Shown: positions 1 through 64,000 of the stretch, piece after piece
How positions within the stretch are numbered: position 1 is the stretch's first letter
How the letters are laid out: every line of letters starts with the position of its first letter
Sequence record: NC_041878.1
Strand: one strand, 5' to 3'
Length of the DNA stretch: 64,000 bases
Program-made: the position numbers and the translations under genes
The notes under the pieces: generated by a model
What the model saw: the letters and a program-made list of their open reading frames with translations, nothing else
What the model was told of the DNA's origin: nothing
Databases searched by the model: none

Positions 1-3
1 ACG

Positions 4-522
4 ATGACTTTTGAAATGACAGTAGAACAAATTCCGGTATCAATTGGTAGCTCATCCTTAGTTGGGGTTTCATCTGAATTTCCACGTGGTCATGGTAACT
101 ATATTAGTACTTTCAAACGTAGTAATGTAGCTACGACATATGAAATAGTAAATCTATCATATGAAGATTTGGTAGATGCCATTCATAAAGGTATCATCGA
201 CACTAACACAATGGAAGCTGAAGTTTATCACATTTCAGAAACCATGAAAGTTGCTTTTGTTATCGATAAACGTTTTCCTCCAATCTGCTTAACTCCTGAA
301 TGGTTTTATGGTAATCGTTCAAAAGTTAAAGTTGATATTGTGCGGCGGAAATATAATGTACCAGAATTGGTATGTTCGTGTGAATATGAAGATTCACGCA
401 ATGCAGCTATTATGTACAATTATTTTAGCTATAATATCCCTGATTGTATTGATATGAATGGTAAATGTATCGAATGTGGAACTTCCTATCGTTTAGTAAG
501 GAAAAAGAATTATGAAGCCTGA
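4..522 (+). CDS. hypothetical protein (172 aa)
   Basis: Long ORF, same strand as and coupled to downstream genes. Confidence 0.8.
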   Translation: MTFEMTVEQIPVSIGSSSLVGVSSEFPRGHGNYISTFKRSNVATTYEIVNLSYEDLVDAIHKGIIDTNTMEAEVYHISETMKVAFVIDKRFPPICLTPEWFYGNRSKVKVDIVRRKYNVPELVCSCEYEDSRNAAIMYNYFSYNIPDCIDMNGKCIECGTSYRLVRKKNYEA

Positions 523-640
523 ACAATGGATAATTGATGATATGCGAGCGATGCGAGCTATCAAAGAACGCACATATGAACAACAAGCGTACCTTGATTT
601 GCTTCAATGGTACTGCTCAGTACTGAACGGGAAAGCATAA
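512..640 (+). CDS. small hypothetical protein (42 aa, MKPEQWIIDD...)
   Basis: Not in ORF track; AAGGA upstream, TAA overlaps next ATG (TAATG coupling). Confidence 0.6.
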   Translation: MKPEQWIIDDMRAMRAIKERTYEQQAYLDLLQWYCSVLNGKA

Positions 641-954
641 TGAGTACTAATATCGTTTTACTTATCGTTTCGGGTATGCTGGTATTTGCTGCACTTCGTG
701 TGTACTTCGGTCATAAGAAGATCGTCAATGAACTGTACGCCCGACTTGTTGAAGATTCAGCAACTGCTGGTACAAAGAAAAGTCCATACACTATTCGCCG
801 CCAACATAGTTCTTATTCTGGACGTGATTACTATTACATCTATGAAGGTGATAATGTAGTTCAGACAAAGAACTTCTACACTGCAAAAGAAGCCCAAGTA
901 TCTATGAACGAATTAGAACAATTGGGTGGATACCAGAAGACGAAGGTGGTATAA
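640..954 (+). CDS. membrane-anchored protein, paralog 1 of 4 (SPY family)
   Basis: N-terminal hydrophobic helix, KSPY motif, LEQLGGY C-terminus; start moved to coupled ATG 640. Confidence 0.85.
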   Translation: MSTNIVLLIVSGMLVFAALRVYFGHKKIVNELYARLVEDSATAGTKKSPYTIRRQHSSYSGRDYYYIYEGDNVVQTKNFYTAKEAQVSMNELEQLGGYQKTKVV

Positions 955-1292
955 TGACAGACATTCAAATATTAATGTTTTGTACTATAGTGGTTAGTAT
1001 CTGTGCTTGTGTAATTCATAACAGTACTAAAACAATTGCTGCACGTTTACATTGTCGTGCAATGGGTATTGAGTATGAAGCACCAAAATCTCTACCACAT
1101 AGCCCCTATGGTGTAATTCACACTAATGCTAATGATGGTTCATGGGGATTTTGTGTTACAAAGAATGGAGAAATTTATCGTTCAAGTAAATATGCTTCTG
1201 CTCCAGTGTATAGCAACATTAAAAGTGCTATCACTGTAATGAACACATATGAAAAACTCGAAGGGTACAAAATAACTGTACTGGAGGATTAA
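954..1292 (+). CDS. membrane-anchored protein, paralog 2 of 4
   Basis: TM helix, SPYG, GSWGFCVTKNGE, YEKLEGY. Confidence 0.85.
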   Translation: MTDIQILMFCTIVVSICACVIHNSTKTIAARLHCRAMGIEYEAPKSLPHSPYGVIHTNANDGSWGFCVTKNGEIYRSSKYASAPVYSNIKSAITVMNTYEKLEGYKITVLED

Positions 1293-1609
1293 TGACAAGT
1301 ACTTTAATTATTTGCTGTACAATAGCTTTTTGTACTATTTGTTTGATGATTTGTAATGTACGAAAAGTAACAGCTAAGGTATATGCACAAGTTGCAACAT
1401 ACGATGCTTTACCAAAAAGCCCGTACAGTTTAATCCGAACAAAAAGTAGTTCAGGTGGTATTGGTTATAGCATTACAAAAAATGGTGAAATAATCTATAT
1501 TCCTAGTACTGATGATAAACAGTATGAAGTGTTTGGTAGTTTATCTAATGCTATTTTTCATATTAATACCCTAGAAAAAATTGAAGGTTATCGTTTAACT
1601 CAAGTTTAA
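1292..1609 (+). CDS. membrane-anchored protein, paralog 3 of 4
   Basis: TM helix, KSPYS, GGIGYSITKNGE, LEKIEGY. Confidence 0.85.
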   Translation: MTSTLIICCTIAFCTICLMICNVRKVTAKVYAQVATYDALPKSPYSLIRTKSSSGGIGYSITKNGEIIYIPSTDDKQYEVFGSLSNAIFHINTLEKIEGYRLTQV

Positions 1610-1618
1610 GGTATCATC

Positions 1619-1918
1619 ATGCAAATTATTGCTAGTATTGTGATCGCTGTGATTGTTATTTGTGTTATGGTGTACATGAACAAACGTACTGCTGCTAAAT
1701 TGTATGCAGATTTAGTACTGGATATTGATAAACCTGCAAGCCCATATGGTGTATCTCGTGAAATCTCTGAAGGTGGTTCATGGGGTTACTGTATCACTAA
1801 AGATGGTGAAGTAATGTATAGTGGTTCTAAAGCTAAGGTTTTTGATTCAGTTAATGCTGCTGTACGTGAAATTAATAAACTGGAAGCAGTACAAGGATTT
1901 AGGAAAACTCGTGTCTAA
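1619..1918 (+). CDS. membrane-anchored protein, paralog 4 of 4
   Basis: TM helix, SPYG, GSWGYCITKDGE, LEAVQGF. Confidence 0.85.
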   Translation: MQIIASIVIAVIVICVMVYMNKRTAAKLYADLVLDIDKPASPYGVSREISEGGSWGYCITKDGEVMYSGSKAKVFDSVNAAVREINKLEAVQGFRKTRV

Positions 1919-2114
1919 ATTTAAATTTGGAAAATGCCCTCAGTGTGGCTGTACTGGTATTCATGCTTGCATGGGTAAGCCTTTGAAAAAAGGGGTTGAC
2001 ATGTCAGAGCATTCAATGTATAGTACTTTGGAGGAAGCAATTGACCACATAAGAAAGTCAGAAGCTAAACGAAAAGGGGAACGTAAAAATGGCCGAAATG
2101 GTAGTAGTCGTTGA
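1911..2114 (+). CDS. small Cys-containing protein (CPQCGCTGIHAC)
   Basis: GTG start overlapping the previous stop; part of ORF 1821..2114. Confidence 0.55.
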   Translation: MSKFKFGKCPQCGCTGIHACMGKPLKKGVDMSEHSMYSTLEEAIDHIRKSEAKRKGERKNGRNGSSR

Positions 2115-2292
2115 GCACTATGAAACACGGTACGGCTATGAAGAAAAACGTATCTTCAAAGCGTTTACCAACATTGCTTCATTTGAAGATTATTGTATCA
2201 AAAACGGCATCCAAATTTTAAAAGGTGCTTTCGGCACTACTTATTATGACGATGATTATAGTTACATTGTAAATCACGTGGAGTGTTTATAA
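2089..2292 (+). CDS. hypothetical protein
   Basis: ORF with purine-rich RBS. Confidence 0.7.
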   Translation: MAEMVVVVEHYETRYGYEEKRIFKAFTNIASFEDYCIKNGIQILKGAFGTTYYDDDYSYIVNHVECL

Positions 2293-2327
2293 TGAAAGAT
2301 GAATTTCCTGACTACTAAGAGAAAACA

Positions 2328-2813
2328 ATGAAATTGAATCCAAACACCGTTATTAAAAAAGGTTTTGTAGTTGACATTTTTTCGTGGGAAAACGATGCTG
2401 ACGATTATAAGCATACGATCACTACAAGTCTAACTAAAGCCCAGGCTGATTTTCTGATCAACATTGCTCGTGCATTCATTTCTCGCAATGGTTCACGGAT
2501 CAACCGTAATGCAAGTGGTTTTGGTAATAATGAAATCACTCCTGAAGTTGTTGCGTTTTTGGAAGAACAAGTTGAATCACTTGGTGATGAAAAAGATTCT
2601 ATTATGGAACGCTTCGACCTTGAAGGTTATGAAGAATTCGGTGATTATGAATGGTTGGATTTCCTTCACGATTACGTACTTGGTTCACCAGTACAGTACG
2701 ATGATGATTTTTGTCGTGTAGTTGAAACAATTGAACTGAAAGAACTGACAGAAGATTTTGTTGTTCCTGATTTCAATCCACCGTTCAAACGCATTAGTTC
2801 AGAAACTTTGTAA
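2328..2813 (+). CDS. hypothetical phage protein (WENDADDY motif)
   Basis: 161-aa acidic ORF with RBS. Confidence 0.85.
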   Translation: MKLNPNTVIKKGFVVDIFSWENDADDYKHTITTSLTKAQADFLINIARAFISRNGSRINRNASGFGNNEITPEVVAFLEEQVESLGDEKDSIMERFDLEGYEEFGDYEWLDFLHDYVLGSPVQYDDDFCRVVETIELKELTEDFVVPDFNPPFKRISSETL

Positions 2814-2853
2814 TTTCTATAGTGCTGCATTATGCAGTACTTTTAATTAAGAG

Positions 2854-3132
2854 ATGGAACACATCATGTATACACCATTGTCTGAAGAACAGATCCAGAA
2901 AGTTAAGAAGTATAATGTAGATTCTGATTATGAAGCATATAAACGTGCTCAATCGATGATTGGTTGTAAAGTAATTAAAAGTTCCAAACGCCCTTTTAAA
3001 AGTACTTTAATTGTTAACACATGTAAAGGTGTTATTCGTAATCCATATACAAATCTTTGGGGAATAAAGTTCGAAGAAGATGATAGTATTGTGGATGTTA
3101 AACAAGTGAAAATTTACACTGAGACTGAATAA
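2854..3132 (+). CDS. hypothetical phage protein
   Basis: ORF coupled to next gene. Confidence 0.8.
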   Translation: MEHIMYTPLSEEQIQKVKKYNVDSDYEAYKRAQSMIGCKVIKSSKRPFKSTLIVNTCKGVIRNPYTNLWGIKFEEDDSIVDVKQVKIYTETE

Positions 3133-3578
3133 TGAAAAAACTTCTGTTAGTACTTGCAATTTTTACCCTGATTGGTTGTGATCCTTATCCTGCACAATCT
3201 GCACAACCAGAATCATCTCAACCAAGTGAAAGCACTGCTGCAAATACTGAAGCGGCTCAGGTTGAAACTGAGGTTGATGTAGAAGAAGACACTGATGACA
3301 ATGTTATTCAGATAGCACCTCAAACTAAAGAGCAAAAGAAAGAAGCGAAACGTGTTGATTATAAAGCACAAGAAAACATTCGTGTATCTGACAAAGAAGT
3401 TATTGTGTCCAAAGGTCGCAATGATAACGTACAAACCGTAAAACGTGTTGAAGATAAAGACGCTGTTTGTTGGGTCGTTATGAACACACATGAATGGTCT
3501 GGTTCTATTAGTTGTATCCCACGTGCACAACTTGCACCATCACAATCAACTGAACCTGCACCAGTAGCACAACAATAA
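3132..3578 (+). CDS. putative lipoprotein
   Basis: MKK + hydrophobic signal peptide + lipobox LIGC. Confidence 0.8.
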   Translation: MKKLLLVLAIFTLIGCDPYPAQSAQPESSQPSESTAANTEAAQVETEVDVEEDTDDNVIQIAPQTKEQKKEAKRVDYKAQENIRVSDKEVIVSKGRNDNVQTVKRVEDKDAVCWVVMNTHEWSGSISCIPRAQLAPSQSTEPAPVAQQ

Positions 3579-3582
3579 TCCA

Positions 3583-3625
3583 AAAGTACTCCTAAATAAT
3601 TAGCATATACAAATAGGAGTACTTT
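3583..3625 (+). promoter_or_regulatory. RBS-occluding hairpin containing late-type TAAATA promoter
   Basis: AAAGTACTCCTA (3583-3594) pairs with TAGGAGTACTTT (3614-3625); TAAATA at 3593-3598. Confidence 0.7.
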
Positions 3626-3757
3626 ATGATTCTTTTAAGTAAGATTTGGTCTATTCTAAAATCATTTTGGGCGGCTCTATGTGAAGAACCAGCCAACAAT
3701 GTTTTAGGACAGGATCTTCCACCAGATGAACCTTCAGACGAAGACCAATCACATTAA
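3626..3757 (+). CDS. small putative late protein (43 aa, MILLSKIWSILKSFW...)
   Basis: Not in ORF track; AGGAG RBS, followed by terminator. Confidence 0.7.
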   Translation: MILLSKIWSILKSFWAALCEEPANNVLGQDLPPDEPSDEDQSH

Positions 3758-3758
3758 T

Positions 3759-3787
3759 AAAAGGGAGCGGATTGCTCCCTGTTTTAT
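3759..3787 (+). terminator. intrinsic terminator
   Basis: GGGAGC-ggatt-GCTCCC followed by TGTTTT. Confidence 0.75.
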
Positions 3788-3811
3788 AATGCATAAGGAA
3801 ATGGATAAGAA

Positions 3812-4435
3812 GTGAGTGATTTAATAAACAGACACAATATTGTTGACCGATTTTTTAACAGTACTTCATTATTATCATTAAGTAAAGAAAGTACTGAAGA
3901 TGTTATGATTTTCGAAGTACCTGAGTTTTTAGAAATACGAAGATACCCTAAAGAAAACCGATATGTATTTTCCATGTTAATTAAAGGTACATTTGAAGAA
4001 GAAGAATATGATCATAACTATAGCCATTTTAATCCAGCTTCAAGGGGTAGGATAATGGTTAAGAAAACTCGTTCTAACTTAGTTGAAGTAATGCGTTATA
4101 CTGATGGTAATTTTAAAATGGTCAGTACTTCATCTGATAGTAAATGGATCGAGTTTGCTCGAAGGGCTATAATGGTTCCTGGCGGTGGCCGTCAAGTAAA
4201 AGAAGAATTAGTCAGTACTTTAGATATGGAATATACTAAGCTTCCATTAACTGAAGAATATCATTTTCAAAGGATGACAACCAATGAAGGTTTAATTCTG
4301 GAGTTAGAGTACTGTTTGAAAGTACAACAAATTATTGAATTCATTGATAGCATTGGTAGTATTATTGCTGTTGATTCAAATAACAATTTAACAATACCTC
4401 TATTGTTCACGGAAAGATTAAGCGGGGATGCCTGA
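3812..4435 (+). CDS. hypothetical protein (207 aa)
   Basis: Long ORF; stop codon lies inside tRNA-Cys. Confidence 0.8.
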   Translation: MSDLINRHNIVDRFFNSTSLLSLSKESTEDVMIFEVPEFLEIRRYPKENRYVFSMLIKGTFEEEEYDHNYSHFNPASRGRIMVKKTRSNLVEVMRYTDGNFKMVSTSSDSKWIEFARRAIMVPGGGRQVKEELVSTLDMEYTKLPLTEEYHFQRMTTNEGLILELEYCLKVQQIIEFIDSIGSIIAVDSNNNLTIPLLFTERLSGDA

Positions 4436-4499
4436 GTTGGCTTAAAGGAGCGGATTGCAAATCCGATGTTCGTGGGTTCGAATCCCACTCCCTGCTCCA
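4422..4499 (+). tRNA. tRNA-Cys(GCA)
   Basis: Acceptor GCGGGGA/TCCCTGC, loop TTGCAAA, GGTTCGAATCC T-arm, U73, encoded CCA. Confidence 0.95.
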
Positions 4500-4512
4500 A
4501 TTTTGATAAGGA

Positions 4513-4878
4513 ATGTATATGCACCATTTTAATAGTTTAAAAGAAATTGCTCAGTTCTTTGATAAGAACTACTATCACTTTCTCAGATATGAAGATCACA
4601 CCATTGAGTATAACGGTATTACATACCTAATGGAACTTGATGAAGACGCACCAGTACCGCTAGTTAAGATTGGGTACTTTGATGATGAAGGTGATTTGAA
4701 TCTTCTTCTATGTGTTGTGGACTTCGGTTTACTAATCAACACGGATATTACCGATGATGAGCGTCCAGACATTTACGAGTACTGTACTATTATTCGTGAT
4801 GAATTGTTTGATTTAAATCTTTACGATCTTGCTCGCTTCAACTTTGTTTTGGAACGTGCAAAAAAAGATATGGGTTAA
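4513..4878 (+). CDS. hypothetical acidic protein
   Basis: ORF with AAGGA RBS. Confidence 0.8.
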   Translation: MYMHHFNSLKEIAQFFDKNYYHFLRYEDHTIEYNGITYLMELDEDAPVPLVKIGYFDDEGDLNLLLCVVDFGLLINTDITDDERPDIYEYCTIIRDELFDLNLYDLARFNFVLERAKKDMG

Positions 4879-4989
4879 ACTGGTGTGGTTTTATACAGTG
4901 CTTAAAGTACTGAAATAAAACCACAAAACACCTTGACAGTGGCATCCTCTCATGGCAAAATATACGCATGTTGAATGAGAGGACGAGCT

Positions 4990-5178
4990 ATGATGATTAC
5001 TCAGGAACGATTAAACGAGATTGAGCAAGAACTCTTGAAAATTCAGCTTGAACTGAATGAGGCGATTGTAACTGACAACAATTCGAAACAGTTTGGTATT
5101 ACTTTGTTTCAACGTGATTCAGTCAATAGTATTAGTCGTGCTCGTCAACACATTGGTAAGCTCTCAGAATTGTTGTGA
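4990..5178 (+). CDS. small coiled-coil protein, paralog of 5186..5383
   Basis: ITQERLNEIEQELLKIQLEL vs ITPERLNELEQQLMQIQHEL; sigma70-like promoter TTGACA 4933 upstream. Confidence 0.75.
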   Translation: MMITQERLNEIEQELLKIQLELNEAIVTDNNSKQFGITLFQRDSVNSISRARQHIGKLSELL

Positions 5179-5185
5179 GGATTAT

Positions 5186-5383
5186 ATGTCAAAAATAACA
5201 CCGGAACGGTTGAATGAACTCGAACAGCAGTTGATGCAAATTCAACATGAATTGCAAACCGTTGTTAGCCCTGTCAATTCAGATAATAATGTATTACTGA
5301 AGTACGCACAGGATCAGGCTGTTGGTCATGCACATAATACTCGTGTATGGGTAGAAGTACTGAAAGGTTATTTGGTCAGTTAG
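5186..5383 (+). CDS. small coiled-coil protein, paralog of 4990..5178
   Basis: GAGG RBS; stop TAG lies inside downstream tRNA. Confidence 0.75.
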   Translation: MSKITPERLNELEQQLMQIQHELQTVVSPVNSDNNVLLKYAQDQAVGHAHNTRVWVEVLKGYLVS

Positions 5384-5449
5384 TTCAGTTGGTAGAACGC
5401 TGCACTCATAATGCAGAAGTCACTGGATCGTAGCCAGTACTGACCACCA
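5374..5449 (+). tRNA. tRNA with CAT anticodon (elongator Met or Ile2)
   Basis: Acceptor GGTCAGT/ACTGACC, stem CTGCA/TGCAG, loop CTCATAA, A73, CCA; atypical T-loop ATCGTAG. Confidence 0.9.
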
Positions 5450-5467
5450 ATTTGACGGAGTGATTAT

Positions 5468-5689
5468 ATGTTTAAAAGTTTATTTTGCAAACATCAATAT
5501 CATATCAATCTAATTTCTGTTAAAAACCACAAAAGTGCTTTTGATGCAGACATTAAGTACAAGATAACGTACAATGCAATATGCACTATATGCAACAAAG
5601 TAAAAATCAATTCATTTAATATCAAAAGTGATGAAGAATTGGTCAACTGTGCTCAATTATCTGACGAACATTTACACGGAGTTAATTAA
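5468..5689 (+). CDS. small Cys/His protein (CKH...CTIC)
   Basis: ORF with GGAG RBS. Confidence 0.7.
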   Translation: MFKSLFCKHQYHINLISVKNHKSAFDADIKYKITYNAICTICNKVKINSFNIKSDEELVNCAQLSDEHLHGVN

Positions 5690-5884
5690 ATGTCTGTATT
5701 CTTAGCAATACTGTTCATGATTATCTGTTGGGTAATTGGTTTACTTGTTTTTGCCAACTTTGGTATTGCTGCACCGCAGTACGGTTCGGATAAGTTTAAA
5801 CGCAATTATTACATAAAGTTTGTTTTGGGTTTGGTAGTACTGTTTATCGGGCTTCCTGGTCTTGGGTTTTATATTGCCCTGTAA
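5690..5884 (+). CDS. small 2-TM membrane protein
   Basis: Two hydrophobic segments. Confidence 0.75.
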   Translation: MSVFLAILFMIICWVIGLLVFANFGIAAPQYGSDKFKRNYYIKFVLGLVVLFIGLPGLGFYIAL

Positions 5885-5908
5885 TTAAATTAAAAAATAT
5901 AAAAATAA

Positions 5909-5938
5909 ATGAAACGATAGAAAAAAATGTGGTATAAT
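5909..5938 (+). promoter_or_regulatory. promoter of tRNA cluster (ATGAAA-N18-TATAAT, extended -10)
   Basis: TGTGGTATAAT about 17 nt upstream of the tRNA. Confidence 0.7.
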
Positions 5939-5954
5939 AATCACATAAAGGAAA

Positions 5955-6032
5955 TGCGGAGTAGAGCAGTCTGGTTAGCTTGCAAGGCTCATAACCTTGA
6001 GGTCGGTGGTTCAAATCCATCCTCCGCATCCA
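5955..6032 (+). tRNA. initiator-like tRNA-Met(CAT), atypical
   Basis: TGCGGAG/CTCCGCA acceptor, A11:U24, fMet-like D arm, TTCAAAT T-loop, CTCATAA loop, CCA. Confidence 0.9.
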
Positions 6033-6098
6033 ATTATTGAGAATCAAGTAGTAGCAATCGACCACTGTATTAACGCAACTCGATGCTTGATTCGATTA

Positions 6099-6171
6099 GG
6101 GGCTATAGCTCAGTTGGGAGAGCGTCTGCCTTGCACGTAGAAGGTCAACGGTTCGAACCCGTTTAGCTCCA
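6099..6171 (+). tRNA. tRNA-Ala(TGC)
   Basis: GGGGCTA/TAGCTCC with G3:U70, loop CTTGCAC; CCA not encoded. Confidence 0.95.
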
Positions 6172-6211
6172 CAAAGTACTATATACTTATCGTCTAAAGT
6201 TTAACTTGCAT

Positions 6212-6294
6212 AACAGACAGCACTTGTTGTAATAGTTGAATAGGATACTGATTCGCTCGCAGGAGGTTTCGGGGATACAAGTGAAAGTCTTGTT
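6212..6294 (+). ncRNA. candidate structured small RNA
   Basis: AACAGAC..CACTTGT pairs with ACAAGTG..GTCTTGTT; GC-richer core; co-transcribed with tRNAs. Confidence 0.4.
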
Positions 6295-6365
6295 GAGTAT
6301 ACCAATTTTAAGTAACACAAAAGTAAGTAACTAAGAAACTCAATCAAAAACCAATGAGGTATATC

Positions 6366-7052
6366 ATGCAAGTAGAATTTAAAAACGCACTTTTCGGTCT
6401 GGAAGATTACGATTTCGCAGTAGTATCTGGTGACACTCTTATCATCGCACTGAAAACTCGCGAAATTCATCTGGAATTCGAATCTGAAGAAGAAGCATTT
6501 GATGCTAAATCAGAACTCGCAGTTGTAATTGAAGCTGCAAAAGCCGATTCCATTTCGATCACTGATGTACTGGAAGAAGCAGCAAGCGTAGTAACTGGTC
6601 TGTTCGGTGGTCTGGTTAGCTCTGTAAAAGCTAAAGCTACTAAAGCATCTTCTACTGTAGAAGCTCGTGCTGCTAAAGTTGTTGCGGATCTGGAAGAAGT
6701 ACTGGATACCGTTGCACGTTCTAAAGCTGAACCACGCAATACCGCTAAAGATTCTGCTGATGCAGAAAGCGTATTCGGTACTACTCGCACTGCACGTAAC
6801 TCTGCTGCTGATACTGTAGTATCTGAACTGTCTGATAATGCACTTCGTGTTGCAATTTCTGACAAAGCTGATCATCTGGTAGAAAACGATACTCGCGTTA
6901 AAGCACTTGTTGCACAGCTTCGCACTTTCCACAGCGATGAAGAAGTTGATGACGTGATTCAGCAACATAAAGACCAGATCTTCCGTATTGCTCGTGCAAA
7001 CGACCATCTGACTGTTAACGAAGTCTTTGTTGAACTGCTTCGCGGTCTGTAA
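6366..7052 (+). CDS. highly expressed Ala/Glu-rich protein of unknown function
   Basis: GAGGT RBS before ATG 6366; strong optimal-codon bias (CTG, CGT, GCT, ACT). Confidence 0.9.
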   Translation: MQVEFKNALFGLEDYDFAVVSGDTLIIALKTREIHLEFESEEEAFDAKSELAVVIEAAKADSISITDVLEEAASVVTGLFGGLVSSVKAKATKASSTVEARAAKVVADLEEVLDTVARSKAEPRNTAKDSADAESVFGTTRTARNSAADTVVSELSDNALRVAISDKADHLVENDTRVKALVAQLRTFHSDEEVDDVIQQHKDQIFRIARANDHLTVNEVFVELLRGL

Positions 7053-7066
7053 TCTGAATTAAAAAT

Positions 7067-7093
7067 ACAAGGCAGCCATTGGCTGCCTTTTTT
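7067..7093 (+). terminator. intrinsic terminator
   Basis: AAGGCAGCC-att-GGCTGCCTT followed by T run. Confidence 0.85.
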
Positions 7094-7107
7094 CGTTTAA
7101 GGACTAT

Positions 7108-7647
7108 ATGAAAATAACAGAACAATATAGAAGTGTTGGTGTACAAGAGTACTATCAAAATGAAGAAACACAACGCACATATGAAAACCCACACGCTGAA
7201 TTCGTAACCAAAAGCTTCCTGACAGCCTTTCATGAGTACTTTACCGAAGATGCTACAGTACTTGATCTATGCTCCGGTAATGGCATTATAAGCTCTGTAC
7301 TGAAGTCCTGTGGAGTACAGAATATAGAGGGTGCAGACAAATATATGTATGAACGGTACACAGAAGAAACTGGTTTCGTTTGTCATCCATATTCGTTTGA
7401 AGATATAGCAGATTTCAATGTGCAATTCGAGAAGTATTATGATGTTATAGTATGTAGTTATGCATTTGATATTGTACCTGATTCATACAGGAATAAACTT
7501 CTGTACGCATTAAGTACTTATGCTGATGCATTGATCCTGATTAGGCCGAACTCACATATTCTAGAATCCGATATGTGGGAATTAAATTTTCGTACAAAAG
7601 TACATAAAAGCACTACCACTGTATACAAGAAAAAAAGGCACTCATAA
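7108..7647 (+). CDS. class I SAM-dependent methyltransferase
   Basis: Motif I VLDLCSGNG, acidic motif II region (GAD), YDVIVCSYAF. Confidence 0.8.
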   Translation: MKITEQYRSVGVQEYYQNEETQRTYENPHAEFVTKSFLTAFHEYFTEDATVLDLCSGNGIISSVLKSCGVQNIEGADKYMYERYTEETGFVCHPYSFEDIADFNVQFEKYYDVIVCSYAFDIVPDSYRNKLLYALSTYADALILIRPNSHILESDMWELNFRTKVHKSTTTVYKKKRHS

Positions 7648-7660
7648 AGAGTGCCTTTTG
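7633..7660. terminator. bidirectional terminator
   Basis: AAAAGGCACTC-ataaa-GAGTGCCTTTT between convergent genes. Confidence 0.85.
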
Positions 7661-7662
7661 TT

Positions 7663-8796
7663 TTACGCTTTACCTGCAATTACAACTTTACCAGTAAAGT
7701 TATCATTACTGATTAGAGTTATATTGTCAGAATCATCAATTTCAATGGTAATAGCAACAAGTTTAGTTCCATCATACACAGACAAAGACGGTGTTGGTTT
7801 GTTGTGAGTACTGAACGGTATTACCATTTCATATTCACTTCCATTTGCAACCCATACTAATGAAGTACTGTAAACTGTAGTTTGGTCAGTTGGTCCAATA
7901 ATTACAACGTCTAAATCTTGTGCAACATCCTGTGTAATTGTAACGTTACCATTTGCATCCACTGATACATCTGGATTATAAATTACACCATTAGGACTTT
8001 GAATTTGAAGTACTAAGTCAGTACCACGATTATGTTCACTTTCATTCAATACATAACTGAATGTACCATCTCCATTATCAACAAACTGACTTGCTGCTAC
8101 TGGAACATGTGTTGTGAAATCTGAATCTGCACCACTAGGTAATACTTCAAATGGAACAGTTGCAGTATTATAATGTGGTGAAGTAACCGTAATCGTACCC
8201 ATTCCTGGAGAAACGAACTGAACATTATCAAATGTAAAGACACGATTATGTACTGTAGTAGTATACTCAACTCCTTCTGGAGTAGTTAATGTCACAATCA
8301 TACCATCTTCATTTAGAGTTCCACTTGCAGCACTTATTGAACCAGTAACAGTTGTACTGTCAACGGTTACGGTATTAACTACAATAGAACCTAAGTCTGG
8401 AGTTGGAATACTACATTCAGGTGTGTACATATCGAATAGATATATACCATTACTTAATACAACTTTATTATACAAGAAACGGATTACAAATCCGTACTGA
8501 GACATAGAATCATTATAACCACGAACAAAGAATGAGTTTACTGGAATAAGATCCAGCAACTGATCATCTGTTAAACTATAGTCAAGAACTCTATTATTTG
8601 TGTTATAACCAGTTAATTGTACTTTTTGATACACCACTTCTGATACTGGATCAATCAAATCAAATACATTAATAGAACGTTGCTTGTAAATCCTTACATT
8701 TTTCAGCTTAGTTCCATTTTTAAGTAATGCACCATCAACAATAAATCCACATATACCATATGGGTAATCATTTATACCAGCGATAGGTTTAGCCAT
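7663..8796 (-). CDS. putative virion structural protein (beta-rich, Ig-like C-terminal modules)
   Basis: T/V/S/G-rich beta-strand composition, repeated HN..(T/P)..L.(I/V) modules, TAAATA upstream on the minus strand. Confidence 0.75.
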   Translation of the reverse strand: MAKPIAGINDYPYGICGFIVDGALLKNGTKLKNVRIYKQRSINVFDLIDPVSEVVYQKVQLTGYNTNNRVLDYSLTDDQLLDLIPVNSFFVRGYNDSMSQYGFVIRFLYNKVVLSNGIYLFDMYTPECSIPTPDLGSIVVNTVTVDSTTVTGSISAASGTLNEDGMIVTLTTPEGVEYTTTVHNRVFTFDNVQFVSPGMGTITVTSPHYNTATVPFEVLPSGADSDFTTHVPVAASQFVDNGDGTFSYVLNESEHNRGTDLVLQIQSPNGVIYNPDVSVDANGNVTITQDVAQDLDVVIIGPTDQTTVYSTSLVWVANGSEYEMVIPFSTHNKPTPSLSVYDGTKLVAITIEIDDSDNITLISNDNFTGKVVIAGKA

Positions 8797-8970
8797 ATAT
8801 CACTCCCTAGTTATTATAAAGTATTTATTTTATATGACCTGTTTTTCTTGACATTTTCACCCCCTTCTAGTACTATAAAAACCAAAGAAAACATGTATTA
8901 ACGACAGATTTTGCTTGACAAGACGGCATTTTTTGTTTATAATATATGGACATTAATTGAGGTAACATTT

Positions 8971-9546
8971 ATGACACGTTTGATTATTCGTGAAAACAAA
9001 ATGAAGATTCGTTTGCACCAGGATGAAGCAGAATCTTTCATGGCAAAGGCAGCAGCAAAAGCTGACAAGTACAATAAACTTGCACCAGCAGGAAAGTCGC
9101 CATACGGCTTTAACCACGCACATTCACACTTAGTTGGAATGGCAGCAGAACATGCTTCGTGGATTCTGTTCAATGAGGTTGAGGCTCTGGCGGGTATTAA
9201 CCTAAACATCGATCCTGCGTTTCAGGATGACCGCCGTGAAGGTGAATGCGACATTTACGTAGCAGGTAAACGCATTGAAGTAAAGGGTATTAAGTACGGT
9301 TCTTGGTTACGTTTCGGTCCATGTATCAGTGCACGTCAGTTACCTAAAATTCAAAAGAAAGCTGACATTGTTCTTTGGGCGTTGTATAATGAACGTTGTC
9401 AGGAATTCACTTTCGAGGGTTTCAACTACGTTGATGAGATTGCAACCTTAGAAACTGTTATGACAGGTGCAGAAGGTCGTCCACTGATAGAAAACTATCC
9501 AGTACTACCTATCATCAAACCAATGCAATCGCTTAGTTTACATTAA
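8971..9546 (+). CDS. putative PD-(D/E)XK nuclease
   Basis: ECDIYVAGKRIEVKG resembles D-x(6-8)-E-x-K; GAGG RBS before ATG 8971. Confidence 0.6.
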   Translation: MTRLIIRENKMKIRLHQDEAESFMAKAAAKADKYNKLAPAGKSPYGFNHAHSHLVGMAAEHASWILFNEVEALAGINLNIDPAFQDDRREGECDIYVAGKRIEVKGIKYGSWLRFGPCISARQLPKIQKKADIVLWALYNERCQEFTFEGFNYVDEIATLETVMTGAEGRPLIENYPVLPIIKPMQSLSLH

Positions 9547-9557
9547 GAGGTCTTAAA

Positions 9558-9863
9558 ATGAAAGTGTTCGGTATTTTGTTTCTCGCGGTAGTAGCGTATA
9601 TTGCTTTTATTCGTTTCGCAGATGCAAGTACTTTACCAACAAACAAATATGCTTTTTGTTCAGGTTACGCAAGTAAAATGCACGAAGTATATCGTTTGAA
9701 ACATTACCAAAAAATGCAAGAATTTTTCGAAGCACTCATTGGTAACAAAACAGATGAATTTACATCAGAGTACTATCAGTCAGGTTCAGAAGTAGTTAAA
9801 ACTGGTCTTTCCATTAAACTGAACGTCAATGATAAGTGCGAGGTGCTTTTCCATAAAGGGTAA
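9558..9863 (+). CDS. putative exported protein
   Basis: Signal peptide ending ADA. Confidence 0.75.
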   Translation: MKVFGILFLAVVAYIAFIRFADASTLPTNKYAFCSGYASKMHEVYRLKHYQKMQEFFEALIGNKTDEFTSEYYQSGSEVVKTGLSIKLNVNDKCEVLFHKG

Positions 9864-9866
9864 CAC

Positions 9867-10349
9867 ATGACAGAAGGTATTATATTTTTCTTTGCGTTTC
9901 AGGTTTTATTTGCAATTGCCAGTGGTGGCCTTGCACCTCGAATCATGTACGCATTGACAGTAAGTAATGGGTTCTGGAACTTCTTACAGAACTATGCTTT
10001 ATCTTATCAGGTATCATACGATCAGATACATAGTACTGAGAAGTTTCTACCTGAAGTTAATTCTAAGTTAGAGAAACTTTTAACTTTAGCATTAATTAAT
10101 GAAGCAGGTGTCGGTATAAGTACTGACTATCGCCGTGATAATGGTATAATACTTCGCATTGAAAAACCACATACGTTCACTGGTTCTGGATATGGCAATA
10201 CCGTCCATTTTTATATGGACAATGGTATGATTGATGAAGAAAAATATGCACTATCACCAACTGTTTTTATTCTTGCACAAAAAGTGTACAAGCGTGTACT
10301 TGCCGCTAAAGAGCAGGAAAAAATTGAAAAGAAACGAAGTAAAATCTAA
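9867..10349 (+). CDS. hypothetical membrane-anchored protein
   Basis: N-terminal hydrophobic segment. Confidence 0.75.
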   Translation: MTEGIIFFFAFQVLFAIASGGLAPRIMYALTVSNGFWNFLQNYALSYQVSYDQIHSTEKFLPEVNSKLEKLLTLALINEAGVGISTDYRRDNGIILRIEKPHTFTGSGYGNTVHFYMDNGMIDEEKYALSPTVFILAQKVYKRVLAAKEQEKIEKKRSKI

Positions 10350-10408
10350 TTGACTTCAGTTTTAAATTAAGTATAATATTTTAAAATCAAATTGTGCGAG
10401 GATTTAAT

Positions 10409-10930
10409 ATGTCATCTGTACTAGCAACTAAAATCACCAAAGGTATGATCAATCGTGCTGGTTATATTCCGATTGAAACAACGATGGATAATGGTGGTTT
10501 TCTCAGCATCATGGATGATGACTTTATGTATTATACTTTCAAAGATTGTTTGAAGGTTGACCGTACCGATTTCCACAAATGGGTATGTTATTGGGATTCT
10601 TACCCATTTGCAATTGTCTGTGATGTTAAAGCTGACAAACTCGCAAACGGATATACCAAAGTTGCCATTCTCAATAAACAAATTGTTCCGGTTTCTGAAG
10701 TTGGTGAATTCCCTTCTAAACGTAATATTTGTTTTGGTTCGATGATAAAAGGCAAATTCGTAACCAACAAAGGTGTTGAGCAGTACGTTACTGACAACTT
10801 CGGCAATGTTCAGGTTAGCACACGCACCAATGTAAGTACTGGTAAAAAAGAAAAAACTGTACTTTCAAATGATGAAATCAAAAATCTAAAAGAAGAAATG
10901 CAACGCAATTGGGGTTGTACTCTAAAATAA
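10409..10930 (+). CDS. hypothetical protein
   Basis: GAGG RBS; own promoter TTGACT..TATAAT at about 10351-10378. Confidence 0.8.
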   Translation: MSSVLATKITKGMINRAGYIPIETTMDNGGFLSIMDDDFMYYTFKDCLKVDRTDFHKWVCYWDSYPFAIVCDVKADKLANGYTKVAILNKQIVPVSEVGEFPSKRNICFGSMIKGKFVTNKGVEQYVTDNFGNVQVSTRTNVSTGKKEKTVLSNDEIKNLKEEMQRNWGCTLK

Positions 10931-10974
10931 TAAATTCGGGGATTAACTATCCCCGAAACTTTTAATGGTGAAAT

Positions 10975-11445
10975 ATGAAACGTTCAACTTTTCTTGGTAT
11001 TACCTTAGCATTAATTGCAGTTGAAATTGCATATACTACTGCAAGCCTGAATGAAACATATCAATTCATGAATGGTGTACTACAAAATAAGTACTACGCT
11101 CTGTTTGCAATTTCATATATCGGGTTCGTATTATTCTCAGGATGGTTCTTTACTTTTTCAGTACCAACACTTGAGTATAAACGCCAAGTACATGGGTACT
11201 TTGAAGAAGTATTCGGACAAGAGAAATATAGTTTCCTGTATACTTATCACTTCCTTGCATTCGCGGTAGCAACATTTTATCTCAGTGCCTGGCCGTACTT
11301 TATTATGAGTACTGTTATGTGGCTATTCTGGACATGGGTACGTTCTAAGCAGAATGAATATGCGGAAGAATACGAACTCGAACGTAAGAAGGAAGAAGCT
11401 AAACATAAACCAACTGTAGTACTTGATCGTACTGATTTACTATAA
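10975..11445 (+). CDS. multi-pass membrane protein
   Basis: 3-4 hydrophobic segments. Confidence 0.8.
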   Translation: MKRSTFLGITLALIAVEIAYTTASLNETYQFMNGVLQNKYYALFAISYIGFVLFSGWFFTFSVPTLEYKRQVHGYFEEVFGQEKYSFLYTYHFLAFAVATFYLSAWPYFIMSTVMWLFWTWVRSKQNEYAEEYELERKKEEAKHKPTVVLDRTDLL

Positions 11446-11454
11446 GAGGGAACT

Positions 11455-11904
11455 ATGTATTCACAAATGTTAACTAAGTTCTTGTTTGGATTCTTTGCTC
11501 TGTACCTTATTGCATTGTACGGTTCAGTAGCAATAACTTACAAAAGCTTACCACTAATCATTGCTTCACAATGGTATACTTTAGCATCAGTCATTGTAGT
11601 ACTTACCGCATTCTGTGCGTTATGTGCAACAGTTTTAAATGTAGGAATTATTTTTGAAGTTGATAATGATTGTAAACGCTTTAAGCTCAAGATATATGAA
11701 ATACTGAACGATAAAGTTATTAGTCCTGTATGGCATTGGATACTTGCAATCAGTATGATTGGTTTATTCCAAATTGGTCATTACGGTGATTCATTAGTAA
11801 CGCTTTGTTTATTTTCATGTATTCTAACTTTCCGTATCGCACATCAAAGTGTTGTGCGAAAAGCGAAAATACAAGTACTGAACGCAGCTATAACTAAAAA
11901 ATAA
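11455..11904 (+). CDS. multi-pass membrane protein
   Basis: 4 hydrophobic segments. Confidence 0.8.
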   Translation: MYSQMLTKFLFGFFALYLIALYGSVAITYKSLPLIIASQWYTLASVIVVLTAFCALCATVLNVGIIFEVDNDCKRFKLKIYEILNDKVISPVWHWILAISMIGLFQIGHYGDSLVTLCLFSCILTFRIAHQSVVRKAKIQVLNAAITKK

Positions 11905-11975
11905 ATCAAATACCAGTTGACTCAACGTGGGTTAACTGGTATACTTTTCAGTATATTAAGTGATGGAGAAATAAA

Positions 11976-12221
11976 ATGAACCAGCAAGAAATTGTACAAA
12001 GCGTCAAGGAAAAAGAAGTACTGATCAACGATCATCATGTTCGCATCAAAGCGTTGTATGAAGAAATCAATACTGGTCTTCAGCAATCCGGTGGTGTACG
12101 TACTTCAGAAGTAGATGAGAAGTATAAAAAGATCGATGCTGCCTTTGGTGCTAAATCAAAACTCGAAGGTGAAGTTCGTAATCTGAAAAAGCAATTGCTA
12201 GAGATGGTACTGAGTGAATAA
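11976..12221 (+). CDS. coiled-coil hypothetical protein
   Basis: GGAG RBS; hairpin-embedded promoter at 11917-11945. Confidence 0.75.
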   Translation: MNQQEIVQSVKEKEVLINDHHVRIKALYEEINTGLQQSGGVRTSEVDEKYKKIDAAFGAKSKLEGEVRNLKKQLLEMVLSE

Positions 12222-12939
12222 ATCAAACATTGAAACCTTGATCTATAATCTCAGTGCAGTGAAGTATCAATTTGCAATTGTATGTGAAACTGCACTAGAC
12301 CAGTTGAGCCATTATTTTTGTACAATTGGTAATGCAATTAACTACGATCCTGTTCGTGGTATGATAGACTGTGATCGTTCTGGTAATTATTTTTGTATTA
12401 TCGAAAATCACATCTTCAGTTTCGATGATATTCAGGCACAACGTAAAAAATCATGCGAAGAATTGGAAGTACAGTACAATCGCTTGAAAGAAATTTTTGG
12501 CGATGAAGTACCTGAAAACATGAAGCGTTTGTACGTTGATGAAATTGAAAAACTGAAAAAACCGTTTGAAGTACTAGACGAATCATACTTTTTCAGTTAT
12601 AATGATATTGCACGTGAGATGATAGATGCCGTGCAAAAACGTTTTGAAGAAGATCGTCATCTGCGTTTACAGATTAACACTCCTGTAATCGATGAACAGT
12701 GCTCTATCATCTTTAAAGTAAAGAATACTGACAATCCACTAATTGTTAAATTGGCTATTACTACGTGTAAAGCTTGGATTGAAGTACTGGAGTATTATGT
12801 ACAAGCTGAATGGTACTTTACTGAAGAAGAAATTCAGAAGTATCAGGGAGCATCGCATTACTTTTCGTTAAGTTACATCAATACATGTATTGATAAATTC
12901 AAACAGATTGTTGAAAACCTGGAGAATCAAAATGCTTAA
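12214..12939 (+). CDS. hypothetical protein (241 aa)
   Basis: Long ORF overlapping neighbours. Confidence 0.8.
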   Translation: MNKSNIETLIYNLSAVKYQFAIVCETALDQLSHYFCTIGNAINYDPVRGMIDCDRSGNYFCIIENHIFSFDDIQAQRKKSCEELEVQYNRLKEIFGDEVPENMKRLYVDEIEKLKKPFEVLDESYFFSYNDIAREMIDAVQKRFEEDRHLRLQINTPVIDEQCSIIFKVKNTDNPLIVKLAITTCKAWIEVLEYYVQAEWYFTEEEIQKYQGASHYFSLSYINTCIDKFKQIVENLENQNA

Positions 12940-13051
12940 ACCAATTATTCTGCTGATCGTTGTTCTCGGTATTGGTGCTGCTGGTGGTTATACTTATGGC
13001 ACAAAACATCCTACAATGGGTGATTGTGTAAATTCGGTTATTGGGAGTTAA
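12932..13051 (+). CDS. small membrane/exported peptide (39 aa)
   Basis: Not in ORF track; GGAG RBS, hydrophobic N-terminus. Confidence 0.6.
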   Translation: MLKPIILLIVVLGIGAAGGYTYGTKHPTMGDCVNSVIGS

Positions 13052-13053
13052 AA

Positions 13054-13488
13054 ATGGAAATCAGTCGTAAATCCTGGCATTATCGCATGACTGCATGGTG
13101 CTGGGATCATTTTGGGAAAACACCATCTAATTCACTGTGTGGTTATTTCTGGCAGATGGTGTTTTCCCCATTTGTAGTAATTGGTATGTATGCTGCAATT
13201 CTGGTCGTAGCACTTATCATGCTAAGTTGGGGTTTGTATTTCTCTGGTGCAATGCTTTGTAATGTTCTGCACTGGATTAATGTACTTCCTGATTCTTTTG
13301 ATATGGTTCCTGGTGTATTCAACTGGCGACACATGGTAGTTTCAGTACTGATTACATCTGGTATCGCTGCAAAAGTTGCATATTCAATCTATAAAGAAGA
13401 TCATCCAAACAAAGAGCCAAACGTTATATTCGAATTTATTAAAGCGAAGAAACGTAAAATCTGCCCACTGATCGAATTTAAAGATTAA
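13054..13488 (+). CDS. membrane protein
   Basis: GGGAG RBS; hydrophobic segments. Confidence 0.8.
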   Translation: MEISRKSWHYRMTAWCWDHFGKTPSNSLCGYFWQMVFSPFVVIGMYAAILVVALIMLSWGLYFSGAMLCNVLHWINVLPDSFDMVPGVFNWRHMVVSVLITSGIAAKVAYSIYKEDHPNKEPNVIFEFIKAKKRKICPLIEFKD

Positions 13489-13541
13489 GTTTTAATGTAC
13501 TACCCATTTAGAGTAGTACATTTTATTTTAAGGAAGTTATT

Positions 13542-14069
13542 ATGTTCAAAGTTGGTAATTGGATAGTTCTTACGCTCGAAGATGCATTTAACAGGTGTCA
13601 TGCACAAAATAGGGATATTACTAATATCATTCGTGATACTCCCATTAAAGTACTGCGACTTGATAGTGATGGTGATATACGTGAATGGTGTACTCCTAGT
13701 GGTGTACGTCACTCCATGACAATTACCACACGTGAACAACTTTTTTTCACGTTACATGATAGCAGTTCAGAATATGGTTCTTTCAAAATTATCCTGACTT
13801 ATATCGAAGATGGTAAAACGATTGAAGAAGAAGGTGTAACATTTGTCTCTATGGATCACAATTCCATTGAGTACAAATACAATCGTAAGAAACTTGGCTT
13901 TATCAAATATAAAGGTGAAGTTAAGTTAAACATCGATGAACTAAAACAAATTACGATTAGTACTCCTGAAAACGAACGAGTATATCATATCGAAAATGGC
14001 GTGATTGTGCGTGAACATATTATGTATGATCATGAACGTAAATTTAAACGTTTCAAGCTGGGGAATTAA
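13542..14069 (+). CDS. hypothetical protein
   Basis: AAGGA RBS. Confidence 0.8.
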   Translation: MFKVGNWIVLTLEDAFNRCHAQNRDITNIIRDTPIKVLRLDSDGDIREWCTPSGVRHSMTITTREQLFFTLHDSSSEYGSFKIILTYIEDGKTIEEEGVTFVSMDHNSIEYKYNRKKLGFIKYKGEVKLNIDELKQITISTPENERVYHIENGVIVREHIMYDHERKFKRFKLGN

Positions 14070-14070
14070 A

Positions 14071-14394
14071 ATGCAAAACAATAATACGATTGGAACACCA
14101 CTGTGGATGCGAAGTCCAATGCATGAGTACTATGTAGTACAGAATGGTGCTAAGTACATTGCTATCGACCAACATAGTGGTGGTTATCCATATGACACTA
14201 ATTTTTCTTCTGCTGAACGTTATTCAACATTAGAACTAGCAGTACAATCAATGAAACGTAATTCAGGTACTGCTGTTGTTCATTGTAAAATTTACGGTGA
14301 AGTTGTTCAGCAATGTGAAATTGATCACCAGTTGCGTTTATCTGCAATTGCAAAACTTACACCTGAAGAAATTCGTGCATTGGGGTTAGGTTAA
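14071..14394 (+). CDS. hypothetical phage protein
   Basis: GGGGA RBS; C-terminal SAIAKLTPEEIRALGL. Confidence 0.8.
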   Translation: MQNNNTIGTPLWMRSPMHEYYVVQNGAKYIAIDQHSGGYPYDTNFSSAERYSTLELAVQSMKRNSGTAVVHCKIYGEVVQQCEIDHQLRLSAIAKLTPEEIRALGLG

Positions 14395-14777
14395 TGTTGG
14401 GTTCATTGGGATTGTTCTGGAGTGAAGAAGATGGTACTATGATTCTTTCTCCATGTGATGAATCATTCCAGGAACCTAAAGTGGCGTATTTTTACATTCA
14501 AGTTGAAACTGAATCGGAATATAAGCATATTCGCATAGACAAGTGGAATACTCCTGTGCGAACCAATGACCATTTCGAATGTACCCGCTTCGATACGTAT
14601 GAAGAAGCGTTGGAAGTAGTAAAGACATTTAACCTTGTCAGTACTTCTCATGTACATAAGATTCGTCTTGCTCGTGTAACTGGTACGTACATGTGGGATG
14701 ATATAGTGTACGCTCATTGCTCCTTGAAAAATCTAGGAAATGGTAAATTTGGCCTTGCAATCAGCGAACGCATGTGA
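14394..14777 (+). CDS. hypothetical protein
   Basis: Coupled TAATG start. Confidence 0.75.
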   Translation: MLGSLGLFWSEEDGTMILSPCDESFQEPKVAYFYIQVETESEYKHIRIDKWNTPVRTNDHFECTRFDTYEEALEVVKTFNLVSTSHVHKIRLARVTGTYMWDDIVYAHCSLKNLGNGKFGLAISERM

Positions 14778-14834
14778 TATATTATTTTACATCGAGGGGA
14801 GATAACCTTCCCTCCCTATTAAGTGAGAATTCAA

Positions 14835-15026
14835 ATGACAGCATATGAAATGTGTATTGCGAACATTGCTCGTAAAGTCCGTTCTACCAACCATAACACC
14901 GCTGAAGGTGTACAAATGCCATCTGCATTTGAGTATTCAGTCGGTATTGCTGCTGGCTTTTGTAAAGATCCGAAAGAAGTTGTGATGGACATTTTCAACT
15001 TCAGCGAAGATAATCATAATTCCTGA
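14835..15026 (+). CDS. small hypothetical protein
   Basis: TTAAGTGAGA leader before ATG 14835. Confidence 0.7.
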   Translation: MTAYEMCIANIARKVRSTNHNTAEGVQMPSAFEYSVGIAAGFCKDPKEVVMDIFNFSEDNHNS

Positions 15027-15058
15027 AGGTACATTCTAGAGAAATTTAAAAAAAATCC

Positions 15059-15178
15059 TTGACAGTACTAAACAATGTGCTATACTGATAAGGTTCAAGC
15101 GGAAAGACAAGTTTTAAAAATCTTCTCGCTAAAAAGTTTAAAAAAGTACTTGACAACCACTTCGTTAGATAGTACAAT
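15059..15178 (+). promoter_or_regulatory. tandem sigma70 promoters with A-tract UP elements
   Basis: TTGACA 15059/TATACT 15081 and TTGACA 15150/TACAAT 15173; both followed by CTGATAAGG. Confidence 0.85.
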
Positions 15179-15184
15179 GTAGTC

Positions 15185-16095
15185 TCTGATAAGGAACAAA
15201 GTGTTCCGAAGCTGATAAAGAGTTCAGCGTGTTAAATCTAAAAAGAGGATTGAACGCAAATGTAACAGTTAAATATTAAATTTTATAATATTGATGACTA
15301 GGAACTTTTTTGATTTTTAAATCTGGGCGAATGGTTCCCCCGATAACCGGAAAACTTTGAGGATCGCAATCATGAAGTAATTAACACTAATTGAATCTGA
15401 TCATTTAAAATATTGCCGAGTTATTAGTGGTACGGGGCGGTGTCCAGGCAAAAAACGCCGCTACCTATTATCCACGAATGAATGACATTTTGCAAAGAAC
15501 GAGTACTGCGTAAAGAGTACAAGCTGAGAGGAAACCGATACTCTTGAAATTATCAGTTATCGGCAGAGAATCTATGAAGGCTGTTCTTGTCTGACTTCGC
15601 CGTAGAAAAGTAACGGTACAAGGGTTATGTGAGATGTGTGAATCTTGCTGTAATGATGGATAACGAGTTAAGGCGTTTGATGGCTTACAGTCGGGTGATC
15701 CGGTCACAAATTAGGAGTAGAAACACAACTAACTGATCATGGTTAGATGAAGCTAAGGCAGAGCTTTCTCGTAAGTATTTGGTACGGGTACGGTGAGATG
15801 CATACCGTGAGTGTTTCAAACATGTGCGAACTGTATAGCGTAGATACAGTAACTCTTTCGAGAGTTGTTTGATTAACCGCATATGTCGAACTTTCCGAAC
15901 AAAGTTCAAAACAGAATTGAAGTACTACGAAGTTGCGTGTTATAATCAGTTCGGTGAGGACTAACACGCAGCGATTTAATTACTGTACTGAATTGTATCA
16001 TTCACAGTTTCGAGTTTGTGATGCAATAAGGTGATAGTAATAAGTTCGAGCAAAACATAGGTTGTCTGAGCAGTGAAGCTGTTAACTTCATGATA
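15185..16095 (+). ncRNA. candidate large structured non-coding RNA (about 0.8-0.9 kb)
   Basis: No plus-strand ORF of 60 aa or more; downstream of tandem promoters; many stems including a UUCG tetraloop hairpin at 15851-15866. Confidence 0.65.
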
Positions 16096-16099
16096 AGCC

Positions 16100-16128
16100 T
16101 TGACAATTAGGGAATAGCCGACTATAAT
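16100..16128 (+). promoter_or_regulatory. sigma70 promoter
   Basis: TTGACA-N17-TATAAT perfect consensus. Confidence 0.9.
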
Positions 16129-16251
16129 GTGTTTATAGATTCCCCACTACCTGTAAATGGTTAGCCCAAGTGCAGTAAAGATGTTTCGGTACGGGAGTTC
16201 ACACAAAAAGGACTCCCACCTTTTAAGTTAGCTGATTAAGTGAGAATAATA

Positions 16252-16482
16252 ATGAAAAACGCACTCAAAACCCAATTGTTCAAAATGATTAAGAGCACTG
16301 CATCTGAACGCAATATGTCTCAGCGTGACCTGGGGAAAGCGTTGCAGGTTTCTCAACCACGTATTTCTAACCTTCTTGACGAGCGTCAAGATCTGTTCAG
16401 TATCGATAAACTGCTTGAATTCGTTGATACGTTAGGGTATCATGTAGAAATCAAAGCAGTGGAAAAGGAGACAGTACAATGA
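16252..16482 (+). CDS. XRE-family helix-turn-helix protein (HigA-like)
   Basis: MSQRDLGKALQVSQPRISNLL...FSIDKLLEFVDTLG. Confidence 0.85.
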   Translation: MKNALKTQLFKMIKSTASERNMSQRDLGKALQVSQPRISNLLDERQDLFSIDKLLEFVDTLGYHVEIKAVEKETVQ

Positions 16483-16628
16483 AAGAATATATTGTAGAGT
16501 ACTTCCAGAAAGGCGGTTCTAACCCGTTAGCTACTCGCCAGTTCGCACATAACGAAGCAATGGCTCGTACTAATGCGAAGAACGAAAAAGGCCAGGATAT
16601 TATTATCCGCAGCGTAAAACCTGCATAA
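16479..16628 (+). CDS. small hypothetical protein (49 aa)
   Basis: ATGA overlap, AAGGAG RBS; not in ORF track. Confidence 0.7.
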   Translation: MKEYIVEYFQKGGSNPLATRQFAHNEAMARTNAKNEKGQDIIIRSVKPA

Positions 16629-16654
16629 CAAAAGCCAGTTACCCCACATTCAGA

Positions 16655-16681
16655 AAAGCCAGCTTAGCTCTGGCTTTTTTT
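16655..16681 (+). terminator. intrinsic terminator
   Basis: AAAGCCAG..CTGGCTTT followed by T run. Confidence 0.75.
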
Positions 16682-16723
16682 ATTGGATAATTTTAGTTGT
16701 TGCTATTTTGTACGGAGATAAAA

Positions 16724-17716
16724 GTGAGTCCAAAAAAATTAAACTTAGATGATATTCAGGAAGATATCCTTGACGAATGTTTTGAAAAAGAAGAATTAAC
16801 TTTAGAATCACTTGTGGTAGATGATTCTGACGAGGATACAACTTCTGATGCTGATGATGTACATCACGGTTTAACAATGGATCAGATTAAAACACAAATT
16901 AAAGCTGACCAGTACATTAGCAACGAAGATCTAGTACGAAAAGTACAATCCGGCGTAGATGTAGAAGAATCAAAGAAACTACTTGTTATGTTCAACAGTG
17001 GTTTAGTGTACAACGAAGCGAAAAATTGTACTTGTAATATTCCATTCCAGGATAAAGTACAATATGGTTTCGAAGGTTTAATGAAAGCTATCTATGGTTT
17101 CAATACAACTTTCCGTACAATGTTTAGTACTTATGCAACAACTACGATCCGTCAACATATGTATCGTAACGGCAATAACGATGTTCGTATGGTAGCTCTA
17201 CCTGAACATCTGTCGGTTAACAACATTCGTATACAATCTTTTATCGAACGTTATATGAATGATAATACTGGCTATCCAACTAATGAGCAAATTGCTGAAA
17301 GTACTGGAATTGATATTCGTTCAGTAAAACGTATCATGAACTATAACAGTAATACTTTTAGTATTGATACGCCAATGAACAAAGGCGACGAAGGTTCAGA
17401 ACAAACACTAAAAGATATTATCCCTGGTGAAAGTGCTGATTATGTGGTTGATGAACGTTGTGTTGCAAAAGACTTTGTAAGTACAATGGAAGAAATCATG
17501 AATGAACTTGAAGAACATGAACGTGTTCTACTTGGATTAGTTCACGGTTTAGATGGTTATCGTATCCATACGTTTGATGAAATTATTAACACTGGATACA
17601 TTGATGGTAAAGGAAAGTTCGTAACTTCTAAAGCTACACTATCTCGTCGTTACAATGATATGATGGATAAAGTACGTCGTATTGTTGAACGTAAACAAAT
17701 CAACTTTGATCTTTAA
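16724..17716 (+). CDS. sigma70-family RNA polymerase sigma factor
   Basis: Region 2 (NSGLV..AK; YGFEGLMKAI; FSTYATTTIRQ), region 3 (PTNEQIAE; SIDTPM..TLKDII), region 4 (LEEHERVLLGLVHGLD..TFDEI); GTG start after GGAG. Confidence 0.9.
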   Translation: MSPKKLNLDDIQEDILDECFEKEELTLESLVVDDSDEDTTSDADDVHHGLTMDQIKTQIKADQYISNEDLVRKVQSGVDVEESKKLLVMFNSGLVYNEAKNCTCNIPFQDKVQYGFEGLMKAIYGFNTTFRTMFSTYATTTIRQHMYRNGNNDVRMVALPEHLSVNNIRIQSFIERYMNDNTGYPTNEQIAESTGIDIRSVKRIMNYNSNTFSIDTPMNKGDEGSEQTLKDIIPGESADYVVDERCVAKDFVSTMEEIMNELEEHERVLLGLVHGLDGYRIHTFDEIINTGYIDGKGKFVTSKATLSRRYNDMMDKVRRIVERKQINFDL

Positions 17717-17728
17717 AGGTACTATTTA

Positions 17729-18439
17729 ATGACACATAAAGATAAACGTTCAGTTAGTACTGATGCACTTGATACGCTCGGTACTATCCATACTCGCGAA
17801 GAACATCGGGATGCAATTCACTTAGGTGTAGAACCAGTTATTGCTGGTGAAGATATTGCTGTAGGTGCAAACATTGGTATTGGTAAAGATGGTTTTGCAT
17901 ATGCTACCGATTACCGTTCTGATATTAAAGCAGTTGGTATTGCAGATCCATTTCTTGCGAATCGTATTCAAAAAGGTGAATCTTTCTGGCTCGTAGTATA
18001 TCCACGTAAGATTACTTCGCTACGCCATGTTTGGACTCATCCTGATTTTGATTCTGAAGAAGATCAGAAAGTACTTGACATTGCAGAAGTCTCAAGCGAT
18101 GATTTAATGGTAGAGATCCAACGCCGTTTAGCTACTAATAACATTGTACAAACGGTTCAGGAGCCGCAGCAGAAAGCCGCTGACAGCGATGAAAAGGCTA
18201 AGGCATGGGCTTGGATTAACGAATACGCAGACGGCTTAGGGCTTGATACAGACGAACTGATGGACTACGCCGATATGTGGGTTTCCTCTGAACGTCGCGG
18301 AACCTGGGGTGATTACCTTTGCAAAGGTGGTGATCTCGAAGGTGAATATGTCTCTGACGAATTTTGGGATAACTACGATATTGTCCGTGATGAAAGTACT
18401 GATACCGAACGTGGTTCCTTCTTCACGTGTTCTTGTTAA
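17729..18439 (+). CDS. conserved phage hypothetical protein
   Basis: 236-aa ORF; RDAIH, GIADPFL, TSLRHVWTHP motifs; ends CSC. Confidence 0.85.
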   Translation: MTHKDKRSVSTDALDTLGTIHTREEHRDAIHLGVEPVIAGEDIAVGANIGIGKDGFAYATDYRSDIKAVGIADPFLANRIQKGESFWLVVYPRKITSLRHVWTHPDFDSEEDQKVLDIAEVSSDDLMVEIQRRLATNNIVQTVQEPQQKAADSDEKAKAWAWINEYADGLGLDTDELMDYADMWVSSERRGTWGDYLCKGGDLEGEYVSDEFWDNYDIVRDESTDTERGSFFTCSC

Positions 18440-18447
18440 GGTGTTAA

Positions 18448-18639
18448 ATGAAAGAAGAACACAAAGGAATCATTTCTGTTGGTAAAATTTTAAATCGTAA
18501 TCTGTTTGGTTTAAAAGGAAGTCGTCAGGGTTTTGGTAGTTTAGGTTTAGAGAATTTCAAAACTGAAACTATTGTTGATACTACAAAGATGACACCAGAA
18601 GAAAAGAAAGAATATTTGAAGAATTTCAACAAACAATAA
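18448..18639 (+). CDS. small hypothetical protein
   Basis: AAGGT RBS. Confidence 0.65.
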   Translation: MKEEHKGIISVGKILNRNLFGLKGSRQGFGSLGLENFKTETIVDTTKMTPEEKKEYLKNFNKQ

Positions 18640-18693
18640 TTCATAGGGTTGACTTCGGTCAGCCCTTTATTTTAATTAAATTTTATAATTATT

Positions 18694-19668
18694 ATGGTTG
18701 CTAAGTTAACACAAAAAGAAGTTGAAAAGAAAGTCCAAAATAAATGCAAAAAACTGAATTATAAAGTTGAAAAGTTTGTATATACAACTGCTAAAAAAAC
18801 TAAACTATTACTTACATGCGATAATGGACATACATGGAATAGTACTTCGGTTGAAAACTTTTTAAGACTTTCTACTGGATGCCCCAAATGCAGTGGTACT
18901 AAGAAGCTGTCTCAGACTGAAGCAGAAGAAAATGTCAAATTAAAATGTTTAGAACTTAACTATACATGTGAACCATTCGATTACATATCTTCTAGAAAAA
19001 CTTTATTGACACTGACTTGTAATAACGGGCATACATGGAATACTACTACATATCACAAATTACTACAGGCAAACATAAATTATGGTTGTTGTAAAAAATG
19101 TGGTTCAATGAAATCTTCTGAAAAAATGAGGTTTGATAAAAATGATGTTCTACAAAAAATTAATTTAAGGTGTAAAGAATTAAATTATAAATGTGGTGAA
19201 TTTGAATACATTAGTAGTGTTAAAACTAAACTTCCATTAACGTGCAATAAAGGACATTCATGGAATACTACTATTTGTAGAGATTTTTTAAATGGTTCAT
19301 TATGTCCTATATGTAAAGGGCATTCACAAAAGATTGCATACATTAATTTAATAAGTGATGGTGATATTTCTATAGGATTAAAATATGGAATTGAAAGCAC
19401 TAAAGGTAGGAGATGTAAACAACAAAATTACAGTAGTTCTTTTAACATAAAAAGGATCAAAAGTTTTGAATTCGAAACTGTCGATCTTTGCAAAAATGCC
19501 GAAAGCGAATGTAAAAAAATGTTCCAAGCAGAAAACATACGTCTTATTAAGAAAAAAGGAATTTTTACAAAAAAAGAATTACCTGATGGCTATACTGAAA
19601 CTACTTATATTAAAAATATAGACAAAATAATAGAAATTTATAAAAAATACGGCGGTGTTGAAATATGA
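18694..19668 (+). CDS. zinc-ribbon-repeat homing-endonuclease-like protein
   Basis: Three LTCxxGH(T/S)WxT..C(P/K)xC repeats; C-terminal YINL..KYGI resembles a GIY-YIG-like domain; very AT-rich codon usage. Confidence 0.7.
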   Translation: MVAKLTQKEVEKKVQNKCKKLNYKVEKFVYTTAKKTKLLLTCDNGHTWNSTSVENFLRLSTGCPKCSGTKKLSQTEAEENVKLKCLELNYTCEPFDYISSRKTLLTLTCNNGHTWNTTTYHKLLQANINYGCCKKCGSMKSSEKMRFDKNDVLQKINLRCKELNYKCGEFEYISSVKTKLPLTCNKGHSWNTTICRDFLNGSLCPICKGHSQKIAYINLISDGDISIGLKYGIESTKGRRCKQQNYSSSFNIKRIKSFEFETVDLCKNAESECKKMFQAENIRLIKKKGIFTKKELPDGYTETTYIKNIDKIIEIYKKYGGVEI

Positions 19669-19783
19669 AATACAGTTATGATTCATTGGATTTTAATAAC
19701 GACCTTAAAAATGTATGATAAAAATATTGACTTCGGTCAGCCCTTTTTGTTATAATGAACCTATCATATATAGAGATACAATT

Positions 19784-20080
19784 ATGTTAGATGAAATTTA
19801 TTTAAAACTGTTGAAGAATCCACAAAATGGATTAAACATTGATATTCATTTTCAAAATGGAAACAATGTTAATATTCTGTTTATCGATAACCTGTATCAT
19901 ATTTTCAGTACTAATGGTATTGTTATGTTGGATCATTGGTATAGCCGTCGATTATTGAATATCAAAAAACGATTAGAAAAACTTTATAATGAGTTTGGTG
20001 AATCGGGTGCAGTAATTACTAAAATCAATAATGATGTACTAGCCAGTTATTATCAAATAAAAGAACAAGTTGGAGTTTAA
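19784..20080 (+). CDS. hypothetical protein
   Basis: Downstream of promoter TTGACT 19727/TATAAT 19751. Confidence 0.7.
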   Translation: MLDEIYLKLLKNPQNGLNIDIHFQNGNNVNILFIDNLYHIFSTNGIVMLDHWYSRRLLNIKKRLEKLYNEFGESGAVITKINNDVLASYYQIKEQVGV

Positions 20081-20081
20081 T

Positions 20082-20255
20082 ATGAAAGATGAAAATGTTA
20101 AGAAAGGTTTAGTAGTTTCCTATAGTGTTGTTACTAAAATGAATCCTATTGAAACAAAAGTAGAGACGCTACTCTTTGAAGATATTGAAGAAGGTCGTGA
20201 GTTCGCAAAGAACCACACTACTATCAGTAAAGAAATTGTTCAGTTCGTTAAATGA
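20082..20255 (+). CDS. small hypothetical protein
   Basis: GGAG RBS. Confidence 0.65.
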
Positions 20256-20320
20256 AAAAAGGGTTGACTTCGGTCAGCCCTTTTTTGTATAATACGGCAA
20301 TGAAATCAGGGAGTTCCACA

Positions 20321-20755
20321 ATGACACGTATTAATTTAGTTCCAGTACAAGAATTAGCCGATCAACATTTGATGGCCGAATATCGTGAATTGCCACGTGT
20401 GTTCGGTGCAGTTCAAAAGCATATTGATGCTGGTAAGAAAATTAAAGATTTTAAAATCAACCAAACTTATATTCTTGGTACTGGTCATGTAACATTCTTC
20501 TATGATAAATTGCTATTCTTATCTTTACGACATGAACAAATAGTACTTGAATGTTTAAAACGTGGAATAAAAATTAGTAATATCGATAAGTATGATGTTT
20601 CTAGTTTTCCTTCTGTGTGGTGTAATGATTATATTCCAACAGAAGCAGAAATAAGTATTTCACGTACTCGTTTGATTGAAAAGTTAAAAATTAAACCTTC
20701 TTGGTACAGGTTCAGTACTGATTCAGTTCCTAAGTATTTTGAAGAAATGCTATAA
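20321..20755 (+). CDS. denV: pyrimidine dimer DNA glycosylase (endonuclease V)
   Basis: [41 protein letters not shown] match the T4 DenV family. Confidence 0.95.
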
Positions 20756-20818
20756 CTTTGACTTTTTCTCAGCACTGTCTACTATATTAATTCCTTGCAG
20801 AAAAACAGTAGGTATATT

Positions 20819-21004
20819 ATGATAAGTCAATATCTAGTAGATCGCCTGAAAGAAAAAGGTTTTAAAATTGTCAGCCAGGATGATAGTGAAGTTGTGGTGA
20901 AAGGTACACTTCATGGTTCATCCGTAGGAAACTGGACAACTGAAGAAGACGTACCACTGTACAACGACCGTGAAATTCGTAAGTTTCTGGAAGTTCACGG
21001 ATAA
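20819..21004 (+). CDS. small hypothetical protein
   Basis: AGGT RBS before ATG 20819. Confidence 0.65.
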   Translation: MISQYLVDRLKEKGFKIVSQDDSEVVVKGTLHGSSVGNWTTEEDVPLYNDREIRKFLEVHG

Positions 21005-21078
21005 TTTTAAGAAAAGGGTTGACTTCGGTCAGCCCTTTTTGCTATACTCTCTGTACTGTATAGTCAGAGGAAAATAAG

Positions 21079-21474
21079 ATGATTAGTACTTCTATCAATC
21101 ATGAATCGGCAATGCGTGTTCACGGTGTATTGAAAGGTAAACCAAATCTATTCATCAACGAAGAATTGCTTTTTGAAATATCAGAAGCAACTAAAATTTT
21201 AATTGAGGCTTATGCGAATCGCAACAACTCGCGTAAAGAGTACGATTACTATATCAGTATGGTAGAAACTTATCTGGTAGATTATCATCGTACTACACCA
21301 GAAGCATTCGTACATTTCATTCGTTCGATCACCGATAATAACATTTGTATTCGGTACGATGATGTACCATATTTTCGTGAAATTGTTCGGATGTATGGTC
21401 CGTTAATTCGTTATGCTCGTTGTATCAAATGGGATGAATATGAAAGTTTTGAAATGGGAGTACTAGGAGCATGA
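21079..21474 (+). CDS. hypothetical protein
   Basis: GAGG RBS after terminator-promoter cassette. Confidence 0.8.
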   Translation: MISTSINHESAMRVHGVLKGKPNLFINEELLFEISEATKILIEAYANRNNSRKEYDYYISMVETYLVDYHRTTPEAFVHFIRSITDNNICIRYDDVPYFREIVRMYGPLIRYARCIKWDEYESFEMGVLGA

Positions 21475-21665
21475 CTTCATTTCGTCGATTTACTATAGCC
21501 TTTTGGGGCGGTCATGTTATCGGTGCAGTTGGGTTAATCGTTGGTATGATTCTGATGGTGCAACATCAAGATTTTACATACTTAATTGGTTCAGCGATAT
21601 GTGGATTGATTGTTGCATTCTCATACGTACAACTTATGTTTAAATTCGTAAAGGTGAAATCATGA
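21471..21665 (+). CDS. 2-TM membrane protein
   Basis: ATGA overlap; hydrophobic. Confidence 0.75.
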   Translation: MTSFRRFTIAFWGGHVIGAVGLIVGMILMVQHQDFTYLIGSAICGLIVAFSYVQLMFKFVKVKS

Positions 21666-21895
21666 TTTATCAATATGCTATCGTCGATGAAGAATCAGAA
21701 GAAGTAATTGGTAAGTATGTTAATACTGTTAAACCTTTTAAAATGCGTAACGTGATTTATACCCTGAAATCGCCCGATGGTGAAGTACTGTCACAAGGTA
21801 AAGCATTTCTTTCCAGGGCTGAAAAGTTTTGGGATCAGGTGAAAGATCCTCTGTACAGTGCGAATCAGAAAAACAATCTGATTATCGGTGGTTAA
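21662..21895 (+). CDS. hypothetical protein
   Basis: ATGA overlap. Confidence 0.75.
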   Translation: MIYQYAIVDEESEEVIGKYVNTVKPFKMRNVIYTLKSPDGEVLSQGKAFLSRAEKFWDQVKDPLYSANQKNNLIIGG

Positions 21896-21934
21896 TTAAA
21901 TGAAACCACGGATTTTTTTATGGTATAATCATAT

Positions 21935-22410
21935 AGACAATCCTGCTTGATAGGGAGAGAAATCTTCCTAATGATTGAATCCCTACTTCGATGAAAATGT
22001 AATTGGAGAGTTGAGAAGTTCAGGCAGTTCGGAGAGCAAAAGAAACCCGTTAGGAGATGGCATAGTTTGTACCACCCACGGCAATGCGGCTCTATAAAGA
22101 AGTACATCTAATCGTTACCAGTACTTCCTCGATAGACATATAAGTGCAACCTTACCAAAAACGATAAGGGAGAATATGCACCAATTTTGTACAATATAGA
22201 TCCGTCCAAAATTTGTGAATCATATTCAAGTACTTTGTTTGATTGTATAGACAAGTATTAAGTGAGCTAAGACCTCGACCGTTGTTAGAACTGAAATAGG
22301 AAGAAACAGGACAACCCGCTTCCGTGCTGAAAAGTAATTTTCAATACAATTGCCGACGACTATCATCGTCAGTTTTCATCCTCCTGCGGGGGGATGAAAT
22401 TGCCTCTACA
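21935..22410 (+). ncRNA. candidate structured non-coding RNA (about 470 nt)
   Basis: Downstream of ATGAAA-N18-TATAAT promoter (21900-21929); no plus-strand ORF; multiple stems; ends in 11-bp hairpin 22374-22399. Confidence 0.55.
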
Positions 22411-22569
22411 AATCTCGTCAGTAATAAATGTGTTGAACAGTACAACGATTGAATTTTAAATATGATTTTCTTGCAGCGAAGCGTAAGAAAATCCTTGACT
22501 TGCTTCAGCAAGGCGAGTACACTACTCGAATTGAAGCATAAACAAATCATAAAATATGAGGTACATCTG

Positions 22570-23373
22570 ATGGGTACAATCCTGATGAAAGCAGAACTGC
22601 AAGATGTTTCGGTTGATAATATTAAGCAGTACTGCTTCGATCATTTAAATGGTCGTGAAGTTGAATTCTTTGCAACTCGCCCACAATTGCGTGAAGCTTT
22701 GGTCAAAGCTGACATTAGTCCATCTTTGCAGCATAGCTTGAATAGTTATAAAACTCTCACACGTGATGAGTGTATTTCTATTTTGGAAAATAGCTCGCAA
22801 ATCTGGAATTCGATTGTAACTGATTACCAGTACGATCTCGATCTTCTGTATAAAGTTGCAAATAAAATCAATTTGTCATACGTGGATTGTCAGGAAAGTC
22901 TTGACGTTGCATTTGTTAAACAATACGCAGATTCAATGGACATTTCTGATTTTGTTTCTCGCCGTATTAATAACGGCACGATTGAACAATTCTTTGAAGT
23001 TCCACAAGTAATGAACCGTTATATGCGTACTGCGGTTCGTTGGAGCATTAGCCGTCCTGAACTGGTAAGTTTTATTGCTCGTCATAAAACTGATATTCAG
23101 CGTACAGAAATTGAAAAATTTGTTGATGAACTGTATAATAAGCCGGTTAGTGAAGAAACATTGACTGCTGCATATTCAGATCATCGCCGTGCTTCTCACA
23201 GTGTTGATACTGTAGTTAGCTACTTCAAACGTAATCGTACTAAAGTTGAATACGCTACGTGGGATGATTATGTACTGGATTGTCAACGTACTGGTGATGA
23301 TGGCCTGGCTGATTGCTGGTTCCGTGATTTCTTCCGTCCAGAAATTTGTGAGTACGCTGGCATCCAAATTTAA
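22570..23373 (+). CDS. helical-repeat protein, paralog family
   Basis: GAGGT RBS before ATG 22570; F(V/L)xKYxDx(L/I/M)D-type repeat. Confidence 0.85.
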   Translation: MGTILMKAELQDVSVDNIKQYCFDHLNGREVEFFATRPQLREALVKADISPSLQHSLNSYKTLTRDECISILENSSQIWNSIVTDYQYDLDLLYKVANKINLSYVDCQESLDVAFVKQYADSMDISDFVSRRINNGTIEQFFEVPQVMNRYMRTAVRWSISRPELVSFIARHKTDIQRTEIEKFVDELYNKPVSEETLTAAYSDHRRASHSVDTVVSYFKRNRTKVEYATWDDYVLDCQRTGDDGLADCWFRDFFRPEICEYAGIQI

Positions 23374-23442
23374 AAAATACATTGACGTGGCACATTTTTT
23401 GTGCCATAATATCGGTACTTTCTTAGAACAAGGCAAAAAAAC

Positions 23443-24453
23443 ATGTTAACCATTAAGTCCGAAAAAACTTCTCTCATGGATCTGAGCATCAATGAACTTT
23501 CAAATGTTGCATGGGAATATCTTGAAGTTGAAGAATTCGTTGATGATTTGAATAATCCGAACTTCCTCGCACGTATGATGTACGGCAAAAATAAAGAAGT
23601 ACTTGCATCTTTGACGAAGTGCGACAACTTCATTGCTTATGTACCAGAAGCATTTCTGGCGAAAATGATCGATGCCCGTAAAATTCAAACTGAACATTTT
23701 AAAATCGGTTCATCGATGTTCTATGATGGAAAACAATACTCAATCGAATTTCTCAATAAGTACGGTGCACACATTGACATGTACCATGTTGAAAATCAGA
23801 AAAGTATTACTCCTGAATTCCTTGAGAAATACCATGATGAAATCGATGTAAGTTCATTCTGGTCACGTTTTGATCGTACCTTTGGTATCGAAAATTTGAA
23901 ACATTTCGCTACTTATAAAAATGGTATGTTCCTTGAAGAAATTCAAGAATCTGAAGCAATTCGTTATTTGACTATTAGCGATCTCGAAAGTCTCGATATG
24001 CCAGTACCGGATTATTACCATAACGTAATGACTGAACAGCGTGTCATGAGTGGTGATCCATGTAATGATGGTCAACGTTCATTCAGTATTTGGTTGCGTA
24101 AGTATCGCCGTGTTTCAAATAATCCAACTGGATTCCCAACATGGAATGATCTTCTGGAACTTTATAAAAAGTACCCACGAATGAATCAGCACAACTATGT
24201 TGATTGGCTTCATGATCGTGCAGTAACTAATCGCGAAGATTACGTTAACGAATATCCAGAACATTTGTCCTATTCACCAAGTAATATTTCGTTCGGTGAG
24301 TATCGTGATATTGCGGGTGAAGATCATAAAGAAGAAGATTATGCCATTGAGTTTTCTGACGTACTTCAACCGGAAATTACACCGGATGTACAAGTTGCTC
24401 GCCGTGTTCCTGCACGTGATCCGGTAACTGGTCGCTTTGTTTCAGCAAACTAA
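23443..24453 (+). CDS. helical-repeat protein with C-terminal CxxG...TWxD...WL domain
   Basis: EFLNKYGAHID / EFLEKYHDEID repeats; GDPCNDG. Confidence 0.85.
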   Translation: MLTIKSEKTSLMDLSINELSNVAWEYLEVEEFVDDLNNPNFLARMMYGKNKEVLASLTKCDNFIAYVPEAFLAKMIDARKIQTEHFKIGSSMFYDGKQYSIEFLNKYGAHIDMYHVENQKSITPEFLEKYHDEIDVSSFWSRFDRTFGIENLKHFATYKNGMFLEEIQESEAIRYLTISDLESLDMPVPDYYHNVMTEQRVMSGDPCNDGQRSFSIWLRKYRRVSNNPTGFPTWNDLLELYKKYPRMNQHNYVDWLHDRAVTNREDYVNEYPEHLSYSPSNISFGEYRDIAGEDHKEEDYAIEFSDVLQPEITPDVQVARRVPARDPVTGRFVSAN

Positions 24454-24519
24454 AAAACTAACTTAGTACTATATAATGCCAAACATCGTGTTTGGCATTT
24501 TTTATTAAAAGGTATTTGT

Positions 24520-25044
24520 ATGTCAACAATTACAGCAACAAAACATGTTTCAATCGATACACTCAGTGAATTACTGAATGCAATCAAAACTTATGGTAAA
24601 GATAAGGTAAGTGCTGATAATATGTATGAACTGTTTCGTGCAAGCATTAACAACATTAACACTGCCGAATGGTATGAACTAATTGAAATCGGTAGCGATG
24701 ATTTAGTTGCCAGTACTATCAGTGAACTCTTTGCACATAATCATTTCCGTACACCATTCGTAAATGCTTTTGGTGTAACTGAAGAAGAATTTACTTCTCG
24801 TCTAATCAATATTGCATTAGAACGTGATCTACATTTGTCTCGTGTTCCACCTTGCACTACAATTGAACAGCTTAATGATTTGGCTGAGCGTGACTTAGTA
24901 TCTTTGTATTTTGTTGAACATGTTGAATCAATTGATCTTGACTTTGTTCGCAAATATGCTGATGGTCTAGATTTGGGTGCTGTTGCTCGCCATTCTAATA
25001 AGCAAGATGTACGTGAATTTGCACAAGAACTATATTACAATTAA
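24520..25044 (+). CDS. helical-repeat protein, paralog family
   Basis: DFVRKYADGLD motif. Confidence 0.85.
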   Translation: MSTITATKHVSIDTLSELLNAIKTYGKDKVSADNMYELFRASINNINTAEWYELIEIGSDDLVASTISELFAHNHFRTPFVNAFGVTEEEFTSRLINIALERDLHLSRVPPCTTIEQLNDLAERDLVSLYFVEHVESIDLDFVRKYADGLDLGAVARHSNKQDVREFAQELYYN

Positions 25045-25053
25045 GGATTACTG

Positions 25054-25848
25054 ATGTATATTGAAATTACACACGATTACGATGTTAAAGAAGTTGCAAA
25101 GGATATTCGTAGTTTCTGCTTCCGTGATGATATTACAGTAAAAGATTTCATTGCTTTAGTGGAAGAACTGGAACCAGAACGTTATCTTGAATTGTTTTAT
25201 CGCAATGTTCTTGAGAATGTTAAAGGTGAGCTTCCAGATGATTTGGTTGAACTACTACTAACGTCACAACTTACTGTGGGTCATATTATTGGTTCATGTA
25301 AAGTATCCGATGCTATGGTTCAAAACATCATTGATAACCGTCTACGTGAAGTTGATAGCGAAAAACTTATCAGTACTCAAAATCTAACTTTCGAACAGTT
25401 TGAAACTGTTCTCAAAAATGGTTCAGACATTTATACTAGTTCACTTGGTTCTATGCTTGGTGATCTACGTAATGTAGAATATGCATTGTATGTAATTGAT
25501 AATTGGGATCAAATTCCATCTATTGCAGATGAAGATATTGCTGAATTCCGTTATTATCTTTTCAATGGCTTTGGTTCAGTACTGCTTTCTGATGAAGAAT
25601 GTCTGAAACTATTTGGATTTGTGCGTCCAGCATTTAGCTCCGAAGAACTTCGTGAACATGAACCATGTACAGAAGGCTGGAAACGTGCATACAAATGGGC
25701 TGGTCGTAGTGATACGAAGTACACATGGAACGAATTTATCGCCCGTCATATTCTTGCGAACCAGAATAACGTTGAAGGTGCAAAATCAGATCTAGAGTGG
25801 TTAGCTGAATCTTTATCTGATGAGCAGGATTATTTTGATCACTGGTAA
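25054..25848 (+). CDS. helical protein with C-terminal CxxG...TWxE...WL domain
   Basis: HEPCTEGW...YTWNEF...LEWL. Confidence 0.85.
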   Translation: MYIEITHDYDVKEVAKDIRSFCFRDDITVKDFIALVEELEPERYLELFYRNVLENVKGELPDDLVELLLTSQLTVGHIIGSCKVSDAMVQNIIDNRLREVDSEKLISTQNLTFEQFETVLKNGSDIYTSSLGSMLGDLRNVEYALYVIDNWDQIPSIADEDIAEFRYYLFNGFGSVLLSDEECLKLFGFVRPAFSSEELREHEPCTEGWKRAYKWAGRSDTKYTWNEFIARHILANQNNVEGAKSDLEWLAESLSDEQDYFDHW

Positions 25849-25914
25849 AAGTACTTGACTTAGGTCATAAGATTTGATAGACTGGATTCCTATAATTGAA
25901 AGGAGTCCAGTTTA

Positions 25915-26481
25915 ATGTTTAAGTTAGATAATGTGTACAAAAACACATGTTGTATGTGTTGTGGTATTCCACAGGAAAGTCCACGTTTTTTTGTAAAAGA
26001 AGATGGAACTAAAGTTCGTGTAACAGTAGATCATGTTCTTTTGCGTTCACTTGATGGACCAAATACAGCAGACAACTTAGTACTTATGTGTCATGATTGT
26101 AATCAGATGCGTGGTAACTTGTTCGCTGAACTTTCGGAATTCATTGATTGGTACTGGAGCGATACTCCTTTGCCTAAAGAAAAGAACTTTTCATATTTGC
26201 GTGGTAAACATCGTGTGAATAGTAAGTTCGATAGGTATACGTTTAAAGGTAATAACTTTGTAAAATCATCTACTCGTATCTTAGATGAAAATGATAATAC
26301 TATTCGTATACAACAAAAGAATATAAATTCTAAACAAGTAATTCCAGTACTTAAACCAAAATCATCTTCGTCAGTTCTTATAGGAACGATTGAACTCAAT
26401 GGTTATGTGTACGAACAATATAAACATCCTTTATTCGGAACAAGTCTGGTGAAAGTAGAATCTCACCAACAGGAACAATAA
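25915..26481 (+). CDS. HNH endonuclease
   Basis: CxxC...VDHVLLRSLDGPNTADNLVLMCHDCN. Confidence 0.9.
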   Translation: MFKLDNVYKNTCCMCCGIPQESPRFFVKEDGTKVRVTVDHVLLRSLDGPNTADNLVLMCHDCNQMRGNLFAELSEFIDWYWSDTPLPKEKNFSYLRGKHRVNSKFDRYTFKGNNFVKSSTRILDENDNTIRIQQKNINSKQVIPVLKPKSSSSVLIGTIELNGYVYEQYKHPLFGTSLVKVESHQQEQ

Positions 26482-26482
26482 T

Positions 26483-26803
26483 ATGAACGCATTTGGATTT
26501 ATGGTTGGAACAGTACTGGTTAATACCTTATTCGTATTTGATGTATTCATTTCCAAATACCAACGTCGCTGGTCACTTTGGGGTTCAACAATGACTGTTA
26601 TTGTTGAGAGCTATAATGTATTCCTCGTTACTCCAATATGGACACTAATTAGTTTATGGTTCAGTGGTTTGATCTTTGGTGATTCGGTAAACATTGTGCA
26701 AGTATGTGTGAGTGTAATGTTTTGGGTATACATTGTAGTACTGTACGGTTTTAGTACTCACAAATATTACGAATGGAAAGTACCGGAGATGAAAAAAGAG
26801 TAA
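26483..26803 (+). CDS. membrane protein
   Basis: 3 hydrophobic segments. Confidence 0.75.
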   Translation: MNAFGFMVGTVLVNTLFVFDVFISKYQRRWSLWGSTMTVIVESYNVFLVTPIWTLISLWFSGLIFGDSVNIVQVCVSVMFWVYIVVLYGFSTHKYYEWKVPEMKKE

Positions 26804-27990
26804 TGACTTATAAAATATGGCAACCCAGGATAACCTCAATTGAAGTTCTTGGTAGCATAACTACAACAAATCATACAACAACTGATACAACACCAATACC
26901 TGTTATTAAAAGGAATAATATGATCGCGATTACCGATCCAGTTCGTTTGCAAGTAGAAGATATTCTACGTGCAAGTTTGAAATACGCTTCAAATCTACGT
27001 GTTAAAGATGTAGTACGTTATAAACTTGCCGAGAAGTTTATGAATACTCACAGCGATACTGAGTATTATGTGAATGAAAATGAAAAAGAAGGTAAGAGTA
27101 CTTTCAAACAAGTAGTTAGTACATTTTGTGAGAAACACAATTTGGGTACTATTAGTATGGGATACCAAGAACTTGTATTCAATGAAGAACAAGTAATTGG
27201 TTCAATTTCATTTGTATTCTATACTGATAAAACCTTCGGGTTTGATTACATTATGGATGAAACTCTTGTTGATGATTTCAAACTTTGCATCAAGAATCGT
27301 GAGAACTGTAATAACACTCCTATTCTTAATCGTTTGAGTCTGGACAACATGGGTCGTATGAACGAGAATAACATTCTGTTCAATCCACCTAAGATCAATA
27401 TGCCATCAGAGATCATGTATCCGTGGTTTGATTTTACACCTGAAGAACTTGCAAAAAACTTCATGGATAGTACTGCGAATGTTCTAGTACTATACGGTGA
27501 TCCAGGTACAGGTAAGACTACGTTTATTAAACGTATGTTGCAGGGTGTTGGTTTTGAAGAGAACCGTTCTATTACGGTCGTTGATACACCAGCAGTAATG
27601 CAATCACCAGAACTGGTTAATAATATCTATACGTCTAAACACAAAGATATTTTCATCTTTGAAGATGTTGACCGTCACCTTTATTCACGTGAAGAAGGTA
27701 ATGATATTATGGCTGGTCTATTGAACGCAGCAGAAGGTTTAGCATCACCTGATGTTAAGATCATTATCAGTACTAACATTAAGAATCTTAATGATATTGA
27801 TAGTGCATTGATTCGTCCAGGTCGTTGTTTCAAAACTCTTGAGTTCTTGAAACTACAAAAAGAAGAACAGATTAATGTTCGTAACTTCTTAGGTCTTGAT
27901 GTAGAAGTATGTACTTCTGCAACACAATCTCTTGCAGAAGTAATGAATGAACGTGCAACTACCGGAATGGTTGGTTCAGGTTTTCTGTAA
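26803..27990 (+). CDS. AAA+ ATPase (alternative start 26920)
   Basis: Walker A GDPGTGKT, Walker B IFIFED, sensor STN, LIRPGR arginine finger. Confidence 0.9.
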   Translation: MTYKIWQPRITSIEVLGSITTTNHTTTDTTPIPVIKRNNMIAITDPVRLQVEDILRASLKYASNLRVKDVVRYKLAEKFMNTHSDTEYYVNENEKEGKSTFKQVVSTFCEKHNLGTISMGYQELVFNEEQVIGSISFVFYTDKTFGFDYIMDETLVDDFKLCIKNRENCNNTPILNRLSLDNMGRMNENNILFNPPKINMPSEIMYPWFDFTPEELAKNFMDSTANVLVLYGDPGTGKTTFIKRMLQGVGFEENRSITVVDTPAVMQSPELVNNIYTSKHKDIFIFEDVDRHLYSREEGNDIMAGLLNAAEGLASPDVKIIISTNIKNLNDIDSALIRPGRCFKTLEFLKLQKEEQINVRNFLGLDVEVCTSATQSLAEVMNERATTGMVGSGFL

Positions 27991-27997
27991 TTAATTT

Positions 27998-28021
27998 GGG
28001 ATGCTTCGGCATCCCTTTTTT
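27998..28021 (+). terminator. intrinsic terminator
   Basis: GGGATGC-TTCG-GCATCCC followed by T run. Confidence 0.9.
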
Positions 28022-28044
28022 CGTTTGACATTTGGGAGTATTTC

Positions 28045-28233
28045 ATGTTATCATATGATGTAGTACTGAAAGGATTAAAAGATGGTGAAGACGTATATGA
28101 AACTATCGAACTCAAAATTGAAGCCGAAACCGAAGTTGAAGTAGATGCATTGATCGCAGATGCTATCTATCAGGTTCGTTTAGATAATATGTATTATAAA
28201 ATGAAATATGTATCTAAGGTAAAATGTGAATGA
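28045..28233 (+). CDS. small acidic protein
   Basis: GGGAG RBS. Confidence 0.7.
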   Translation: MLSYDVVLKGLKDGEDVYETIELKIEAETEVEVDALIADAIYQVRLDNMYYKMKYVSKVKCE

Positions 28234-28487
28234 CCCGAAGTGTACAATCCTATATCAATCGTTATAAAGCATCCTGGAAAACTCGTCGGGATGTAAACAG
28301 TACTATCAAACAATTGCAAGATAAATTGAACTGTCTGATGAAAACACGCTCGAAAGATTTAAGGAACTCTAAGAATCTGGATGAGAAAGTAGCAGTACGC
28401 AATCGTTATGATAACGATATTAAATTTTATGATTACCTTCTGTACATTATTAAGTTAGACTATTATGAGATTGTGAGTGAGTTATGA
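28230..28487 (+). CDS. basic coiled-coil protein
   Basis: ATGA overlap. Confidence 0.7.
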   Translation: MTRSVQSYINRYKASWKTRRDVNSTIKQLQDKLNCLMKTRSKDLRNSKNLDEKVAVRNRYDNDIKFYDYLLYIIKLDYYEIVSEL

Positions 28488-28651
28488 TTTATCAAATGAT
28501 TGTAAAAGCATTGAAAGAGCTACAGGCATCCGGTACTGACATTGGAAATGCAGTTAAGTACTGTTCAGATAACGCATTCGACCTTGTGCAAAAATATGAG
28601 GAAGGAACAACTATTGATGAATTGTTAATGATTTGTATGAATCATAAATAA
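28484..28651 (+). CDS. small hypothetical protein (55 aa)
   Basis: ATGA overlap; not in ORF track. Confidence 0.55.
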   Translation: MIYQMIVKALKELQASGTDIGNAVKYCSDNAFDLVQKYEEGTTIDELLMICMNHK

Positions 28652-28683
28652 ATGAAAGGAAATCATTTATAAGGATATAAACC

Positions 28684-28956
28684 ATGATTCATCCAGATAT
28701 GAACGTCATTAAGAAATGGAATACAGTTAAAATTTCCCAGCTTGGCGACTTGCTTAAATCACAAGGTTTTCACTTTGTTAAATCATTCAGTACTGATGAG
28801 CACCGTATTTTCGTTAGCGAAGACAATTCACTAATGATTATATTTGAGCGTAATGTTGGTAAAGTGTACAATACAAAAGACCGTAAAACTGCTTTACATT
28901 CTTTTAGTGCCGTTCCTGACATGCCAAAATTAAATGACGTTAAGCGTCCACAATAA
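28684..28956 (+). CDS. hypothetical protein
   Basis: AAGGA RBS. Confidence 0.75.
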   Translation: MIHPDMNVIKKWNTVKISQLGDLLKSQGFHFVKSFSTDEHRIFVSEDNSLMIIFERNVGKVYNTKDRKTALHSFSAVPDMPKLNDVKRPQ

Positions 28957-29037
28957 CCAAAAAGGGGTTGACTTCGGTCAGCCCCTTTGCTATTATGGCG
29001 GTACTGAAGCGAAAAACAACTTTTAAGAGAGAAGAAA

Positions 29038-29958
29038 ATGGAAGTACGTAACTGCCGTAACGTTAAATTCAATGGTCAATTCGTTCTTAAAAACCTGCAA
29101 GTATTACGTAAACAATATAAATTCAAATCTGGAGTTTTAACTTTAATTTCAGTTGCAACTCGTGATGGATTAAAATGCGATACTTGTCAGAATGATAAGA
29201 TTCATTTCGAATTGCACCCTGAATACGGTATGGCAATGTATGCTGGGTCAGTACGCATGACTAAGGATCATGATCTTCTTAATTCACTCGAAGGTTCAGA
29301 TGGTGCAGATAACCAGCATCTTCTTTGTGAAACTTGCAATACTTTGCGTGGGAATCGTTTTGCTGAATATAAAGAATTTAAAGATTGGTACGATTCAGTA
29401 CTGGCAAAAGGTCTTAATCCACATACTGCAATTAATAAAGTAAAACGTAATTTCTCTTATATGGATTTCCATAAGAACGGATATTCAGAATCACAACTTC
29501 CAGAAATTTTAGGTACTATTGATATAATTCCTGTTGATGTTAAAAATTCTTTAACTGAACATTTCCTAAAACACCAGGCATTCAAAGCAATTAAAGGTAT
29601 GTTTAGTTTTCACACATTACTATCATATTCTGAGAAAGCATGGAATGATTACCTTAATGAACTGATGGTTATTTTGGTAAAAACTCGTACTAAACAAGAT
29701 ATTCAAATGCGTAATACCAATTTTAATATCTACAAATACAAAAAAAGTAAAAAGAAAATTACAACATTCTTCGTTCATATTAATGAAACTATTAAAGTCG
29801 AATATCAAAAAGTTAAAAAAGACGCACACAAAGTTGGTATTCAAAAACAAATTAAAGAAGTACTGAACAACCAAGAACAATCATTTAAAGTTATTCCTGT
29901 TCGTCCGAACTTCTTCCAGCGTTTGAAGAATGCATTTCAAGTACTGGTAGCAGCATAA
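29038..29958 (+). CDS. HNH-like endonuclease
   Basis: CDTC...MTKDHDLLNSLEGSDGADNQHLLCETCN; shares GN(L/R)FAE..EF.DWY with 25915..26481. Confidence 0.8.
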   Translation: MEVRNCRNVKFNGQFVLKNLQVLRKQYKFKSGVLTLISVATRDGLKCDTCQNDKIHFELHPEYGMAMYAGSVRMTKDHDLLNSLEGSDGADNQHLLCETCNTLRGNRFAEYKEFKDWYDSVLAKGLNPHTAINKVKRNFSYMDFHKNGYSESQLPEILGTIDIIPVDVKNSLTEHFLKHQAFKAIKGMFSFHTLLSYSEKAWNDYLNELMVILVKTRTKQDIQMRNTNFNIYKYKKSKKKITTFFVHINETIKVEYQKVKKDAHKVGIQKQIKEVLNNQEQSFKVIPVRPNFFQRLKNAFQVLVAA

Positions 29959-29961
29959 ATC

Positions 29962-29986
29962 AAAAGGGAGCCAATTGCTCCCTTTC
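29962..29986. terminator. bidirectional terminator
   Basis: AAAGGGAGC-caatt-GCTCCCTTT between convergent genes. Confidence 0.85.
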
Positions 29987-29988
29987 TA

Positions 29989-30648
29989 TTATAGTAATTG
30001 TCTAACTTCGAACTCATAAATTTTGCCGTTAAAGAATGGTGTAGCAGCAGTTCCACTAAAAGCATTCTTACCTACAGTGTAGTTTTGTAGGGTATTGATA
30101 TTAAAAACTTGTGAACTTGATTGAAAAAGAACATCGTTGATGTAAACAAATGAACCTGTACTCAAAAGTTGAATTCTAATTTCCATTGGAGTATTGGCAT
30201 CATTTGTGAATGTTGATGTACTGTAGTTGTCACCTGTATTATTAATACTCATATATGTTTTAAATGGGGCTACTGCGTTTGATGTGTACCCAAATAAAAA
30301 ATAATTTCCGTTGGTTTGTATCGGTCTAGTATCCATTAGAAGTGTAAGATATTGTCCACCTCTATATACTAACCCTGATATTTTATAATAAATTTCCATA
30401 TTAGTTCCAATGGCTAATTTATTATCCTTGAAGTTAAAGTATGAAGAAGCACTCCCGTTAAAATTCATATATGTTCCATATTGGTTTAGACCAACTGTAA
30501 CATCGGCTCCACGGTTTATAGTTATATTATTATCACTTTTGTCTTTAATGTCAGAAATAGTATTAAACTCATGCATACTAAGAAGTACTTTATAGTTCGG
30601 TGGTATGATTACGTTTGCGTATTCAAATAATCTTGGGAATGGTAACAT
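29989..30648 (-). CDS. MLPF-family putative virion protein, concanavalin/LamG-like domain
   Basis: MLPFPRLFEYAN N-terminus; FVYINDVL..FNGKIYEFEV. Confidence 0.8.
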   Translation of the reverse strand: MLPFPRLFEYANVIIPPNYKVLLSMHEFNTISDIKDKSDNNITINRGADVTVGLNQYGTYMNFNGSASSYFNFKDNKLAIGTNMEIYYKISGLVYRGGQYLTLLMDTRPIQTNGNYFLFGYTSNAVAPFKTYMSINNTGDNYSTSTFTNDANTPMEIRIQLLSTGSFVYINDVLFQSSSQVFNINTLQNYTVGKNAFSGTAATPFFNGKIYEFEVRQLL

Positions 30649-30662
30649 GTGAATAGTTTTCC

Positions 30663-31310
30663 TTATGTTGGTCTACGAATTTCAAAACGGTAAATTTTAC
30701 CATATAAGTACGGTGCTGATGGTGCACCATTGTTAACCCACGCATTCTTACCAATTTTATATTGTTGGTTAACCATACTTATTGCTGCGGTAGTGCTAAA
30801 AAATAATGAGTCATTAACAAATAATTGTGTACCAGTACTCCTTATTTTAAATAGCATTTCAATTGGCTCAGCAGATGTGTCAGGGAATGTATTAGTACTT
30901 TGTAATTCACCAGCACTTTGATAATACATCCAAAGAGTATAAGGTGCTGGGGCGTTAGATGAATATCCAGCAACAAAATATTGCCCATTAGTACCTGCTG
31001 GTCTACAATCTATGATTTGATTTGAATATATTCCACTTCTATATGTGAAGTTGCTTATTTTAATATAAATGTCAAGTTCTCCTAAATCCAACAAACTAGA
31101 GTTAAACTCTACCCATTGTGCTTGACCAGTGAAGTTCATATAAGTACCGTATGCATCAACACCAACAGGCAAATAACCAAAAGCAGATACTGGAATTTTA
31201 TTAGGACTTCTATCAACTATGTCAGACGTACTAATAAAATCATATAAAGCAAAAACTGGAACAGAACTAAGATCATTTCCATATTGAAGCATTCTTGTAA
31301 ATGGAAGCAT
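30663..31310 (-). CDS. MLPF-family putative virion protein, concanavalin/LamG-like domain
   Basis: MLPFTRMLQYGN; close paralog of 29989..30648. Confidence 0.8.
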   Translation of the reverse strand: MLPFTRMLQYGNDLSSVPVFALYDFISTSDIVDRSPNKIPVSAFGYLPVGVDAYGTYMNFTGQAQWVEFNSSLLDLGELDIYIKISNFTYRSGIYSNQIIDCRPAGTNGQYFVAGYSSNAPAPYTLWMYYQSAGELQSTNTFPDTSAEPIEMLFKIRSTGTQLFVNDSLFFSTTAAISMVNQQYKIGKNAWVNNGAPSAPYLYGKIYRFEIRRPT

Positions 31311-31409
31311 ATTATAATAACCTCATATTTTTAAAATTATTAATTATTTAGGCTTGACACGATGTTAAATCTTTGATATAATGTCAGTATTAAGTGCGAG
31401 AGGTAGAAA

Positions 31410-32192
31410 ATGATTAGTCGTCGCGAAGTACTGAAACTGCGTATCGCTGAGAATTTTGATGCGATGATGGATACGCTTGAGTGCATCCTGAATCCGTTGA
31501 ACCCAATCAAGGCTATGACCGTGACTGGAGCGAGTGGTATTGGTAAATCTTATAACCTGATTAAACGGTTAGAAGATGCTCATGATCATGGTTATTGTAA
31601 CTTCCACTATCTTAACGGTAAATGTACTGGACTTGGTTTGTATCAGGCATTATATAATGCTCGTCACTTAGGTTCAGTACTGCTGATGGATGACGTTGAC
31701 GTATTTGATACAGAAGATAAGTTGAACCTTCTGAAAGCATCTCTTGAATCTGATGATAATCGAATCATCACTTACATGAGTTCTTCACGTCACTTAGCTG
31801 ATAACGGAATTCCTACTCAGTTCGAGTTCTGTGGTAAGGTTATCTTTATCACGAACAAAGACCTAGTGAAAATTTCCGAAGCTAACTCAGCATTGTCTCC
31901 ACATGTTGAGGCATTGATGACTCGTGGTGCATTCATTGACCTTGAGATCCATGATAACGAAAGTGTTATGGTTCACATTGAGAACATCATGCGTAGTACT
32001 AACATTGTTAAAGGTCTTGGTGTTAGCAGCGATGGTGCAGAGAAGATACTGAACTTCATGTTGAAGAACAGTGCTAATCTCCGTAAGCCATCATTGCGTA
32101 TGCCAGTTCAATTGGCAGGGCTGTACTTGCAGTTCCCTGATAAATGGGAGCAACATGCAATGAAAGTATGTGTTAAATCTGTAAAGGTGTAG
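31410..32192 (+). CDS. P-loop NTPase
   Basis: Walker A GASGIGKS, Walker B LLMDD, IFITN; own promoter TTGACA about 31354. Confidence 0.85.
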   Translation: MISRREVLKLRIAENFDAMMDTLECILNPLNPIKAMTVTGASGIGKSYNLIKRLEDAHDHGYCNFHYLNGKCTGLGLYQALYNARHLGSVLLMDDVDVFDTEDKLNLLKASLESDDNRIITYMSSSRHLADNGIPTQFEFCGKVIFITNKDLVKISEANSALSPHVEALMTRGAFIDLEIHDNESVMVHIENIMRSTNIVKGLGVSSDGAEKILNFMLKNSANLRKPSLRMPVQLAGLYLQFPDKWEQHAMKVCVKSVKV

Positions 32193-32199
32193 TGTAACG

Positions 32200-32523
32200 A
32201 TGGAAATCATAGCAGTACTATCAATTATAGTTTTTATTATCATGTTCGTCGGGTACTGGACATATGCTGATTACTATACTAATTTAAAAATAGATATACG
32301 CCGAATGTATTGGGTGACTCATGTAATTATGTACGGCATTGCTGCTGAATGTATATTACTTTCAATGGGTGAACCTGAACCACTTAAAGCTGCGATAAAA
32401 GCGTGTTCCGCAGTTATAGGTTATGGTACTATTATAATTGTTGCGTCCAGTTTTGGTGCTGCACTTATTTTGTTTTTTGGTGAATCTCGTAAGTACTTTG
32501 GTCGCAAAAGAAATAAACTTTAG
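32200..32523 (+). CDS. 3-TM membrane protein, paralog family (WTYADYY)
   Basis: Hydrophobic; ends YFGRKRNKL. Confidence 0.8.
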   Translation: MEIIAVLSIIVFIIMFVGYWTYADYYTNLKIDIRRMYWVTHVIMYGIAAECILLSMGEPEPLKAAIKACSAVIGYGTIIIVASSFGAALILFFGESRKYFGRKRNKL

Positions 32524-32531
32524 GTGGTGTA

Positions 32532-32884
32532 ATGTTTCATGATTTTATGTACATCAATGGTGTATTGTGGGCTGTAGTTGGTATTATCATGATAATCGGA
32601 AATTTAACTTATGCCGATTATTATACAAAGTTGAATGAAAAATTCGTATCAAACTTTTGGGGTACTTATGCTATTTGTATGGGTGCAGCAATAGTTAACT
32701 TCGTTTTACTTTTGTTATAACGTTGGCGGTTGGTAAAACTGATGGACCAGAACCATTGAATTATGGATTAGGTTGGCTTGCAGTACTGTCCATTATAGTG
32801 TATAGTATCGGTGTTATTTGGGCTATCTGTATCGGATTTTGTAATTTAAAACAATATTTCGGTCGTAAACGTAATAAAATTTAA
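32532..32884 (+). pseudogene. frameshifted 3-TM membrane protein paralog
   Basis: ORF stops at 32720; -1 frame continues GPEPL...YFGRKRNKI to TAA 32882-32884; one extra T in the ACTTTTG run would restore it. Confidence 0.7.
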
Positions 32885-32897
32885 GGTATCAATTAAA

Positions 32898-33668
32898 ATG
32901 ATTAAACTTTGTATTGAAGATATTACACTGAATCAGTTAGAACCTAAACTGCTTCCTTTTGTTCAATGGAAATCTCTGAAAGTTTCCGATCTCGAAGGTG
33001 TCAGTGACGAAATCATTTCGAAGTACATCTTCCAAATGGCACGTCCAGTTATCAAATCTATGATCAAAAATAAGAATATAGATTTTAGTCATCTTACTGA
33101 CGATCAATGGGTTGACCTGGTACATGAAGCATACAACGATGACTATTCATTGTTTGACTACTTCCAGCTTCCGTACAGTGCATTGATGAAATTACTGGAA
33201 TCGGATCGTAATGTTAATCGCTATGCTAGTGCAATGGCAAAAACACAAAAGAATATGCCAGTACAAGAAGCATTACGTCATGCTAGTAATAGTTTCTTAA
33301 ACCATATTCTTCTGACGAATAGCAATCCTGCTCTTATGGATTATATGTTCTCTGAAGAAGGTATTGCACAACTGAAAGAGAAACGCCATTCACAGTATCT
33401 TCAGTATTTGACTTCAGAAGAAGCAAAAAAGATCGGTGCACGTAATATTAAGAACCGTCGCATTAGTCCTGAGCTTCTTCGTCGTGCTGGTGCTTGCCAT
33501 AATGGTGTTTCGTACTGTTCTAAAATGCTTAAAGAACTGAATCTGGAACAGATTACATGGGATGAAGCAATTCATACAATCCGTAATAATCCTAAACTTC
33601 AGAAACGTTCTTCACTTCTGGACTATATGGAATGGATCTATCAACGTAGCTCACACCTTCCAGAATAA
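32898..33668 (+). CDS. helical protein with C-terminal CxxG...TWDE...WI domain
   Basis: RAGACHNG...ITWDEAI...YMEWI. Confidence 0.85.
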   Translation: MIKLCIEDITLNQLEPKLLPFVQWKSLKVSDLEGVSDEIISKYIFQMARPVIKSMIKNKNIDFSHLTDDQWVDLVHEAYNDDYSLFDYFQLPYSALMKLLESDRNVNRYASAMAKTQKNMPVQEALRHASNSFLNHILLTNSNPALMDYMFSEEGIAQLKEKRHSQYLQYLTSEEAKKIGARNIKNRRISPELLRRAGACHNGVSYCSKMLKELNLEQITWDEAIHTIRNNPKLQKRSSLLDYMEWIYQRSSHLPE

Positions 33669-33679
33669 ATTATAAATTA

Positions 33680-33703
33680 AAACTCCCTACGGGGAGTTTT
33701 TTA
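33680..33703 (+). terminator. intrinsic terminator
   Basis: AAACTCCC-tacg-GGGAGTTT followed by T run. Confidence 0.85.
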
Positions 33704-33714
33704 TTGAGGCTCTT

Positions 33715-34065
33715 ATGGTTCTACCTAACGTATTATATAATATTGCAGTACTTCTATTTGTACTTAATCTTTCAACATTAGTAGTACTCTTTGTTGGTTG
33801 GTTAACTCACGCTAATTACTACTATAAACTTTACGAAACTGTTGATGACGTTGCAATTTTTGTACATAGTTTATTCACTGCAATCTTTGGCTTTATTGGA
33901 ATTATTGGTTATCTAGTTGATGATAGCAAACCTCGTCTATTTGATGCAATCATTTCATTAAATGGGTTGTATGTAGCTGCTATACTATTGGTTATAGTAC
34001 TAGGCTATCTTCAAGGTTATATAATGAAGGTGCATAATTACTTCGGTAATAAAAGGGGAAGGTAA
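33715..34065 (+). CDS. 3-TM membrane protein, paralog family (WLTHANYY)
   Basis: Hydrophobic; ends YFGNKRGR. Confidence 0.8.
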   Translation: MVLPNVLYNIAVLLFVLNLSTLVVLFVGWLTHANYYYKLYETVDDVAIFVHSLFTAIFGFIGIIGYLVDDSKPRLFDAIISLNGLYVAAILLVIVLGYLQGYIMKVHNYFGNKRGR

Positions 34066-34403
34066 TGGAAGCGTTACTAAGTATATCTGAATATGTTGTG
34101 TATCCATCATTAATATACATGGCACTGTATGTGTTCATCTTTGTTATGTGGTTGTTCGCAACGGACTTTTACGATGTTGTAGAAGATGTAATCGGTGATG
34201 GTAAAGCATTCTTCACTACGATGTTTGTAATAAGTATACTGAACTATATTATTGGTAAGTTCATATGGTCATGGGCTAACCCAATAAACTACTTGTTTAA
34301 CGGCATTCTCTGCATTATCCTATTGCTCATTATCGGTATTCTGTTTCTAACATTTTGTGAATCATTCAACCAGTACTGCCGAGAAAAACGAGGAAAAGAT
34401 TAA
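34065..34403 (+). CDS. 3-TM membrane protein, paralog family (WLFATDFY)
   Basis: Coupled start; hydrophobic. Confidence 0.8.
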   Translation: MEALLSISEYVVYPSLIYMALYVFIFVMWLFATDFYDVVEDVIGDGKAFFTTMFVISILNYIIGKFIWSWANPINYLFNGILCIILLLIIGILFLTFCESFNQYCREKRGKD

Positions 34404-34753
34404 TGTTATATATTTTTATTAACGGTTACACAATAGTATTTTTAACATTTATTATTGTTACAGTACTGGATTGGGTTTTGGGTATTGATAAACTTAACCC
34501 ATATTTGAATGAAAAGCTTGAAGGTGTAAGTAAGAAAAACGCAGAAGTATTCTTTCCTACAATTGCTTTAACTTTATTGGGTATATTTTCTGCACTCATG
34601 TATTTGTGTACTGGATTTATATTCTTCCACGTTATATACTTCTTTGTAGTCTTTTGTGGCTTAGTGATTTTGGGAATAATAATTGCAGTTTGGGCGATCT
34701 TTAAAGTACTGTCCAGTATTCGGAACTTTATTATTTCCAAGAAAAAACAGTAA
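34403..34753 (+). CDS. 3-TM membrane protein
   Basis: Coupled start; hydrophobic. Confidence 0.8.
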   Translation: MLYIFINGYTIVFLTFIIVTVLDWVLGIDKLNPYLNEKLEGVSKKNAEVFFPTIALTLLGIFSALMYLCTGFIFFHVIYFFVVFCGLVILGIIIAVWAIFKVLSSIRNFIISKKKQ

Positions 34754-34819
34754 TTTGGCTTGACTTAGGCTTTCGAACTCCGTATAATAGCTCCATCAAA
34801 TGATGACGAGGATTTAGAA

Positions 34820-35116
34820 ATGAACAAAGAAGATATGATTGTTGAAGCTGCAAAACGTACTCTTGTTGAACTTAAAAAACAAGTTAAGTCTACACCTCCG
34901 ATGGTTGTACCATTTGCTGTAGTCGGTCTGATTGTAGGCCATTGGTGGGCTACTGTAGTTGTGATCATTCTTATGCTTGTATGGGAAGGTTATGAGCACT
35001 ACAACGATGTAGTTGCAGAAGAAGTTGCAGGTATCAAATCTGCTTCTAAAGAAGCAGCAGACTCTGCCAACAATGTACAGTCTGAAGAAGTCAGTACTGA
35101 AAACAAAGAACAATAA
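34820..35116 (+). CDS. membrane protein
   Basis: GAGG RBS; own promoter TTGACT..TATAAT. Confidence 0.75.
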   Translation: MNKEDMIVEAAKRTLVELKKQVKSTPPMVVPFAVVGLIVGHWWATVVVIILMLVWEGYEHYNDVVAEEVAGIKSASKEAADSANNVQSEEVSTENKEQ

Positions 35117-35167
35117 TAATTATACCCGCCAGCATTGTTGGCGGTTTTTTAATTGCGAGGAAAACAA

Positions 35168-35791
35168 ATGAAACGTACTAAAAATATTAATAAAGACCGT
35201 TTCCGTAAAGTTCATACATTCTGGAAATATAGTGCATTATTCCTGGCTATCTCAGGTAGTACTTTATTTCTGACAGGTTGCGACGATACTGAAAACGTAT
35301 CAGTTTATCAAACGATTCAGGACTGTGAACGTTCTGCTGCGAATGATAAAGCTAAAGAACAATGTGCTTTGGATTACCAAAATGCATTAGCACAAAATAA
35401 AAGTACTGCACCTAAGTACAGTTCACAACGTGATTGTGAAGATGAATTCGGTGCGAATCAGTGTACTACCACGAATAGTACTCATAGTTCTATGATGTGG
35501 TTCCCATTAATGAGCGGTTATAGTTCTTCTCATGCGAACTATCCGAGCCAGCCATTATATTCAAGTACACGTTATAGTTCACCAATGCACGGAAAATTTG
35601 TAGATGCAAAAGGTAATTCATTTGGTTCCTTTAAACCATCTGGTACTTCTTCTGTATCTCGATCAGCACTGTCAAGCAAACCAGCGGTAACAACTACAAC
35701 AACTCGTGGTGGATTTGGTAGTACTGTTTCAACTCATGCTGCACGTGCATCATCATCACATTCTTCCGGTGGTCACAGTTTCGGTGGATAA
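35168..35791 (+). CDS. DUF1190 / YgiB-like lipoprotein
   Basis: MKRTKNIN..FRK, LTGC lipobox, APKY.S..DCEDEFG..QC, W.PLMSGY, RGGFG tail. Confidence 0.85.
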   Translation: MKRTKNINKDRFRKVHTFWKYSALFLAISGSTLFLTGCDDTENVSVYQTIQDCERSAANDKAKEQCALDYQNALAQNKSTAPKYSSQRDCEDEFGANQCTTTNSTHSSMMWFPLMSGYSSSHANYPSQPLYSSTRYSSPMHGKFVDAKGNSFGSFKPSGTSSVSRSALSSKPAVTTTTTRGGFGSTVSTHAARASSSHSSGGHSFGG

Positions 35792-35793
35792 AA

Positions 35794-35818
35794 GAAAAGC
35801 CCCAAAAGGGGCTTTTTT
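35794..35818. terminator. bidirectional terminator
   Basis: AAAAGCCCC-aaaa-GGGGCTTTT. Confidence 0.85.
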
Positions 35819-36470
35819 AATTTGTGAGATTTAATGGTGGTGTCGGAACTGTAATAGTACTGCCACCATTATATAATGCTTTATTTGTAATCCGTATTTG
35901 ATCATAGTACGCAAGTGAATTTGTTTCATATCCACCAATGCGTAACGGAGTATTATTATCTCCCCAAATATCAGATGTTAAAGTAATTTTAAGTATACCA
36001 TTGATGTACAAATAAACATTACCTGAATGTTGAAGGATACAGAAATGTGTCCATGTGTTTAATGGTATGTTAGCACTTGACGAAACTGAACCACCTTTTG
36101 CTCTACCTTGTAGGTATAGACTTCCACTGTATATTTTCAAACCACTAGTGGTTCCTGTTCCTGAACTCATGTACCAGTTGTTTGATGTATTGTTTGTGCA
36201 ATACGCATACCATTCAAGTGTGAAATCCTGACCAGTACCAATAGTTGTATCAGCACGATCCACAGCACTGATTGTATAGTACCCGTAACGAAAATCATAG
36301 CTGTTCCCAATAATAGCGGGTGTTGTTGGTACAGGAACAGAGCCAACAGTATTAATAACCCTTGTTGGTTTAGCAATATCAATTTTGCCGTTGTTTGCAT
36401 GTAATAGGAATTTTGTAGCGTATTCAACTATTACATTTGCATATTTTATGATTCTTGCGAATGGTAACAT
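35817..36470 (-). CDS. MLPF-family protein, LamG domain
   Basis: DFTLEWY, NTWTHFCI, LYING, YDQIRIT. Confidence 0.85.
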   Translation of the reverse strand: MLPFARIIKYANVIVEYATKFLLHANNGKIDIAKPTRVINTVGSVPVPTTPAIIGNSYDFRYGYYTISAVDRADTTIGTGQDFTLEWYAYCTNNTSNNWYMSSGTGTTSGLKIYSGSLYLQGRAKGGSVSSSANIPLNTWTHFCILQHSGNVYLYINGILKITLTSDIWGDNNTPLRIGGYETNSLAYYDQIRITNKALYNGGSTITVPTPPLNLTN

Positions 36471-36479
36471 AATAGTTCC

Positions 36480-37151
36480 TTATTTTATCTCTGTTATTTT
36501 TAATTTAGCAAGTGAACCACCAAAATAATATGGTTGCCCACCAACTTCAGCACTAACATATGATCCACCAATAGATAGCTTATATCCAATTCCGTATGGA
36601 TATAGAGGAAATGTTTGTGTATTATTGTAATAAGAACTTTTCACCGTAATACCAGAATTCTTTATATATGTGAATGTCATAGTTTCCCACGACATATGGT
36701 TAGTTCCATTCATTAAAACTCTATTATATGTTTCCCCGCTATCTAAAAAGTACTGGAAATATGTTGATGGAAATTGGTTTAATGCACATGTGATTCCTGG
36801 AATTCTTTGTGAGCTATAATTACCAGTTTCCCATAAACCTTCCATCACTGAAGTTCTGTTAGTTTTAAACTGTATTACTACCTCAAAACTTCTATTAGTA
36901 AGATCTAGTTTTGAACCACTTATAATTGGTGGTGTTACATAATATCCTGCACCACTAAATTTAAAAACGTTTTGTCCTAATTGTGGATCGTATTGGACAG
37001 AGCCAGCAGTTCCAATTGTACTAAATTGTGCTCCTGCATTATCTCTGATAAAATTGTCACCAATTGTTTGTGTACTGAAATCAATATCTAACAGTACTGT
37101 ATTTGGAGGTAAAATATTTGCATATTCTACCAATCTTGGAAATGGTAACAT
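36480..37151 (-). CDS. MLPF-family protein, concanavalin-like domain
   Basis: MLPFPRLVEYAN; paralog of 39651..40322. Confidence 0.8.
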   Translation of the reverse strand: MLPFPRLVEYANILPPNTVLLDIDFSTQTIGDNFIRDNAGAQFSTIGTAGSVQYDPQLGQNVFKFSGAGYYVTPPIISGSKLDLTNRSFEVVIQFKTNRTSVMEGLWETGNYSSQRIPGITCALNQFPSTYFQYFLDSGETYNRVLMNGTNHMSWETMTFTYIKNSGITVKSSYYNNTQTFPLYPYGIGYKLSIGGSYVSAEVGGQPYYFGGSLAKLKITEIK

Positions 37152-37159
37152 AATATCCT

Positions 37160-38017
37160 CTATTGAAATCTATATTGTGAATTTATTGGTGAAGTTGAAT
37201 ATCCATACATACTATATACTTTAACGCCATCTAATGATGTATATAATGCTCCGCGAGATATACCAACTGAAGTGTTAAAACCGACTTGCGACCAAGTATT
37301 AGTACTAATACTATATTTGTACAATCTTTCAGCATTAACACAGTAGATGGCATCATTATATTCATTATAAGTCATTCTACCTTGCATTGATGCCATAGAA
37401 CTCCATGTTCCAGTAGAAATTAAAAATTTCTGACCACTAGAACCTTGACAGTACAAATAATTTCCATCAGTTGTCATATCACCAGCCAACGAATTAGTAA
37501 TACTAGAACTTGTTAGTGTAGTCCATGCATTAGATGCAATGTCATATGAAAATAATTGTGAACCGCCGTCACTACCCCATAGATATAGCTTTCCATTATT
37601 TGTACTTACAAACCTACAATGGTGTCTAGCTGATGGCTTATTAGTACTCGTTGTATTTTCAGACCAAGTATTAGATGATATATCGTATATAAAAAATCTG
37701 TTTTGCATGGAACCAGTATATCCACCAAACATATATATTTTTCCATTATATCCAGCTAAACCTGAACCATGCATTGCTAATGTTCCATTAGCTAATGGTT
37801 CCCATGTTTCAGTACGAGTGTCAAATCTCCAAAATTCATTATTATAATCACTGCCAACTACTGCACCACCATACATATAACCATAGTTATCTAAACTAGT
37901 ATATCCAAAAGAAAATCGTGCACTAGGGGAAATAGTAGGTGAAATTTGGATTCTTGTTCCGGTATTATTTTCTTTTCTGATATTTCCATATTCTATCAAT
38001 CTTGGGAATGGTAACAT
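37160..38017 (-). CDS. MLPF-family protein, Kelch beta-propeller
   Basis: Repeated IYMFGG...YD...NTW Kelch motifs. Confidence 0.85.
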   Translation of the reverse strand: MLPFPRLIEYGNIRKENNTGTRIQISPTISPSARFSFGYTSLDNYGYMYGGAVVGSDYNNEFWRFDTRTETWEPLANGTLAMHGSGLAGYNGKIYMFGGYTGSMQNRFFIYDISSNTWSENTTSTNKPSARHHCRFVSTNNGKLYLWGSDGGSQLFSYDIASNAWTTLTSSSITNSLAGDMTTDGNYLYCQGSSGQKFLISTGTWSSMASMQGRMTYNEYNDAIYCVNAERLYKYSISTNTWSQVGFNTSVGISRGALYTSLDGVKVYSMYGYSTSPINSQYRFQ

Positions 38018-38721
38018 TATACTTCTCCGCTTAATTCATGTGTATATATTTTTGCAATTGTCGCATTATCTAATAGATAATCATACATCCTGTGTCCAGC
38101 AATTCCCCCAGCTAACGGTGTAGCGGTTGGGTTACTTGGATAGTACCCTAAACCAACACTACGTGCTGTTGTTGTACCAGTACCGTAACCAGTAAATGTA
38201 GGACTTACTGACTGAGTTTTTATCAATACTCCATCAGCATAAAAACGTAAAGTATTAGTACTCCTATCATAAGAATATACAGCATGTACCCATGTATTAA
38301 CAGGCATTGAGTACTGACCAAAATAAGAATTAGTAGTACTCGCAGTATTCACACAATAAAAATTCCGTACTAACGATGGAGAACCACCAGTATTGTAACT
38401 GAACCCAATATTACCAGATGCATTTATGTATGCCTTTGCAGCAGTACTAGTAGTGTATACCCAATTCATTGCAGTCCATGATGAATTTGCATAAACTATT
38501 TCATCATAGTATAATCTCTGTGCTCCATTACATACAAGAGCTTGTTTACCACCAACTGTACCTATTGTACCAGATGTATAAGTGAAGTTCGCTTGTGTAA
38601 ATTTAGGATTTGTGGTATCACCATGATTAGCAATATCAGCACGTAAGGGTAAGTACACCAATGGTGCTGGAAGAATATTTGCAGCATTTCCATATTCTAA
38701 CATTCTTGAAAAAGGTAACAT
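38017..38721 (-). CDS. MLPF-family protein, LamG domain
   Basis: SWTAMNWV, NTWVHAVYSYD, FYADG, RMYDYLL. Confidence 0.85.
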   Translation of the reverse strand: MLPFSRMLEYGNAANILPAPLVYLPLRADIANHGDTTNPKFTQANFTYTSGTIGTVGGKQALVCNGAQRLYYDEIVYANSSWTAMNWVYTTSTAAKAYINASGNIGFSYNTGGSPSLVRNFYCVNTASTTNSYFGQYSMPVNTWVHAVYSYDRSTNTLRFYADGVLIKTQSVSPTFTGYGTGTTTARSVGLGYYPSNPTATPLAGGIAGHRMYDYLLDNATIAKIYTHELSGEV

Positions 38722-38730
38722 AATATCTCC

Positions 38731-39573
38731 CTATTTGATTTTGTAAAATTTAGTTCCGTTTACTGTCCAACCTGTATCATATGAACATGCTATAGCAACT
38801 TCATTTCCACCAGCAGGAGCAGTATTGTTAATTTTTGTCCATACATTAGTGTTTATACTGTACTGCCATAAACCCGCCGTTGGCCCAACTGCATAAATGT
38901 AATTACCCATTCTACTTATTTTATTACGTGTTCCAATTCCTGCACATGATGCAAGGGTTTGCCATGTATTACTTTCTATATGATAACGTGCAAATGAAGT
39001 ACTGTACATCATATACAAATAACCAGAACTATAAATTAAACCTACCTCATCACCATTACTGCTACCAAAAGGTAAAGTTGCTAAACCTGTGGTACTCCAT
39101 GTATTTTGTAACACACTATATCTCCACATAGCTGAACCTTTAACTGCATAAACATAATCACTATTATCATAGTTCATCGCAATACTTAAATCATACGTGC
39201 TTTGTGGTAGTACTGCCATCTGACTCCAAGTATTCAAGATTGTATCATATCTGTCAAATCTGTTCGTACTACTATATCCACCAGCACAATAGATATATCT
39301 GCTATCAGCACATATTCCAATGTTTCTAACATTTATTGGTCTTGTTGTAAGTAAGGTGACTGCACCTGAAACTGGATTCAGTTTATATATTTGGCTTGTC
39401 TGGTTAATGAAATATATATTGTCTCTGTATGTACAAGATCTTGACCCATATGTTCCAAAGGTTGAAACGGTGGTATATTCTTGTACTGTTCCTGATAATT
39501 TATTTGGGTTTGAATCATCATAATTAAACACTACTGTATTTCCGTACTCATTGATTATAGAAAAAGGTAACAT
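38731..39573 (-). CDS. MLPF-family protein, Kelch beta-propeller
   Basis: YIYCAGG..RYD..LNTWS repeats. Confidence 0.85.
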   Translation of the reverse strand: MLPFSIINEYGNTVVFNYDDSNPNKLSGTVQEYTTVSTFGTYGSRSCTYRDNIYFINQTSQIYKLNPVSGAVTLLTTRPINVRNIGICADSRYIYCAGGYSSTNRFDRYDTILNTWSQMAVLPQSTYDLSIAMNYDNSDYVYAVKGSAMWRYSVLQNTWSTTGLATLPFGSSNGDEVGLIYSSGYLYMMYSTSFARYHIESNTWQTLASCAGIGTRNKISRMGNYIYAVGPTAGLWQYSINTNVWTKINNTAPAGGNEVAIACSYDTGWTVNGTKFYKIK

Positions 39574-39650
39574 TTCAATCCCTCAAATTTATTAATATTA
39601 TGTATTTACTTACAAAAACAGAAAAAGCCCAACCTAAGTTGAGCTTATAA

Positions 39651-40322
39651 TTAACTTATAATCTTTAATTTTAAATACTTCATGTACCCATAAAAATTAG
39701 TTGCCGTAGGAGTTTTGAAATAACCACCTACACCAAAAGACTGTCCATTAGAACATTCAAATGCAGTATACGTGGACTGATTGGCAATAACACCATTTAC
39801 ATATCTGGTAATAGTTACATTTGAATCAACTTTTCTGTACACAACTCTTTGCCAATCACTTACTAACTGACCATCAACAAAATGTCGAACAAATGTACTA
39901 GCGTTCTGTAGAAAGTACTGATCATTTCCTGCGTACTGTAATATCTGATGAGCAAATCCAGGTATGTTATTCGTTACATCTGGATAATATCCTGTACCAT
40001 AAAGTAATTGAATTGCGTTAACCGCAGAGTTTCTTTTGTACATAACATCGAACTCATAATTCTTCCCGTTCAATGAGATAGATGCATCTAGCGGGGTACT
40101 GAAAACTGCACCATTGAAATACATAACATTTGCATTCAACATATTATCCAGTACGATTTTACCCTCCAAAGAATTTAACTTAGTGAAAAGTCTATTCTTA
40201 TAACTATAATCAATTATATTAGTATCACCCAATGCTTGTCGAGAAAAATCTAAATTTATTTCATACTCATTGGAAACTACTTTTTTATTACCGTACTGTA
40301 ATAATCTTGGAAATGGTAACAT
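39651..40322 (-). CDS. MLPF-family protein, concanavalin-like domain
   Basis: MLPFPRLLQYGN; FYGYMKYLKL end. Confidence 0.8.
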   Translation of the reverse strand: MLPFPRLLQYGNKKVVSNEYEINLDFSRQALGDTNIIDYSYKNRLFTKLNSLEGKIVLDNMLNANVMYFNGAVFSTPLDASISLNGKNYEFDVMYKRNSAVNAIQLLYGTGYYPDVTNNIPGFAHQILQYAGNDQYFLQNASTFVRHFVDGQLVSDWQRVVYRKVDSNVTITRYVNGVIANQSTYTAFECSNGQSFGVGGYFKTPTATNFYGYMKYLKLKIIS

Positions 40323-41085
40323 ATAAATTCCCCTCTATATCTTTTAATATCCTGTATTTACCATTGTTATAACTATATAAATATCTACTATCCGCACATA
40401 ACATAGAATTGTTTAATTCAGATGTTCCTAATGATGCAGTACTCCATGTGTCACTTAACATATCATATATGTACAGATTACTATTACCTATACCATATAA
40501 CTTGTAATTGTTATACGCCGTGCCAGTACTATAACTCAACTTCAACGGAGGAAATGTAAGTTCTTCCCAGGTCCACGTACTTATATCTATCCGATACATA
40601 CCATTGTATAAATCAGCAGCCCATATGTAAAAGTAATTAGTCTCACCAATATTAACAAAATATATCATCGCTTGTGATAATTTTCCTGGAGAATTCGTAG
40701 TAACAATAACATCCCATGTGTCAGATTCAATACTATATCTATACAACTTATCACTTACCTGTGTGCCATTACTATCCTTTACACCACCGTACAAGTATAT
40801 GTGAGAATTATAATACGTACTCGTTGTACCATATAAAACTTCAGGCATAGATGATAATTGATGCATGGTATTATCTATAGTACTGTACCTGTACAAATTA
40901 TTAGTTACCTGTGTACCATTCCATCCACCACATATGTATATGTCTGACTGTACTGAACATACCATATGACCATATAATTGTGTGCCACCTAGTGTAATTC
41001 CTTGCGGTTCTACAACTTCCATATCTCCATCAATAATACCAGGTGCTGAATTTCCATAAGCACTTACTATACTAAACGGTAACAT
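40288..41085 (-). CDS. MLPF-family protein, Kelch beta-propeller (possibly truncated)
   Basis: IYICGG/IYLYGG repeats; reads 35 nt into the next gene. Confidence 0.8.
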   Translation of the reverse strand: MLPFSIVSAYGNSAPGIIDGDMEVVEPQGITLGGTQLYGHMVCSVQSDIYICGGWNGTQVTNNLYRYSTIDNTMHQLSSMPEVLYGTTSTYYNSHIYLYGGVKDSNGTQVSDKLYRYSIESDTWDVIVTTNSPGKLSQAMIYFVNIGETNYFYIWAADLYNGMYRIDISTWTWEELTFPPLKLSYSTGTAYNNYKLYGIGNSNLYIYDMLSDTWSTASLGTSELNNSMLCADSRYLYSYNNGKYRILKDIEGNLYVTISKIITVR

Positions 41086-41095
41086 TTTAAATCTC

Positions 41096-41184
41096 CTATT
41101 GATTATTTGTTAATGTATTAGGGAATGAACGATCATCTCCATAAATTATTCTTACAGCACCACCAATTGCGGAAAAGGTAACAT
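41096..41184 (-). pseudogene. deletion remnant of an MLPF-family gene
   Basis: AAGGAG RBS, MLPFPQLVVL* (41184-41152); shifted frame gives GAVRIIYGDDRSFPNTLTNNQ*. Confidence 0.7.
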
Positions 41185-41871
41185 ACTTTTATCTCCTTCT
41201 TATTTTTTTATACGTCTCTATTATACTATGATAGAAACTAATATAGGTATTTACCCACTTTATCATTCCTAGACACTCCTTAGAACACATGCTATAATCC
41301 CCCTAGAAGCTCGTAGAACGCTCTACAACGCACGTGTTTGATTCCTGTAGTATCGCTATTGCGATATCGAAAGGATTCAAACTAGCTAAAATAGCGTTCA
41401 CGATATTCTATGTATTAATATACAGTACTGTAATAATACACAATATGGATAAGTTATCAGTACTATATGTTTGTACAGGAAAAGATAGGTTCTATCTTAT
41501 AGTACTATAGAAGTACAGTTCAGTACTGTTGACCCCTTCCGCTATATCCGTTCCTGAAGTCGAATGCGAATAGCACAAAAAGTACAGCAACCTTTTTTCA
41601 AAAATGATAACATGAGGTTGGGAAAAATCTGGAGTGATCGTGAAATCAAATACGAATCAAGGAAATTTTGGAGTACCCTTCAGACTTTTTCTGAGATCTC
41701 GAAAGTACACCAAAGTAAAGACGCATCGTAGAAATTACGTTCAATACTATAATACAAATACAAAGTACTGAAAATTTATACAGTACTGTTATTATGCACA
41801 GTGCAATATAAATTTTAAAATCAGATGAAAAAAGTACTTGACGAGGGATGATGGAATTGATACTATAGCTA

Positions 41872-42010
41872 CAAGTTAAGGAGACAGGCAACGGTCAAGC
41901 CTCTCAGCCACGTAGCCTGGAACCTTAACAGTACTGCAATGATGGTTGCCCCCTGATTTGCAGTCCTCTTACCAGAGGTGTTCTCTTCATTGCTTAGGAA
42001 ACATTAAGTA
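41872..42010 (+). ncRNA. candidate structured small RNA
   Basis: Promoter TTGACG 41838-N17-TACTAT; stems GTTAAGG/CCTTAAC, ACTGCAA/TTGCAGT, CCTCT/AGAGG; no ORF. Confidence 0.5.
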
Positions 42011-42209
42011 CTAAGCGTGTTAAAAATTTGAAGTACTTTATAGTACTATGCAGTGTACATTCTACTAAGTCATCCTGCCAATAACTTTTGAATGTATAGT
42101 GCTAGTACTATATCTTTTTAAGTGAGAATATTAGTACTGTATAAGTACTGATGAATTACCAAAGTACAGATACAATGAGGGTATATGTTGTCTGAATTTT
42201 GGGTGTACT

Positions 42210-42350
42210 ATCCCTATCTGCTATCTTCAGATGGATAGACTTCTGGCGGTGTAGATGGCTGGATGTTTAAACGTCTAGACTGCTATCCTTCTGGATGGCT
42301 AAAAGGCTAGATGGCTATCCGTATAGATGGATAGACGTTTAGACGGCTAA
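42210..42350. repeat. cluster of short direct repeats (AGATGGATAGAC x2; TAGATGGCT-like x4; GCTATC x3)
   Basis: Exact 12-mer at 42229 and 42325; GC-richer patch in non-coding DNA. Confidence 0.7.
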
Positions 42351-42495
42351 ATGATTTTTTCTGTCAAAATTCCATTAGCTCCCCTTCCGCGACTGGATAG
42401 AACCAGGCAGAATCGAAAGTCGTCTTTTCGTGTTGACAGGGATATAATACCACACTGAAAAACAATTGCAAGGGATTTTTTGCAGAAAAATAAAT

Positions 42496-42676
42496 TTGAC
42501 AAGTGAACCAGGATTATAGTACTATATAAGCAAGCCAGAGAAATGGCCTAGCCCACAGGGTGCGGAGATCCGTCTATTGCTTTTTATTTGAATTTTGGAC
42601 ACAATTCCGCACCCTGTGGGTCAAGGAGTTTCGCCTCCATGTAAAGTATTATGCCAGTACTGCGAACATAATGCAA
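42496..42676. repeat. convergent pair 1 of promoter-hairpin-CCCACAGGGTGCGGA element
   Basis: Plus core 42551-42567, minus core 42606-42621, each behind its own sigma70 promoter. Confidence 0.85.
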
Positions 42677-42703
42677 GGACTTTTTACGATTTTCTTTAAA
42701 AAA

Positions 42704-42846
42704 GTTTCCCCTTCTATATACGTATAAAGGAAGCGTTTAGAGCGTGTCAGATCCTGGGGCTTACAGTTTTGTACTTTATACTTTATAAAGCCGTGTAAAG
42801 CGTCCTATGCGTTCCTTGTACGTGTATACGTATATAGAGAAGGAAA
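42704..42846. repeat. long imperfect inverted repeat
   Basis: CTATATACGTATA 42714-42726 / TATACGTATATAG 42825-42837; AAGGAA/TTCCTT. Confidence 0.7.
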
Positions 42847-42936
42847 AGCCTGTTAGAAAGAATCTTATAAAAACTTATATAAAGTACTTGCAAAGGTTTT
42901 TTGGTGTGATAGTATTAATCCCGTCGAACAGGACAA

Positions 42937-42949
42937 CGCTCTTTAAAAA
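42937..42949 (+). promoter_or_regulatory. boxA-like antitermination element
   Basis: CGCTCTTTAAAAA about 16 nt after a predicted start site. Confidence 0.55.
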
Positions 42950-43052
42950 CTTGCTGGTGAATACTTAAACATGCCTCCAGGTACTTTGAAAAAAGAATCT
43001 GAGAGAATGAAAAAGTACTTGACAGCAAGAATAGAAAGTGTAGAATGTTCAA

Positions 43053-43225
43053 TATCGAAAGGCGGTAAGGTTCGCCGGATGGTAGGAAGCGGTAGCAGGG
43101 CGATAAAGTACTGCTACAGTGATAAGCCGGAAGTGCTATCACAGCGTTATAAAGGTTAACATAACTGTTAACGTCCTATCTACTGCCTTTTGATTCTTTC
43201 AGTACGGTAAAAGGTACGAAAGAAT
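43053..43225 (+). ncRNA. candidate multi-junction small RNA
   Basis: 13-bp closing helix 43055-43067/43181-43193 enclosing an inner helix and three hairpins; promoter TTGACA 43019/TAGAAT 43041. Confidence 0.6.
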
Positions 43226-43343
43226 AAAGATTCAGAAAGTTATCAAAAAGTACTTGACGGACTGAATCGCACGATGTAAGATGTTAAGTAAGCCGAGTGG
43301 CTAACCCAAAATTCAAAATTTAACTTTTAAGAAGGTATATATC

Positions 43344-44021
43344 ATGACTACTACTAACAACGCTAAAGCTACCAAAGTTACCCTGAACTCTATCGTTTTC
43401 GCTCCGGCTCCGGTACTGCGTGAACTGAAAGAAGGTGAAAACTACACCAAAACCGAACTGAAAGCCCACGAAAAAGAAATGGGCGAATATCTCCGCACCA
43501 CGTCGCACGATTTGGCGATGTACCTGGTAAACAAAACCGACAATACTGATACCATTGTCAAACTGTTTGCCGCTACCGCCGAAGCGATCCCTACAGTACT
43601 GGCCGAAGTACTGAAACAGCGTGAAGAAGAAGAAGCCGCTAAACAGGCTGAACGCGAAAAAGCGGAAGAAGAAAAACGTCGCCTCGCTGAACAGGAAGAA
43701 AAAGAACTGCAAGCGAAGAAAGATGAAATGCTTAAACACATGACCGATGTTCTGGGGCTGGATCTGGATGTTGCGAAAGCTGCGGTTGAAACGGTGGCGA
43801 AAAAGCTGAACGTTGGCAACCATACTAAAAACTCTTATGAGCGTGTAACCTGCACCATTGAAGGCAATCAGTACGATGTTCCGGTGCGTGGTAATATGTC
43901 TCAGGCACTGAAAGATCTGGCGGCGAAATATGGTTTCGCTGATGACCGCGATGGATTCATCGAAAAATTCCGCGATGAACCTGCAACTGCTGATGCTGAC
44001 AAAGATACCGCCGAAGCGTAA
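43344..44021 (+). CDS. putative H-NS/MvaT-like nucleoid-associated protein, highly expressed
   Basis: EVLKQREEEEAAKQAE..EMLKHMTDVLGLD resembles the H-NS oligomerisation linker; VRGNMSQALKDL resembles the AT-hook-like loop; optimal codons. Confidence 0.6.
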   Translation: MTTTNNAKATKVTLNSIVFAPAPVLRELKEGENYTKTELKAHEKEMGEYLRTTSHDLAMYLVNKTDNTDTIVKLFAATAEAIPTVLAEVLKQREEEEAAKQAEREKAEEEKRRLAEQEEKELQAKKDEMLKHMTDVLGLDLDVAKAAVETVAKKLNVGNHTKNSYERVTCTIEGNQYDVPVRGNMSQALKDLAAKYGFADDRDGFIEKFRDEPATADADKDTAEA

Positions 44022-44038
44022 TATCAAAAGTAATGCGG

Positions 44039-44060
44039 CAAGGGGGCTAGAAAGCCCCCT
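44039..44060 (+). terminator. GC-rich hairpin, probable terminator
   Basis: AGGGGGCT-agaa-AGCCCCCT; weak U tract. Confidence 0.6.
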
Positions 44061-44170
44061 GAGCCTTTCTAACAGTACTGTAATACCTTTCCTCAAAGTA
44101 CTATTAGAAACGCTTAGAATCAATCCTACAGCGTTTTAAGATGTATACTTATTAAGTGAGAATAAACGCT

Positions 44171-44440
44171 ATGGAACTAAAACCACTTTCTGAACTCCGC
44201 GATAAAAAAACCATTGTCGCCAGGACAATGATCCACACTTCCCCACGTCAAAAGGTTTTATCTGGCTATCTGGTTTTTGTGCTGGATGGTAAACTAATAC
44301 AACGTCGGATCTATGATATGGCCTATAATAGTACTTTTATGAGTGCTATGTATATAGTTTACAAAGGCGTTAACTATGCCGTAGATCTTGCATGTAAGAC
44401 GATTAGCGGGGCTTTCAGCGTCGAAACGTTGAAAGTATAA
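44171..44440 (+). CDS. early hypothetical protein
   Basis: TTAAGTGAGA leader; followed by hairpin terminator 44452-44482. Confidence 0.7.
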   Translation: MELKPLSELRDKKTIVARTMIHTSPRQKVLSGYLVFVLDGKLIQRRIYDMAYNSTFMSAMYIVYKGVNYAVDLACKTISGAFSVETLKV

Positions 44441-44575
44441 GCCTACAATCAAAAGCCCTTAGAAACGTTTCTAGGGGCTTTATATTTGATTTTAAAAAGT
44501 ACTAAGAAAGTACTTGCAATTTATTTTTGAATCTGTAGAATACTCGTTATTGAAACACGTAACGAGATTTAAGAA

Positions 44576-44860
44576 ATGCAAGTAACACTGAACGGATTTA
44601 CTTTTACAAAGAATGTTGATGGTACTGATAACATTCAGTCAGTACTTAAAAACAAAGATAATAAAGCATTAGGCGGGATTGTCAAAGATGCTAAGAAGAT
44701 GGCAAACTTACAACGCCTGAAACGTTCGCCTGATGTTCTGGTATTCCTGGCTAAAGTACAGGAAGAAACTGAAAAAGTTTACTTTGAACAAAAGAAACCA
44801 AAACCTTACAATAAGTACAAAAGGAAATTTAATCCTTGCATTCATTCTATAAATGTGTAG
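44576..44860 (+). CDS. early basic hypothetical protein
   Basis: Own promoter TTGCAA..TAGAAT. Confidence 0.75.
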   Translation: MQVTLNGFTFTKNVDGTDNIQSVLKNKDNKALGGIVKDAKKMANLQRLKRSPDVLVFLAKVQEETEKVYFEQKKPKPYNKYKRKFNPCIHSINV

Positions 44861-44895
44861 AATGTCTTATATCGAAACGCGACGGAGTAAACAAG

Positions 44896-45285
44896 ATGGA
44901 AAGTAAAGCGAAGTTAGAACAATACAGATTAGTACTTGATGTACTGATTCAAATGAAAGATTGTATTGACAAAGATGATACTTATACTACAGTACTGAAT
45001 AAGTCATTCAATCTTTCTCGCTCCCTGGGTATCTGCTGGCATGTATATGTTCACACTCCACCAGCGGAGATCACTGGTATCGGATCGGACTATCTTGAAC
45101 CTGCATTCATTGCGTTAGGGCTTGATCGTGAATATCCGGTTGAATGCCAGGTTGATACTGATTCGCCGCGAATCCTGCACTTTACACAACGTAACCTTTA
45201 CGATCCTGATAACGAGTGCGGAAAGTTGCGGATCAAGTTGGTTAATGATTTGATTCAGTACTTTGAACAAAAGTTATCGCAGTAA
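44896..45285 (+). CDS. early hypothetical protein
   Basis: GGAG RBS, own promoter. Confidence 0.8.
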   Translation: MESKAKLEQYRLVLDVLIQMKDCIDKDDTYTTVLNKSFNLSRSLGICWHVYVHTPPAEITGIGSDYLEPAFIALGLDREYPVECQVDTDSPRILHFTQRNLYDPDNECGKLRIKLVNDLIQYFEQKLSQ

Positions 45286-45305
45286 AAATCTTTACAAAAA
45301 AGAGG

Positions 45306-45486
45306 TTGACTTCGGTTGGCCTCTTATAGTACTATATTAATAAGCCAGAACAAAGGCGTGACCCACAGGGTGCGGAGATCCGTTCAGTGAAAAGATAATG
45401 AATTTTAGATATAACTCCGCACCCTGTGGGTTAAGGAATTTCGCTTCCATGAATAATAATATACCACTGCTGGAAAGTACTGTCAA
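45306..45486. repeat. convergent pair 2 of promoter-hairpin-CCCACAGGGTGCGGAG element
   Basis: Plus core 45361-45377, minus core 45415-45431. Confidence 0.85.
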
Positions 45487-45708
45487 GGAAAAAAACAGGG
45501 GAACTTTCATGTTCCCCCTAAATGCGACAAAGGCATATATCGGACTTTGTGCGAGCTTCGTTGATCGCATGAGTACTATATCACAACGGCCAGGCGAGTG
45601 CAACTATTTGATCTGTGATAAAAATATACTTTCAAACGTGAAAAGTACTTGCAAAGAATGATTAAAGGAGTATACTTAACTTATCGAAACGAACAAGAGG
45701 ATTTAAAA

Positions 45709-45981
45709 ATGGCTAGTTACAGTGCGTCAATGATTGTTAAGGATTTAGCAGGAAAGCCGTGTTTAGCTTGCGGTTCCTTTGGTAACATTGCGATAGATGG
45801 TAGATTATCTATTTCCAGGGCGATAGAGATAGCGGAGGAAAGTTTTAAGAAAGAATCCAAATTTCAAAACAGCGAATACTTGGGATTTGTAATTGAGAAA
45901 ACTTCTCGATTCGTTGAATATCGTAATCCGAGTATTATCGGTAATAAAGAAGTAAAAACTTTTAAAGAACTTGAACGATAA
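45709..45981 (+). CDS. early hypothetical protein
   Basis: GAGG RBS. Confidence 0.8.
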   Translation: MASYSASMIVKDLAGKPCLACGSFGNIAIDGRLSISRAIEIAEESFKKESKFQNSEYLGFVIEKTSRFVEYRNPSIIGNKEVKTFKELER

Positions 45982-46044
45982 TACTTGCAAAGTGGGTAAT
46001 GGTTTAGTACTATTACCCTATCGAAACGAACTGAGGATTTAAAG

Positions 46045-46491
46045 ATGGGAACTCCAGCATGTATCGCAGTAATGAACGACAATAAAGAAGTTACTTGGAC
46101 TTATGTTAACTATGACGGTTATTTAAACGGCGTAGGTAGAATGTTGATCGAGCATTACAACGATCTGTCAATAGCTAAAAAATTAATTTCAATGGGTGAT
46201 ATTTCAACATTGAAGCGAACGATGGATTGCCCCGTTGGTCACTCATTCGCTACACCTGCACCAAATTGCACAGTATTCTATGAGCGGGATCGTGGTGAAG
46301 ATAATGTAAAACCACGTCACGGCGATTATGCTATGTTCCTGCGTTGTAATAAAGGTACAATTAGTTATATCTACACGGATGGACAATGGCACATAGTACG
46401 GGAAACAAGTAAACGCGGTGCAATTTTAGACCGTCATAAATTGTTAGTACTTGGCGAAGTGTTATCCGGTTTATATGATTTTTCGCGTTAA
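46045..46491 (+). CDS. conserved phage hypothetical protein (YVNYDGY..GVG motif)
   Basis: GAGG RBS, own promoter. Confidence 0.85.
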   Translation: MGTPACIAVMNDNKEVTWTYVNYDGYLNGVGRMLIEHYNDLSIAKKLISMGDISTLKRTMDCPVGHSFATPAPNCTVFYERDRGEDNVKPRHGDYAMFLRCNKGTISYIYTDGQWHIVRETSKRGAILDRHKLLVLGEVLSGLYDFSR

Positions 46492-46567
46492 TTAAATTGT
46501 ATATAGTACTTGCAAAATTCTGCGAGTACTATATAATTACTTATATCTTAAACGGGAGAACAAAGAA

Positions 46568-47023
46568 ATGAAAGCTATCGAATTTGAACAGAAAGTAAGA
46601 GAATCCTTTTTGAAGTACTTCCCGAACGGGCATATTCGTTTATCTAAACTTGCTTTAGGTGGCGGCTTACATATTGCTTGCGGCCTGATTGCAAACGTTA
46701 AAGAGATCACCGCAACGATCAGACAAAACGACCCGTTAAACGTTTCTATCTTTATTCATGATAACTATGTATTCAATGATTCAGAAACGGATCTTGATAA
46801 TGTAGTACTTGAATTTGATAATTCTCATGTATCGGTTATTCCTGATAATCCGCACATGTACAGCCAATCGCACAAGATCGCAGCACGTAAAATTAACGCT
46901 GCACCAGAAAAAGCACTGGTAAACCTGGATAAGTATTTTAAACGTGTTAAAGATGTTGTCACAGAGCAAGCGGCATTAAACCGGATTATCAAACAAGATA
47001 CAATCGATCCTAAGTATCTGTAA
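46568..47023 (+). CDS. early hypothetical protein
   Basis: GGAG RBS, AGTACT-dyad promoter. Confidence 0.85.
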   Translation: MKAIEFEQKVRESFLKYFPNGHIRLSKLALGGGLHIACGLIANVKEITATIRQNDPLNVSIFIHDNYVFNDSETDLDNVVLEFDNSHVSVIPDNPHMYSQSHKIAARKINAAPEKALVNLDKYFKRVKDVVTEQAALNRIIKQDTIDPKYL

Positions 47024-47103
47024 AATTATTATCAAAAGTACTTGCAAAATGAATGCGAGTACTTTATAATAAAGTTACATTATTAATCAAGAGGAAGTAA
47101 CAA

Positions 47104-47229
47104 ATGGTCACTATCGAAAAAGTAAAAGAAATGCTGGAAGAACTCCGCGATCAGGGTTTTGTTGTTGCTGATACTGATGACGAATTAGAAGCAGCGGCAG
47201 AAATAGCATTGACCGTTTTAAATAGCTAA
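47104..47229 (+). CDS. small acidic protein (41 aa)
   Basis: GAGG RBS, own promoter; not in ORF track. Confidence 0.65.
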   Translation: MVTIEKVKEMLEELRDQGFVVADTDDELEAAAEIALTVLNS

Positions 47230-47301
47230 TTAAAAATAGTACTTGCATTAATTTGTGAGTACTATATAATTACTTATATCGAAACAGCGGAGTAACTTGC
47301 A

Positions 47302-47529
47302 ATGATTGAATTTCGCAGAACTATGGAAATGTCTATCACTATCACTGACCCACGTTATACTGAGAAAGAGATCGCGGAAGGGTTATCTGACGGCTCAATG
47401 AATATGGGCGAAGAAGATGGCGAAGATGCAGGAAAGATTTTTAATAGTGCATGGGATGAAATCGCTACTATTGATGATCTTCATGTATCGGATGTTATGA
47501 CGCCGGATGTTCAATTTTCAGTGATTTAA
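47302..47529 (+). CDS. small acidic protein
   Basis: GGAG RBS, own promoter. Confidence 0.75.
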   Translation: MIEFRRTMEMSITITDPRYTEKEIAEGLSDGSMNMGEEDGEDAGKIFNSAWDEIATIDDLHVSDVMTPDVQFSVI

Positions 47530-47602
47530 TTATCAAAAGTACTTTGACAATTTTGTTAGAGTACTTTATAATTAACTTACATTAAGCGAGAGGATTTTAA
47601 AA

Positions 47603-48025
47603 ATGTTACAAGTCAGAGGTTATGCGGAAGGTGGTTTCTGTTTCATGTTGGATGATAAAGCGGTATCAGTACATGAAGCATTATTAGCGAATGGGGGTAA
47701 GTTTCATAAGAGAACCATTAACGCTCTTAATCGTAATAACCTGGCGAACGAACAAGATCTGGCAGAGTTTGAAAAGCTGGTAAAGGTTTTACATACTGGC
47801 TTAGATGCCTTTAATGCTCGTAAAGTACTGCGTGATCATTTCAATATTGATGTATTGAAGATTGAGAACTATTATATTTTAACTAGTTCTGAAATTTATG
47901 ATCTCATGAAAGTATATGAGATCTGTAAGTACAAAGTAAGTGTAAAAAGTCCTGCACACTCAACGATGTACTATTTCTTTGAGTACTTAAACCGGAAAGA
48001 TGTTCGCCGCCTGGAAAGAACATAA
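47603..48025 (+). CDS. early hypothetical protein
   Basis: GAGG RBS, own promoter. Confidence 0.8.
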   Translation: MLQVRGYAEGGFCFMLDDKAVSVHEALLANGGKFHKRTINALNRNNLANEQDLAEFEKLVKVLHTGLDAFNARKVLRDHFNIDVLKIENYYILTSSEIYDLMKVYEICKYKVSVKSPAHSTMYYFFEYLNRKDVRRLERT

Positions 48026-48038
48026 TTCAAGAAAGGGG

Positions 48039-48118
48039 TTGACTTCGGTTAGCCCCTTCTGTATACTGTATTCATTGGCAGATAAAGCCGCAAGCCCATA
48101 GGGTGCGGAGGTATGTCT
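48039..48118 (+). ncRNA. promoter-hairpin-CCCATAGGGTGCGGAG element (single)
   Basis: TTGACT-N17-TATACT, GGC-AGATAAA-GCC hairpin, core 48094-48110. Confidence 0.7.
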
Positions 48119-48206
48119 GTAAGAATATAAATTTGAATAAAGTACTTGCAATCTATTTTAAAAGGCGTATACTTATCTATATCGAAACAACACAGAGGAA
48201 AACGAA

Positions 48207-48542
48207 ATGGAACAGACTACCCTGGTAAATGAAGATGCAATCATTGATTGTCTCCTGAATGTAATCCTTAACGCTGGCTATTGTGTAAGCGTGAATGATG
48301 GGGAATGTACTGTTATTAATCGCAGTACTGACAAAGAAGAGATTATGTCTGAGCTTCGCGGTACAGACAGCGATTGGATCAGAATTTATAAACCTGGTGA
48401 AGCCTACCATGTTGGATCTGTTGAACTGATTTACAACAATGGATCGGACGGATTAGATCTTATCAGTAATACAGCGGCAAGTGATTTAGAAGCCCTGGAT
48501 GAATTACTTATTCCAGTATATGAATTGATTGATACGCTGTAA
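48207..48542 (+). CDS. early acidic hypothetical protein
   Basis: GAGG RBS, own promoter. Confidence 0.85.
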   Translation: MEQTTLVNEDAIIDCLLNVILNAGYCVSVNDGECTVINRSTDKEEIMSELRGTDSDWIRIYKPGEAYHVGSVELIYNNGSDGLDLISNTAASDLEALDELLIPVYELIDTL

Positions 48543-48611
48543 ACATTATCAAAAGTACTTGCAATTAGAAAGCGAGTACTTTATAATGATTATATTAAAT
48601 CAGGAGGATAT

Positions 48612-48779
48612 ATGGACGAACTTTTAAAACTCTGGCAACAATTCAGTACTGTATCAGTTAACGATGATGATGAAATTGAAGAATCATTTTTGCACTTTGA
48701 AAAGGGAACAGACAGATTAGAAGTGTGGAAATGGTTTGAGAATCAGAATCCTGATTTTAAAGTATCTGATTTAGTTTAA
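48612..48779 (+). CDS. small protein (55 aa, FLHFEKGTDRLEVWKWFE)
   Basis: AGGAGG RBS; not in ORF track. Confidence 0.75.
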   Translation: MDELLKLWQQFSTVSVNDDDEIEESFLHFEKGTDRLEVWKWFENQNPDFKVSDLV

Positions 48780-48862
48780 TGTAAACATTATCAAAAGTAC
48801 TTTACTTATTTTGTAGAGTACTTTATAATGATTATAGTTAATTAAGAGAGAGGGTTTAAGAA

Positions 48863-49042
48863 ATGAAATTATATGCTTATGCGTCTAATAGTGGTGAAGC
48901 TATTGCAGTTGGTAGATCTGAGCGTGGTGCTAAATCTACTGCTACTAAAAACAAAAGTACTGAAATAGGTTATATCAGTACTATTAACAATATGTACATT
49001 CCTACTCATAAAAAAATTAATAATAAGTGGGTATCAATTTAA
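48863..49042 (+). CDS. small basic protein (59 aa)
   Basis: GAGGG RBS, own promoter; not in ORF track. Confidence 0.65.
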   Translation: MKLYAYASNSGEAIAVGRSERGAKSTATKNKSTEIGYISTINNMYIPTHKKINNKWVSI

Positions 49043-49114
49043 TGTATATAAGTACTTGCAAGTTATTTGTGAGTACTATATAATGATTGTACTTTAAGTG
49101 AGAGGAAAGAAAAC

Positions 49115-49486
49115 ATGAATCCAGTATATGAAATCCAGGCAGATATTTTCAACACGTTCTCTGAGATCGTTACACGTGGTCATGATGAGGAATCATACAA
49201 AAGAGAACAGGCCAGAATCCAGAATGATATTAACCGCCTTAAATTAGTGCGGGATCGTTATGCCTGTAATACTCTTATGACTAGCATGTTTTGCAATGTC
49301 ATGTTGCGTAAAATGTGCCTGGCTTATCGTTATGAGGGTATTCTTTATTGTACGGCTAATAATGTCCCTGGCCGTCCAAATACTGACTACTTACATACAT
49401 TAAACTTAACATCGGATCAATGGGATAGTTTAAAACAATTCCATGTATGGATCAGTACTGGCGATGTATACGCTCCAGTGCCTTAA
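49115..49486 (+). CDS. early hypothetical protein
   Basis: GAGG RBS. Confidence 0.8.
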   Translation: MNPVYEIQADIFNTFSEIVTRGHDEESYKREQARIQNDINRLKLVRDRYACNTLMTSMFCNVMLRKMCLAYRYEGILYCTANNVPGRPNTDYLHTLNLTSDQWDSLKQFHVWISTGDVYAPVP

Positions 49487-49532
49487 TTAACTATAGGGGA
49501 ACATTGTTCCCCTTTTTAAGTGAGATCCGCCT

Positions 49533-49787
49533 ATGAATATTTTTTATCAAACTAACAGGTTATGCGTTGCATTTGATTGTGATTCTGATAAAATACAATG
49601 CGTAATCTACCGGAAAGGAACGGCGGTATATGATAACTGGAAAGTACTACAATCATATACAATGCGGCGTAAAGGTTTTAAACGCCTGGATAATCGAACA
49701 CAGAAAGCGGCCTTGCGACAAATGATCAAAGCAATGCGGAACCGTCAAACAATGGCTTTAAACATTGCACTTAACAGTAAGGAATGA
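49533..49787 (+). CDS. early basic hypothetical protein
   Basis: TTAAGTGAGA leader. Confidence 0.7.
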   Translation: MNIFYQTNRLCVAFDCDSDKIQCVIYRKGTAVYDNWKVLQSYTMRRKGFKRLDNRTQKAALRQMIKAMRNRQTMALNIALNSKE

Positions 49788-49791
49788 TACA

Positions 49792-49950
49792 ATGATTCAT
49801 GATGTGGTTATTACTCTGACAGTACAATCTGATAATGAAGTACTGACTAACGACGAAATTATAAAGGCGATGGAAGAAAAACTATCCCTGATGAAAGCCG
49901 AACCGCAAATGGTTAAAGAGCTTGCGGAATCCGCAGAAGTGTTTGATTAA
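49792..49950 (+). CDS. small acidic protein
   Basis: AAGGA RBS. Confidence 0.65.
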   Translation: MIHDVVITLTVQSDNEVLTNDEIIKAMEEKLSLMKAEPQMVKELAESAEVFD

Positions 49951-49962
49951 TTAAAAAAGGGG

Positions 49963-50036
49963 TTGACATATGTTAGCCCCTTCTGTATACTGTATTCATT
50001 GAAATAAATTAGCCCACAGGGTGCGGAGATGTATCT
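49963..50036 (+). ncRNA. promoter-CCCACAGGGTGCGGAG element (5' hairpin degenerate)
   Basis: TTGACA-N17-TATACT; core 50012-50028. Confidence 0.65.
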
Positions 50037-50239
50037 ATTAAAAAAGTACTGTATACTTAACCAGTACCTATCAAATATAAATTCAAACGAAAAAAGTACT
50101 TGCAATGGATGATAAAAGGAGTATAATTGTTTACATGGAAGGGCAAGAGGTGAAAGGTAATGAGTCGCAGTACTGAAATAGTTCTGTTTATCTTTGTACT
50201 AGTAGCACTATCTATTAATTTTAATTGAGAGGATTCAAA

Positions 50240-50473
50240 ATGTCTTTATATGATGTAACTGTAAACAGTACTGGTATTGGTCGTTCTGGTACTACTAAGA
50301 TGCTGGCTGTTGCTTTCTTTCCTCATATGAATGAAGCAAGACAAGGTATCAATGAGTGGGTATCAGAGAACTTTGTTGCTCCGGTAACTGTGAGTGTTGA
50401 ATTAAAATCTCACTCAAATATTATCTATCCATCAGAAGTCCAGGGATATGAGCGTATTGTAATTATTGAATAA
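50240..50473 (+). CDS. early hypothetical protein
   Basis: GAGG RBS. Confidence 0.7.
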   Translation: MSLYDVTVNSTGIGRSGTTKMLAVAFFPHMNEARQGINEWVSENFVAPVTVSVELKSHSNIIYPSEVQGYERIVIIE

Positions 50474-50666
50474 TTCATTAAAAGTACTTTGACAAAATGG
50501 TTAGAGTACTTTATAATGTAGTTATTGAGTGGGGAGGAAACAAAATGCAATTTGTTTTCGGTGCAATTAGTGGTGTACTGATTTATCTGAATTGGGATGT
50601 TATCAGTCCCTGGATTGAATCAGTACTGAAATTTACATTAACCTTTTTTAATTGAGAGAAACAAAA

Positions 50667-50870
50667 ATGGCACAGAAAGATCGTCGTTATGCTATCGCTG
50701 CTGAGTTCACTGGTCACGCTTCTGGTAAGAAACGTTTTGTACTGCGTTTTGAAGGTACTCGCGTATCCGATCATGGTTCCCGTTATGAAGCGGAACAGGA
50801 GATCGCGAAGTACAAGAAAGCGGGTACTATCCCTAACGTGAATGGTTCACGTTTGCTGGTGGAGGCGTAA
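50667..50870 (+). CDS. early hypothetical protein (EFTGHASGK motif)
   Basis: GAGAG RBS. Confidence 0.75.
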   Translation: MAQKDRRYAIAAEFTGHASGKKRFVLRFEGTRVSDHGSRYEAEQEIAKYKKAGTIPNVNGSRLLVEA

Positions 50871-51046
50871 TGCGGGAGTTTGCATTGTATGACAAGGTAC
50901 ACATGGAAAGGGAATATCCGTTAAGTACTAAGAAAGTACTTGATACTGTACCCGATATTTCTGATCATGAAGTTGAACGTATTATCAACATGAATGTATC
51001 AGAAAGTATTGAGATTGATAATACTATTATCATTCGTACACTGTAA
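50870..51046 (+). CDS. small protein (58 aa)
   Basis: GGAGG RBS, TAATG coupling; not in ORF track. Confidence 0.7.
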   Translation: MREFALYDKVHMEREYPLSTKKVLDTVPDISDHEVERIINMNVSESIEIDNTIIIRTL

Positions 51047-51124
51047 AAAAACATTATCAAAAGTACTTGCTAATAGAATGCGAGTACTTTATAATGTACT
51101 TATATTAAGCGAGAGAATAAAGAA

Positions 51125-51328
51125 ATGAAAAGACTTCAAATTGACGTATCGGAACAAGCATTCAATCAATTGAAAGAATTGAAGGGTAAATGTGAAAGTG
51201 CTAGTTACGCAGATGTTACCCAAAAAGCATATAAAGTACTCGACTTCTTTATGAATGCAAAAGCTGATGGCAAATCTATAATTGTCGTAGATAAAGATGG
51301 TAAAGAAACGATAGTAGAAATGCTTTAA
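51125..51328 (+). CDS. ribbon-helix-helix (CopG-like) DNA-binding protein
   Basis: MKRLQIDVSEQAFNQLKELK..SYADVTQKA: alternating beta-strand then two helices. Confidence 0.6.
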   Translation: MKRLQIDVSEQAFNQLKELKGKCESASYADVTQKAYKVLDFFMNAKADGKSIIVVDKDGKETIVEML

Positions 51329-51405
51329 CTATATTATCAAAAGTACTTGCTAATAGAATGCGAGTACTTTATAATGTAGTTATTGAATCAAACAGAGATA
51401 AAGAA

Positions 51406-51708
51406 ATGAAAACTCCACATCATAAAGCGTATGAATATCATTATTACTTTGTTGGTAAAGATGGTATTCCTTATGTAGCAAAAAACTATCTCGCTGTAGT
51501 TCCTGGCGTTAATGTTGAAATGCTGATTAAACGCTGGAACCTTGCTGCTGGTCATGGTCGGAAGTATGTTCTTAAAGGTGAGGTGGATCTTAAAACAGCT
51601 TTATATACTCGCGGCAGTACTGGAACTATGATTGCGAATGATTGGAAGTTACTCGATCATATGCAATTCCACGGTATTGAATTTGAAGTAAAACAAATCG
51701 CAGCATAA
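51406..51708 (+). CDS. early hypothetical protein
   Basis: Own promoter; ATG 51406. Confidence 0.75.
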   Translation: MKTPHHKAYEYHYYFVGKDGIPYVAKNYLAVVPGVNVEMLIKRWNLAAGHGRKYVLKGEVDLKTALYTRGSTGTMIANDWKLLDHMQFHGIEFEVKQIAA

Positions 51709-51764
51709 TTACAAAGTACTGGTGAAATATCCAGTACTGTTTTTATGTACAGTACTATATCCAT

Positions 51765-51845
51765 TGAATACATCTCCGCACCCTGTGGGCTGTAGCATTG
51801 TTCTTGCTATGTGATAATAATATACTAGTACTTATATAATGTCAA
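51765..51845 (-). ncRNA. promoter-hairpin-CCCACAGGGTGCGGAG element (single, minus strand)
   Basis: TTGACA-N17-TATTAT on minus strand, AGCA-AGAACAA-TGCT hairpin, core 51774-51790. Confidence 0.7.
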
Positions 51846-51934
51846 GGAAATAATTATACTTTCAAACGTGAATTTGTCCTTGCATTTATTAATTAGTACT
51901 GTATAATACTTGTATTGAATCGGGAGAACGAACA

Positions 51935-52186
51935 ATGAACAAAGATTTAGTACTGTATTCGATTGCAATGATACTGTCAAGCATAGTAGTATACGTTGGT
52001 ATCGATGAAGCAAGATCCGGTATCTTCTGGCAAGCTACGGTCATTGCAGAAAACATCAACGATACATGGTTTAACTTTATAACTCATGGTATCAATTCGT
52101 TGTTCTTTATGGTGGTATGGATCGGCGTTGGTTCAATGATTGCATTTGTTTTTCATTTAGTGTTTGACAACGAGCAAGAGTCCTGA
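51935..52186 (+). CDS. 2-TM membrane protein
   Basis: GGGAG RBS; hydrophobic. Confidence 0.75.
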   Translation: MNKDLVLYSIAMILSSIVVYVGIDEARSGIFWQATVIAENINDTWFNFITHGINSLFFMVVWIGVGSMIAFVFHLVFDNEQES

Positions 52187-52217
52187 TATAGTACACGAAT
52201 TGAAACGGAGAGATACT

Positions 52218-52376
52218 ATGAGAGTTCAACCGATTGCACCAATTTTTAAGTTAGCCAGCAGTACTGTTAAAGATGAATATCCGAAACATATTGTTGACAA
52301 TCCTTGTAGTACTGTAGTATCTTTGGGTCAGAAAACTTTTGCACAGTTATATGACAAACAATGTAAAATCAAATGA
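52218..52376 (+). CDS. small hypothetical protein
   Basis: GGAG RBS. Confidence 0.55.
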   Translation: MRVQPIAPIFKLASSTVKDEYPKHIVDNPCSTVVSLGQKTFAQLYDKQCKIK

Positions 52377-52384
52377 GGTTTTAA

Positions 52385-53260
52385 ATGGGTAAGTATATTT
52401 CGTGGGGTATCTTTGGGGTTATCGCCCTTGCAGTAATGGCAGCGGTATTTGGTGCATCATTCACAGTAAAAGAAACTGAGCGTACTGTACTGTTGCGTAA
52501 TGGTAAGTTCGTGGAAGTAGCACAGCCGGGTTTTCACCTTAAAATGCCTTTCATTACTGACACAAAAGCAATTCAGGTAACAGGCGAATCCCGCCGTTGG
52601 GAAAAGCTACAAGCATATTCACGCGATCAACAACCTGCGGATATGGCTGTATCTGTATCTTTCAACGTACAGCCTGGACAAGTCGAACAGTTATATAAAA
52701 AGTATAACAGCATTGACGCGATGATTTCACGTGTAATTGATCGCCAGGTGCCGCAAGCACTGGAAAACGTTTTCGGCAAGTACACAGCAATTTCAGCAGT
52801 ACAAGATCGTACTAAGCTGGTGGCTGATGTTAATAAAGCCGTTAAAGAAGCAATGGCTGATGAACCGGTAACAGTATCGAGCGTACAGATCGAAGGTCTA
52901 TCCTTCTCTGATGCATACGATAAAGCAGTTGAAGATCGTATGACTGCACAGGTTGCGGTTGAACAATCCCAGCAAGATCTGGAAAAAGCTAAGATCACTT
53001 CACAGATTGCACTGACTAACGCTAAAGCCGAAGCTGATGCAAACTTTGCGAAGTTAGACGCCGAAGCGAAAGGTATCAAAGCAAAAGGTGACGCCGAAGC
53101 ATCTGCGATTAAAGCGAAAGGTGAAGCCCTTAAACAAGCTGGTGATACTTTAGTAGCATATATTTACGCTACTACGTGGAAAGGTAATTCACCTACTACC
53201 GTAGTGCCTAATACCTCCATCACTGGCTTGAGTCTGCCAGGGCAGCAAAAGCCGCAATAA
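52385..53260 (+). CDS. SPFH / band 7 / prohibitin-like membrane protein
   Basis: N-terminal TM, G(F)HLKMPFI, SRDQQ, FSDAYDKAVEDRMTAQ, AKAEA coiled coil. Confidence 0.92.
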   Translation: MGKYISWGIFGVIALAVMAAVFGASFTVKETERTVLLRNGKFVEVAQPGFHLKMPFITDTKAIQVTGESRRWEKLQAYSRDQQPADMAVSVSFNVQPGQVEQLYKKYNSIDAMISRVIDRQVPQALENVFGKYTAISAVQDRTKLVADVNKAVKEAMADEPVTVSSVQIEGLSFSDAYDKAVEDRMTAQVAVEQSQQDLEKAKITSQIALTNAKAEADANFAKLDAEAKGIKAKGDAEASAIKAKGEALKQAGDTLVAYIYATTWKGNSPTTVVPNTSITGLSLPGQQKPQ

Positions 53261-53399
53261 GTACTGAATACTACAAAAGCCTAGCAATGTCTAGGCTTTT
53301 TTATATTTCGAAAAATATACTTTCAAACGTGAAAAGTACTTGCACAAAATGATCTGATGTAGTATTATCTTTATATCGACAACGAACAAGGAGAAACAA

Positions 53400-53597
53400 A
53401 TGGAACAACATTATGTACATATCCCTAGCCCTCTGTTGTTTTCGAGAGAAGCTAGATTGTCTCGCATTAAGTACTTGAGCAAGGCAAAGGCAAGTACTGA
53501 GAAAGAAGATCGTGAATGGAACTTGATTATGGCGAAGATGATGAAGCGTCATGAAAAGCAATGGATGGAAGTTTACAAAGAAGACTTTCTGAAGTAA
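53400..53597 (+). CDS. small basic protein
   Basis: AAGGAG RBS. Confidence 0.7.
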   Translation: MEQHYVHIPSPLLFSREARLSRIKYLSKAKASTEKEDREWNLIMAKMMKRHEKQWMEVYKEDFLK

Positions 53598-53675
53598 ACA
53601 TTATCAAAAGTACTTTGACAAAATGGTTAGAGTACTTTATAATGATTACATCAACCACTAAGAAGGAATGTACAA

Positions 53676-53870
53676 ATGACTACTGAAGAATGGCGTAAAC
53701 TTTCTCTGCAAACATCAATAACTGAGAAAGAAAAACAGCAGAAGACTATGTTTAATAGACGTTTGAAGTATCCCCCAAGAAGTGAATTACGTCGCTTGTG
53801 CGTTCAATATTCATGGTGGTTTCGTCACGAATTAAATGATTTTCGTGTACGTTTGGCAAAAATTCAGTAA
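53676..53870 (+). CDS. small basic protein
   Basis: AAGGA RBS, own promoter. Confidence 0.7.
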   Translation: MTTEEWRKLSLQTSITEKEKQQKTMFNRRLKYPPRSELRRLCVQYSWWFRHELNDFRVRLAKIQ

Positions 53871-53943
53871 ACATTATCAAAAGTACTTTACTTAATTGAT
53901 AGAGTACTTTATAATGATTACATCAAATAATGAGGAAATTGAA

Positions 53944-54267
53944 ATGAGAAATTTATTATTAGTACTGGCGGCATTTGGTACAGGTTTAATGTGTGGGAAG
54001 TTTATCTACAAAGAGAATATCTCGTTTGACTTGTTTAGTGAAACAAAGTATACTTGTTCATACAAAGCTTACAGTGAAGAATTACTTCCAATATCAGACA
54101 GTAATACTTATACTGAAAAAGAGTTGAAGAAGTATCAAGAAGGTGATAGTATTATGGGAATGAAGATTGTTAGATTGTTTCCATTCCCTGATGCGTACAG
54201 TATGTTTGTACAATCAAATACGAATCCTGAACACAGTATTTTAATTAAGTGCGAGAAGAAAAAATGA
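53944..54267 (+). CDS. putative exported/membrane-anchored protein
   Basis: GAGG RBS; hydrophobic N-terminus. Confidence 0.75.
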   Translation: MRNLLLVLAAFGTGLMCGKFIYKENISFDLFSETKYTCSYKAYSEELLPISDSNTYTEKELKKYQEGDSIMGMKIVRLFPFPDAYSMFVQSNTNPEHSILIKCEKKK

Positions 54268-54653
54268 AAACTTACGAACAACTGAAAGGTGTAGCTGGTA
54301 AGATTGTTGACAACATTCAAAAGAACAGAATCAATGAAGCAGTATTCACTACTGTAACAGGCCGCAAAACTAAAGCTATAGAGTTGGGTACTTTGGTCGG
54401 TATGGTATCTGCGGCATGTTGTGAACGCAAGATTGATACTGCGATCTTGGAATTGTACTTGCGTAATGTTCATGGGTTTGAATATCGCGGTGTCCGTAAC
54501 ATGAGCAATGCAATGTTGGACGCATACGCAATTAAAGTACTTTCACATTGTGGTGATAAAGTTTTACGGTCTGGACACTTCAAAAAGATTGAAGAACTCG
54601 CCGCACAAAATACACCAGTAGATGAAGCAGCAAAAATCATCTTAGCAATGTAA
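54264..54653 (+). CDS. early hypothetical protein
   Basis: ATGA-type overlap. Confidence 0.75.
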   Translation: MKTYEQLKGVAGKIVDNIQKNRINEAVFTTVTGRKTKAIELGTLVGMVSAACCERKIDTAILELYLRNVHGFEYRGVRNMSNAMLDAYAIKVLSHCGDKVLRSGHFKKIEELAAQNTPVDEAAKIILAM

Positions 54654-54724
54654 TTATTATCAAAAGTACTTTGACAAATAAGTTAGAGTACTTTATAATG
54701 ATTATATTCAACGAGGGGAATATA

Positions 54725-54916
54725 ATGAGCAAACAATTTACTCATGCACCAAAAGCTGGTGGTGGTTATGAAATCATGTTCGGTAATAATGTGATCGATA
54801 GTGCTGATACTTTAAAAGAAGCACGTAATAAAATTGCAAAGTTCAAACGTGAAATGAAATTTTCTAATCTGGTGAATAAGTACTTTAATTATTCAGACAA
54901 CTTAAAGAAAAAATAG
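54725..54916 (+). CDS. small basic protein
   Basis: GAGGGG RBS. Confidence 0.7.
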   Translation: MSKQFTHAPKAGGGYEIMFGNNVIDSADTLKEARNKIAKFKREMKFSNLVNKYFNYSDNLKKK

Positions 54917-54978
54917 CTTGCATCACTCGTAATTATGAAGTATAATCTTTACATCAACCACTAAGAAGGAACAACAAA

Positions 54979-55365
54979 ATGTTTACTACTCATTACTTTG
55001 AAACAAGAACCCTGGCTCGTAACAACGTTGCTGTACTGAACGGTAAATTCAAAGACTTCGGTACTGATGCACCGAAAGGCCAGCGTTGGGCTGTATTGGT
55101 TGAAGCACAAGAAGCACAACCAGTGCCGGAAGTCAAAGAAGAAATTAAAATCGAACAAGCAACAACTGATAATTCTTCTGTCAGTACTTCCATCAAAGAT
55201 CTGCATGTTGCCGCCATTGCAAATGCTATGCCAAACGTATCCTTTACGCCAGGTATGAAACGCCGCGACGATCTGAAAACGCCTAATGGTAAGCCTGTAC
55301 GCCTCATGGTACGTCGTTCGATGGTGGCTGTACGGTTGGCTCAACATATGGCTAACTACGCTTAA
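54979..55365 (+). CDS. early hypothetical protein
   Basis: AAGGA RBS; followed by hairpin terminator. Confidence 0.8.
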   Translation: MFTTHYFETRTLARNNVAVLNGKFKDFGTDAPKGQRWAVLVEAQEAQPVPEVKEEIKIEQATTDNSSVSTSIKDLHVAAIANAMPNVSFTPGMKRRDDLKTPNGKPVRLMVRRSMVAVRLAQHMANYA

Positions 55366-55484
55366 AATTCGATTGGGGGCTTATATGCCCCCATAATTAA
55401 GTAAGGATAATACCATATGCCAATTACTCCAGTTGTTTTGTTAATTGTGGTGTGTATAATAATTTTTATATTGTTGAGGCCGCG

Positions 55485-55727
55485 ATGAAAAAGATGGTAA
55501 TTGATAATACACAATTACGCATACACTTTAAAGCAAGTACTAAAGTACTGGACAAAGCATTAAGGGTTGTGCGAGAATATACAAAAGGTGAAGTTAGACC
55601 GAGGCGATTAGGTTGTGGATTGTTTGAAGTACTGGACGTTTCGCATAATGAGCGAATCGTAATTCAAAACAGTAAACTTAACTTAATGACTCATGAACAA
55701 TATAATAAGTTCGTTGAACGCCGTTGA
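55485..55727 (+). CDS. putative ParE-like toxin family protein
   Basis: RPRRL..LFEVLDV..ERIV..LMTHEQYNK resembles the ParE-like toxin family C-terminal (L/V)M(T/S)HE.YN. Confidence 0.5.
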   Translation: MKKMVIDNTQLRIHFKASTKVLDKALRVVREYTKGEVRPRRLGCGLFEVLDVSHNERIVIQNSKLNLMTHEQYNKFVERR

Positions 55728-55783
55728 CATAATCCCCTAAATATGATTATAATAAATTTATAGTCATTAGGGGATTTTTTATT

Positions 55784-56302
55784 ATGCCAGGAACATTCCG
55801 CAGTAAAAATAGTGCTACCCTAGCAGGTCACTCTGATAAATGGAGTAACTCTAATCGTAGTGCGTCAAGTCATGATGCTGGTCAAGGTAGTAGAGGAAGC
55901 CGAAACCAGGGAACAGGTATTCAAGGGAAACTAAACACTATGCCATCACAAGGCGTAGACACTTCCAAAATGAAACCAGAAGAAAAGTTAAAGTACTTTA
56001 AATCGTTGGGGTTAATGCCTGGTGCAGAACCTACACCAGAACCAGAAGTACAACCTGAACCAAAACCAGAACGTAACAAAGTACAAGCATTAACGCAAGA
56101 CCTACAGAAAGTATTTGCTAACACTCCAAACTATCTGCATAGTATTGTACAGCAGCTTAAAGAAGTGCCACCAGCACAATTTAAAAAAGCTGTATTCGCG
56201 GCGTATCGTGCAATGCAAGAAGCTACAGCACAAGCAAACGTAGATCCTAAAGCAGTACTTAAACATATAGAAGATGCAATTAACCAAAGTATCTACGATT
56301 AA
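55784..56302 (+). CDS. hypothetical protein with disordered S/G-rich N-terminus and PE linker
   Basis: RBS AGGGG inside a long hairpin (55731-55776) that contains TAAATA. Confidence 0.85.
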   Translation: MPGTFRSKNSATLAGHSDKWSNSNRSASSHDAGQGSRGSRNQGTGIQGKLNTMPSQGVDTSKMKPEEKLKYFKSLGLMPGAEPTPEPEVQPEPKPERNKVQALTQDLQKVFANTPNYLHSIVQQLKEVPPAQFKKAVFAAYRAMQEATAQANVDPKAVLKHIEDAINQSIYD

Positions 56303-56365
56303 TATTTGACAGTACTCAATTCATCTGATAGTATTAAGTTATTCCAAACAACAAGGTACTATCAA

Positions 56366-56704
56366 ATGAAAAGAATTTTATTAGTCGGACTTCTGTTTGC
56401 AAGTACTGTTAACGCTCAAATGTTAACTTGCTCTAACAGTACTCTTTCTTTTCGTAATAACGATGGAAGTTATAGCGAAAAGGTAGCAACAAAACTTTCA
56501 AACATCAACGTAGAAGTACTGGAACAAGCTATAACGTTCTATGCTGGTGGAATTGATAAACTGGAATTTTGGAAAGATTACAATGAGTATCGTAATGATA
56601 CTGGTAAGGTAGTTCGCTCAGGTGATACTTTTTCATTGTATACCACTATTCCAACTGATACAAATAAAATGCAGCCTGTTAAAGTTGATTATGTCTGCAA
56701 ATAA
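56366..56704 (+). CDS. putative exported protein
   Basis: Signal peptide MKRILLVGLLFASTVNA. Confidence 0.8.
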   Translation: MKRILLVGLLFASTVNAQMLTCSNSTLSFRNNDGSYSEKVATKLSNINVEVLEQAITFYAGGIDKLEFWKDYNEYRNDTGKVVRSGDTFSLYTTIPTDTNKMQPVKVDYVCK

Positions 56705-56718
56705 ATTCAAATAAAAGG

Positions 56719-56798
56719 TTGACTTCGGTCGGCCTTTTTTGTTATACTTACTTTATTGGCAGATAAGCCGTTAGCCCATTGGGTGCGGAGTTATGTCA
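56719..56798 (+). ncRNA. promoter-hairpin-CCCATTGGGTGCGGAG element
   Basis: TTGACT..TATACT, GGC-AGATAA-GCC hairpin, core 56774-56790. Confidence 0.7.
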
Positions 56799-56946
56799 TT
56801 TTTAAGTACTTTCTATTTTGAAAATATTATACAAAAACTTATAAAAAGTCCTTGCAGATAATTCTGATTCTGCTATTATAACCACATCAAGACGGGGCAA
56901 CGTCTTAGAAAACAAAATTCAAATATTAAGTGAGAGGCAGTACAAA

Positions 56947-57294
56947 ATGACTAAATCAATCAAAGTTAAAGCTACTAAATCAGTTCAGGCAAACAACGTA
57001 GAAAACATTAAAAGACTGCCTATTGGTACTGTAGTAGTTCATAACTATGGTGAGTTTACCCACGGTGTAATTGTAGGTCATGCAGAACATGCTTACCAGG
57101 TTTATTTTAGTGCTGATATGTCACCGATGCTTCCAAAGTATCAGGCTAATACCGATGAAGCAATTAAAGCACGTATGCGTACTATTACCCTGGGCAAAGG
57201 ATTCTTTGTAAGTCGCTTCAAAACAATTGAAGCAGTTCGTGAAGCACAACGCAAATATAAAAATCGTGGTCTGGATCTCGAATCAGCAGCGTAA
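56947..57294 (+). CDS. early hypothetical protein
   Basis: GAGG RBS. Confidence 0.8.
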   Translation: MTKSIKVKATKSVQANNVENIKRLPIGTVVVHNYGEFTHGVIVGHAEHAYQVYFSADMSPMLPKYQANTDEAIKARMRTITLGKGFFVSRFKTIEAVREAQRKYKNRGLDLESAA

Positions 57295-57384
57295 TTGAAT
57301 TTAAAAAGGAGTTGACAACAGTTGGCTCCTTTGCTATACTACCCATAAGAACTTAATTGAAGTACTTTTTAAAGGCATATCATC

Positions 57385-57603
57385 ATGAGAAACATTTTAG
57401 AAGAACTCCTTAAAGAACCAACCGAAGAAGAAATGCAAGCCAGTGCAGTACTGCGTGATCTCTGTATTCAAAATGAGCTTGAGTTTCCTGAACAATTGTT
57501 CATGTTGCAGTATTTTGCAGGTATTGAACCAGGTCTGATCGTTTCAAAGGTGAACGCATTAAACACGCCTTTGATTGAAAATGCAATACACGTAATGCAC
57601 TAA
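57385..57603 (+). CDS. small acidic protein
   Basis: After terminator-promoter cassette 57305-57340. Confidence 0.7.
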   Translation: MRNILEELLKEPTEEEMQASAVLRDLCIQNELEFPEQLFMLQYFAGIEPGLIVSKVNALNTPLIENAIHVMH

Positions 57604-57620
57604 TTAATTCTACAAAGTAC

Positions 57621-57698
57621 TTGACTCCGGTTGAGTACTTTAGTATTATATATTCATTGGCAGATAAGCCGTTACCTACAAGGTGCATAATTGTATCT
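57621..57698 (+). ncRNA. promoter-hairpin-CCTACAAGGTGC element (compensatory variant)
   Basis: TTGACT-N17-TATTAT; CCT/AGG replaces CCC/GGG. Confidence 0.65.
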
Positions 57699-57811
57699 GT
57701 ATAAAAGAAAATATAAATTCAAATAAAAAACTTGCATTTATCCGTCAGTACTGTATAATGATTTACATGGATTAGGGAATGGCCTTAATCATTTTAAGTG
57801 AGAATACTATC

Positions 57812-58381
57812 ATGAAATTTGAAGAACTGAACGAGCAACAAAAAGCTAGAGCACTTGACAAACATCGTTATATTAACGTTGATTATGACGAATGGCATGA
57901 TTTTGTCAAAGACGATCATCATTCGAAACTGGAAGCCGTTGGTTTTGAAGGCGTAGAGTCGCGTTACAGTGGTTTTTGTTCCCAGGGCGACGGGGCAAGT
58001 TTTCTTGCAAGTAACGTTGACATTGAGAAGTTTCTGCGTTCACAAAAACGTTGGACGCATTATCGTGCCTTGCATGAGTTTATTCGTATCAATGAGATCA
58101 CGGCGAAAGTAGTTGCGTTACCTTCTCATTACGTACACTACAATACAACTCAAGCGGAGTTATCAGGCGATTGGTATATTGATTTTACTCCTAAGCAGGA
58201 AGCACTATATAAAGAACTCGAAGAAGAGATCGACGCATATATCACACAAGCGGGTAAAGATTATTACGCTGATCTTGAAACTGCGTACTACGATCTTACC
58301 AGTGACGAACAAGTAGAACAAACAATCATCGCGAATGATTTAGATTTTGAAGAAACAGATCATTCAGTAACTTATCTTTGA
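57812..58381 (+). CDS. conserved mobile-element protein (YSGFCSQGDGASF motif)
   Basis: TTAAGTGAGA leader; motif recalled from ICE/phage proteins loosely annotated as antitoxins. Confidence 0.7.
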   Translation: MKFEELNEQQKARALDKHRYINVDYDEWHDFVKDDHHSKLEAVGFEGVESRYSGFCSQGDGASFLASNVDIEKFLRSQKRWTHYRALHEFIRINEITAKVVALPSHYVHYNTTQAELSGDWYIDFTPKQEALYKELEEEIDAYITQAGKDYYADLETAYYDLTSDEQVEQTIIANDLDFEETDHSVTYL

Positions 58382-58585
58382 CAAGTACTAAAACTTTATG
58401 ATATAGTACTCGCATAGAAAAAAACACGAGCAAACAACTATGCGAGTACTTAAATCACATAACGATATAATTTTCGCTACTTATGGCGATTGTTATATGG
58501 TTAAAAAAGGGAGGATGAAAATAGTTTGTAATAATCCCGTAATTGCTTTATACTATTACTGTAAACTTTTAAGTGAGAATATAAA

Positions 58586-58918
58586 ATGAGAAAACCTAAC
58601 GTAGAAATTCTTTGTGATTCGCATCATGGTGTACATATCCCGTCCATCATGATTCAACGTCTGGTAGATGCAGGTTGGCGAAACATTCCCGCCGATGCCG
58701 TAGAAGTACTTTCTTCCGTAGACAATGAAGGTTATTGGGATTGTTGGGAAGAAGTACTTAACAATGCAGAATGGCATGATGCAAGTACTGGTCAAGTATT
58801 CAAGTTGCACCAGGACGGCGATCTGTTTGCTTATTGCAAGGATAGTATGACTCCGCAAGAGTATCATCATATGTTTGGTGAATATCCAGACTGGTACAAT
58901 CAGGAAGAAGAAGCATAA
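58586..58918 (+). CDS. conserved phage hypothetical protein (DSHHGVHIP..W.CWEEVL..QDGDLF)
   Basis: TTAAGTGAGA leader. Confidence 0.8.
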   Translation: MRKPNVEILCDSHHGVHIPSIMIQRLVDAGWRNIPADAVEVLSSVDNEGYWDCWEEVLNNAEWHDASTGQVFKLHQDGDLFAYCKDSMTPQEYHHMFGEYPDWYNQEEEA

Positions 58919-58935
58919 TTAAATTTAAAAAGTAC

Positions 58936-59015
58936 TTGACTCCGGTCAGGTACTTTGCTATTATGTATACATAGCAAGAACAATGCTTTAGCCCATAGGG
59001 TGCAGGAGTGTAGTT
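58936..59015 (+). ncRNA. promoter-hairpin-CCCATAGGGTGCAGGAG element
   Basis: TTGACT-N17-TATTAT; AGCA-AGAACAA-TGCT hairpin; core 58991-59008. Confidence 0.7.
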
Positions 59016-59127
59016 ATAGTATAAGGATGTAGTACTGAAAGAAATATAAAGTTAAATGAAAAATTCCCTTGCTTTCTTTCTTTCGTGTGGTATACTTTAG
59101 TTATTGAAACAGAGCGGAGTTTGAAAA

Positions 59128-59370
59128 ATGTCTAAATCAGGAATCGAATTTAAAGTGCGGAAATGGTCTGAGCATGGTGCAAGACGCCCATTCGATGTAG
59201 TAGCACTGGATCACGACAACAACAAACAGCACTACCAGCCAGGCTGCACTTTCAGTACTGAGGATGGGGCAGAGCGTCACGCTCAAGTACTGGCACAGCG
59301 TATTAAAGACAATGCAAACACTATTAAGTTTATTCGTGATTGCTGGCCTGTAGACGGCGGGATCGAATAA
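59128..59370 (+). CDS. early hypothetical protein
   Basis: GGAG RBS. Confidence 0.75.
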   Translation: MSKSGIEFKVRKWSEHGARRPFDVVALDHDNNKQHYQPGCTFSTEDGAERHAQVLAQRIKDNANTIKFIRDCWPVDGGIE

Positions 59371-59449
59371 AAATTCAAATGAAAAAGTACTGGACAATCT
59401 AAGTTTAGTACTTTATAATTTAAATACAAAACGAATTGAGGAACTGATT

Positions 59450-60337
59450 ATGTTGAAAATGTATAAAGGTATCAATGGCTTGGCACTGAAAGCTAACCGT
59501 CCACTGAACAGAACTGAACTGTTAGAAGTTGTACCTTCAATTTTCGCTATCGAAGGGCATTCTTCACGTAGTTCACGTTTTGCACCAGTTGCTACTATCG
59601 ACGTGGTAGACCGCCTGGCACAAGAAAACTACTTCCCGATGTACGCGATTCAATCGCAGACTCGCGATGTATCTAAACGTGATTATACTAAACATATGAT
59701 CCGTTTTCGTAAGCCTGGCGATCGTGAAGGTGAAGCAAATGAAATCATCCTGGTTAACGCCAACGATGGTACAAGTGCGTATCAGTTAATGGCAGGTCAA
59801 TTCCGTTTTGTTTGTTCGAACGGTTTAGTTATGGGTGAAATGTCTCATAACACTAAGATCTACCATAAAGGTACTGACATTATGGATGATGTTATTGAAG
59901 GCGTTTATACAGTAGTTAAAGACTTTGACGAAATCGAACGTTATAAAAAGGAAATGAAACAGATCCAGTTAAGTACTGCACAACGTGATTCATTCGCAAT
60001 GACGGCGTACATCATGAAAGAAGGTTTACCAGAAAACGGTGATTGGGCGAATGCTGTATATCAACCACGTTTGTTACTTTCTGGTAAAGATCTTAACACG
60101 GATGATCGTTATGATAACAGTCTGTATAGTACTTTTAACACTGTACAGCAACACATGATGGCTGGTGGTCAGCGTGGATATAACCCGCAAACTGGTCGCC
60201 GTCGCTCAAGCCGTGAAGTAACTAACATCGATAAAAACATCGAACTGAATAGTAACTTATGGAAAGCTGCAATGAACATGGTTGACCAGTACGATTTACT
60301 GAAAAACGCAGATCCAGAAGAGATTCTGCAATTTTAA
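59450..60337 (+). CDS. DUF932-family protein
   Basis: RSSRF...RDYTKHMIRFR...EIILVNANDGTSAYQLMAGQFRFVCSNGL. Confidence 0.9.
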   Translation: MLKMYKGINGLALKANRPLNRTELLEVVPSIFAIEGHSSRSSRFAPVATIDVVDRLAQENYFPMYAIQSQTRDVSKRDYTKHMIRFRKPGDREGEANEIILVNANDGTSAYQLMAGQFRFVCSNGLVMGEMSHNTKIYHKGTDIMDDVIEGVYTVVKDFDEIERYKKEMKQIQLSTAQRDSFAMTAYIMKEGLPENGDWANAVYQPRLLLSGKDLNTDDRYDNSLYSTFNTVQQHMMAGGQRGYNPQTGRRRSSREVTNIDKNIELNSNLWKAAMNMVDQYDLLKNADPEEILQF

Positions 60338-60412
60338 AAGCTAAAAGGGGTTGACAATTGGTTAGCCCCTAAGCTATACTCATATCTGACAAGTAAACGG
60401 AGTAACGGAACC

Positions 60413-60751
60413 ATGAGCATGAATTTTTTCATCATGACCAATACAACGAAAGACGGTCACACAGAGTACGGCAATACTGAGTATGTAATTGTAGGGCAGG
60501 ATCGTTTAGGTCGCCGTTACCGTCTGGATTCATCAGCATTGACGAACGCAGATAAAACTGATCGTGAATGCCGTGATATACAGAACCGTCGCATTATGCG
60601 TATGCTTCAAAGTATCGCGTATGGTCAGAAGGTCGATCTTAATAACTGGACTGAGATCGAACCAGCATACGAATCTGAGGCTTTCTATAAGTTAGATACT
60701 AAGAAGCGTATCACGCTGGAACAAAAACACGTTGAGATGTACGGTGTTTAA
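60413..60751 (+). CDS. early hypothetical protein
   Basis: GGAG RBS after cassette. Confidence 0.75.
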   Translation: MSMNFFIMTNTTKDGHTEYGNTEYVIVGQDRLGRRYRLDSSALTNADKTDRECRDIQNRRIMRMLQSIAYGQKVDLNNWTEIEPAYESEAFYKLDTKKRITLEQKHVEMYGV

Positions 60752-60954
60752 CTTATAGTACTGCAAGATCCATGCCAGGGCAACCAAATAACGGTTGCCC
60801 TTTTTTGTATTCAGCGTATAATAAATTTCGGTTAAATGTTGATTTATATCAAGTTTCTTATTGCAGGTTTTGTAAATCATGCTACGGTGCTATTGACAGA
60901 TTAGGAGTAGTCTGAGATAATAGCCCTACGTTGAGCGAAGCGAGTAATAATAAT

Positions 60955-61185
60955 ATGATCAGTGTTGGCAGCAGTGAATTAGAAGCATTAAAGATCCGTT
61001 GGTATCAATTAGCCATTGACGGCAAGCCAGTTATCGGAGAAGATAAGAAGTTGTTCGACTCTTTAAACTGTTACGTACAGGACGAATTAAAAAAGGCATA
61101 TCTCTTAGGCGTTGGCGACGAACAAGAAACCTGGATGATACCACAAAATCAATCCAGTACTAATAAAGTTAGTCAAAAACAATAA
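60955..61185 (+). CDS. small protein, paralog of 62077..62253
   Basis: RWYQL..LFDSL..ELKKAY..G. Confidence 0.7.
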   Translation: MISVGSSELEALKIRWYQLAIDGKPVIGEDKKLFDSLNCYVQDELKKAYLLGVGDEQETWMIPQNQSSTNKVSQKQ

Positions 61186-61268
61186 TCCAAATTCTTCTAA
61201 AAAGGGTTGACTTAGGTTAGCCCTTTTTGCTATACTCTTTTTACACCAACAAATAAGAGTACTTGACA

Positions 61269-61616
61269 ATGTTAGACATTTATATCAGAAGTGACTTAGT
61301 GCCAGATGGTTGTGATGAATGCGGTACTCCAAAAGAAAAAACAGAGTACTACATTATTGCTGAATCAGAAACCGGCCAGCGTCTTAGATTAGAAAGTGTT
61401 TCCATTGTGAACCGCGATTATACGGATGAACAATGTGAAGCGTATCTTCAACCAACTGTAGATAAAATTAAAAATCATTTAGCTGGTGGCGGTAAACTTA
61501 ATCCTGATTATTGGTGCGAGATCGATCCACGTTACGGATCTAAACGTTACCAGGATTTAGATAGTACTGGCTTCTTCTATCAACGCGAGAAACGCGAAGA
61601 TACTTATCGCGATTAA
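61269..61616 (+). CDS. early hypothetical protein
   Basis: After cassette 61201-61236; PRYGS motif. Confidence 0.75.
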   Translation: MLDIYIRSDLVPDGCDECGTPKEKTEYYIIAESETGQRLRLESVSIVNRDYTDEQCEAYLQPTVDKIKNHLAGGGKLNPDYWCEIDPRYGSKRYQDLDSTGFFYQREKREDTYRD

Positions 61617-61815
61617 GTAAACACCAATTCAAGATAATTTCGAGTACTTGACAAATCAAATACCAGTACTCGAAATTTTCATTTAGTGATCAGCAGTTGT
61701 CTAAATTTTCGTGAGTGCGTGAACGTGTATACGAATGCGTATGATATGTGCGTTATATACTTGCATATGTATCTGTATACGTGTATACTATCTATAATGA
61801 ATAAGGAGATACAAC

Positions 61816-62007
61816 ATGACCAAAGCACAGTTTGAAAGTAAAGTCGATGATGTTATCAACTTAGTAACTCATTCCAGTATCACAATACCAGCAGCAGTTG
61901 AAAAGGTATGCGGCGAACCCATCAATAAAGAGAATAGCGAACTGCAATTCTCATTACAAGATGCAGTTGAAAAAGAATTGCATCCTGAATGGTGGATTAA
62001 ACAATAA
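61816..62007 (+). CDS. small hypothetical protein
   Basis: TAAGGAG RBS. Confidence 0.75.
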   Translation: MTKAQFESKVDDVINLVTHSSITIPAAVEKVCGEPINKENSELQFSLQDAVEKELHPEWWIKQ

Positions 62008-62076
62008 ACTTTGTACTTGACAACTATATATCAGTACTGATATACTAACCACACATTAAGCGAGAAAGGAAACATC

Positions 62077-62253
62077 ATGGTACAGGTAGATTTGTCAGAA
62101 CTCAGAACGAAATGGTACAACCTGGGGAAAGCGGGTACTGCAATTGCTGGTACTGATGCAGAACTGTTTAACTCACTCGATCCGTGGCAAAAACGGGAAC
62201 TCCGCAACGCCTACGTTGAAGGAACTACGGAAGCCCTTTCAACCGTAGCATAA
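62077..62253 (+). CDS. small protein (58 aa), paralog of 60955..61185
   Basis: AAGGA RBS; KWYNL..LFNSL..ELRNAY..G; not in ORF track. Confidence 0.75.
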   Translation: MVQVDLSELRTKWYNLGKAGTAIAGTDAELFNSLDPWQKRELRNAYVEGTTEALSTVA

Positions 62254-62328
62254 CTCTAACAGGCTATCTTATCATAAAAGTGTTGGCAAAGTCCAGCACT
62301 TTTTTTCGTTTTGAAGCAAAAAAATTCC

Positions 62329-62508
62329 TTGACCTTCCCTGCGATATTTGAGAGAATACCTACAAGCCAGAACAAAGGCGTAGCCCACCGGGTGCATAGG
62401 CACGTCCAAAATTCAGTACTCAAATTTTAGATAGATCTCCGCACCCTGTGGGTCAGACCGTTACACCGGTTTATGTACTTATTATACATCAACCACGAAT
62501 CAATGCAA
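62329..62508. repeat. convergent pair 3 of promoter-hairpin-core element
   Basis: Plus core 62383-62395 (CCCACCGGGTGC), minus core 62437-62453. Confidence 0.85.
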
Positions 62509-62656
62509 TACCCTAGAGAAAATAAAATTATAAATTCAAACGAAAAAATACTTGTATTTGTTTGCTGGTGGAGTTAATATCTATTCATCGAAACAAACAA
62601 CGGCAAGACGAAACAGCCGATAACGTCAAGCCCAACTACGCCTAGAGGAATTCATC

Positions 62657-62926
62657 ATGAGAGTAACAACACTGATTAAAAAACTGTTTGGTGAAGATTC
62701 AATTGCTGATTACATGGAAACGCTTGATTCAGAGGACAAAGAATCAGTACTGGAGTTTTATACTATCCAGCGTGAAGAAGATGCAAGTGAACCAGATTAC
62801 TTTGTAAAACTTTTCACCGATGGTCTGTACCAGGTTAAAGATCTTAAAGGTAATACTATCGTTCACACTTATGATGTGAAAGAATTAAAAAAACAATTAA
62901 AAGTACTTGCACAATCTTCTAACTAA
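62657..62926 (+). CDS. early hypothetical protein
   Basis: GAGG RBS. Confidence 0.8.
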   Translation: MRVTTLIKKLFGEDSIADYMETLDSEDKESVLEFYTIQREEDASEPDYFVKLFTDGLYQVKDLKGNTIVHTYDVKELKKQLKVLAQSSN

Positions 62927-62995
62927 TAGTATCTTATCTGTGTCGGACGGGAACAGGGTTACATAGTGTAACCCGCTCGCTCCAGGAGATTCATC

Positions 62996-63553
62996 ATGAC
63001 CATCATCGCCCTTCTTTCTTCTGTTGCTGCTGTTGCTAACCTAGCTGATGTTGATTCCGTTATTATCATGGACGGTGAAAACAACTACTATGATGATTCC
63101 GATTTTTACTATGTTGGTGTTAACATCAAAACAGGTGAATACTTCAAACACTATCATAGTACTACACGTGCTTACGGTTTCAGAGATCTCCCAAAAAGTG
63201 TTTGCATTAATGCCCTGGCTGACAATGTACAGGAAGACGTTAGAGCTATGTATAAACAGGCTTGCATCAATGAAGCACGTCGCCTGATGGATACTGATTA
63301 CGATTATATTATCAGTACTGGTGATACTGTTAAAGTAACAAACACTCGTGCCAGAAAGCACAAAGGAGAAACTTTTGTGGTTACTCATACCAGTACGTAT
63401 GAAGATAACTATGGTCGTACACAGACTGTTTACCTTCACGGCGGTGATGATGTTAAGACTAGCCGCACTAACTGCACTCGTATTGCAGTAGGCGATGCAG
63501 TCATTAACAAAGTAGCAGAACGCTTAGCGGTAGGGCTGGCGATTAAATTCTAA
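62996..63553 (+). CDS. early hypothetical protein
   Basis: AGGAG RBS, structured leader 62944-62985. Confidence 0.85.
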   Translation: MTIIALLSSVAAVANLADVDSVIIMDGENNYYDDSDFYYVGVNIKTGEYFKHYHSTTRAYGFRDLPKSVCINALADNVQEDVRAMYKQACINEARRLMDTDYDYIISTGDTVKVTNTRARKHKGETFVVTHTSTYEDNYGRTQTVYLHGGDDVKTSRTNCTRIAVGDAVINKVAERLAVGLAIKF

Positions 63554-63634
63554 AAGTACTAAGTACAATAGTACTTGACAAATACGAAAGGCCGCTGTCA
63601 TAATGACGGCGGCTTACTTTATGGGATTAACTTT

Positions 63635-63835
63635 ATGTTTAATGTGATTGGATGTTTAGGCGTCAGTGTTGGACAGGCTGACAGTATTGATATGGCTACG
63701 CTGTTAGTACTGCGACAGATAGCAATAGGAGCTAAGAAGGTACGCACCATGCGTAACGCTCTCTCACGCCTTACCACAGGGCAGGAATACCACGTGGAAT
63801 ACGGTGGCTCAGGCTGTACCATACGCCGCTTATAA
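63635..63835 (+). CDS. possible small protein
   Basis: Downstream of promoter TTGACA 63575; weak RBS. Confidence 0.45.
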   Translation: MFNVIGCLGVSVGQADSIDMATLLVLRQIAIGAKKVRTMRNALSRLTTGQEYHVEYGGSGCTIRRL

Positions 63836-64000
63836 GTGCTTACAGAAAGGATTTAAGTACTTTTATCTAAGGTCAAAAAATATTTGATTCAAAATAAAAG
63901 TACTTGACTTTTAAAATGCATAGGTAATCCCTTCATATTTCTATATGTAACATTGTTGCACTATGAAATAAATTTTTGCTTACTAAAGGCCAGTAACGCT

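Follow-up and report, generated by a model that had tools for sequence, protein, structure and literature searches.

A short N-terminal peptide on lectin-like and propeller virion proteins of the jumbo phage CBB as a candidate docking tag

Klebsiella podophages of the KP32/KP34/K11 type carry a conserved N-terminal docking peptide on their secondary receptor-binding proteins (Latka et al. 2019, PMC6872550; PMC13352976). The MLPF-tagged proteins of Pectobacterium jumbo phage vB_PcaM_CBB resemble these proteins, as well as the adaptor-bound tailspikes of SP6/K1-5, in which a short conserved N-terminal peptide, likewise independent of the variable body, fastens an exchangeable binding protein at a fixed particle site and permits cassette-like exchange of specificity. 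As in the KP32/KP34 type, several binding proteins that are unrelated in the rest of their sequence start with one short conserved peptide within a single phage. However, the cargo of that type is a trimeric beta-helix depolymerase, with 1-2 per phage and a known socket (an adaptor or a branching domain resembling T4 gp10), whereas the MLPF motif is unrelated, its socket is putative, and its 9-17 small lectin or propeller cargoes per genome are not trimeric tailspikes or depolymerases. Many binding proteins are also joined by conserved N-terminal parts in the branched tail-fibre complexes of CBA120 and RaK2/phiK64-1, RaK2 being a member of the same wider Rak2-like phage group as CBB; in RaK2, these parts are folded domains (D1/D2/XD/anchor) of 50-110 residues on large tailspikes (PMC10253068, PMC3622015). 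In contrast, the MLPF tag has about 12-17 residues and is predicted to be unfolded. The capsid-targeting sequence (CTS) of the T4 proteins IPI-III and Alt is an N-terminal peptide of about 10 residues with [L/I]-x-E at its end, and the prohead protease cleaves it from the protein. Being common to unrelated, rapidly exchanged virion proteins of a T4-related myovirus, the MLPF tag is similar, but it has no conserved Glu, and virion peptides show it to be retained. No description of the MLPF motif was found in the searchable literature.

The window analyzed in this study is a stretch of 64,000 nt from the CBB record NC_041878.1, and its coordinates are used unless marked as genome. The initial annotation had reported one 12-residue tag on nine complete minus-strand genes, and all nine open reading frames (ORFs) were found at the positions given, with the quoted N-termini exact and the consensus M-L-P-F-x-[R/I]-h-h-x-Y-[G/A]-N (Table 1). 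The separation of these genes into two clusters by plus-strand genes was confirmed as well (31410-35791). Nine is correct for the window but falls short of the total for the CBB genome, which has 11 tagged genes, including CBB_144 (genome 75120-75884, plus strand) and CBB_247 (genome 173132-173866, minus strand). At position 41184, which had been given as the end of the family, a decayed tenth copy starts. Among all CBB ORFs, MLPF at the ORF start combined with Y-[G/A]-N was restricted to the tagged genes, and a genome-wide ORF scan detected the motif inside no other CBB ORF. The possibility that the tag mimics a stretch of some other CBB protein, be it internal or terminal, was rejected because the motif occurs at tagged N-termini only. 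Beyond residue 14, most pairs of tagged proteins had no BLAST similarity. Judged from the sequences, chance is excluded as the source of the shared N-terminus.

Table 1. Tagged genes and putative transcription signals in the window (all on the minus strand)
Feature	Position	Strand	Length	Tag	Body or sequence	Virion MS	Remarks
CBB_536	29989..30648	-	219 aa	MLPFPRLFEYAN	LamG-like (phrog_6011)	detected	
CBB_537	30663..31310	-	215 aa	MLPFTRMLQYGN	CBB_536 paralogue, 39% identity	detected	
CBB_548	35817..36470	-	217 aa	MLPFARIIKYAN	Laminin_G_3	detected	orthologue GAP32_530
CBB_549	36480..37151	-	223 aa	MLPFPRLVEYAN	ConA/LamG-type jelly roll	detected	
CBB_550	37160..38017	-	285 aa	MLPFPRLIEYGN	Kelch propeller	undetected	
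CBB_551	38017..38721	-	234 aa	MLPFSRMLEYGN	Laminin_G_3	detected	without GAP32 homologue
CBB_552	38731..39573	-	280 aa	MLPFSIINEYGN	Kelch propeller	detected	without GAP32 homologue
CBB_553	39651..40322	-	223 aa	MLPFPRLLQYGN	LamG-like, CBB_549 paralogue	detected	
CBB_554	40288..41085	-	265 aa	MLPFSIVSAYGN	Kelch propeller	undetected	35-nt overlap with CBB_553 start
Tagged-gene remnant	41152..41184	-	10 codons		MLPFPQLVVL, then stop		own ribosome-binding site
Late-promoter-like	31345..31351	-			CTAAATA		41 nt upstream of CBB_537; Porf_537 (CBB paper)
Late-promoter-like	39603..39609	-			GTAAATA		36 nt upstream of CBB_552; Porf_552 (CBB paper)
Late-promoter-like	40355..40361	-			GTAAATA		39 nt upstream of CBB_553, within CBB_554 3' end; Porf_553 (CBB paper)
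Late-promoter-like	41248..41254	-			GTAAATA		70 nt upstream of the remnant
Terminator-like hairpin	29962..29986	-					right after CBB_536 stop codon; ends two-gene unit 537-536
Terminator-like hairpin	35795..35816	-					right after CBB_548 stop codon; cluster end
Terminator-like hairpin	39625..39646	-					between CBB_553 and CBB_552

The bodies behind the tag were assigned by several lines of evidence. CBB_550, CBB_552, and CBB_554 matched the Kelch profiles PF01344, PF13964, and PF24681, all above the Pfam cut-offs. The curated cut-off of Laminin_G_3 (PF13385, 27.6 bits) was passed by two window proteins only, CBB_548 (47.8 bits) and CBB_551 (47.9 bits), and CBB_247 scored below it (19.7 bits). 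The phrog_6011 profile matched CBB_536, CBB_549, and CBB_551. No Pfam hit was obtained for CBB_536, CBB_549, CBB_537, or CBB_553, the last two of which are linked to CBB_536/CBB_549 through BLAST paralogy only; a PapG_C match of CBB_536 (E = 0.096) was dismissed as noise. AlphaFold2 (AF2) predicted a ConA/LamG-type jelly roll for CBB_549 (mean pLDDT 88), and Foldseek matched this model to ConA-like carbohydrate-binding modules, which are jelly rolls, with E about 1e-6. Based on the Pfam and phrog_6011 matches, paralogy, and the CBB_549 fold, the earlier assignment of six LamG-like and three Kelch bodies is acceptable. A homologue search with CBB_549 retrieved 10 close relatives, all tagged, which served the fold alignment and are uninformative on range. 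Searched by sequence against the PDB, CBB_321, CBB_149, and CBB_549 gave nothing usable. The pI of the bodies ranged from 4.7 to 9.6 (median 7.6).

The AF2 model of CBB_550 was all-beta, with repeated four-strand units (pTM 0.80). Residues 1-19 of this model had pLDDT < 50, and tag residues 1-10 of CBB_549 had pLDDT 55; the tag is predicted to be a free, unpacked extension on both of these different folds. A role of the tag as a propeller-closing "velcro" strand or as part of the jelly roll is unsupported by either model, and a donor-strand extension of the chaperone-usher type, in which the N-terminal strand of a neighbour completes an unfinished Ig-like fold, was rejected because each body is predicted to form a whole jelly roll or propeller by itself.

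Virion proteomics, the check that had been proposed for this family, had already been carried out, and the family passed it. In the published ESI-MS/MS data (2017), the virion proteins detected, 54 of 554 CBB proteins overall, include 9 of the 11 with the tag (P = 2e-8), as determined on whole virions by a method that does not distinguish the outside of the particle from the inside. The two tagged proteins not detected were both Kelch proteins (CBB_550 and CBB_554). In the phAPEC6 virion, mass spectrometry identified eight tagged RCC1 proteins (gp003, 005, 006, 007, 009, 010, 549, and 551), all with the N-terminus MLPF[A/G]RM.KYGN. Virion peptides of CBB_536 (LFEYANVIIPPNYK, residues 7-20), CBB_553 (LLQYGNK, residues 7-13), and CBB_548 (YANVIVEYATK, residues 10-20) cover tag residues, indicating that the tag stays on the mature protein. 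Residues 1-6 (MLPFxR) were in no MS peptide, so trimming before residue 7 is possible.

The collected set comprised 83 tagged proteins from about 10 related genomes with sizes of roughly 350 kb, at least 70 of these proteins being from relatives of CBB. The tag does not depend on how the body folds, with at least four body classes behind it: 43 RCC1, 10 Kelch, at least 11 LamG (Laminin_G_3), and others including a glycine-rich class, all with bodies of 200-400 aa. The family-wide consensus was M-[L/I]-P-F-x-[R/I/Q]-[I/L/M]-h-x-Y-G-N, and h-x-P often comes next. The tag is clade-specific and occurs throughout its clade except in RaK2, whose genome contained no MLPF-tagged genes and nothing at the syntenic position. 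A match to the position of the RaK2 tail-fibre cluster was rejected, as the RaK2 flanking genes adjoin with only small plus-strand genes between them. Among the 2.9 million viral contigs of IMG/VR, the tag pattern was present on eight, all of this clade; one measures 109 kb and the other seven 349-371 kb. Bacterial genomes contained five isolated single sites in unrelated taxa and no clusters.

Tag identity was higher between different body families of the same genome (0.70) than between different genomes within the same family (0.54; 0 of 2000 permutations). On these alignments, the tag is homogenised and evolves in concert within each genome, to which gene conversion in tandem arrays could partly contribute. 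The tag codons vary synonymously and the DNA upstream of the tagged genes is unconserved, which indicates that selection acts on the protein. In addition, homologous LamG-like bodies of the phrog_6011 type in AH06, PhiEaH1, 4MG, CR3, and PCH45 start with M-x-E-x-[L/M]-[L/M]-x-G. This M-x-E-x-h-h-x-G tag has the same architecture as the MLPF tag and partly the same body family, but a different peptide sequence in a different phage clade; the MLPF tag was absent from these five phages, and the M-x-E tag from the CBB proteins. Turnover is fast between near-identical phages, as two RCC1 genes are among the few proteins with < 50% identity between fEgEco12 and Ecwhy_1.

The same 12-residue peptide before unrelated sugar- or protein-binding domains suggests a common plug, which probably fixes swappable binding modules to the virion. 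The docking-tag idea of the initial annotation is partly supported, namely by virion presence, the retained tag, the predicted free extension, concerted evolution, and the tag swap in other lineages. We hold with moderate confidence that the MLPF peptide is a retained docking peptide loading interchangeable binding modules onto one virion site. In this mechanism, the flexible peptide would remain on the protein as the docking element, small late-expressed modules (ConA/LamG jelly rolls, Kelch, RCC1, and glycine-rich proteins) would be built into the virion through one acceptor, and the shared acceptor site would co-evolve with the tag in each phage lineage. We infer that the tag mediates virion incorporation and that the modules are exposed on the virion exterior, where they act as accessory adhesins.

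The acceptor would belong to the fibre or hair apparatus, and the docking site may be the tail or capsid hairs. By phylogenetic profile, candidate acceptors are the structural proteins that every genome with the tag encodes and RaK2 lacks, namely CBB_321, the fibre-like 900-aa trio CBB_147-149, and a long-tail-fibre module made up of CBB_225/226 and the C-terminal half of CBB_227. Despite its exact clade distribution, CBB_321 is an unlikely acceptor, as it has an HExxH motif and by eye looks helical and acidic rather than fibre-like. CBB_322 also has an HExxH motif, and by eye its sequence looks similarly helical and acidic.

Two papers have left the hairs of these giant phages unassigned. It is conceivable, although we consider it doubtful, that hairs of the CBB/phAPEC6/121Q type are a programmable display, consisting of a fibre scaffold (candidate CBB_147-149) or the tagged proteins, with a mixed set of 10-17 rapidly exchangeable lectin and propeller heads plugged by one 12-residue peptide co-evolving with its socket. 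Since GAP32 has five tagged genes and is not reported to be hairy, the link between tag and hairs is a correlation only.

An alternative to docking, which we regard as unlikely, is that the tag is an uncleaved capsid-targeting signal like the CTS of the T4 internal proteins, by which the tagged proteins would be loaded into the prohead and end up in an inner body or be ejected with the DNA. A short shared N-terminal peptide on unrelated, fast-turning-over proteins is the established pattern of the T4 internal proteins, CBB_255 is a T4-type prohead core protease, and whole-virion mass spectrometry is blind to inside versus outside. Moreover, phAPEC6 has an inner body, for which its authors proposed the RCC1-like proteins, although the sole basis of this proposal is the name "chromosome condensation". 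However, the tag is followed by lectin-type jelly rolls and propellers rather than by small, highly charged proteins, and the nearest folds of these bodies are carbohydrate-binding modules. Glu at tag position 9 was found in only 12 of the 83 proteins, and the three virion peptides of CBB span the place where an [L/I]-x-E cut would fall, so that a cleavable T4-like CTS is ruled out.

The tagged proteins could also be the hairs themselves, each subunit holding the N-terminal peptide of its neighbour in its propeller or lectin domain, or the tags being stacked, to give bead-on-a-string filaments of about 119 nm. Kelch and related propellers typically hold short peptides on their top face. All six MS-detected structural proteins of the hairy CBB without a GAP32 counterpart are tagged (CBB_144, 247, 536, 537, 551, and 552), the tag-rich Asteriusvirus group includes the hairy phages phAPEC6 and fEgEco12, and hairs are unmentioned in the available passages of the literature on RaK2, the phage with zero tagged genes. 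Nevertheless, at least four unrelated folds would each need a pocket for one peptide, an abundant filament should give more peptides per protein than the modest counts of the CBB MS table, and GAP32 carries the tag with hairs unreported, making this arrangement quite improbable.

Arg-6 of the CBB tags is encoded by AGA in 8 of 8 cases (AGA = 16% of the Arg codons of the genome), a bias that hints at nucleotide-level constraint or shared descent. Most tagged copies sit in tandem arrays, where conversion is easy, but a tag without a sorting or docking role, retained to aid expression or stability (context of the translation start, N-terminus protection) and spread by duplication and gene conversion, is very improbable in view of the synonymous variation of the remaining codons, the differing upstream regions, the motif being kept on the dispersed CBB_144 and CBB_247 and across genera with bodies of < 30% identity, its use by no other late or structural CBB gene, and the equally conserved other tag on homologous bodies, which a general expression effect fails to explain.

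If the docking reading is true, it would explain the particle role of the RCC1 "DNA condensation", Kelch, and LamG proteins in Rak2-like jumbo phages, and the present annotation, carried through dozens of records, would prove misleading. A giant phage could then vary a broad adhesin set quickly with the tail not rebuilt. The tagged proteins would also provide a molecular entry point to the hairs, and the incorporation signal of 12-17 residues could serve as a portable handle for the display of foreign proteins on jumbo-phage particles.

The late-type TAAATA motifs upstream of the clusters, also described in the initial annotation, were recovered in a scan for [ACG]TAAATA on the minus strand of 29900-41500. 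The scan gave four occurrences only, each of which precedes the start codon of a tagged ORF by 36-70 nt, and three of the four are already listed as late promoters in the CBB paper. The fourth, upstream of the remnant, is probably the promoter heading the seven-gene cluster, which is divided by the hairpin between CBB_553 and CBB_552 into the units 554-553 and 552-548. The PQLV variant in the remnant is the form used by phage XbC2.

The window was 100% identical to Pectobacterium phage vB_PcaM_CBB (KU574722 / NC_041878), covering genome positions 314380-378379 of this 378-kb Rak2-like myovirus, whose tail bears hair-like appendages of about 119 nm to which the CBB paper attributes no proteins (PMC5259590). 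The nine open reading frames (ORFs) that the initial annotation had described as sharing a 12-residue N-terminal peptide (MLPF tag, M-L-P-F-x-[R/I]-h-h-x-Y-[G/A]-N) were recovered with exactly those N-termini as CBB_536, CBB_537, and CBB_548 to CBB_554. Additionally, a whole-genome search identified CBB_144 (MLPFSPLIVYGN) and CBB_247 (MLPFPRMFEYGN), both complete, tagged, and located outside the window, and a scan of all CBB ORFs found the motif in no other ORF. In the DNA upstream of the tagged start codons, conservation was confined to the ribosome-binding site, and codons of the tag differed synonymously, indicating that selection acts on the peptide.

A tagged remnant in the window carried the 'PQLV' variant of the tag, which is typical of Xanthomonas phage XbC2, and the XbC2 cluster opens with a 688-aa tagged gene. 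The remnant looks like the stump of a lost copy, apparently the former head gene of the CBB cluster, now deleted. As to codon usage, Arg-6 of the CBB tags was encoded by AGA in 8 of 8 cases, a codon that accounts for only about 16% of Arg codons genome-wide, while the remaining tag codons vary freely.

Beyond residue 14, the domains behind the tag (bodies) mostly had no BLAST similarity to one another, the related bodies being CBB_536/537, CBB_549/553, the three Kelch proteins, and, weakly, CBB_551/553. The proposed Kelch domains were borne out by Pfam matches in CBB_550, CBB_552, and CBB_554, and Laminin_G_3 matched CBB_548 and CBB_551. CBB_247 fell under the Pfam cut-off for Laminin_G_3, CBB_144 is a member of a glycine-rich-domain family, and CBB_536, CBB_549, and CBB_551 matched PHROG 6011 ('virion structural protein'). 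The AlphaFold2 model of CBB_549, built from an alignment of 27 sequences, was a beta-sandwich (mean pLDDT 88), and its best Foldseek matches were ConA-type carbohydrate-binding jelly rolls at 10-16% identity (e.g., arabinanase AbnA domain 4 and CBM40). In the models of one jelly-roll and one Kelch member, the first 10-19 residues were of low confidence and unpacked on the domain, and on these models the tag would be neither the closing strand of a propeller nor a part of the sandwich.

Published ESI-MS/MS of purified CBB particles detected nine of the 11 tagged proteins (CBB_144, 247, 536, 537, 548, 549, 551, 552, and 553), CBB_550 and CBB_554 being undetected (PMC5259590); the detection rate overall was 54 of 554 proteins (P = 2e-8). 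Six MS-confirmed structural proteins of CBB have no counterpart in the close relative GAP32, and the CBB paper argued that the hairs should be looked for among such proteins (PMC5259590). All six carry the tag, on which that paper is silent. The deposited MS peptides include LFEYANVIIPPNYK (CBB_536 residues 7-20), LLQYGNK (CBB_553 residues 7-13), and YANVIVEYATK (CBB_548 residues 10-20); therefore, the mature protein keeps the tag, from residue 7 onwards at least. Another phage with hairs is phAPEC6, whose MS-detected gp003, 005, 006, 007, 009, 010, 549, and 551 all start with MLPF[A/G]RM.KYGN. The inner-body role of the phAPEC6 RCC1-like proteins was a guess of its authors from the name alone (phAPEC6 paper).

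The whole genomes of six relatives were scanned for ORFs of at least 100 aa that start with M[L/I]PF in the characteristic cluster. Tagged ORFs numbered 11 in CBB, 11 in XbC2, 16 in Salmonella phage Munch, 10 in E. coli phage 121Q, nine in Serratia phage BF, and three in GAP32 (and a further two truncated where its record ends), and the whole-genome scan of Klebsiella phage RaK2 yielded none. Of 2.9 million contigs in IMG/VR, just 8 matched a degenerate DNA pattern of the tag, one of them 109 kb long and the other seven 349-371 kb; across 185,579 bacterial genomes the pattern turned up at five isolated sites only. The 83 tagged ORFs collected comprised 43 RCC1-like propellers, 10 Kelch, and 11 Laminin_G_3 proteins, the remainder, LamG-like and glycine-rich families among them, having no Pfam match. 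Many records annotate the tagged RCC1 members as 'DNA condensation protein' or 'regulator of chromosome condensation', and other labels in the 121Q, Munch, phAPEC6, BF, and XbC2 records are 'S-layer protein', 'Ig domain-containing protein', and 'PE-PGRS family protein'. Several tagged ORFs of phAPEC6 are unannotated, and its gp002 was apparently called from a start upstream of the MLPF start.

Each genome had one tag variant across all its body classes: MLPFPQLV.YGN in XbC2, MLPFARMVKYGN in 121Q and phAPEC6, MIPFARIL.YGN in Munch, and mostly MLPFPIISNT in BF. Over residues 2-12, tag identity was 0.70 within a genome across body families and 0.54 within a body family across genomes, a difference attained in 0 of 2000 label permutations. 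Such likeness within genomes is what a shared, co-evolving acceptor would predict, and gene conversion could contribute. LamG-like body homologues in unrelated phages (Agricanvirus AH06, Iapetusvirus PhiEaH1, Serratia PCH45, and Vequintavirinae 4MG and CR3) bear another conserved N-terminal peptide, M-x-E-x-[L/M]-[L/M]-x-G, with the starts MNEMLMLG, MLENLLTG, MLELLMARG, MFESNLMG, and MEEMLLVG found among them. That one kind of body bears a different head peptide in each lineage is the best indication that the peptide is an address module in its own right. In PhiEaH1 gp002 the motif is internal (…IMEANLLGG), and the annotated start is therefore probably too far upstream.

The tagged proteins could themselves polymerise into the hair, each subunit binding the peptide of the one before it; this fits the CBB-specific virion proteins being tagged ones only, although four folds would then have to bind one peptide. 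The tag might instead be an uncleaved head-targeting signal; the lectin and propeller folds favour an outward-facing role, without proving one, and the pI values of the tagged proteins were unremarkable. The dispersed copies, the conservation across genera, and the different tag of other lineages sit poorly with a purely expression-related role. The tag-covering virion peptides, together with the lack of a conserved Glu, exclude a T4-type capsid-targeting sequence that is cleaved off.

For a docking tag, acceptor candidates came from a profile of CBB ORFs that tblastn matched in each of the five tag-bearing genomes but not in RaK2. This profile comprised 22 ORFs, mostly small; the large structural ones were CBB_147, 148, and 149, CBB_225 (DUF4376), CBB_226 (a 1553-aa long-tail-fibre protein), and CBB_321. 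All tag-bearing genomes, and Agricanvirus phages too, keep the tandem paralogues CBB_147/148/149, which RaK2 lacks; their homologues are annotated as minor tail or tail-fibre proteins in other records, and 700 bp upstream of them is the tagged gene CBB_144. The hairs of phAPEC6 sit at three rings along the tail (phAPEC6 paper). We regard CBB_147/148/149 as a candidate hair scaffold. Two further regions were clade-specific when single domains were compared, namely the last 170 residues of CBB_227 and CBB_322 residues 70-345. CBB_321, restricted to the MLPF clade, and CBB_322 both contain an HExxH motif (HELQH) in similar context and look helical and acidic by eye, which makes them poor fibre candidates; they may be particle-borne metallopeptidase-like proteins.

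The tagged proteins, their virion presence, the Kelch domains, the late promoters, and two paralogue pairs were already published (PMC5259590). In the CBB, phAPEC6, RaK2, XbC2, Eneladusvirus, and fEgEco12 papers and in a full-text motif search, no mention was found of a peptide common to these N-termini. Likewise not found there were its occurrence on each of the six CBB-specific virion proteins and on the RCC1 proteins of phAPEC6, its distribution across at least four folds and no fewer than 83 genes, the lack of it in RaK2, the finding that mature proteins keep it, and its concerted evolution. Short N-terminal docking peptides on receptor-binding proteins are a known principle in Klebsiella podophages (PMC6872550, PMC13352976), and the MLPF tag, with its putative docking, would count as a variant of that principle.

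Coordinates of features in the window, elsewhere in the CBB genome, and in phAPEC6
Feature	Position	Strand	Details
HNH endonuclease gene CBB_535	window 29038-29958	+	adjoins CBB_536/537
Arg-6 codons, examples	window 30631-30633, 37134-37136		AGA
Block between clusters	window 31410-35791	+	CBB_538-547; sigma-70-like promoters
Consensus sigma-70 promoters of block	window 31354-31382, 34760-34788		
CBB_551/CBB_550 overlap	window 38017		one base
CBB_554/CBB_553 start overlap	window 40288-40322		35 nt
Tagged remnant	window 41152-41184	-	MLPFPQLVVL then stop codon; ten codons; own ribosome-binding site; GTAAATA 70 nt upstream
CBB_147/148/149	genome 76602-84833 (fetched stretch L121:1603-9834)		three tandem beta-rich paralogues, 902-916 aa; phrog_3573
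Endonuclease VII gene CBB_248	genome 173868-174344		adjoins CBB_247
CBB_321 and CBB_322	genome 232189-236342		virion proteins, 536 aa and 847 aa; CBB_322 with 30 MS peptides
Unannotated phAPEC6 tagged ORFs, examples	fetched stretch L150, starts 2434, 6063, 7325		
MLPF start of phAPEC6 gp002	L150:3614		

The late-type TAAATA motifs noted initially upstream of the cluster heads were found again when the minus strand of 29900-41500 was scanned for [ACG]TAAATA, with four sites, before the remnant, CBB_553 (39 nt), CBB_552 (36 nt), and CBB_537 (41 nt). Three of the four appear in the T4-like late promoter table of the CBB paper (PMC5259590). Terminator-like hairpins directly followed CBB_536, CBB_548, and CBB_553, and the positions of motifs and hairpins point to the predicted expression units 554-553, 552-548, and 537-536. 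A late-promoter-like motif lies within the CBB_554 coding sequence, which overlaps the start of CBB_553, and CBB_551 and CBB_550 also overlap. A single array thus seems to use both translational coupling and internal promoters.

The two clusters are indeed separated by plus-strand genes. The block contains an array of paralogous genes for small membrane proteins with three TM segments (CBB_539-545), together with the gene of a DUF1190 lipoprotein (CBB_547), and it is conserved in GAP32, XbC2, and RaK2. The dispersed tagged genes adjoin nuclease genes, and the insertion site of CBB_536/537 is flanked by the GAP32_520 and GAP32_521 homologues. These nuclease neighbours may hint at how the tagged cassettes move.

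What the first reader, a model, noticed from the sequence alone, without database searches (positions are those of the whole stretch)
42551..62453. Three convergent pairs of the element have an identical 68-bp core spacing
Seen: the distance from the first C of the plus-strand CCC to the last G of the minus-strand GGG is 68 in all three pairs (42552-42620, 45362-45430, 62384-62452). The roughly 37-nt AT-rich spacers differ in sequence but share GTCCAAAATTC/ATCTAAAATT-like half-motifs. The 5' hairpins also differ between pairs, so this is not simple recent duplication. Inference: a geometric constraint at DNA or complex level. Options are (a) a bidirectional replication origin in which two convergent transcripts form R-loops and prime both leading strands across an AT-rich unwinding element (T4 origins are promoter plus downstream unwinding element), (b) deliberate head-on RNA polymerase stalling, or (c) a dimeric protein bridging the two cores.
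Basis: partly seen in the sequence, partly recalled or inferred. Interest (0 to 1): 0.82.

Follow-up and report, generated by a model that had tools for sequence, protein, structure and literature searches.

The report
Head-to-head early promoter cassettes, jumbo phage
The three "pairs" are head-to-head copies of a previously undescribed promoter-plus-leader cassette found only in the 22-kb terminal repeat of jumbo phage CBB and its relatives. Their 37-base gap is conserved but not fixed, and nothing points to a replication origin.

Summary
The window is the last 64 kb of Pectobacterium phage vB_PcaM_CBB, and positions 41545-64000 are its 22,456-bp direct terminal repeat (DTR). Three convergent pairs each span exactly 69 bp from core to core (coordinate difference 68, spacer 37 nt).

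The "element" is a 12-copy cassette found only in the DTR. It consists of a sigma-70-type promoter, a 5'-terminal RNA stem-loop with strong covariation, and an almost invariant ~28-nt box starting about +21. The box occurs in 68 phage records, all Rak2-like jumbo phages, and matches no Rfam family or paper.

Across 13 genomes, 17 of 26 pairs keep the 68 spacing despite very different spacers. The other nine measure 79, 86 or 90, and each carries an inserted Fur-box-like palindrome. CBB pair 1's own orthologue in Serratia phage BF has an exact 18-bp insertion.

So the spacing is a conserved default, not a fixed geometry. The spacers are not unusually AT-rich, and the two arms do not co-evolve.

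Best reading, by inference: face-to-face immediate-early promoters form a promoter-proximal checkpoint or interference module. Function remains untested. Moderately interesting; a new variant of known kinds.

The parts
41545..64000 (.). Right copy of the 22,456-bp direct terminal repeat of phage CBB. All 12 cassette copies lie inside it.
   Evidence: 100% identity to KU574722 and an annotated 'redundant repeat' 1-22456. The offset of 41544 makes the repeat end exactly at window base 64000; no copies in 1-41544.
42496..42579 (+). Pair 1, rightward cassette. -35 TTGACA 42496-42501; -10 TACTAT 42520-42525; 5' hairpin 42534-42547; box 42552-42579 (core 42552-42567).
42568..42604 (.). Pair 1 spacer, 37 nt, GC 0.30. 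No AGTACT and no Fur-like box.
42593..42676 (-). Pair 1, leftward cassette. -35 TTGCAT 42676-42671; -10 CATAAT 42653-42648 with an upstream TG; hairpin within 42641-42622; box 42620-42593.
   Evidence: The promoter is retained in GAP32, BF and Yen9-03 although its sequence changes.
45306..45389 (+). Pair 2, rightward cassette. -35 TTGACT 45306-45311, embedded in a stem-loop at about 45300-45323; -10 45330-45335; hairpin 45344-45357; box 45362-45389.
45378..45414 (.). Pair 2 spacer, 37 nt, GC 0.24.
45403..45486 (-). Pair 2, leftward cassette. -35 TTGACA 45486-45481; -10 TATATT 45463-45458 with TG; hairpin 45448-45435; box 45430-45403. A minus-strand terminator-like hairpin at 45518-45497 precedes it.
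62329..62411 (+). Pair 3, rightward cassette, the most degenerate copy. -35 TTGACC; -10 GAGAAT; hairpin 62366-62379; box 62384-62411 (core has 3 mismatches).
62400..62436 (.). Pair 3 spacer, 37 nt, with the AGTACT palindrome at its centre (62415-62420). Identical in GAP32.
62425..62509 (-). Pair 3, leftward cassette. -10 TATAAT 62486-62481; hairpin 62470-62457; box 62452-62425.
48039..48122 (+). Single cassette. The -35 sits inside a terminator-like hairpin. A second, AGTACT-flanked promoter follows at 48141.
49963..50040 (+). Single cassette with a short leader and no stable 5' hairpin.
51705..51845 (-). Single antisense cassette. It runs into hairpins and a bidirectional terminator (51738-51715), giving a candidate RNA of about 100 nt with no ORF. 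An orthologous copy exists in at least five other phages.
56719..56802 (+). Single cassette.
57621..57702 (+). Diverged single cassette found only by the covariance model (26 bits).
58936..59019 (+). Diverged single cassette found by the covariance model (42.8 bits).

Best explanation
Each half of a pair is one copy of an immediate-early transcription cassette for host RNA polymerase. The cassette has a sigma-70-type promoter, a short stem-loop at the very 5' end of the RNA, and an almost invariant ~28-nt box (CCCAyaGGGTGCGGAG plus about 12 nt) at roughly +21 to +48. About 14-19 bp beyond the core of the box there is usually an obstacle. In half of the single copies it is the AGTACT palindrome. 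In sister genera it is a Fur-box-like operator. In the CBB pairs it is the opposing cassette. I infer that the cassette is a promoter-proximal checkpoint. Polymerase that has just made hairpin plus box is held, or recognised by an unknown factor, until the obstacle is removed. In a pair, two such units face each other across 37 bp, so the polymerases or a protein at the centre block each other. Any read-through RNA then folds the box into a 16-17-bp duplex with its inverted partner. The pair would therefore act as a mutual-interference switch or insulator on early transcription in the terminal repeat, not as an origin. Shown here: the cassette anatomy, RNA-level selection on the hairpin, restriction to the repeat, and the spacing classes. 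Inferred: transcription from both strands, pausing or blockage, and the biological role.
For: All 12 copies have a sigma-70-like promoter, and 11 of them have its -10 ending 25-28 nt upstream of the core; the 50013 copy has 21. Leftward promoters keep their -35, -10 and TG across genera while their sequences change. The 5' hairpin covaries: all 4 pairs show double changes, with a score of 0.365 against 0.119 +/- 0.012 in shuffles (0/500) and 0.03-0.14 in slid controls. Copies are confined to the repeat in CBB (12 against 0 in the adjacent 41.5 kb) and in E. coli phage vB_Ec-M-J (10 inside the annotated DTR, none in the next 10 kb). The box occurs in 68 phage records, all Rak2-like. AGTACT lies 14-24 nt after the core in 24 of 52 singles against 5% background. 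In the pair spacers where one search scored a Fur-like box, its centre lies 39 nt from a core start, so its edge is 14 nt after the core. The half-spacer of the 68 class is 18.5 nt. Many genes downstream of cassettes have their own proximal AGTACT-flanked promoter, so the cassette promoter is not simply the gene's promoter. One antisense copy is a stand-alone unit of about 100 nt ending at a terminator in six genomes.
Against: There are no transcript, footprint or pause data for any Rak2-like phage. AGTACT is about 14-fold over-represented across the whole window, and only half the singles have it at that offset. CBB pairs 1 and 2 have no AGTACT or Fur-like box. The polymerase-footprint arithmetic (about 18 bp ahead of the active site) comes from established knowledge, not from a test here. 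The CCC/GGG mini-hairpin in the box is invariant, so it gives no evidence of structure. Whether the box acts as RNA or as DNA is unresolved.
Confidence: 0.4

Rival explanations
1. Sense/antisense RNA control of the ColE1 RNA I/RNA II type. The leftward promoter makes a short structured RNA fully complementary to the first ~110 nt of the rightward transcript. Pairing, or RNase III cleavage of the duplex, sets how much downstream message survives. The spacing then only reflects inheritance of a folded unit.
For: Predicted start sites are about 110 bp apart. Both RNAs fold into three stem-loops with z-scores of -3.4 to -7.1. In the pairs the box is almost fully base-paired (P unpaired 0.00-0.20), against 0.21-0.49 in singles. 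Relatives have A-run/hairpin/A-run modules at the rightward -35 that read as terminators on the minus strand.
Against: In CBB the minus-strand terminators are weak or absent for pairs 1 and 3. For pair 2 the hairpin's G-T pairs become mismatches on the minus strand. This model does not explain why the spacer length is held, nor why single copies carry the same box.
Confidence: 0.2
2. Bidirectional replication origin. Convergent transcripts form R-loops that prime leading strands across an AT-rich unwinding element.
For: Phages of the T4 superfamily use promoter-dependent origins (established knowledge). An iteron-like cluster (TAGATGG/TAGACGG repeats, 42229-42353) lies 200-320 bp left of pair 1 in a highly conserved non-coding stretch. 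Cumulative GC skew turns near 42 kb.
Against: Spacer AT content is ordinary for this repeat. Convergent transcription overwinds the intervening DNA. Relatives insert a Fur-type repressor site into the putative unwinding element. Iterons accompany only pair 1. The skew change coincides with the switch in gene orientation.
Confidence: 0.08
3. The functional object is the 69-bp imperfect palindrome itself. Candidates are an RNase III processing hairpin in early mRNA, a DNA cruciform, or the site of a symmetric protein bridging the two cores.
For: The arms are 15-17 bp perfect inverted repeats. Related phages encode a T7 0.7-like kinase annotated as stimulating RNase III.
Against: The arms of a pair are no more alike than arms from different pairs (post-core 6.1 vs 6.4 of 12, p = 0.77). 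The symmetry is therefore a by-product of two copies matching one consensus. A 37-nt loop is unfavourable for cruciform extrusion. This model does not explain the conserved leftward promoters.
Confidence: 0.12
4. There is no special function of pairing. An ancestral inversion placed two recombination-prone promoter/terminator cassettes (PeSL-like) head to head. The 68 spacing simply persists because small indels are rare.
For: The cassettes resemble PeSL terminator/early-promoter modules that shuffle genes in T4-like phages (PMC2839356, PMC4122927). My rough estimate from the indels is only about 3 expected small indels over the whole tree of 37-nt spacers.
Against: Pairs sit at the same positions (about 1 kb and about 3.5 kb into the repeat) in four genera. 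Leftward promoters are maintained. There are 17 pairs without a single 1-5-bp length change while spacer sequences fall to about 50% identity. The only length changes bring in a recognisable operator.
Confidence: 0.15

Closest known systems
PeSL (promoter-early stem-loop) cassettes of T4-type phages (Arbiol 2010; Comeau 2014)
   Same: Repeated composite modules of a stem-loop/terminator and a near-consensus sigma-70 early promoter. They flank small ORFan genes in plastic regions. Several CBB cassettes have the -35 TTGAC inside a terminator-like hairpin.
   Different: As far as I read those papers (term searches of PMC4122927 and the abstract of PMC2839356), PeSLs are not described with a conserved transcribed box or a covarying 5' RNA hairpin. 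They are also not described as fixed-distance head-to-head pairs or as confined to a terminal repeat.
Face-to-face promoters with transcriptional interference (coliphage 186 pR/pL) and ColE1 RNA I/RNA II antisense pairs
   Same: Two promoters fire toward each other over 60-110 bp. The 5' RNAs are complementary and structured.
   Different: Here both RNAs carry the same invariant box. The unit is present three times per repeat. No target gene function or antisense terminator is established. This comparison rests on my own knowledge of those systems.
Leader recognition sites for elongation control (lambda nut / rrn boxB-boxA, HK022 put, RfaH ops)
   Same: A short hairpin plus a conserved linear motif sits just downstream of strong promoters at the head of early transcription units. 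The hairpin has purine-rich loops (GCGAAA, AGAACAA).
   Different: No boxA in any copy. A true boxA with its own hairpin sits elsewhere, at 42937. The box does not match ops or put. One copy is a terminated ~100-nt RNA, where cis antitermination would be pointless.
Host-takeover / pre-early modules in long terminal repeats (SPO1, T5)
   Same: Many small genes of unknown function with individual strong host-type promoters in a 10-22-kb direct terminal repeat that probably enters the cell first.
   Different: To my knowledge no equivalent conserved post-promoter box or convergent pairs are described there.

Membership tests
PeSL promoter/terminator cassette | Near-consensus sigma-70 early promoter | tested here: met
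   8-11 of 12 hexamer matches with 17-18 bp spacing for all 12 copies.
PeSL promoter/terminator cassette | Stem-loop/terminator fused to the promoter | tested here: inconclusive
   Present at 45300, 48032, 49956 and 56716 (-35 inside the hairpin). Absent at pair 1 and pair 3 rightward promoters.
PeSL promoter/terminator cassette | Mediates gene shuffling between close relatives | not tested
   No indel-junction analysis was done between CBB and GAP32.
lambda nut / rrn antitermination leader | boxA (CGCTCTTA / TGCTCTTTAACAA) next to a boxB hairpin | tested here: not met
   No boxA-like sequence within -30..+120 of any of the 12 cores. The only good boxA is at 42937, outside the cassettes.
Antisense RNA pair (ColE1-type) | Convergent promoters with overlapping transcripts | tested here: met
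   Met at sequence level only. Promoters are predicted and conserved on both strands, with about 110 nt of overlap.
Antisense RNA pair (ColE1-type) | Discrete antisense RNA ended by a terminator | tested here: inconclusive
   No convincing minus-strand terminator for CBB pairs 1 and 3, and a weak one for pair 2. Clearer in GAP32 and BF.
T4-type R-loop origin (promoter + downstream unwinding element) | Exceptionally easily melted segment downstream of the promoter | tested here: not met
   Spacer GC percentiles are 0.09-0.34 among all 37-mers of the repeat.
T4-type R-loop origin (promoter + downstream unwinding element) | Replication starts there | not testable with these tools
   Needs marker-frequency or nascent-strand data.
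Fur-regulated promoter | Fur box (GATAATGATAATCATTATC) | tested here: not met
   No site with up to 3 mismatches in the window, and none near the CBB pairs at up to 5 mismatches. Met in pairs of BF, Yen9-03, KP13-7, RaK2, Hallingskeid and one metagenomic genome.
Any Rfam family | Covariance-model match | tested here: not met
   Only 4 tRNAs at gathering score. Only sub-threshold generic hairpin hits at E<=10 over 41400-46000.

The most novel reading that the evidence does not exclude
The box marks a new kind of promoter-proximal checkpoint on the first DNA a jumbo phage injects. Host polymerase would be parked after about 36-40 nt with a hairpin-plus-box RNA, then released by removal of an obstacle 14-19 bp ahead. 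That obstacle is an opposing polymerase, an AGTACT-binding factor or, in sister genera, host Fur. Those phages would then read the host's iron state at the moment of entry.
Probability: 0.2. Interest if true: 0.8.

Novelty: new variant of a known kind. Interest (0 to 1): 0.55.

Why it matters
Rak2-like jumbo phages (CBB, GAP32, RaK2, 121Q and about 60 others) are candidates for phage therapy and biocontrol. Nothing is known about how their ~20-kb terminal repeats are expressed. A 28-nt non-coding box that stays nearly invariant across genera sharing little other DNA identity must be read by something. The Fur-box insertions in relatives suggest a concrete, testable link between host iron status and the first phage transcripts. 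The result also removes a tempting but unsupported origin assignment.

Tried and rejected
- **Rfam.** A gathering-threshold scan of the whole window and a permissive scan of 41400-46000 returned nothing beyond tRNAs and noise.
- **Literature.** A search for the motif found only unrelated primers. A search for transcriptomics of this clade found none. The CBB and fEgEco12 papers do not mention the element in the passages a term search returned.
- **E. coli genomes.** No match to the box, so it is not an obvious host-RNA mimic at that sensitivity.
- **Memory-only comparisons.** I compared the box with CRISPR repeats (I-E/I-F), ToxI, CsrA sites, RegB GGAG sites and ops, and dropped each. The needed residues (GGA, GGAG, the ops T) are not conserved across copies.
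- **Mini-ORF after GGAG.** An AUG is present in only some copies.
- **Downstream genes.** Pfam and PHROGs gave unknown function for all nine genes downstream of cassettes.
- **Ungapped RNAalifold.** It missed the 5' hairpin, so a covariance-model realignment was needed.
- **Long-range folding.** Global folding of 260-nt minus-strand RNAs was uninformative for terminators.
- **Failed or skipped steps.** One model search failed on an argument limit. I did not fetch the remaining 292 kb of the CBB genome, so "repeat-only" rests on the 64-kb window, five other genomes and an even BLAST place count.


Full report
**Where the window comes from.** A 4-kb query around the first two pairs matches Pectobacterium phage vB_PcaM_CBB (KU574722, 378,379 bp) at 100% identity. 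That record annotates bases 1-22456 as a redundant terminal repeat. The coordinate offset is 41544, so the repeat ends exactly at window base 64000. The window is therefore the last 64 kb of the record, and 41545-64000 is the right-hand copy of the repeat. The CBB paper inferred the repeat from doubled read depth and PFGE. It mentions only three RpoD-like promoters in the repeat and nothing resembling this element. A related coliphage has restriction-verified ~21-kb repeats.

**Checking the observation.**
That is 69 bp inclusive, with a 37-nt spacer.
- The 16-mer core with up to 3 mismatches occurs 10 times against 0.07 expected.
- A covariance model adds two diverged copies, with cores at 57675 and 58992. 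All 12 copies lie in the repeat, and none lies in the 41.5 kb of unique sequence to its left.
- One correction: the rightward hairpins of pairs 2 and 3 are identical.
- The spacers are not notably AT-rich for this DNA, falling at percentiles 0.09-0.34.

**What the element is.**
- Every copy has a sigma-70-type promoter matching 8-11 of 12 hexamer positions. In 11 copies the -10 ends 25-28 nt before the core; in the 50013 copy it ends 21 nt before. The core therefore starts near +21.
- A short stem-loop with a purine-rich loop (GAGAAA, GCGAAA, AGAACAA, AGATAA) lies between the start site and the core.
- I aligned 93 distinct copies from twelve loci. All four stem pairs show double compensatory changes (GC, UA, CG, AU, GU). 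The covariation score is 0.365, against 0.119 +/- 0.012 in shuffles (0 of 500 reach it) and 0.03-0.14 when partners are slid. This alignment was fitted to the model, which favours the structure. The hairpin is nevertheless visible by eye with seven or more different stem sequences. It is the one feature with direct evidence of selection at the RNA, or single-strand, level.
- The core CCCAyaGGGTGC is essentially invariant and is followed by GGAG and about 12 more conserved bases (aTGTATCTAta). The CCC/GGG mini-hairpin never varies informatively, so it says nothing about structure.
- There is no Rfam match, no paper with the motif and no E. coli genomic match.

**Distribution.**
- A 32-nt query finds the box in 68 phage records. 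All are Rak2-like jumbo phages (Asteriusvirus, Alcyoneusvirus, Mimasvirus, Eneladusvirus and relatives).
- In Klebsiella phage Muenster and E. coli phage vB_Ec-M-J the hits fall inside annotated terminal repeats.
- In vB_Ec-M-J, all 10 model hits lie inside the 21,525-bp repeat and none in the next 10 kb.
- The hits cluster in a stretch of about 16-19 kb in BF, Yen9-03, KP13-7 and Hallingskeid.

**The spacing test.** I collected 26 convergent pairs from 13 genomes.
- Seventeen have exactly 68. These include the pair about 3.5 kb into the repeat in four genera, with spacers that share little beyond the box tails.
- Three have 79, four have 86 and two have 90. Every one of these nine carries a Fur-box-like palindrome, which includes AATGATAATCATT, the centre of the E. 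coli Fur consensus. Where one search scored that box in a pair spacer, its centre lies 39 nt from a core start.
- The orthologue alignment of pair 1 is decisive. CBB and GAP32 differ from Serratia BF and Yersinia fHe-Yen9-03 by one clean 18-bp insertion of that palindrome in otherwise colinear, well-conserved sequence.
- CBB, GAP32 and the Asteriusvirus pairs have no such box.
- So 68 is a strongly conserved default, but the geometry can be broken to admit a protein site.
- Judging from the indels in the flanking alignment, I roughly estimate about three small indels expected across the tree of 37-nt spacers, and none is seen. This is suggestive of constraint but not overwhelming.

**What does not hold the spacing.** The arms of a pair are no more alike than arms from different pairs. 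Identity is 6.1 vs 6.4 of 12 in the post-core tail (p = 0.77) and 13.9 vs 13.4 of 16 in the core. The palindrome is therefore a by-product of two copies each matching the family consensus. This argues against a selected extended hairpin, a cruciform or a symmetric bridging dimer.

**Clues to mechanism.**
1. The leftward promoters are real by conservation. Their -35, -10 and upstream TG persist while the surrounding bases change, yet the repeat has essentially no leftward genes.
2. One leftward single copy (51789) is present in six genomes. It runs into a hairpin with a U-rich tail 40-60 nt after the core, making a stand-alone RNA of about 100 nt. The box is therefore not merely an mRNA leader.
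3. The repeat has a second promoter class, AGTACTTGCAA-N9-GAGTACT-TATAAT, placed directly before genes and lacking the cassette. Cassette promoters often sit 50-330 nt upstream of one of these.
4. Something recognisable tends to lie 14-19 bp beyond the core. AGTACT lies 14-24 nt away in 24 of 52 singles against 5% background. The Fur-like box edge is at 14 nt. The midpoint of the 37-nt spacer is at 18.5 nt.
5. That distance is about the reach of an elongating polymerase ahead of its active site (established knowledge, not tested here). This suggests a common design in which polymerase is stopped just after transcribing hairpin plus box.
6. In the pairs, any transcript that does read through folds its box into a 16-17-bp duplex (P unpaired 0.00-0.20, against 0.21-0.49 in singles).

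**Verdict.** The pairs are head-to-head copies of a repeat-specific immediate-early cassette. Most likely they form a mutual-interference or checkpoint module on host-polymerase transcription (confidence 0.4). ColE1-like antisense control is the main rival (0.2). Other rivals are a neutral relic of cassette inversion (0.15), a palindrome-based RNA or DNA site (0.12) and an origin (0.08). The origin idea has only circumstantial support: an iteron-like cluster near pair 1 only, and a GC-skew turn that coincides with the change of gene orientation. It conflicts with the ordinary AT content and with repressor sites inserted into the spacer in relatives.

**Comparison with known systems.** The promoter-in-hairpin modules match the PeSL concept of T4-type phages. 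The conserved transcribed box, the fixed-distance pairs and the restriction to the repeat are additions. No boxA is present in any copy, so the cassette is not a nut or rrn-type site. I rate it a new variant of known kinds, with interest 0.55.

Noticed in passing
window 42925-42949 (+); GAP32 L002 4174; Serratia BF L121 1398; Yen9-03 L122 707; KP13-7 L123 12019: A near-perfect rrn/lambda-type boxA (CGCTCTTTAAAAA; CGCTCTTTAACAA in BF and Yen9-03) is preceded by a small covarying hairpin. It sits about 20 nt after a promoter and about 320 nt downstream of pair 1, at the same position in four phages. It looks like a Nus-factor antitermination site at the head of the first operon of the repeat.
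   Followed up: partly
whole window, e.g. 46505-46541, 47037-47070, 48554-48587: The palindrome AGTACT occurs 276 times against 19.5 expected, in unique sequence as well as in the repeat. It flanks both the -35 and the -10 of a repeat-specific promoter class (AGTACTTGCAA-N9-GAGTACT-TATAAT) and forms the stems of many hairpins.
   Followed up: partly
window 42189-42470: A gene-less stretch left of pair 1 is among the best-conserved DNA between genera (about 77% identity to Serratia BF). It holds iteron-like TAGATGG(A/C)TA / TAGACGG repeats at 42229-42353 and a hairpin with a compensatory change (CTGG..CCAG against CTAG..CTAG). It also holds consensus TTGACA and TATAAT hexamers only 4 bp apart, and a minus-strand TTGCAA-16-TATTAT promoter.
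   Followed up: partly
L123 10120-11930, L127 3099-4475, L124 19378-20255, L007 6984-8383: Alcyoneusvirus phages (KP13-7, RaK2), Erwinia phage Hallingskeid and a metagenomic relative carry clusters of Fur-box-like sites (3-5 mismatches of 19). These lie in and around the leftmost pairs of their repeats, well above shuffle expectation. CBB and GAP32 have none.
   Followed up: partly
window 48032-48067, 49956-49991, 56716-56748, 45497-45518: Compact terminator-promoter fusions. A GC-rich stem-loop with a TTCG-type loop contains the -35 TTGAC, and its U-rich tail runs into the -10. This resembles the PeSL modules of T4-like phages.
   Followed up: partly
window 35817-41085 (-): Seven leftward genes abut the repeat boundary. 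Of the four I scanned, three are Kelch-repeat beta-propeller proteins and one is a Laminin_G_3/ConA-like lectin. Relatives annotate similar genes as RCC1-like at the same place.
   Followed up: partly
window 45337-45510 (-): The annotated CDS CBB_7 (record 3793-3966) lies across pair 2 and its promoters and is probably not a gene. GAP32 annotates nothing at the equivalent site.
   Followed up: no
window 4422-6172 (+): Four tRNA genes (Cys, Met, Met, Ala) lie in the unique region.
   Followed up: no

Follow-up and report, generated by a model that had tools for sequence, protein, structure and literature searches.

A promoter-coupled two-hairpin module with twelve copies in the terminal repeat of Pectobacterium phage vB_PcaM_CBB and about as many in its jumbo phage relatives

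PeSL (promoter-early stem-loop) cassettes of T4-type phages combine a stem-loop with an early promoter of the sigma70 type and recur many times among small, functionally uncharacterised early genes (PMC2839356; PMC4122927), and some indel breakpoints between close relatives lie at the cassettes. Modules in the Pectobacterium jumbo phage vB_PcaM_CBB (CBB) share these traits. However, whereas PeSLs end in a gene's Shine-Dalgarno site and start codon, the CBB modules continue into a conserved ~50-nt two-hairpin transcribed segment, usually followed by a second promoter. In six of the 12 CBB copies the -35 lies inside the stem-loop and not downstream of it, and the modules also occur antisense and in face-to-face pairs.

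Lambda-type nut sites (boxA/boxB), HK022 put and lambda PR'/qut, compared here by description, are likewise promoter-proximal and hairpin-containing, head several early units of one phage, and join one hairpin conserved in shape to another part conserved in sequence. HK022 put consists of two stem-loops that are much larger than the 4-bp stems of the CBB module, and PR'/qut gives a short terminated transcript. The CBB module differs in the 6-8 nt loops of its first hairpin, in its fixed position at +2, in the antisense members of the set of twelve, and in its location in a repeat among whose 51 scanned proteins no N- or Q-like one was found. The ompA-type 5' stabiliser stem-loops of Escherichia coli mRNAs also form within 1-2 nt of the 5' end and have stems conserved in pairing instead of sequence, but they belong to single-gene leaders, whereas the CBB hairpin is part of a larger conserved multi-copy module. 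As in the sense/antisense systems ColE1 RNA I/RNA II, R1 CopA/CopT and phage 186 pR/pL, two promoters face each other in paired CBB modules (~130-150 bp apart), predicting complementary RNAs, each with 5' hairpins. Unlike in those systems, the two partners are copies of a single module, in CBB and GAP32 their gap is a constant 37 nt, and a target under their control is not evident.

The terminal repeat of the related jumbo phage PA5oct shows high early transcription, and RNA-seq revealed two abundant ORF-less RNAs from it, with similarity reported only to phage MIJ3 (PMC7318152). Compared by description only, the two cases share a related clade and a long early-transcribed terminal repeat, but the PA5oct RNAs measure 236 and 451 nt and were detected by RNA-seq, whereas the CBB RNAs of ~105 nt are predicted.

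Twelve modules in the CBB terminal repeat

The window, the whole 64,000-nt stretch of NC_041878.1 analysed, is the right end of the genome of CBB, whose host is a soft-rot bacterium (100% match to KU574722.1; window coordinate = KU574722.1 record coordinate + 41544). The direct terminal repeat of 22,456 bp, described in PMC5259590 and annotated in KU574722.1 as 'redundant repeat' at 1-22456, occupies 41545..64000. The modules are restricted to it, with all 12 inside and none in the remaining 41.5 kb of the window.

Each module fuses a near-consensus sigma70 promoter to an RNA segment of ~50 bases, in the order promoter, first hairpin (HP1), 3-4 nt, second hairpin (HP2), GC and a semi-conserved tail. 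A search with the core CCCACAGGGTGCGGAG gave 10 matches at up to three mismatches against 0.07 expected, and the diverged copies at 57675 and 58992 that it missed were picked up by R1, a covariance model trained on the 12 CBB copies. With filters off, R1 returned exactly 12 matches (48-66 bits; next best 11.8 bits), and these agree within 1 nt in position, and in strand, with the 12 like-ordered copies reported by the first-pass annotation. The sigma70 promoter it had assigned to each copy is also found, a -35/-10 pair lying upstream of 12/12 copies and at a fixed upstream distance in 84/84 R1 matches from seven phage loci; these promoters were identified by consensus match alone, and start sites, RNA ends and abundance are predictions. 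The twelve copies are thus confirmed as a real multi-copy family coupled to promoters.

Six of the copies form three face-to-face pairs. In pair 1, module 1+ on the left (42496..42580, plus strand; TTGACA-N18-TACTAT, HP1 GCCA/TGGC, HP2, tail; 63.0 bits) faces module 1- (42592..42676, minus strand; TTGCAT..CATAAT, HP1 GGAG/CTCC; 61.2 bits), which is also covered by inverted repeat I4. Pair 2 joins module 2+ (45306..45390, plus; HP1 GCC/GGC; 58.5 bits), whose -35 forms part of the 5' arm of a TTCG-looped, terminator-like hairpin, to module 2- (45402..45486, minus; TTGACA-N17-TATATT, HP1 GGAA/TTCC; 66.3 bits), preceded by a minus-strand terminator at 45518-45497. Pair 3 comprises modules 9+ (62329..62412, plus; TTGACC..GAGAAT, HP2 loop ACC; 53.5 bits) and 9- (62424..62508, minus; TTGCAT..TATAAT, HP1 ACCG/CGGT; 59.1 bits). 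Five plus-strand copies are single. Module 3+ (48039..48123; 55.3 bits) is followed by a second promoter at 48145-48173 and then gene CBB_15, while module 4+ (49963..50041; 57.6 bits) lacks HP1 and has, downstream, a GTACTG..CAGTAC hairpin and, at 50100, a second promoter. Module 6+ (56719..56803; 49.5 bits) has its -35 in a hairpin, HP1 GGC/GCC and HP2 loop ATT; module 7+ (57621..57703; 48.4 bits) carries a CCT/AGG double change in HP2 and has a second promoter ~30 nt past its end; module 8+ (58936..59020; 51.4 bits) has HP1 AGCA/TGCT and GCAGGA after the core. The repeat also holds hairpin-embedded promoters without a module at 60351 and 61207.

In every related jumbo phage tested, whether of Mimas-, Eneladus-, Alcyoneus- or Asteriusvirus or unclassified, R1 detected 10-13 copies. 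Copy numbers were 12, 13, 12, 12, 12, 11 and 12, with 10 in fEgEco12, always within one ~20-kb terminal-repeat/early block. The family is common to all RaK2-like jumbo phages tested, with ~12 copies each. It has no match in Rfam, in line with the earlier failure to recognise a known family, and searches of cellular genomes and of the literature gave none either. Confinement to the terminal repeat, the three deployments described below and the spread among RaK2-like phages go beyond the first-pass annotation.

The conserved stretch might be mainly a recombination substrate that shuffles gene cassettes, without an RNA function of its own. Such a PeSL-type mobile cassette would fit the union of terminator-like hairpin and early promoter (PMC4122927), the CBB-GAP32 homology break inside the core of module 3+ (record 6562), further breaks just upstream of modules 2+, 4+ and 8+, and the one additional copy in GAP32, which adjoins an insertion. 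However, copy order, orientation and number are kept across genera whose flanks can no longer be aligned, and the module-free promoters at 60351 and 61207 show that hairpin-embedded promoters exist without the element. HP1 also undergoes compensatory change, which argues for selection on pairing and not on homology alone. A mobile cassette is considered very improbable.

Pairing and sequence conservation of the two hairpins

HP1 is a stem of 4-5 bp that starts exactly 8 nt past the -10 in 68 of 88 copies and is found in all but two of 90 non-identical copies. The 88 use 31 distinct stem sequences, with loops of 6-8 nt such as GCGAAA, AGAACAA and AGATAA. The first-pass annotation compared these loops with boxB-type GNRA-like ones; scans of the repeat's 51 proteins found no N-like protein. 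All four pairs (4/4) change on both sides, and the covariation score (0.374 vs 0.149 shuffled) was reached by none of 500 shuffles and exceeds all slid controls. A hairpin score of at least 9 is attained by 88% of copies and 27% of shuffles; by single-sequence folding energy, most copies are no better than shuffles. The covariation points to selection on single-strand pairing, as the first-pass annotation had proposed, and the covariance model it suggested building from the 12 copies also recovers copies in related phages. Its details are borne out as well: all the HP1 stems it listed (GCCA/TGGC, GGAG/CTCC, GGAA/TTCC, ACCG/CGGT, AGCA/TGCT and GGC/GCC) are seen, the copy it called degenerate at 50012 (here 50013) has no HP1, HP2 shows the loops ACA, ATA, ATT and ACC with an A-U or G-U closing pair, and the compensatory CCT/AGG stem is present in the 57675 copy.

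HP2 has the form R-CCC / loop / GGG-U, with a stem fixed in sequence, an invariance that is partly a product of collection since both R1 and the regex favour CCC/GGG, and a loop variable in sequence and length (13 loops of 3-4 nt). A fixed stem around a variable loop is more readily explained by a hairpin than by a rigid site in double-stranded DNA. Directly after this G+C-rich hairpin comes the AU-rich tail, with the pattern T.TA.C..T.

A DNA-level signal would place at +22 to +37 an operator or roadblock through which a phage protein represses very early promoters or, alternatively, a promoter-proximal pause or a middle-type promoter box with the TATAAT-like tail as its -10. The fixed distance of 26-27 nt from -10 to core, the sequence-conserved core with its small palindrome and a tail consensus that equals TATAAT in many copies are all compatible with it. 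HP1 covariation, however, has no DNA-level reading, HP2 loop length varies from 3 to 5 nt and its sole stem change is compensatory, and the key last T of the putative -10 occurs in only 51% of copies, leaving this reading very improbable.

The first-pass annotation had also included GCGGAG in the core, but GGAG is not a family feature, following the core in only 28 of 109 regex entries (~90 different copies). A role of GGAG as a CsrA/RsmA site, as proposed there, or as a Shine-Dalgarno-like site is not supported, because conservation across the family is lacking.

Deployment of the copies

The modules are arranged as pairs facing each other, as copies placed ahead of a gene that has its own promoter, and as antisense singles that run into a terminator. 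The core-to-core gap of the three CBB pairs is constant at 37 nt, as in GAP32; in other genera the gap is longer and has a central palindrome. The ~110-130 nt of predicted RNA overlap in the three convergent pairs recalls sense/antisense control of a replication primer or R-loop origin, like T4 origin promoters or ColE1 RNA II/RNA I, and such an origin would also suit the location inside the terminal repeat and the succession of promoter, structured RNA and A+T-rich stretch. Yet twelve copies are many for origins, and the A+T-rich stretch serves the next promoter as its upstream element; an origin is highly improbable.

Eight copies, five of them single and three belonging to pairs, lie upstream of same-sense genes. 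For all eight plus-strand copies, a second promoter follows 35-330 nt downstream, then a Shine-Dalgarno site and ATG; for these eight, the earlier statement that no ORF follows directly and that the next gene has its own promoter holds. Antisense singles meet a terminator-type hairpin within ~25-45 nt in 7/7 cases (read by eye in five phages), which predicts RNAs of ~105 nt and makes the ORF-less RNA product proposed earlier plausible. The CBB example, module 5- (51708..51845, minus; 55.9 bits), comprises a promoter at 51845-51817 and the module at 51815-51761, followed by a hairpin AGTACTGTACA..ACAG and a bidirectional terminator hairpin at 51738-51715; its predicted sRNA of ~105 nt has an MFE of -29.1 (z -3.55), and the locus is kept as a whole in GAP32, BF, pEa_50 and XbC2. 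For 8/12 CBB copies a terminator is absent, and without processing their RNA would be continuous with mRNA.

These arrangements bear on the main rival to a reading of the RNA as product, a cis-acting leader for antitermination or stability. As an antitermination leader, on the model of lambda nut/N, HK022 put and lambda Q at PR', the nascent hairpins, with or without a phage protein, would let polymerase read through the repeat's intrinsic terminators, and units that terminate close by would represent the 'off' state, as the short PR' transcript does. The element is promoter-proximal, has two hairpins and heads several transcription units; terminator-like hairpins are enriched in the repeat (26 vs 12 expected), one of which (49495-49513) directly precedes CBB_19, a gene without its own promoter in the scan; and the tail would lie where polymerase sits as HP2 leaves the exit channel. 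Such elements, however, need no strict +2 position, yet HP1 has one, and the stems span just 4 bp. Pfam and PHROGs scans of the repeat's 51 proteins turned up no N-, Q- or NusG-like family, nearly every gene has its own promoter, a terminator-like hairpin opens or adjoins every module, as though to insulate the units mutually, and terminator-proof antisense copies would yield long antisense RNAs. Antitermination is unlikely, though worth keeping in view.

In a stability and shut-off leader, HP1 would stabilise long early mRNAs from the upstream promoter, and HP2 with the tail would be a handle for later inactivation by a phage protein or nuclease. The structure-only conservation of HP1 at +2, the eight copies upstream of same-sense genes and the AU-rich tail after a G+C-rich hairpin agree with this. 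It leaves the pairs and the antisense copies with terminators unexplained, the genes are served by promoters of their own with short leaders, GGAG, the target of T4 RegB-type nuclease, is not conserved, and RegA/RegB are not reported for CBB, making it a distinctly unlikely explanation.

A candidate early RNA product

Taken broadly, the element is probably a 5' module that acts at the RNA level and combines a protective hairpin with a factor site. The specific form favoured here, tentatively and at somewhat less than even confidence, is an autonomous early transcription unit whose RNA is itself a trans-acting product. The fixed promoter-HP1 geometry and selected HP1 pairing, the placing of same-sense copies before genes that already have a promoter and Shine-Dalgarno site, the antisense singles with terminators (the CBB locus being conserved in four relatives), the ~12 copies per phage confined to the terminal-repeat/early block, and the early transcription and two ncRNAs of the PA5oct repeat (PMC7318152) are consistent with it. 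Against it stand the 8/12 CBB copies without a terminator, the lack of an RNA-binding protein among the 51 repeat-encoded proteins (Pfam and PHROGs scans), folding energies that in most copies are not above those of shuffles, and the face-to-face pairs, to which it gives no specific explanation.

The 5'-terminal stem-loops of E. coli mRNAs are an established protection against 5'-end-dependent decay. An RNA acting as product would be started by host sigma70 RNA polymerase at the predicted near-consensus promoter, 1-2 nt before HP1. By analogy with the E. coli work, HP1, kept by compensatory changes, likely buries the 5' end and shields the RNA from such decay. HP2, GC and tail, conserved as sequence, are read as a putative docking site for one host or phage protein. 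The RNA may take two forms, free molecules of ~105 nt from units that run into a terminator and the 5' domain of longer early transcripts from units placed before a gene promoter. Since each packaged genome carries two repeats of ~12 units, this RNA domain would flood the cell in the first minutes and might bind a candidate factor, by titration or recruitment.

Twelve copies of one module in the terminal repeat

The window is 100% identical to Pectobacterium phage vB_PcaM_CBB (KU574722.1; 378,379 bp), in whose record a 'redundant repeat' is annotated at 1-22456. Since record position 456 falls at window position 42000, the right-hand copy of a 22,456-bp direct terminal repeat occupies window 41545-64000, preceded at 1-41544 by the last stretch of unique genome sequence. 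The repeat was inferred from doubled read depth and pulsed-field gels; 18 RpoD-like promoters were predicted in CBB, three of them within it, and the CBB paper contains no reference to a transcribed element that is conserved (PMC5259590).

From the 12 copies of the promoter-driven element claimed in the first-pass annotation, a covariance model (R1) with two helices was built. Run over the whole window with every filter switched off, it recovers exactly those 12: all lie in the 22.5 kb of repeat, and the remaining 41.5 kb has none. Their scores are 48-66 bits, whereas the match ranked after them reaches 11.8 bits. The 16-nt core by itself, allowed ≤3 mismatches, matches the window at 10 places where 0.07 would be expected. 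All 12 copies keep the same order of parts: a -35/-10 pair, a first hairpin (HP1), a linker of 3-5 nt, a second hairpin (HP2) and a tail. HP2 in CBB consists of R-CCC, a 3-nt loop and GGG-T, and is followed by GC, about five variable bases and the tail. Printing of the 12 sites bore out the HP1 stems listed in the annotation, the copy at 50013 being without HP1, together with the HP2 loops (ACA, ATA, ATT, ACC), the A-U or G-U closing pair and the CCT/AGG double change in the copy at 57675. The element also lies outside Rfam, as had been supposed, with no Rfam 15 family over the modules. At gathering thresholds, Rfam 15 returns only four tRNAs in the window (Cys, Met, Met and Ala genes at 4422-6172, in its unique part). 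At E≤10 on the repeat, only far-sub-threshold microRNA-precursor models fall over the modules, picking up the inverted pairs (29.6 bits against 107 required).

The same module recurs in other jumbo phages. R1 matches 13 sites in GAP32 (Mimasvirus; 3763-23636 of 40 kb read), 12 in Serratia phage BF (Eneladusvirus; 971-18696 of 35 kb read), 12 in each of the Erwinia phages pEa_SNUABM_12 and pEa_SNUABM_50 (both Eneladusvirus), 11 in Klebsiella phage KP13-7 (Alcyoneusvirus; 12407-30217 of 45 kb read), 12 in Erwinia phage Hallingskeid (unclassified; 959-19999 of 45 kb read), 10 in E. coli phage fEgEco12 (Asteriusvirus; 1082-19595 of 30 kb read) and 7 in the first 9 kb of Yersinia phage fHe-Yen9-03 (Eneladusvirus). 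The Xanthomonas phages XbC2 (labelled Mimasvirus in its record; 7 matches) and XaC1 (unclassified; one match) carry GG after the core, not GC, and further copies are found in RaK2 and four metagenomic jumbo contigs. The module is present at about 12 copies per phage and is confined to the terminal repeat: matches occupy a single block of ~18-20 kb per phage, which in fEgEco12 lies within a terminal repeat of 20,993 bp confirmed by restriction digests (PMC13070987). Among 77 viral contigs with the exact 16-mer, R1 was passed by the jumbo-phage contigs only and not by the 60-odd others. A 24-nt pattern with 18 specified bases gave 12 scattered single matches in cellular genomes of unrelated taxa, which is chance level; none of the 12 has a promoter or HP1, and none passed R1. 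The literature searched contained neither the motif nor a transcriptome of the RaK2-like genera.

Several other features of the repeat and its border were recorded. The repeat starts with ~1.2 kb without an annotated gene (41732-42970), a candidate packaging or replication region that contains the first pair of modules, a 22-nt inverted repeat (42705-42726/42825-42846) and other inverted repeats; the DNA at 42188-43418 is ~76% identical in Serratia BF and the Erwinia phages. Adjoining the boundary on the unique side is a cluster of seven minus-strand genes (35817-41085), five of which encode Kelch-repeat or Laminin_G_3 (lectin-like) domains and whose products may be virion surface or 'hair' proteins. 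Within the repeat, CBB_37 (55485-55724, plus strand) encodes an 80-aa protein with a ParE-like toxin domain (PF24732, E 2.7e-11).

Fixed geometry, a covarying first hairpin and a conserved second

The anatomy of the module was derived from 90 non-identical copies in CBB and its relatives, corrected from 109 regex entries in which copies with 4-nt loops had been counted twice. The architecture is repeated with fixed geometry. TTGAC(A/T)-N17/18-TAnnnT, as a consensus match, lies upstream of all copies; 80 of the 90 have TTGACT or TTGACA as their -35, and 84 a spacer of 17 or 18 nt. HP1 occurs in 88 copies and takes 31 different stems; in 68 it starts exactly 8 nt past the -10 hexamer. A CA(T/A) is conserved after the -10, which places the predicted start at its A and HP1 from about +2. 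The commonest HP1 loops are GCGAAA (35 copies), AGAACAA (11), AGATAA (7) and GAGAAA (5).

HP1 carries compensatory change. The proposal that pairing is under selection held in an alignment of 84 matches (71 distinct rows) fitted to the model, where all four HP1 pairs change on both sides (GC, UA, CG, AU, GU). Covariation scores 0.374, a value that none of 500 shuffles attained (0.149 for shuffles), and double-change cells number 76 against 26.6, every slid control being far lower. An independent search of the raw 23 nt found a good hairpin in 88% of copies and in 27% of shuffles. Stems also differ by genus at matching sites, the first pair having GCCA/TGGC in CBB and GAP32, ACAAA/TTTGT in BF and GTCA/TGAC in KP13-7. 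Single-copy folding energies are mostly no better than those of shuffles, as expected for stems of only 4 bp. Neither mutual information nor RNAalifold (77 sequences) detected a third helix or a tail-core pairing common to all, and an alternative fold of the HP1 3' arm with GCGG is available to some copies only.

HP2 and the tail are conserved in sequence. The HP2 stem is CCC/GGG in 89 of the 90 copies and CCT/AGG in one, an invariance that is partly built in because the collection pattern demands CC[CT]...[AG]GG; the model-based alignment gives the same picture. There are 13 different HP2 loops of 3-4 nt, with one 5-nt loop in the model alignment, and HP2 is closed by an A-U pair in 49 copies, by G-U in 34 and by U-U in 7. 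After GGGT, position 5 is G in 94% and position 6 C in 90%, positions 7-11 vary, and the tail is conserved at T12, T/C14, A/G15, C17 and T20 before conservation fades beyond about position 22 into A+T-rich sequence. A mini-ORF in the tail (ATG TAT CTA TAA type) was rejected as a feature of the family at large, with an NTG start in 58 of the 109 regex entries, ATG in 25 and no usable Shine-Dalgarno spacing. The suggestion of the first-pass annotation that GGAG resembles a CsrA site did not survive, nor did its reading as a Shine-Dalgarno or RegB-type site: it is present in only 28 of the 109 entries. A signal acting at the DNA level, whether operator, pause site or middle-promoter box, conflicts with the covariation of HP1 and the variable loop length of HP2, and the last T of the would-be -10 in the tail is weak (present in only 51%, on which the tail as a true -10 was rejected); such a signal is very unlikely.

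On the promoter side, six of the 12 CBB copies have their -35 within the 5' arm of a hairpin of 9-12 bp, which contains G-U pairs, has TTCG or TCCG as its loop and is flanked by A-rich and T-rich sequence. This hairpin looks like the terminator of the upstream gene fused to the next promoter. The 45402- copy has a terminator upstream of its promoter, and the other five have no stem-loop. Fused hairpin-promoters also occur without the two-hairpin element, at 60351-60380 and 61207-61236, so the element is a separate add-on and the fused unit a module of its own. A uniform promoter class of about 15 sites (46510-61236; for instance 47544, 48559, 49056, 50489, 51067, 53615 and 54671) heads most of the small repeat genes, built of ATTATCAAAAGTAC, TTGACA or TTGCAA, N8, GAGTACTT and TATAAT, with Shine-Dalgarno and ATG ~25-30 nt on; five of these sites are perfect TTGACA-N17/18-TATAAT. 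The palindrome AGTACT is over-represented 14-fold, at 276 sites spread over the full 64 kb against 19.5 expected, and 10 of these crowd the non-coding start of the repeat (41764-42149). It is often paired 21-22 bp apart, one copy abutting the -35 and the other the -10 of the common promoter type (47037/47058, 48554/48575, 48796/48817, 49051/49072, 50483/50505), and may represent a phage-specific promoter architecture or factor site.

Three modes of deployment

The modules are deployed in three ways. Face-to-face pairs lie in CBB at 42552+/42620-, 45362+/45430- and 62384+/62452-, and at matching places in all genera. In CBB and GAP32 the two cores of a pair are separated by a gap of exactly 37 nt. 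This gap is longer in BF, KP13-7 and Hallingskeid, where it holds a AATGAGAATGATAATCATTCTCATT-type palindrome (BF 1025-1053; KP13-7 12463-12484 and 13899-13931; Hallingskeid 19377-19398 and 19915-19943), which may resemble a host iron-regulator box. Two annotated genes lie at the second pair. CBB_7 (45337-45510, minus strand) is probably not a real gene because its ORF spans the palindromic pair and the minus-strand promoter, and CBB_8 (45509-45661, plus strand), which starts just past the pair in the terminator hairpin upstream of the pair's minus-strand module, is doubtful as a gene.

Same-sense single copies lie on the plus strand at 48095, 50013, 56775, 57675 and 58992, without a terminator. 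Each is followed 35-80 nt downstream by a second promoter of a type common in this region (ATTATCAAAAGTAC, then TTGACA or TTGCAA, N8, GAGTACTT, TATAAT), a short leader, Shine-Dalgarno and ATG; the next start codon, 88-400 nt downstream of the module, stands behind this second promoter. A stability or shut-off handle for early mRNAs would account for these same-sense copies only, and is distinctly unlikely.

The third mode is the antisense single copy, represented in CBB by module 5- (minus strand; promoter 51845-51817). The transcript predicted from it passes a hairpin, AGTACTGTACA..ACAG, before it meets a bidirectional terminator hairpin (51738-51715); this RNA would be 106 nt long, with a folding energy of -29.1 kcal/mol (z = -3.55). 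The locus is conserved whole in GAP32, BF, pEa_SNUABM_50 and XbC2; its 3' hairpin is identical in all five phages, and the 5' module has drifted in XbC2. The seven antisense singles inspected in five phages all have a terminator-type hairpin within ~25-45 nt, six of them with a T-rich run as well. Module 5- has no conserved ORF and is the only copy to combine its own promoter, lack of an ORF and an intrinsic terminator, as a terminated sRNA gene does; the eight plus-strand copies have no terminator.

Relation to known systems and possible function

The module is, as far as the searches reach, undescribed, and in kind it belongs with phage promoter-proximal RNA modules and small RNAs. On its hairpin and promoter side it resembles the PeSL cassettes of T4-type phages (PMC4122927), sharing, by consensus match, a sigma70-like early promoter. 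A PeSL has its stem-loop just upstream of the promoter; half of the CBB modules have the -35-embedding hairpin and one the upstream terminator. A PeSL also ends in the Shine-Dalgarno and start codon of a gene, which the module does not; the antisense copies are without a gene. A pure recombination cassette would fit the end of CBB-GAP32 homology inside a core, at record position 6562, beyond which different genes follow. That is the one break inside a core among ~34 alignment ends, some four more lying within 100 nt of a module, and the reading leaves both the pairing selection and the conserved layout unexplained; it is highly improbable. The further idea that the RNA serves as a replication primer appears remote.

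Compared with nut sites, N-dependent signals that combine a conserved linear boxA with a boxB hairpin, the likeness is one of form: boxB has a GNRA-like pentaloop, and most of the HP1 loops, of 6-8 nt, read G-N-R-N-A-A. A put RNA, which antiterminates independently of a protein, has two extended stem-loops of ~70 nt that bind RNA polymerase, the module two 4-bp hairpins within ~35 nt. An antitermination leader acting in cis would suit the promoter-proximal two-hairpin design and the many terminators, and the terminated copies could be its 'off' state. Antitermination does not, however, require a position at +2, and the units look insulated. Moreover, where nut is served by the small arginine-rich N protein, Pfam and PHROGs return only DUF932, Band_7 and ParE_like for the 51 repeat proteins, with no such partner and no RNA-binding or antiterminator family; this reading is unlikely. 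In how it would work, the module comes closest to a combination of three designs: the PeSL-type terminator-promoter cassette, the 5' stabiliser hairpin and the nut/put-like recognition leader.

The reading tentatively favoured here makes the RNA the end product, transcribed in large amounts so as to bind a factor. In its favour, the antisense copies do without a gene and would end early at terminators, the genes behind the same-sense copies have promoters of their own, and the number of copies stays near 12. HP1 at +2 would shield the 5' end; the relation between 5'-terminal stem-loops and 5'-end-dependent decay is well established in E. coli. HP2 and the tail would form the docking site of one factor. 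The promoters would be used early by the host polymerase; in PA5oct, a related phage, early transcription of the repeat is high, and two abundant non-coding RNAs lie within it (PMC7318152). A bolder and somewhat unlikely version envisages a new class of host-takeover RNA common to all RaK2-like jumbo phages of enterobacteria and Xanthomonas. Each packaged genome would hold ~24 copies with their own promoters, all producing one small structured RNA domain from the first DNA entering the cell, and this domain would act by capturing or re-programming a host factor that is conserved, for example RNA polymerase, a decay enzyme or an RNA chaperone.

RaK2-like jumbo phages are in use and under study as candidates for biocontrol and therapy, yet their early programme is blank, and the 51 repeat proteins have almost no annotation. 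A conserved, countable module marks one class of very early transcription units as well as the extent of the terminal repeat, and thus aids annotation and the definition of genome ends; it merits an Rfam entry. Because the family extends to E. coli phages (fEgEco12), a standard laboratory host is available in which to describe its expression. Binding of the RNA to a factor of host or phage, if it occurs, would provide a rare example of RNA, not protein, as the agent of takeover or control.
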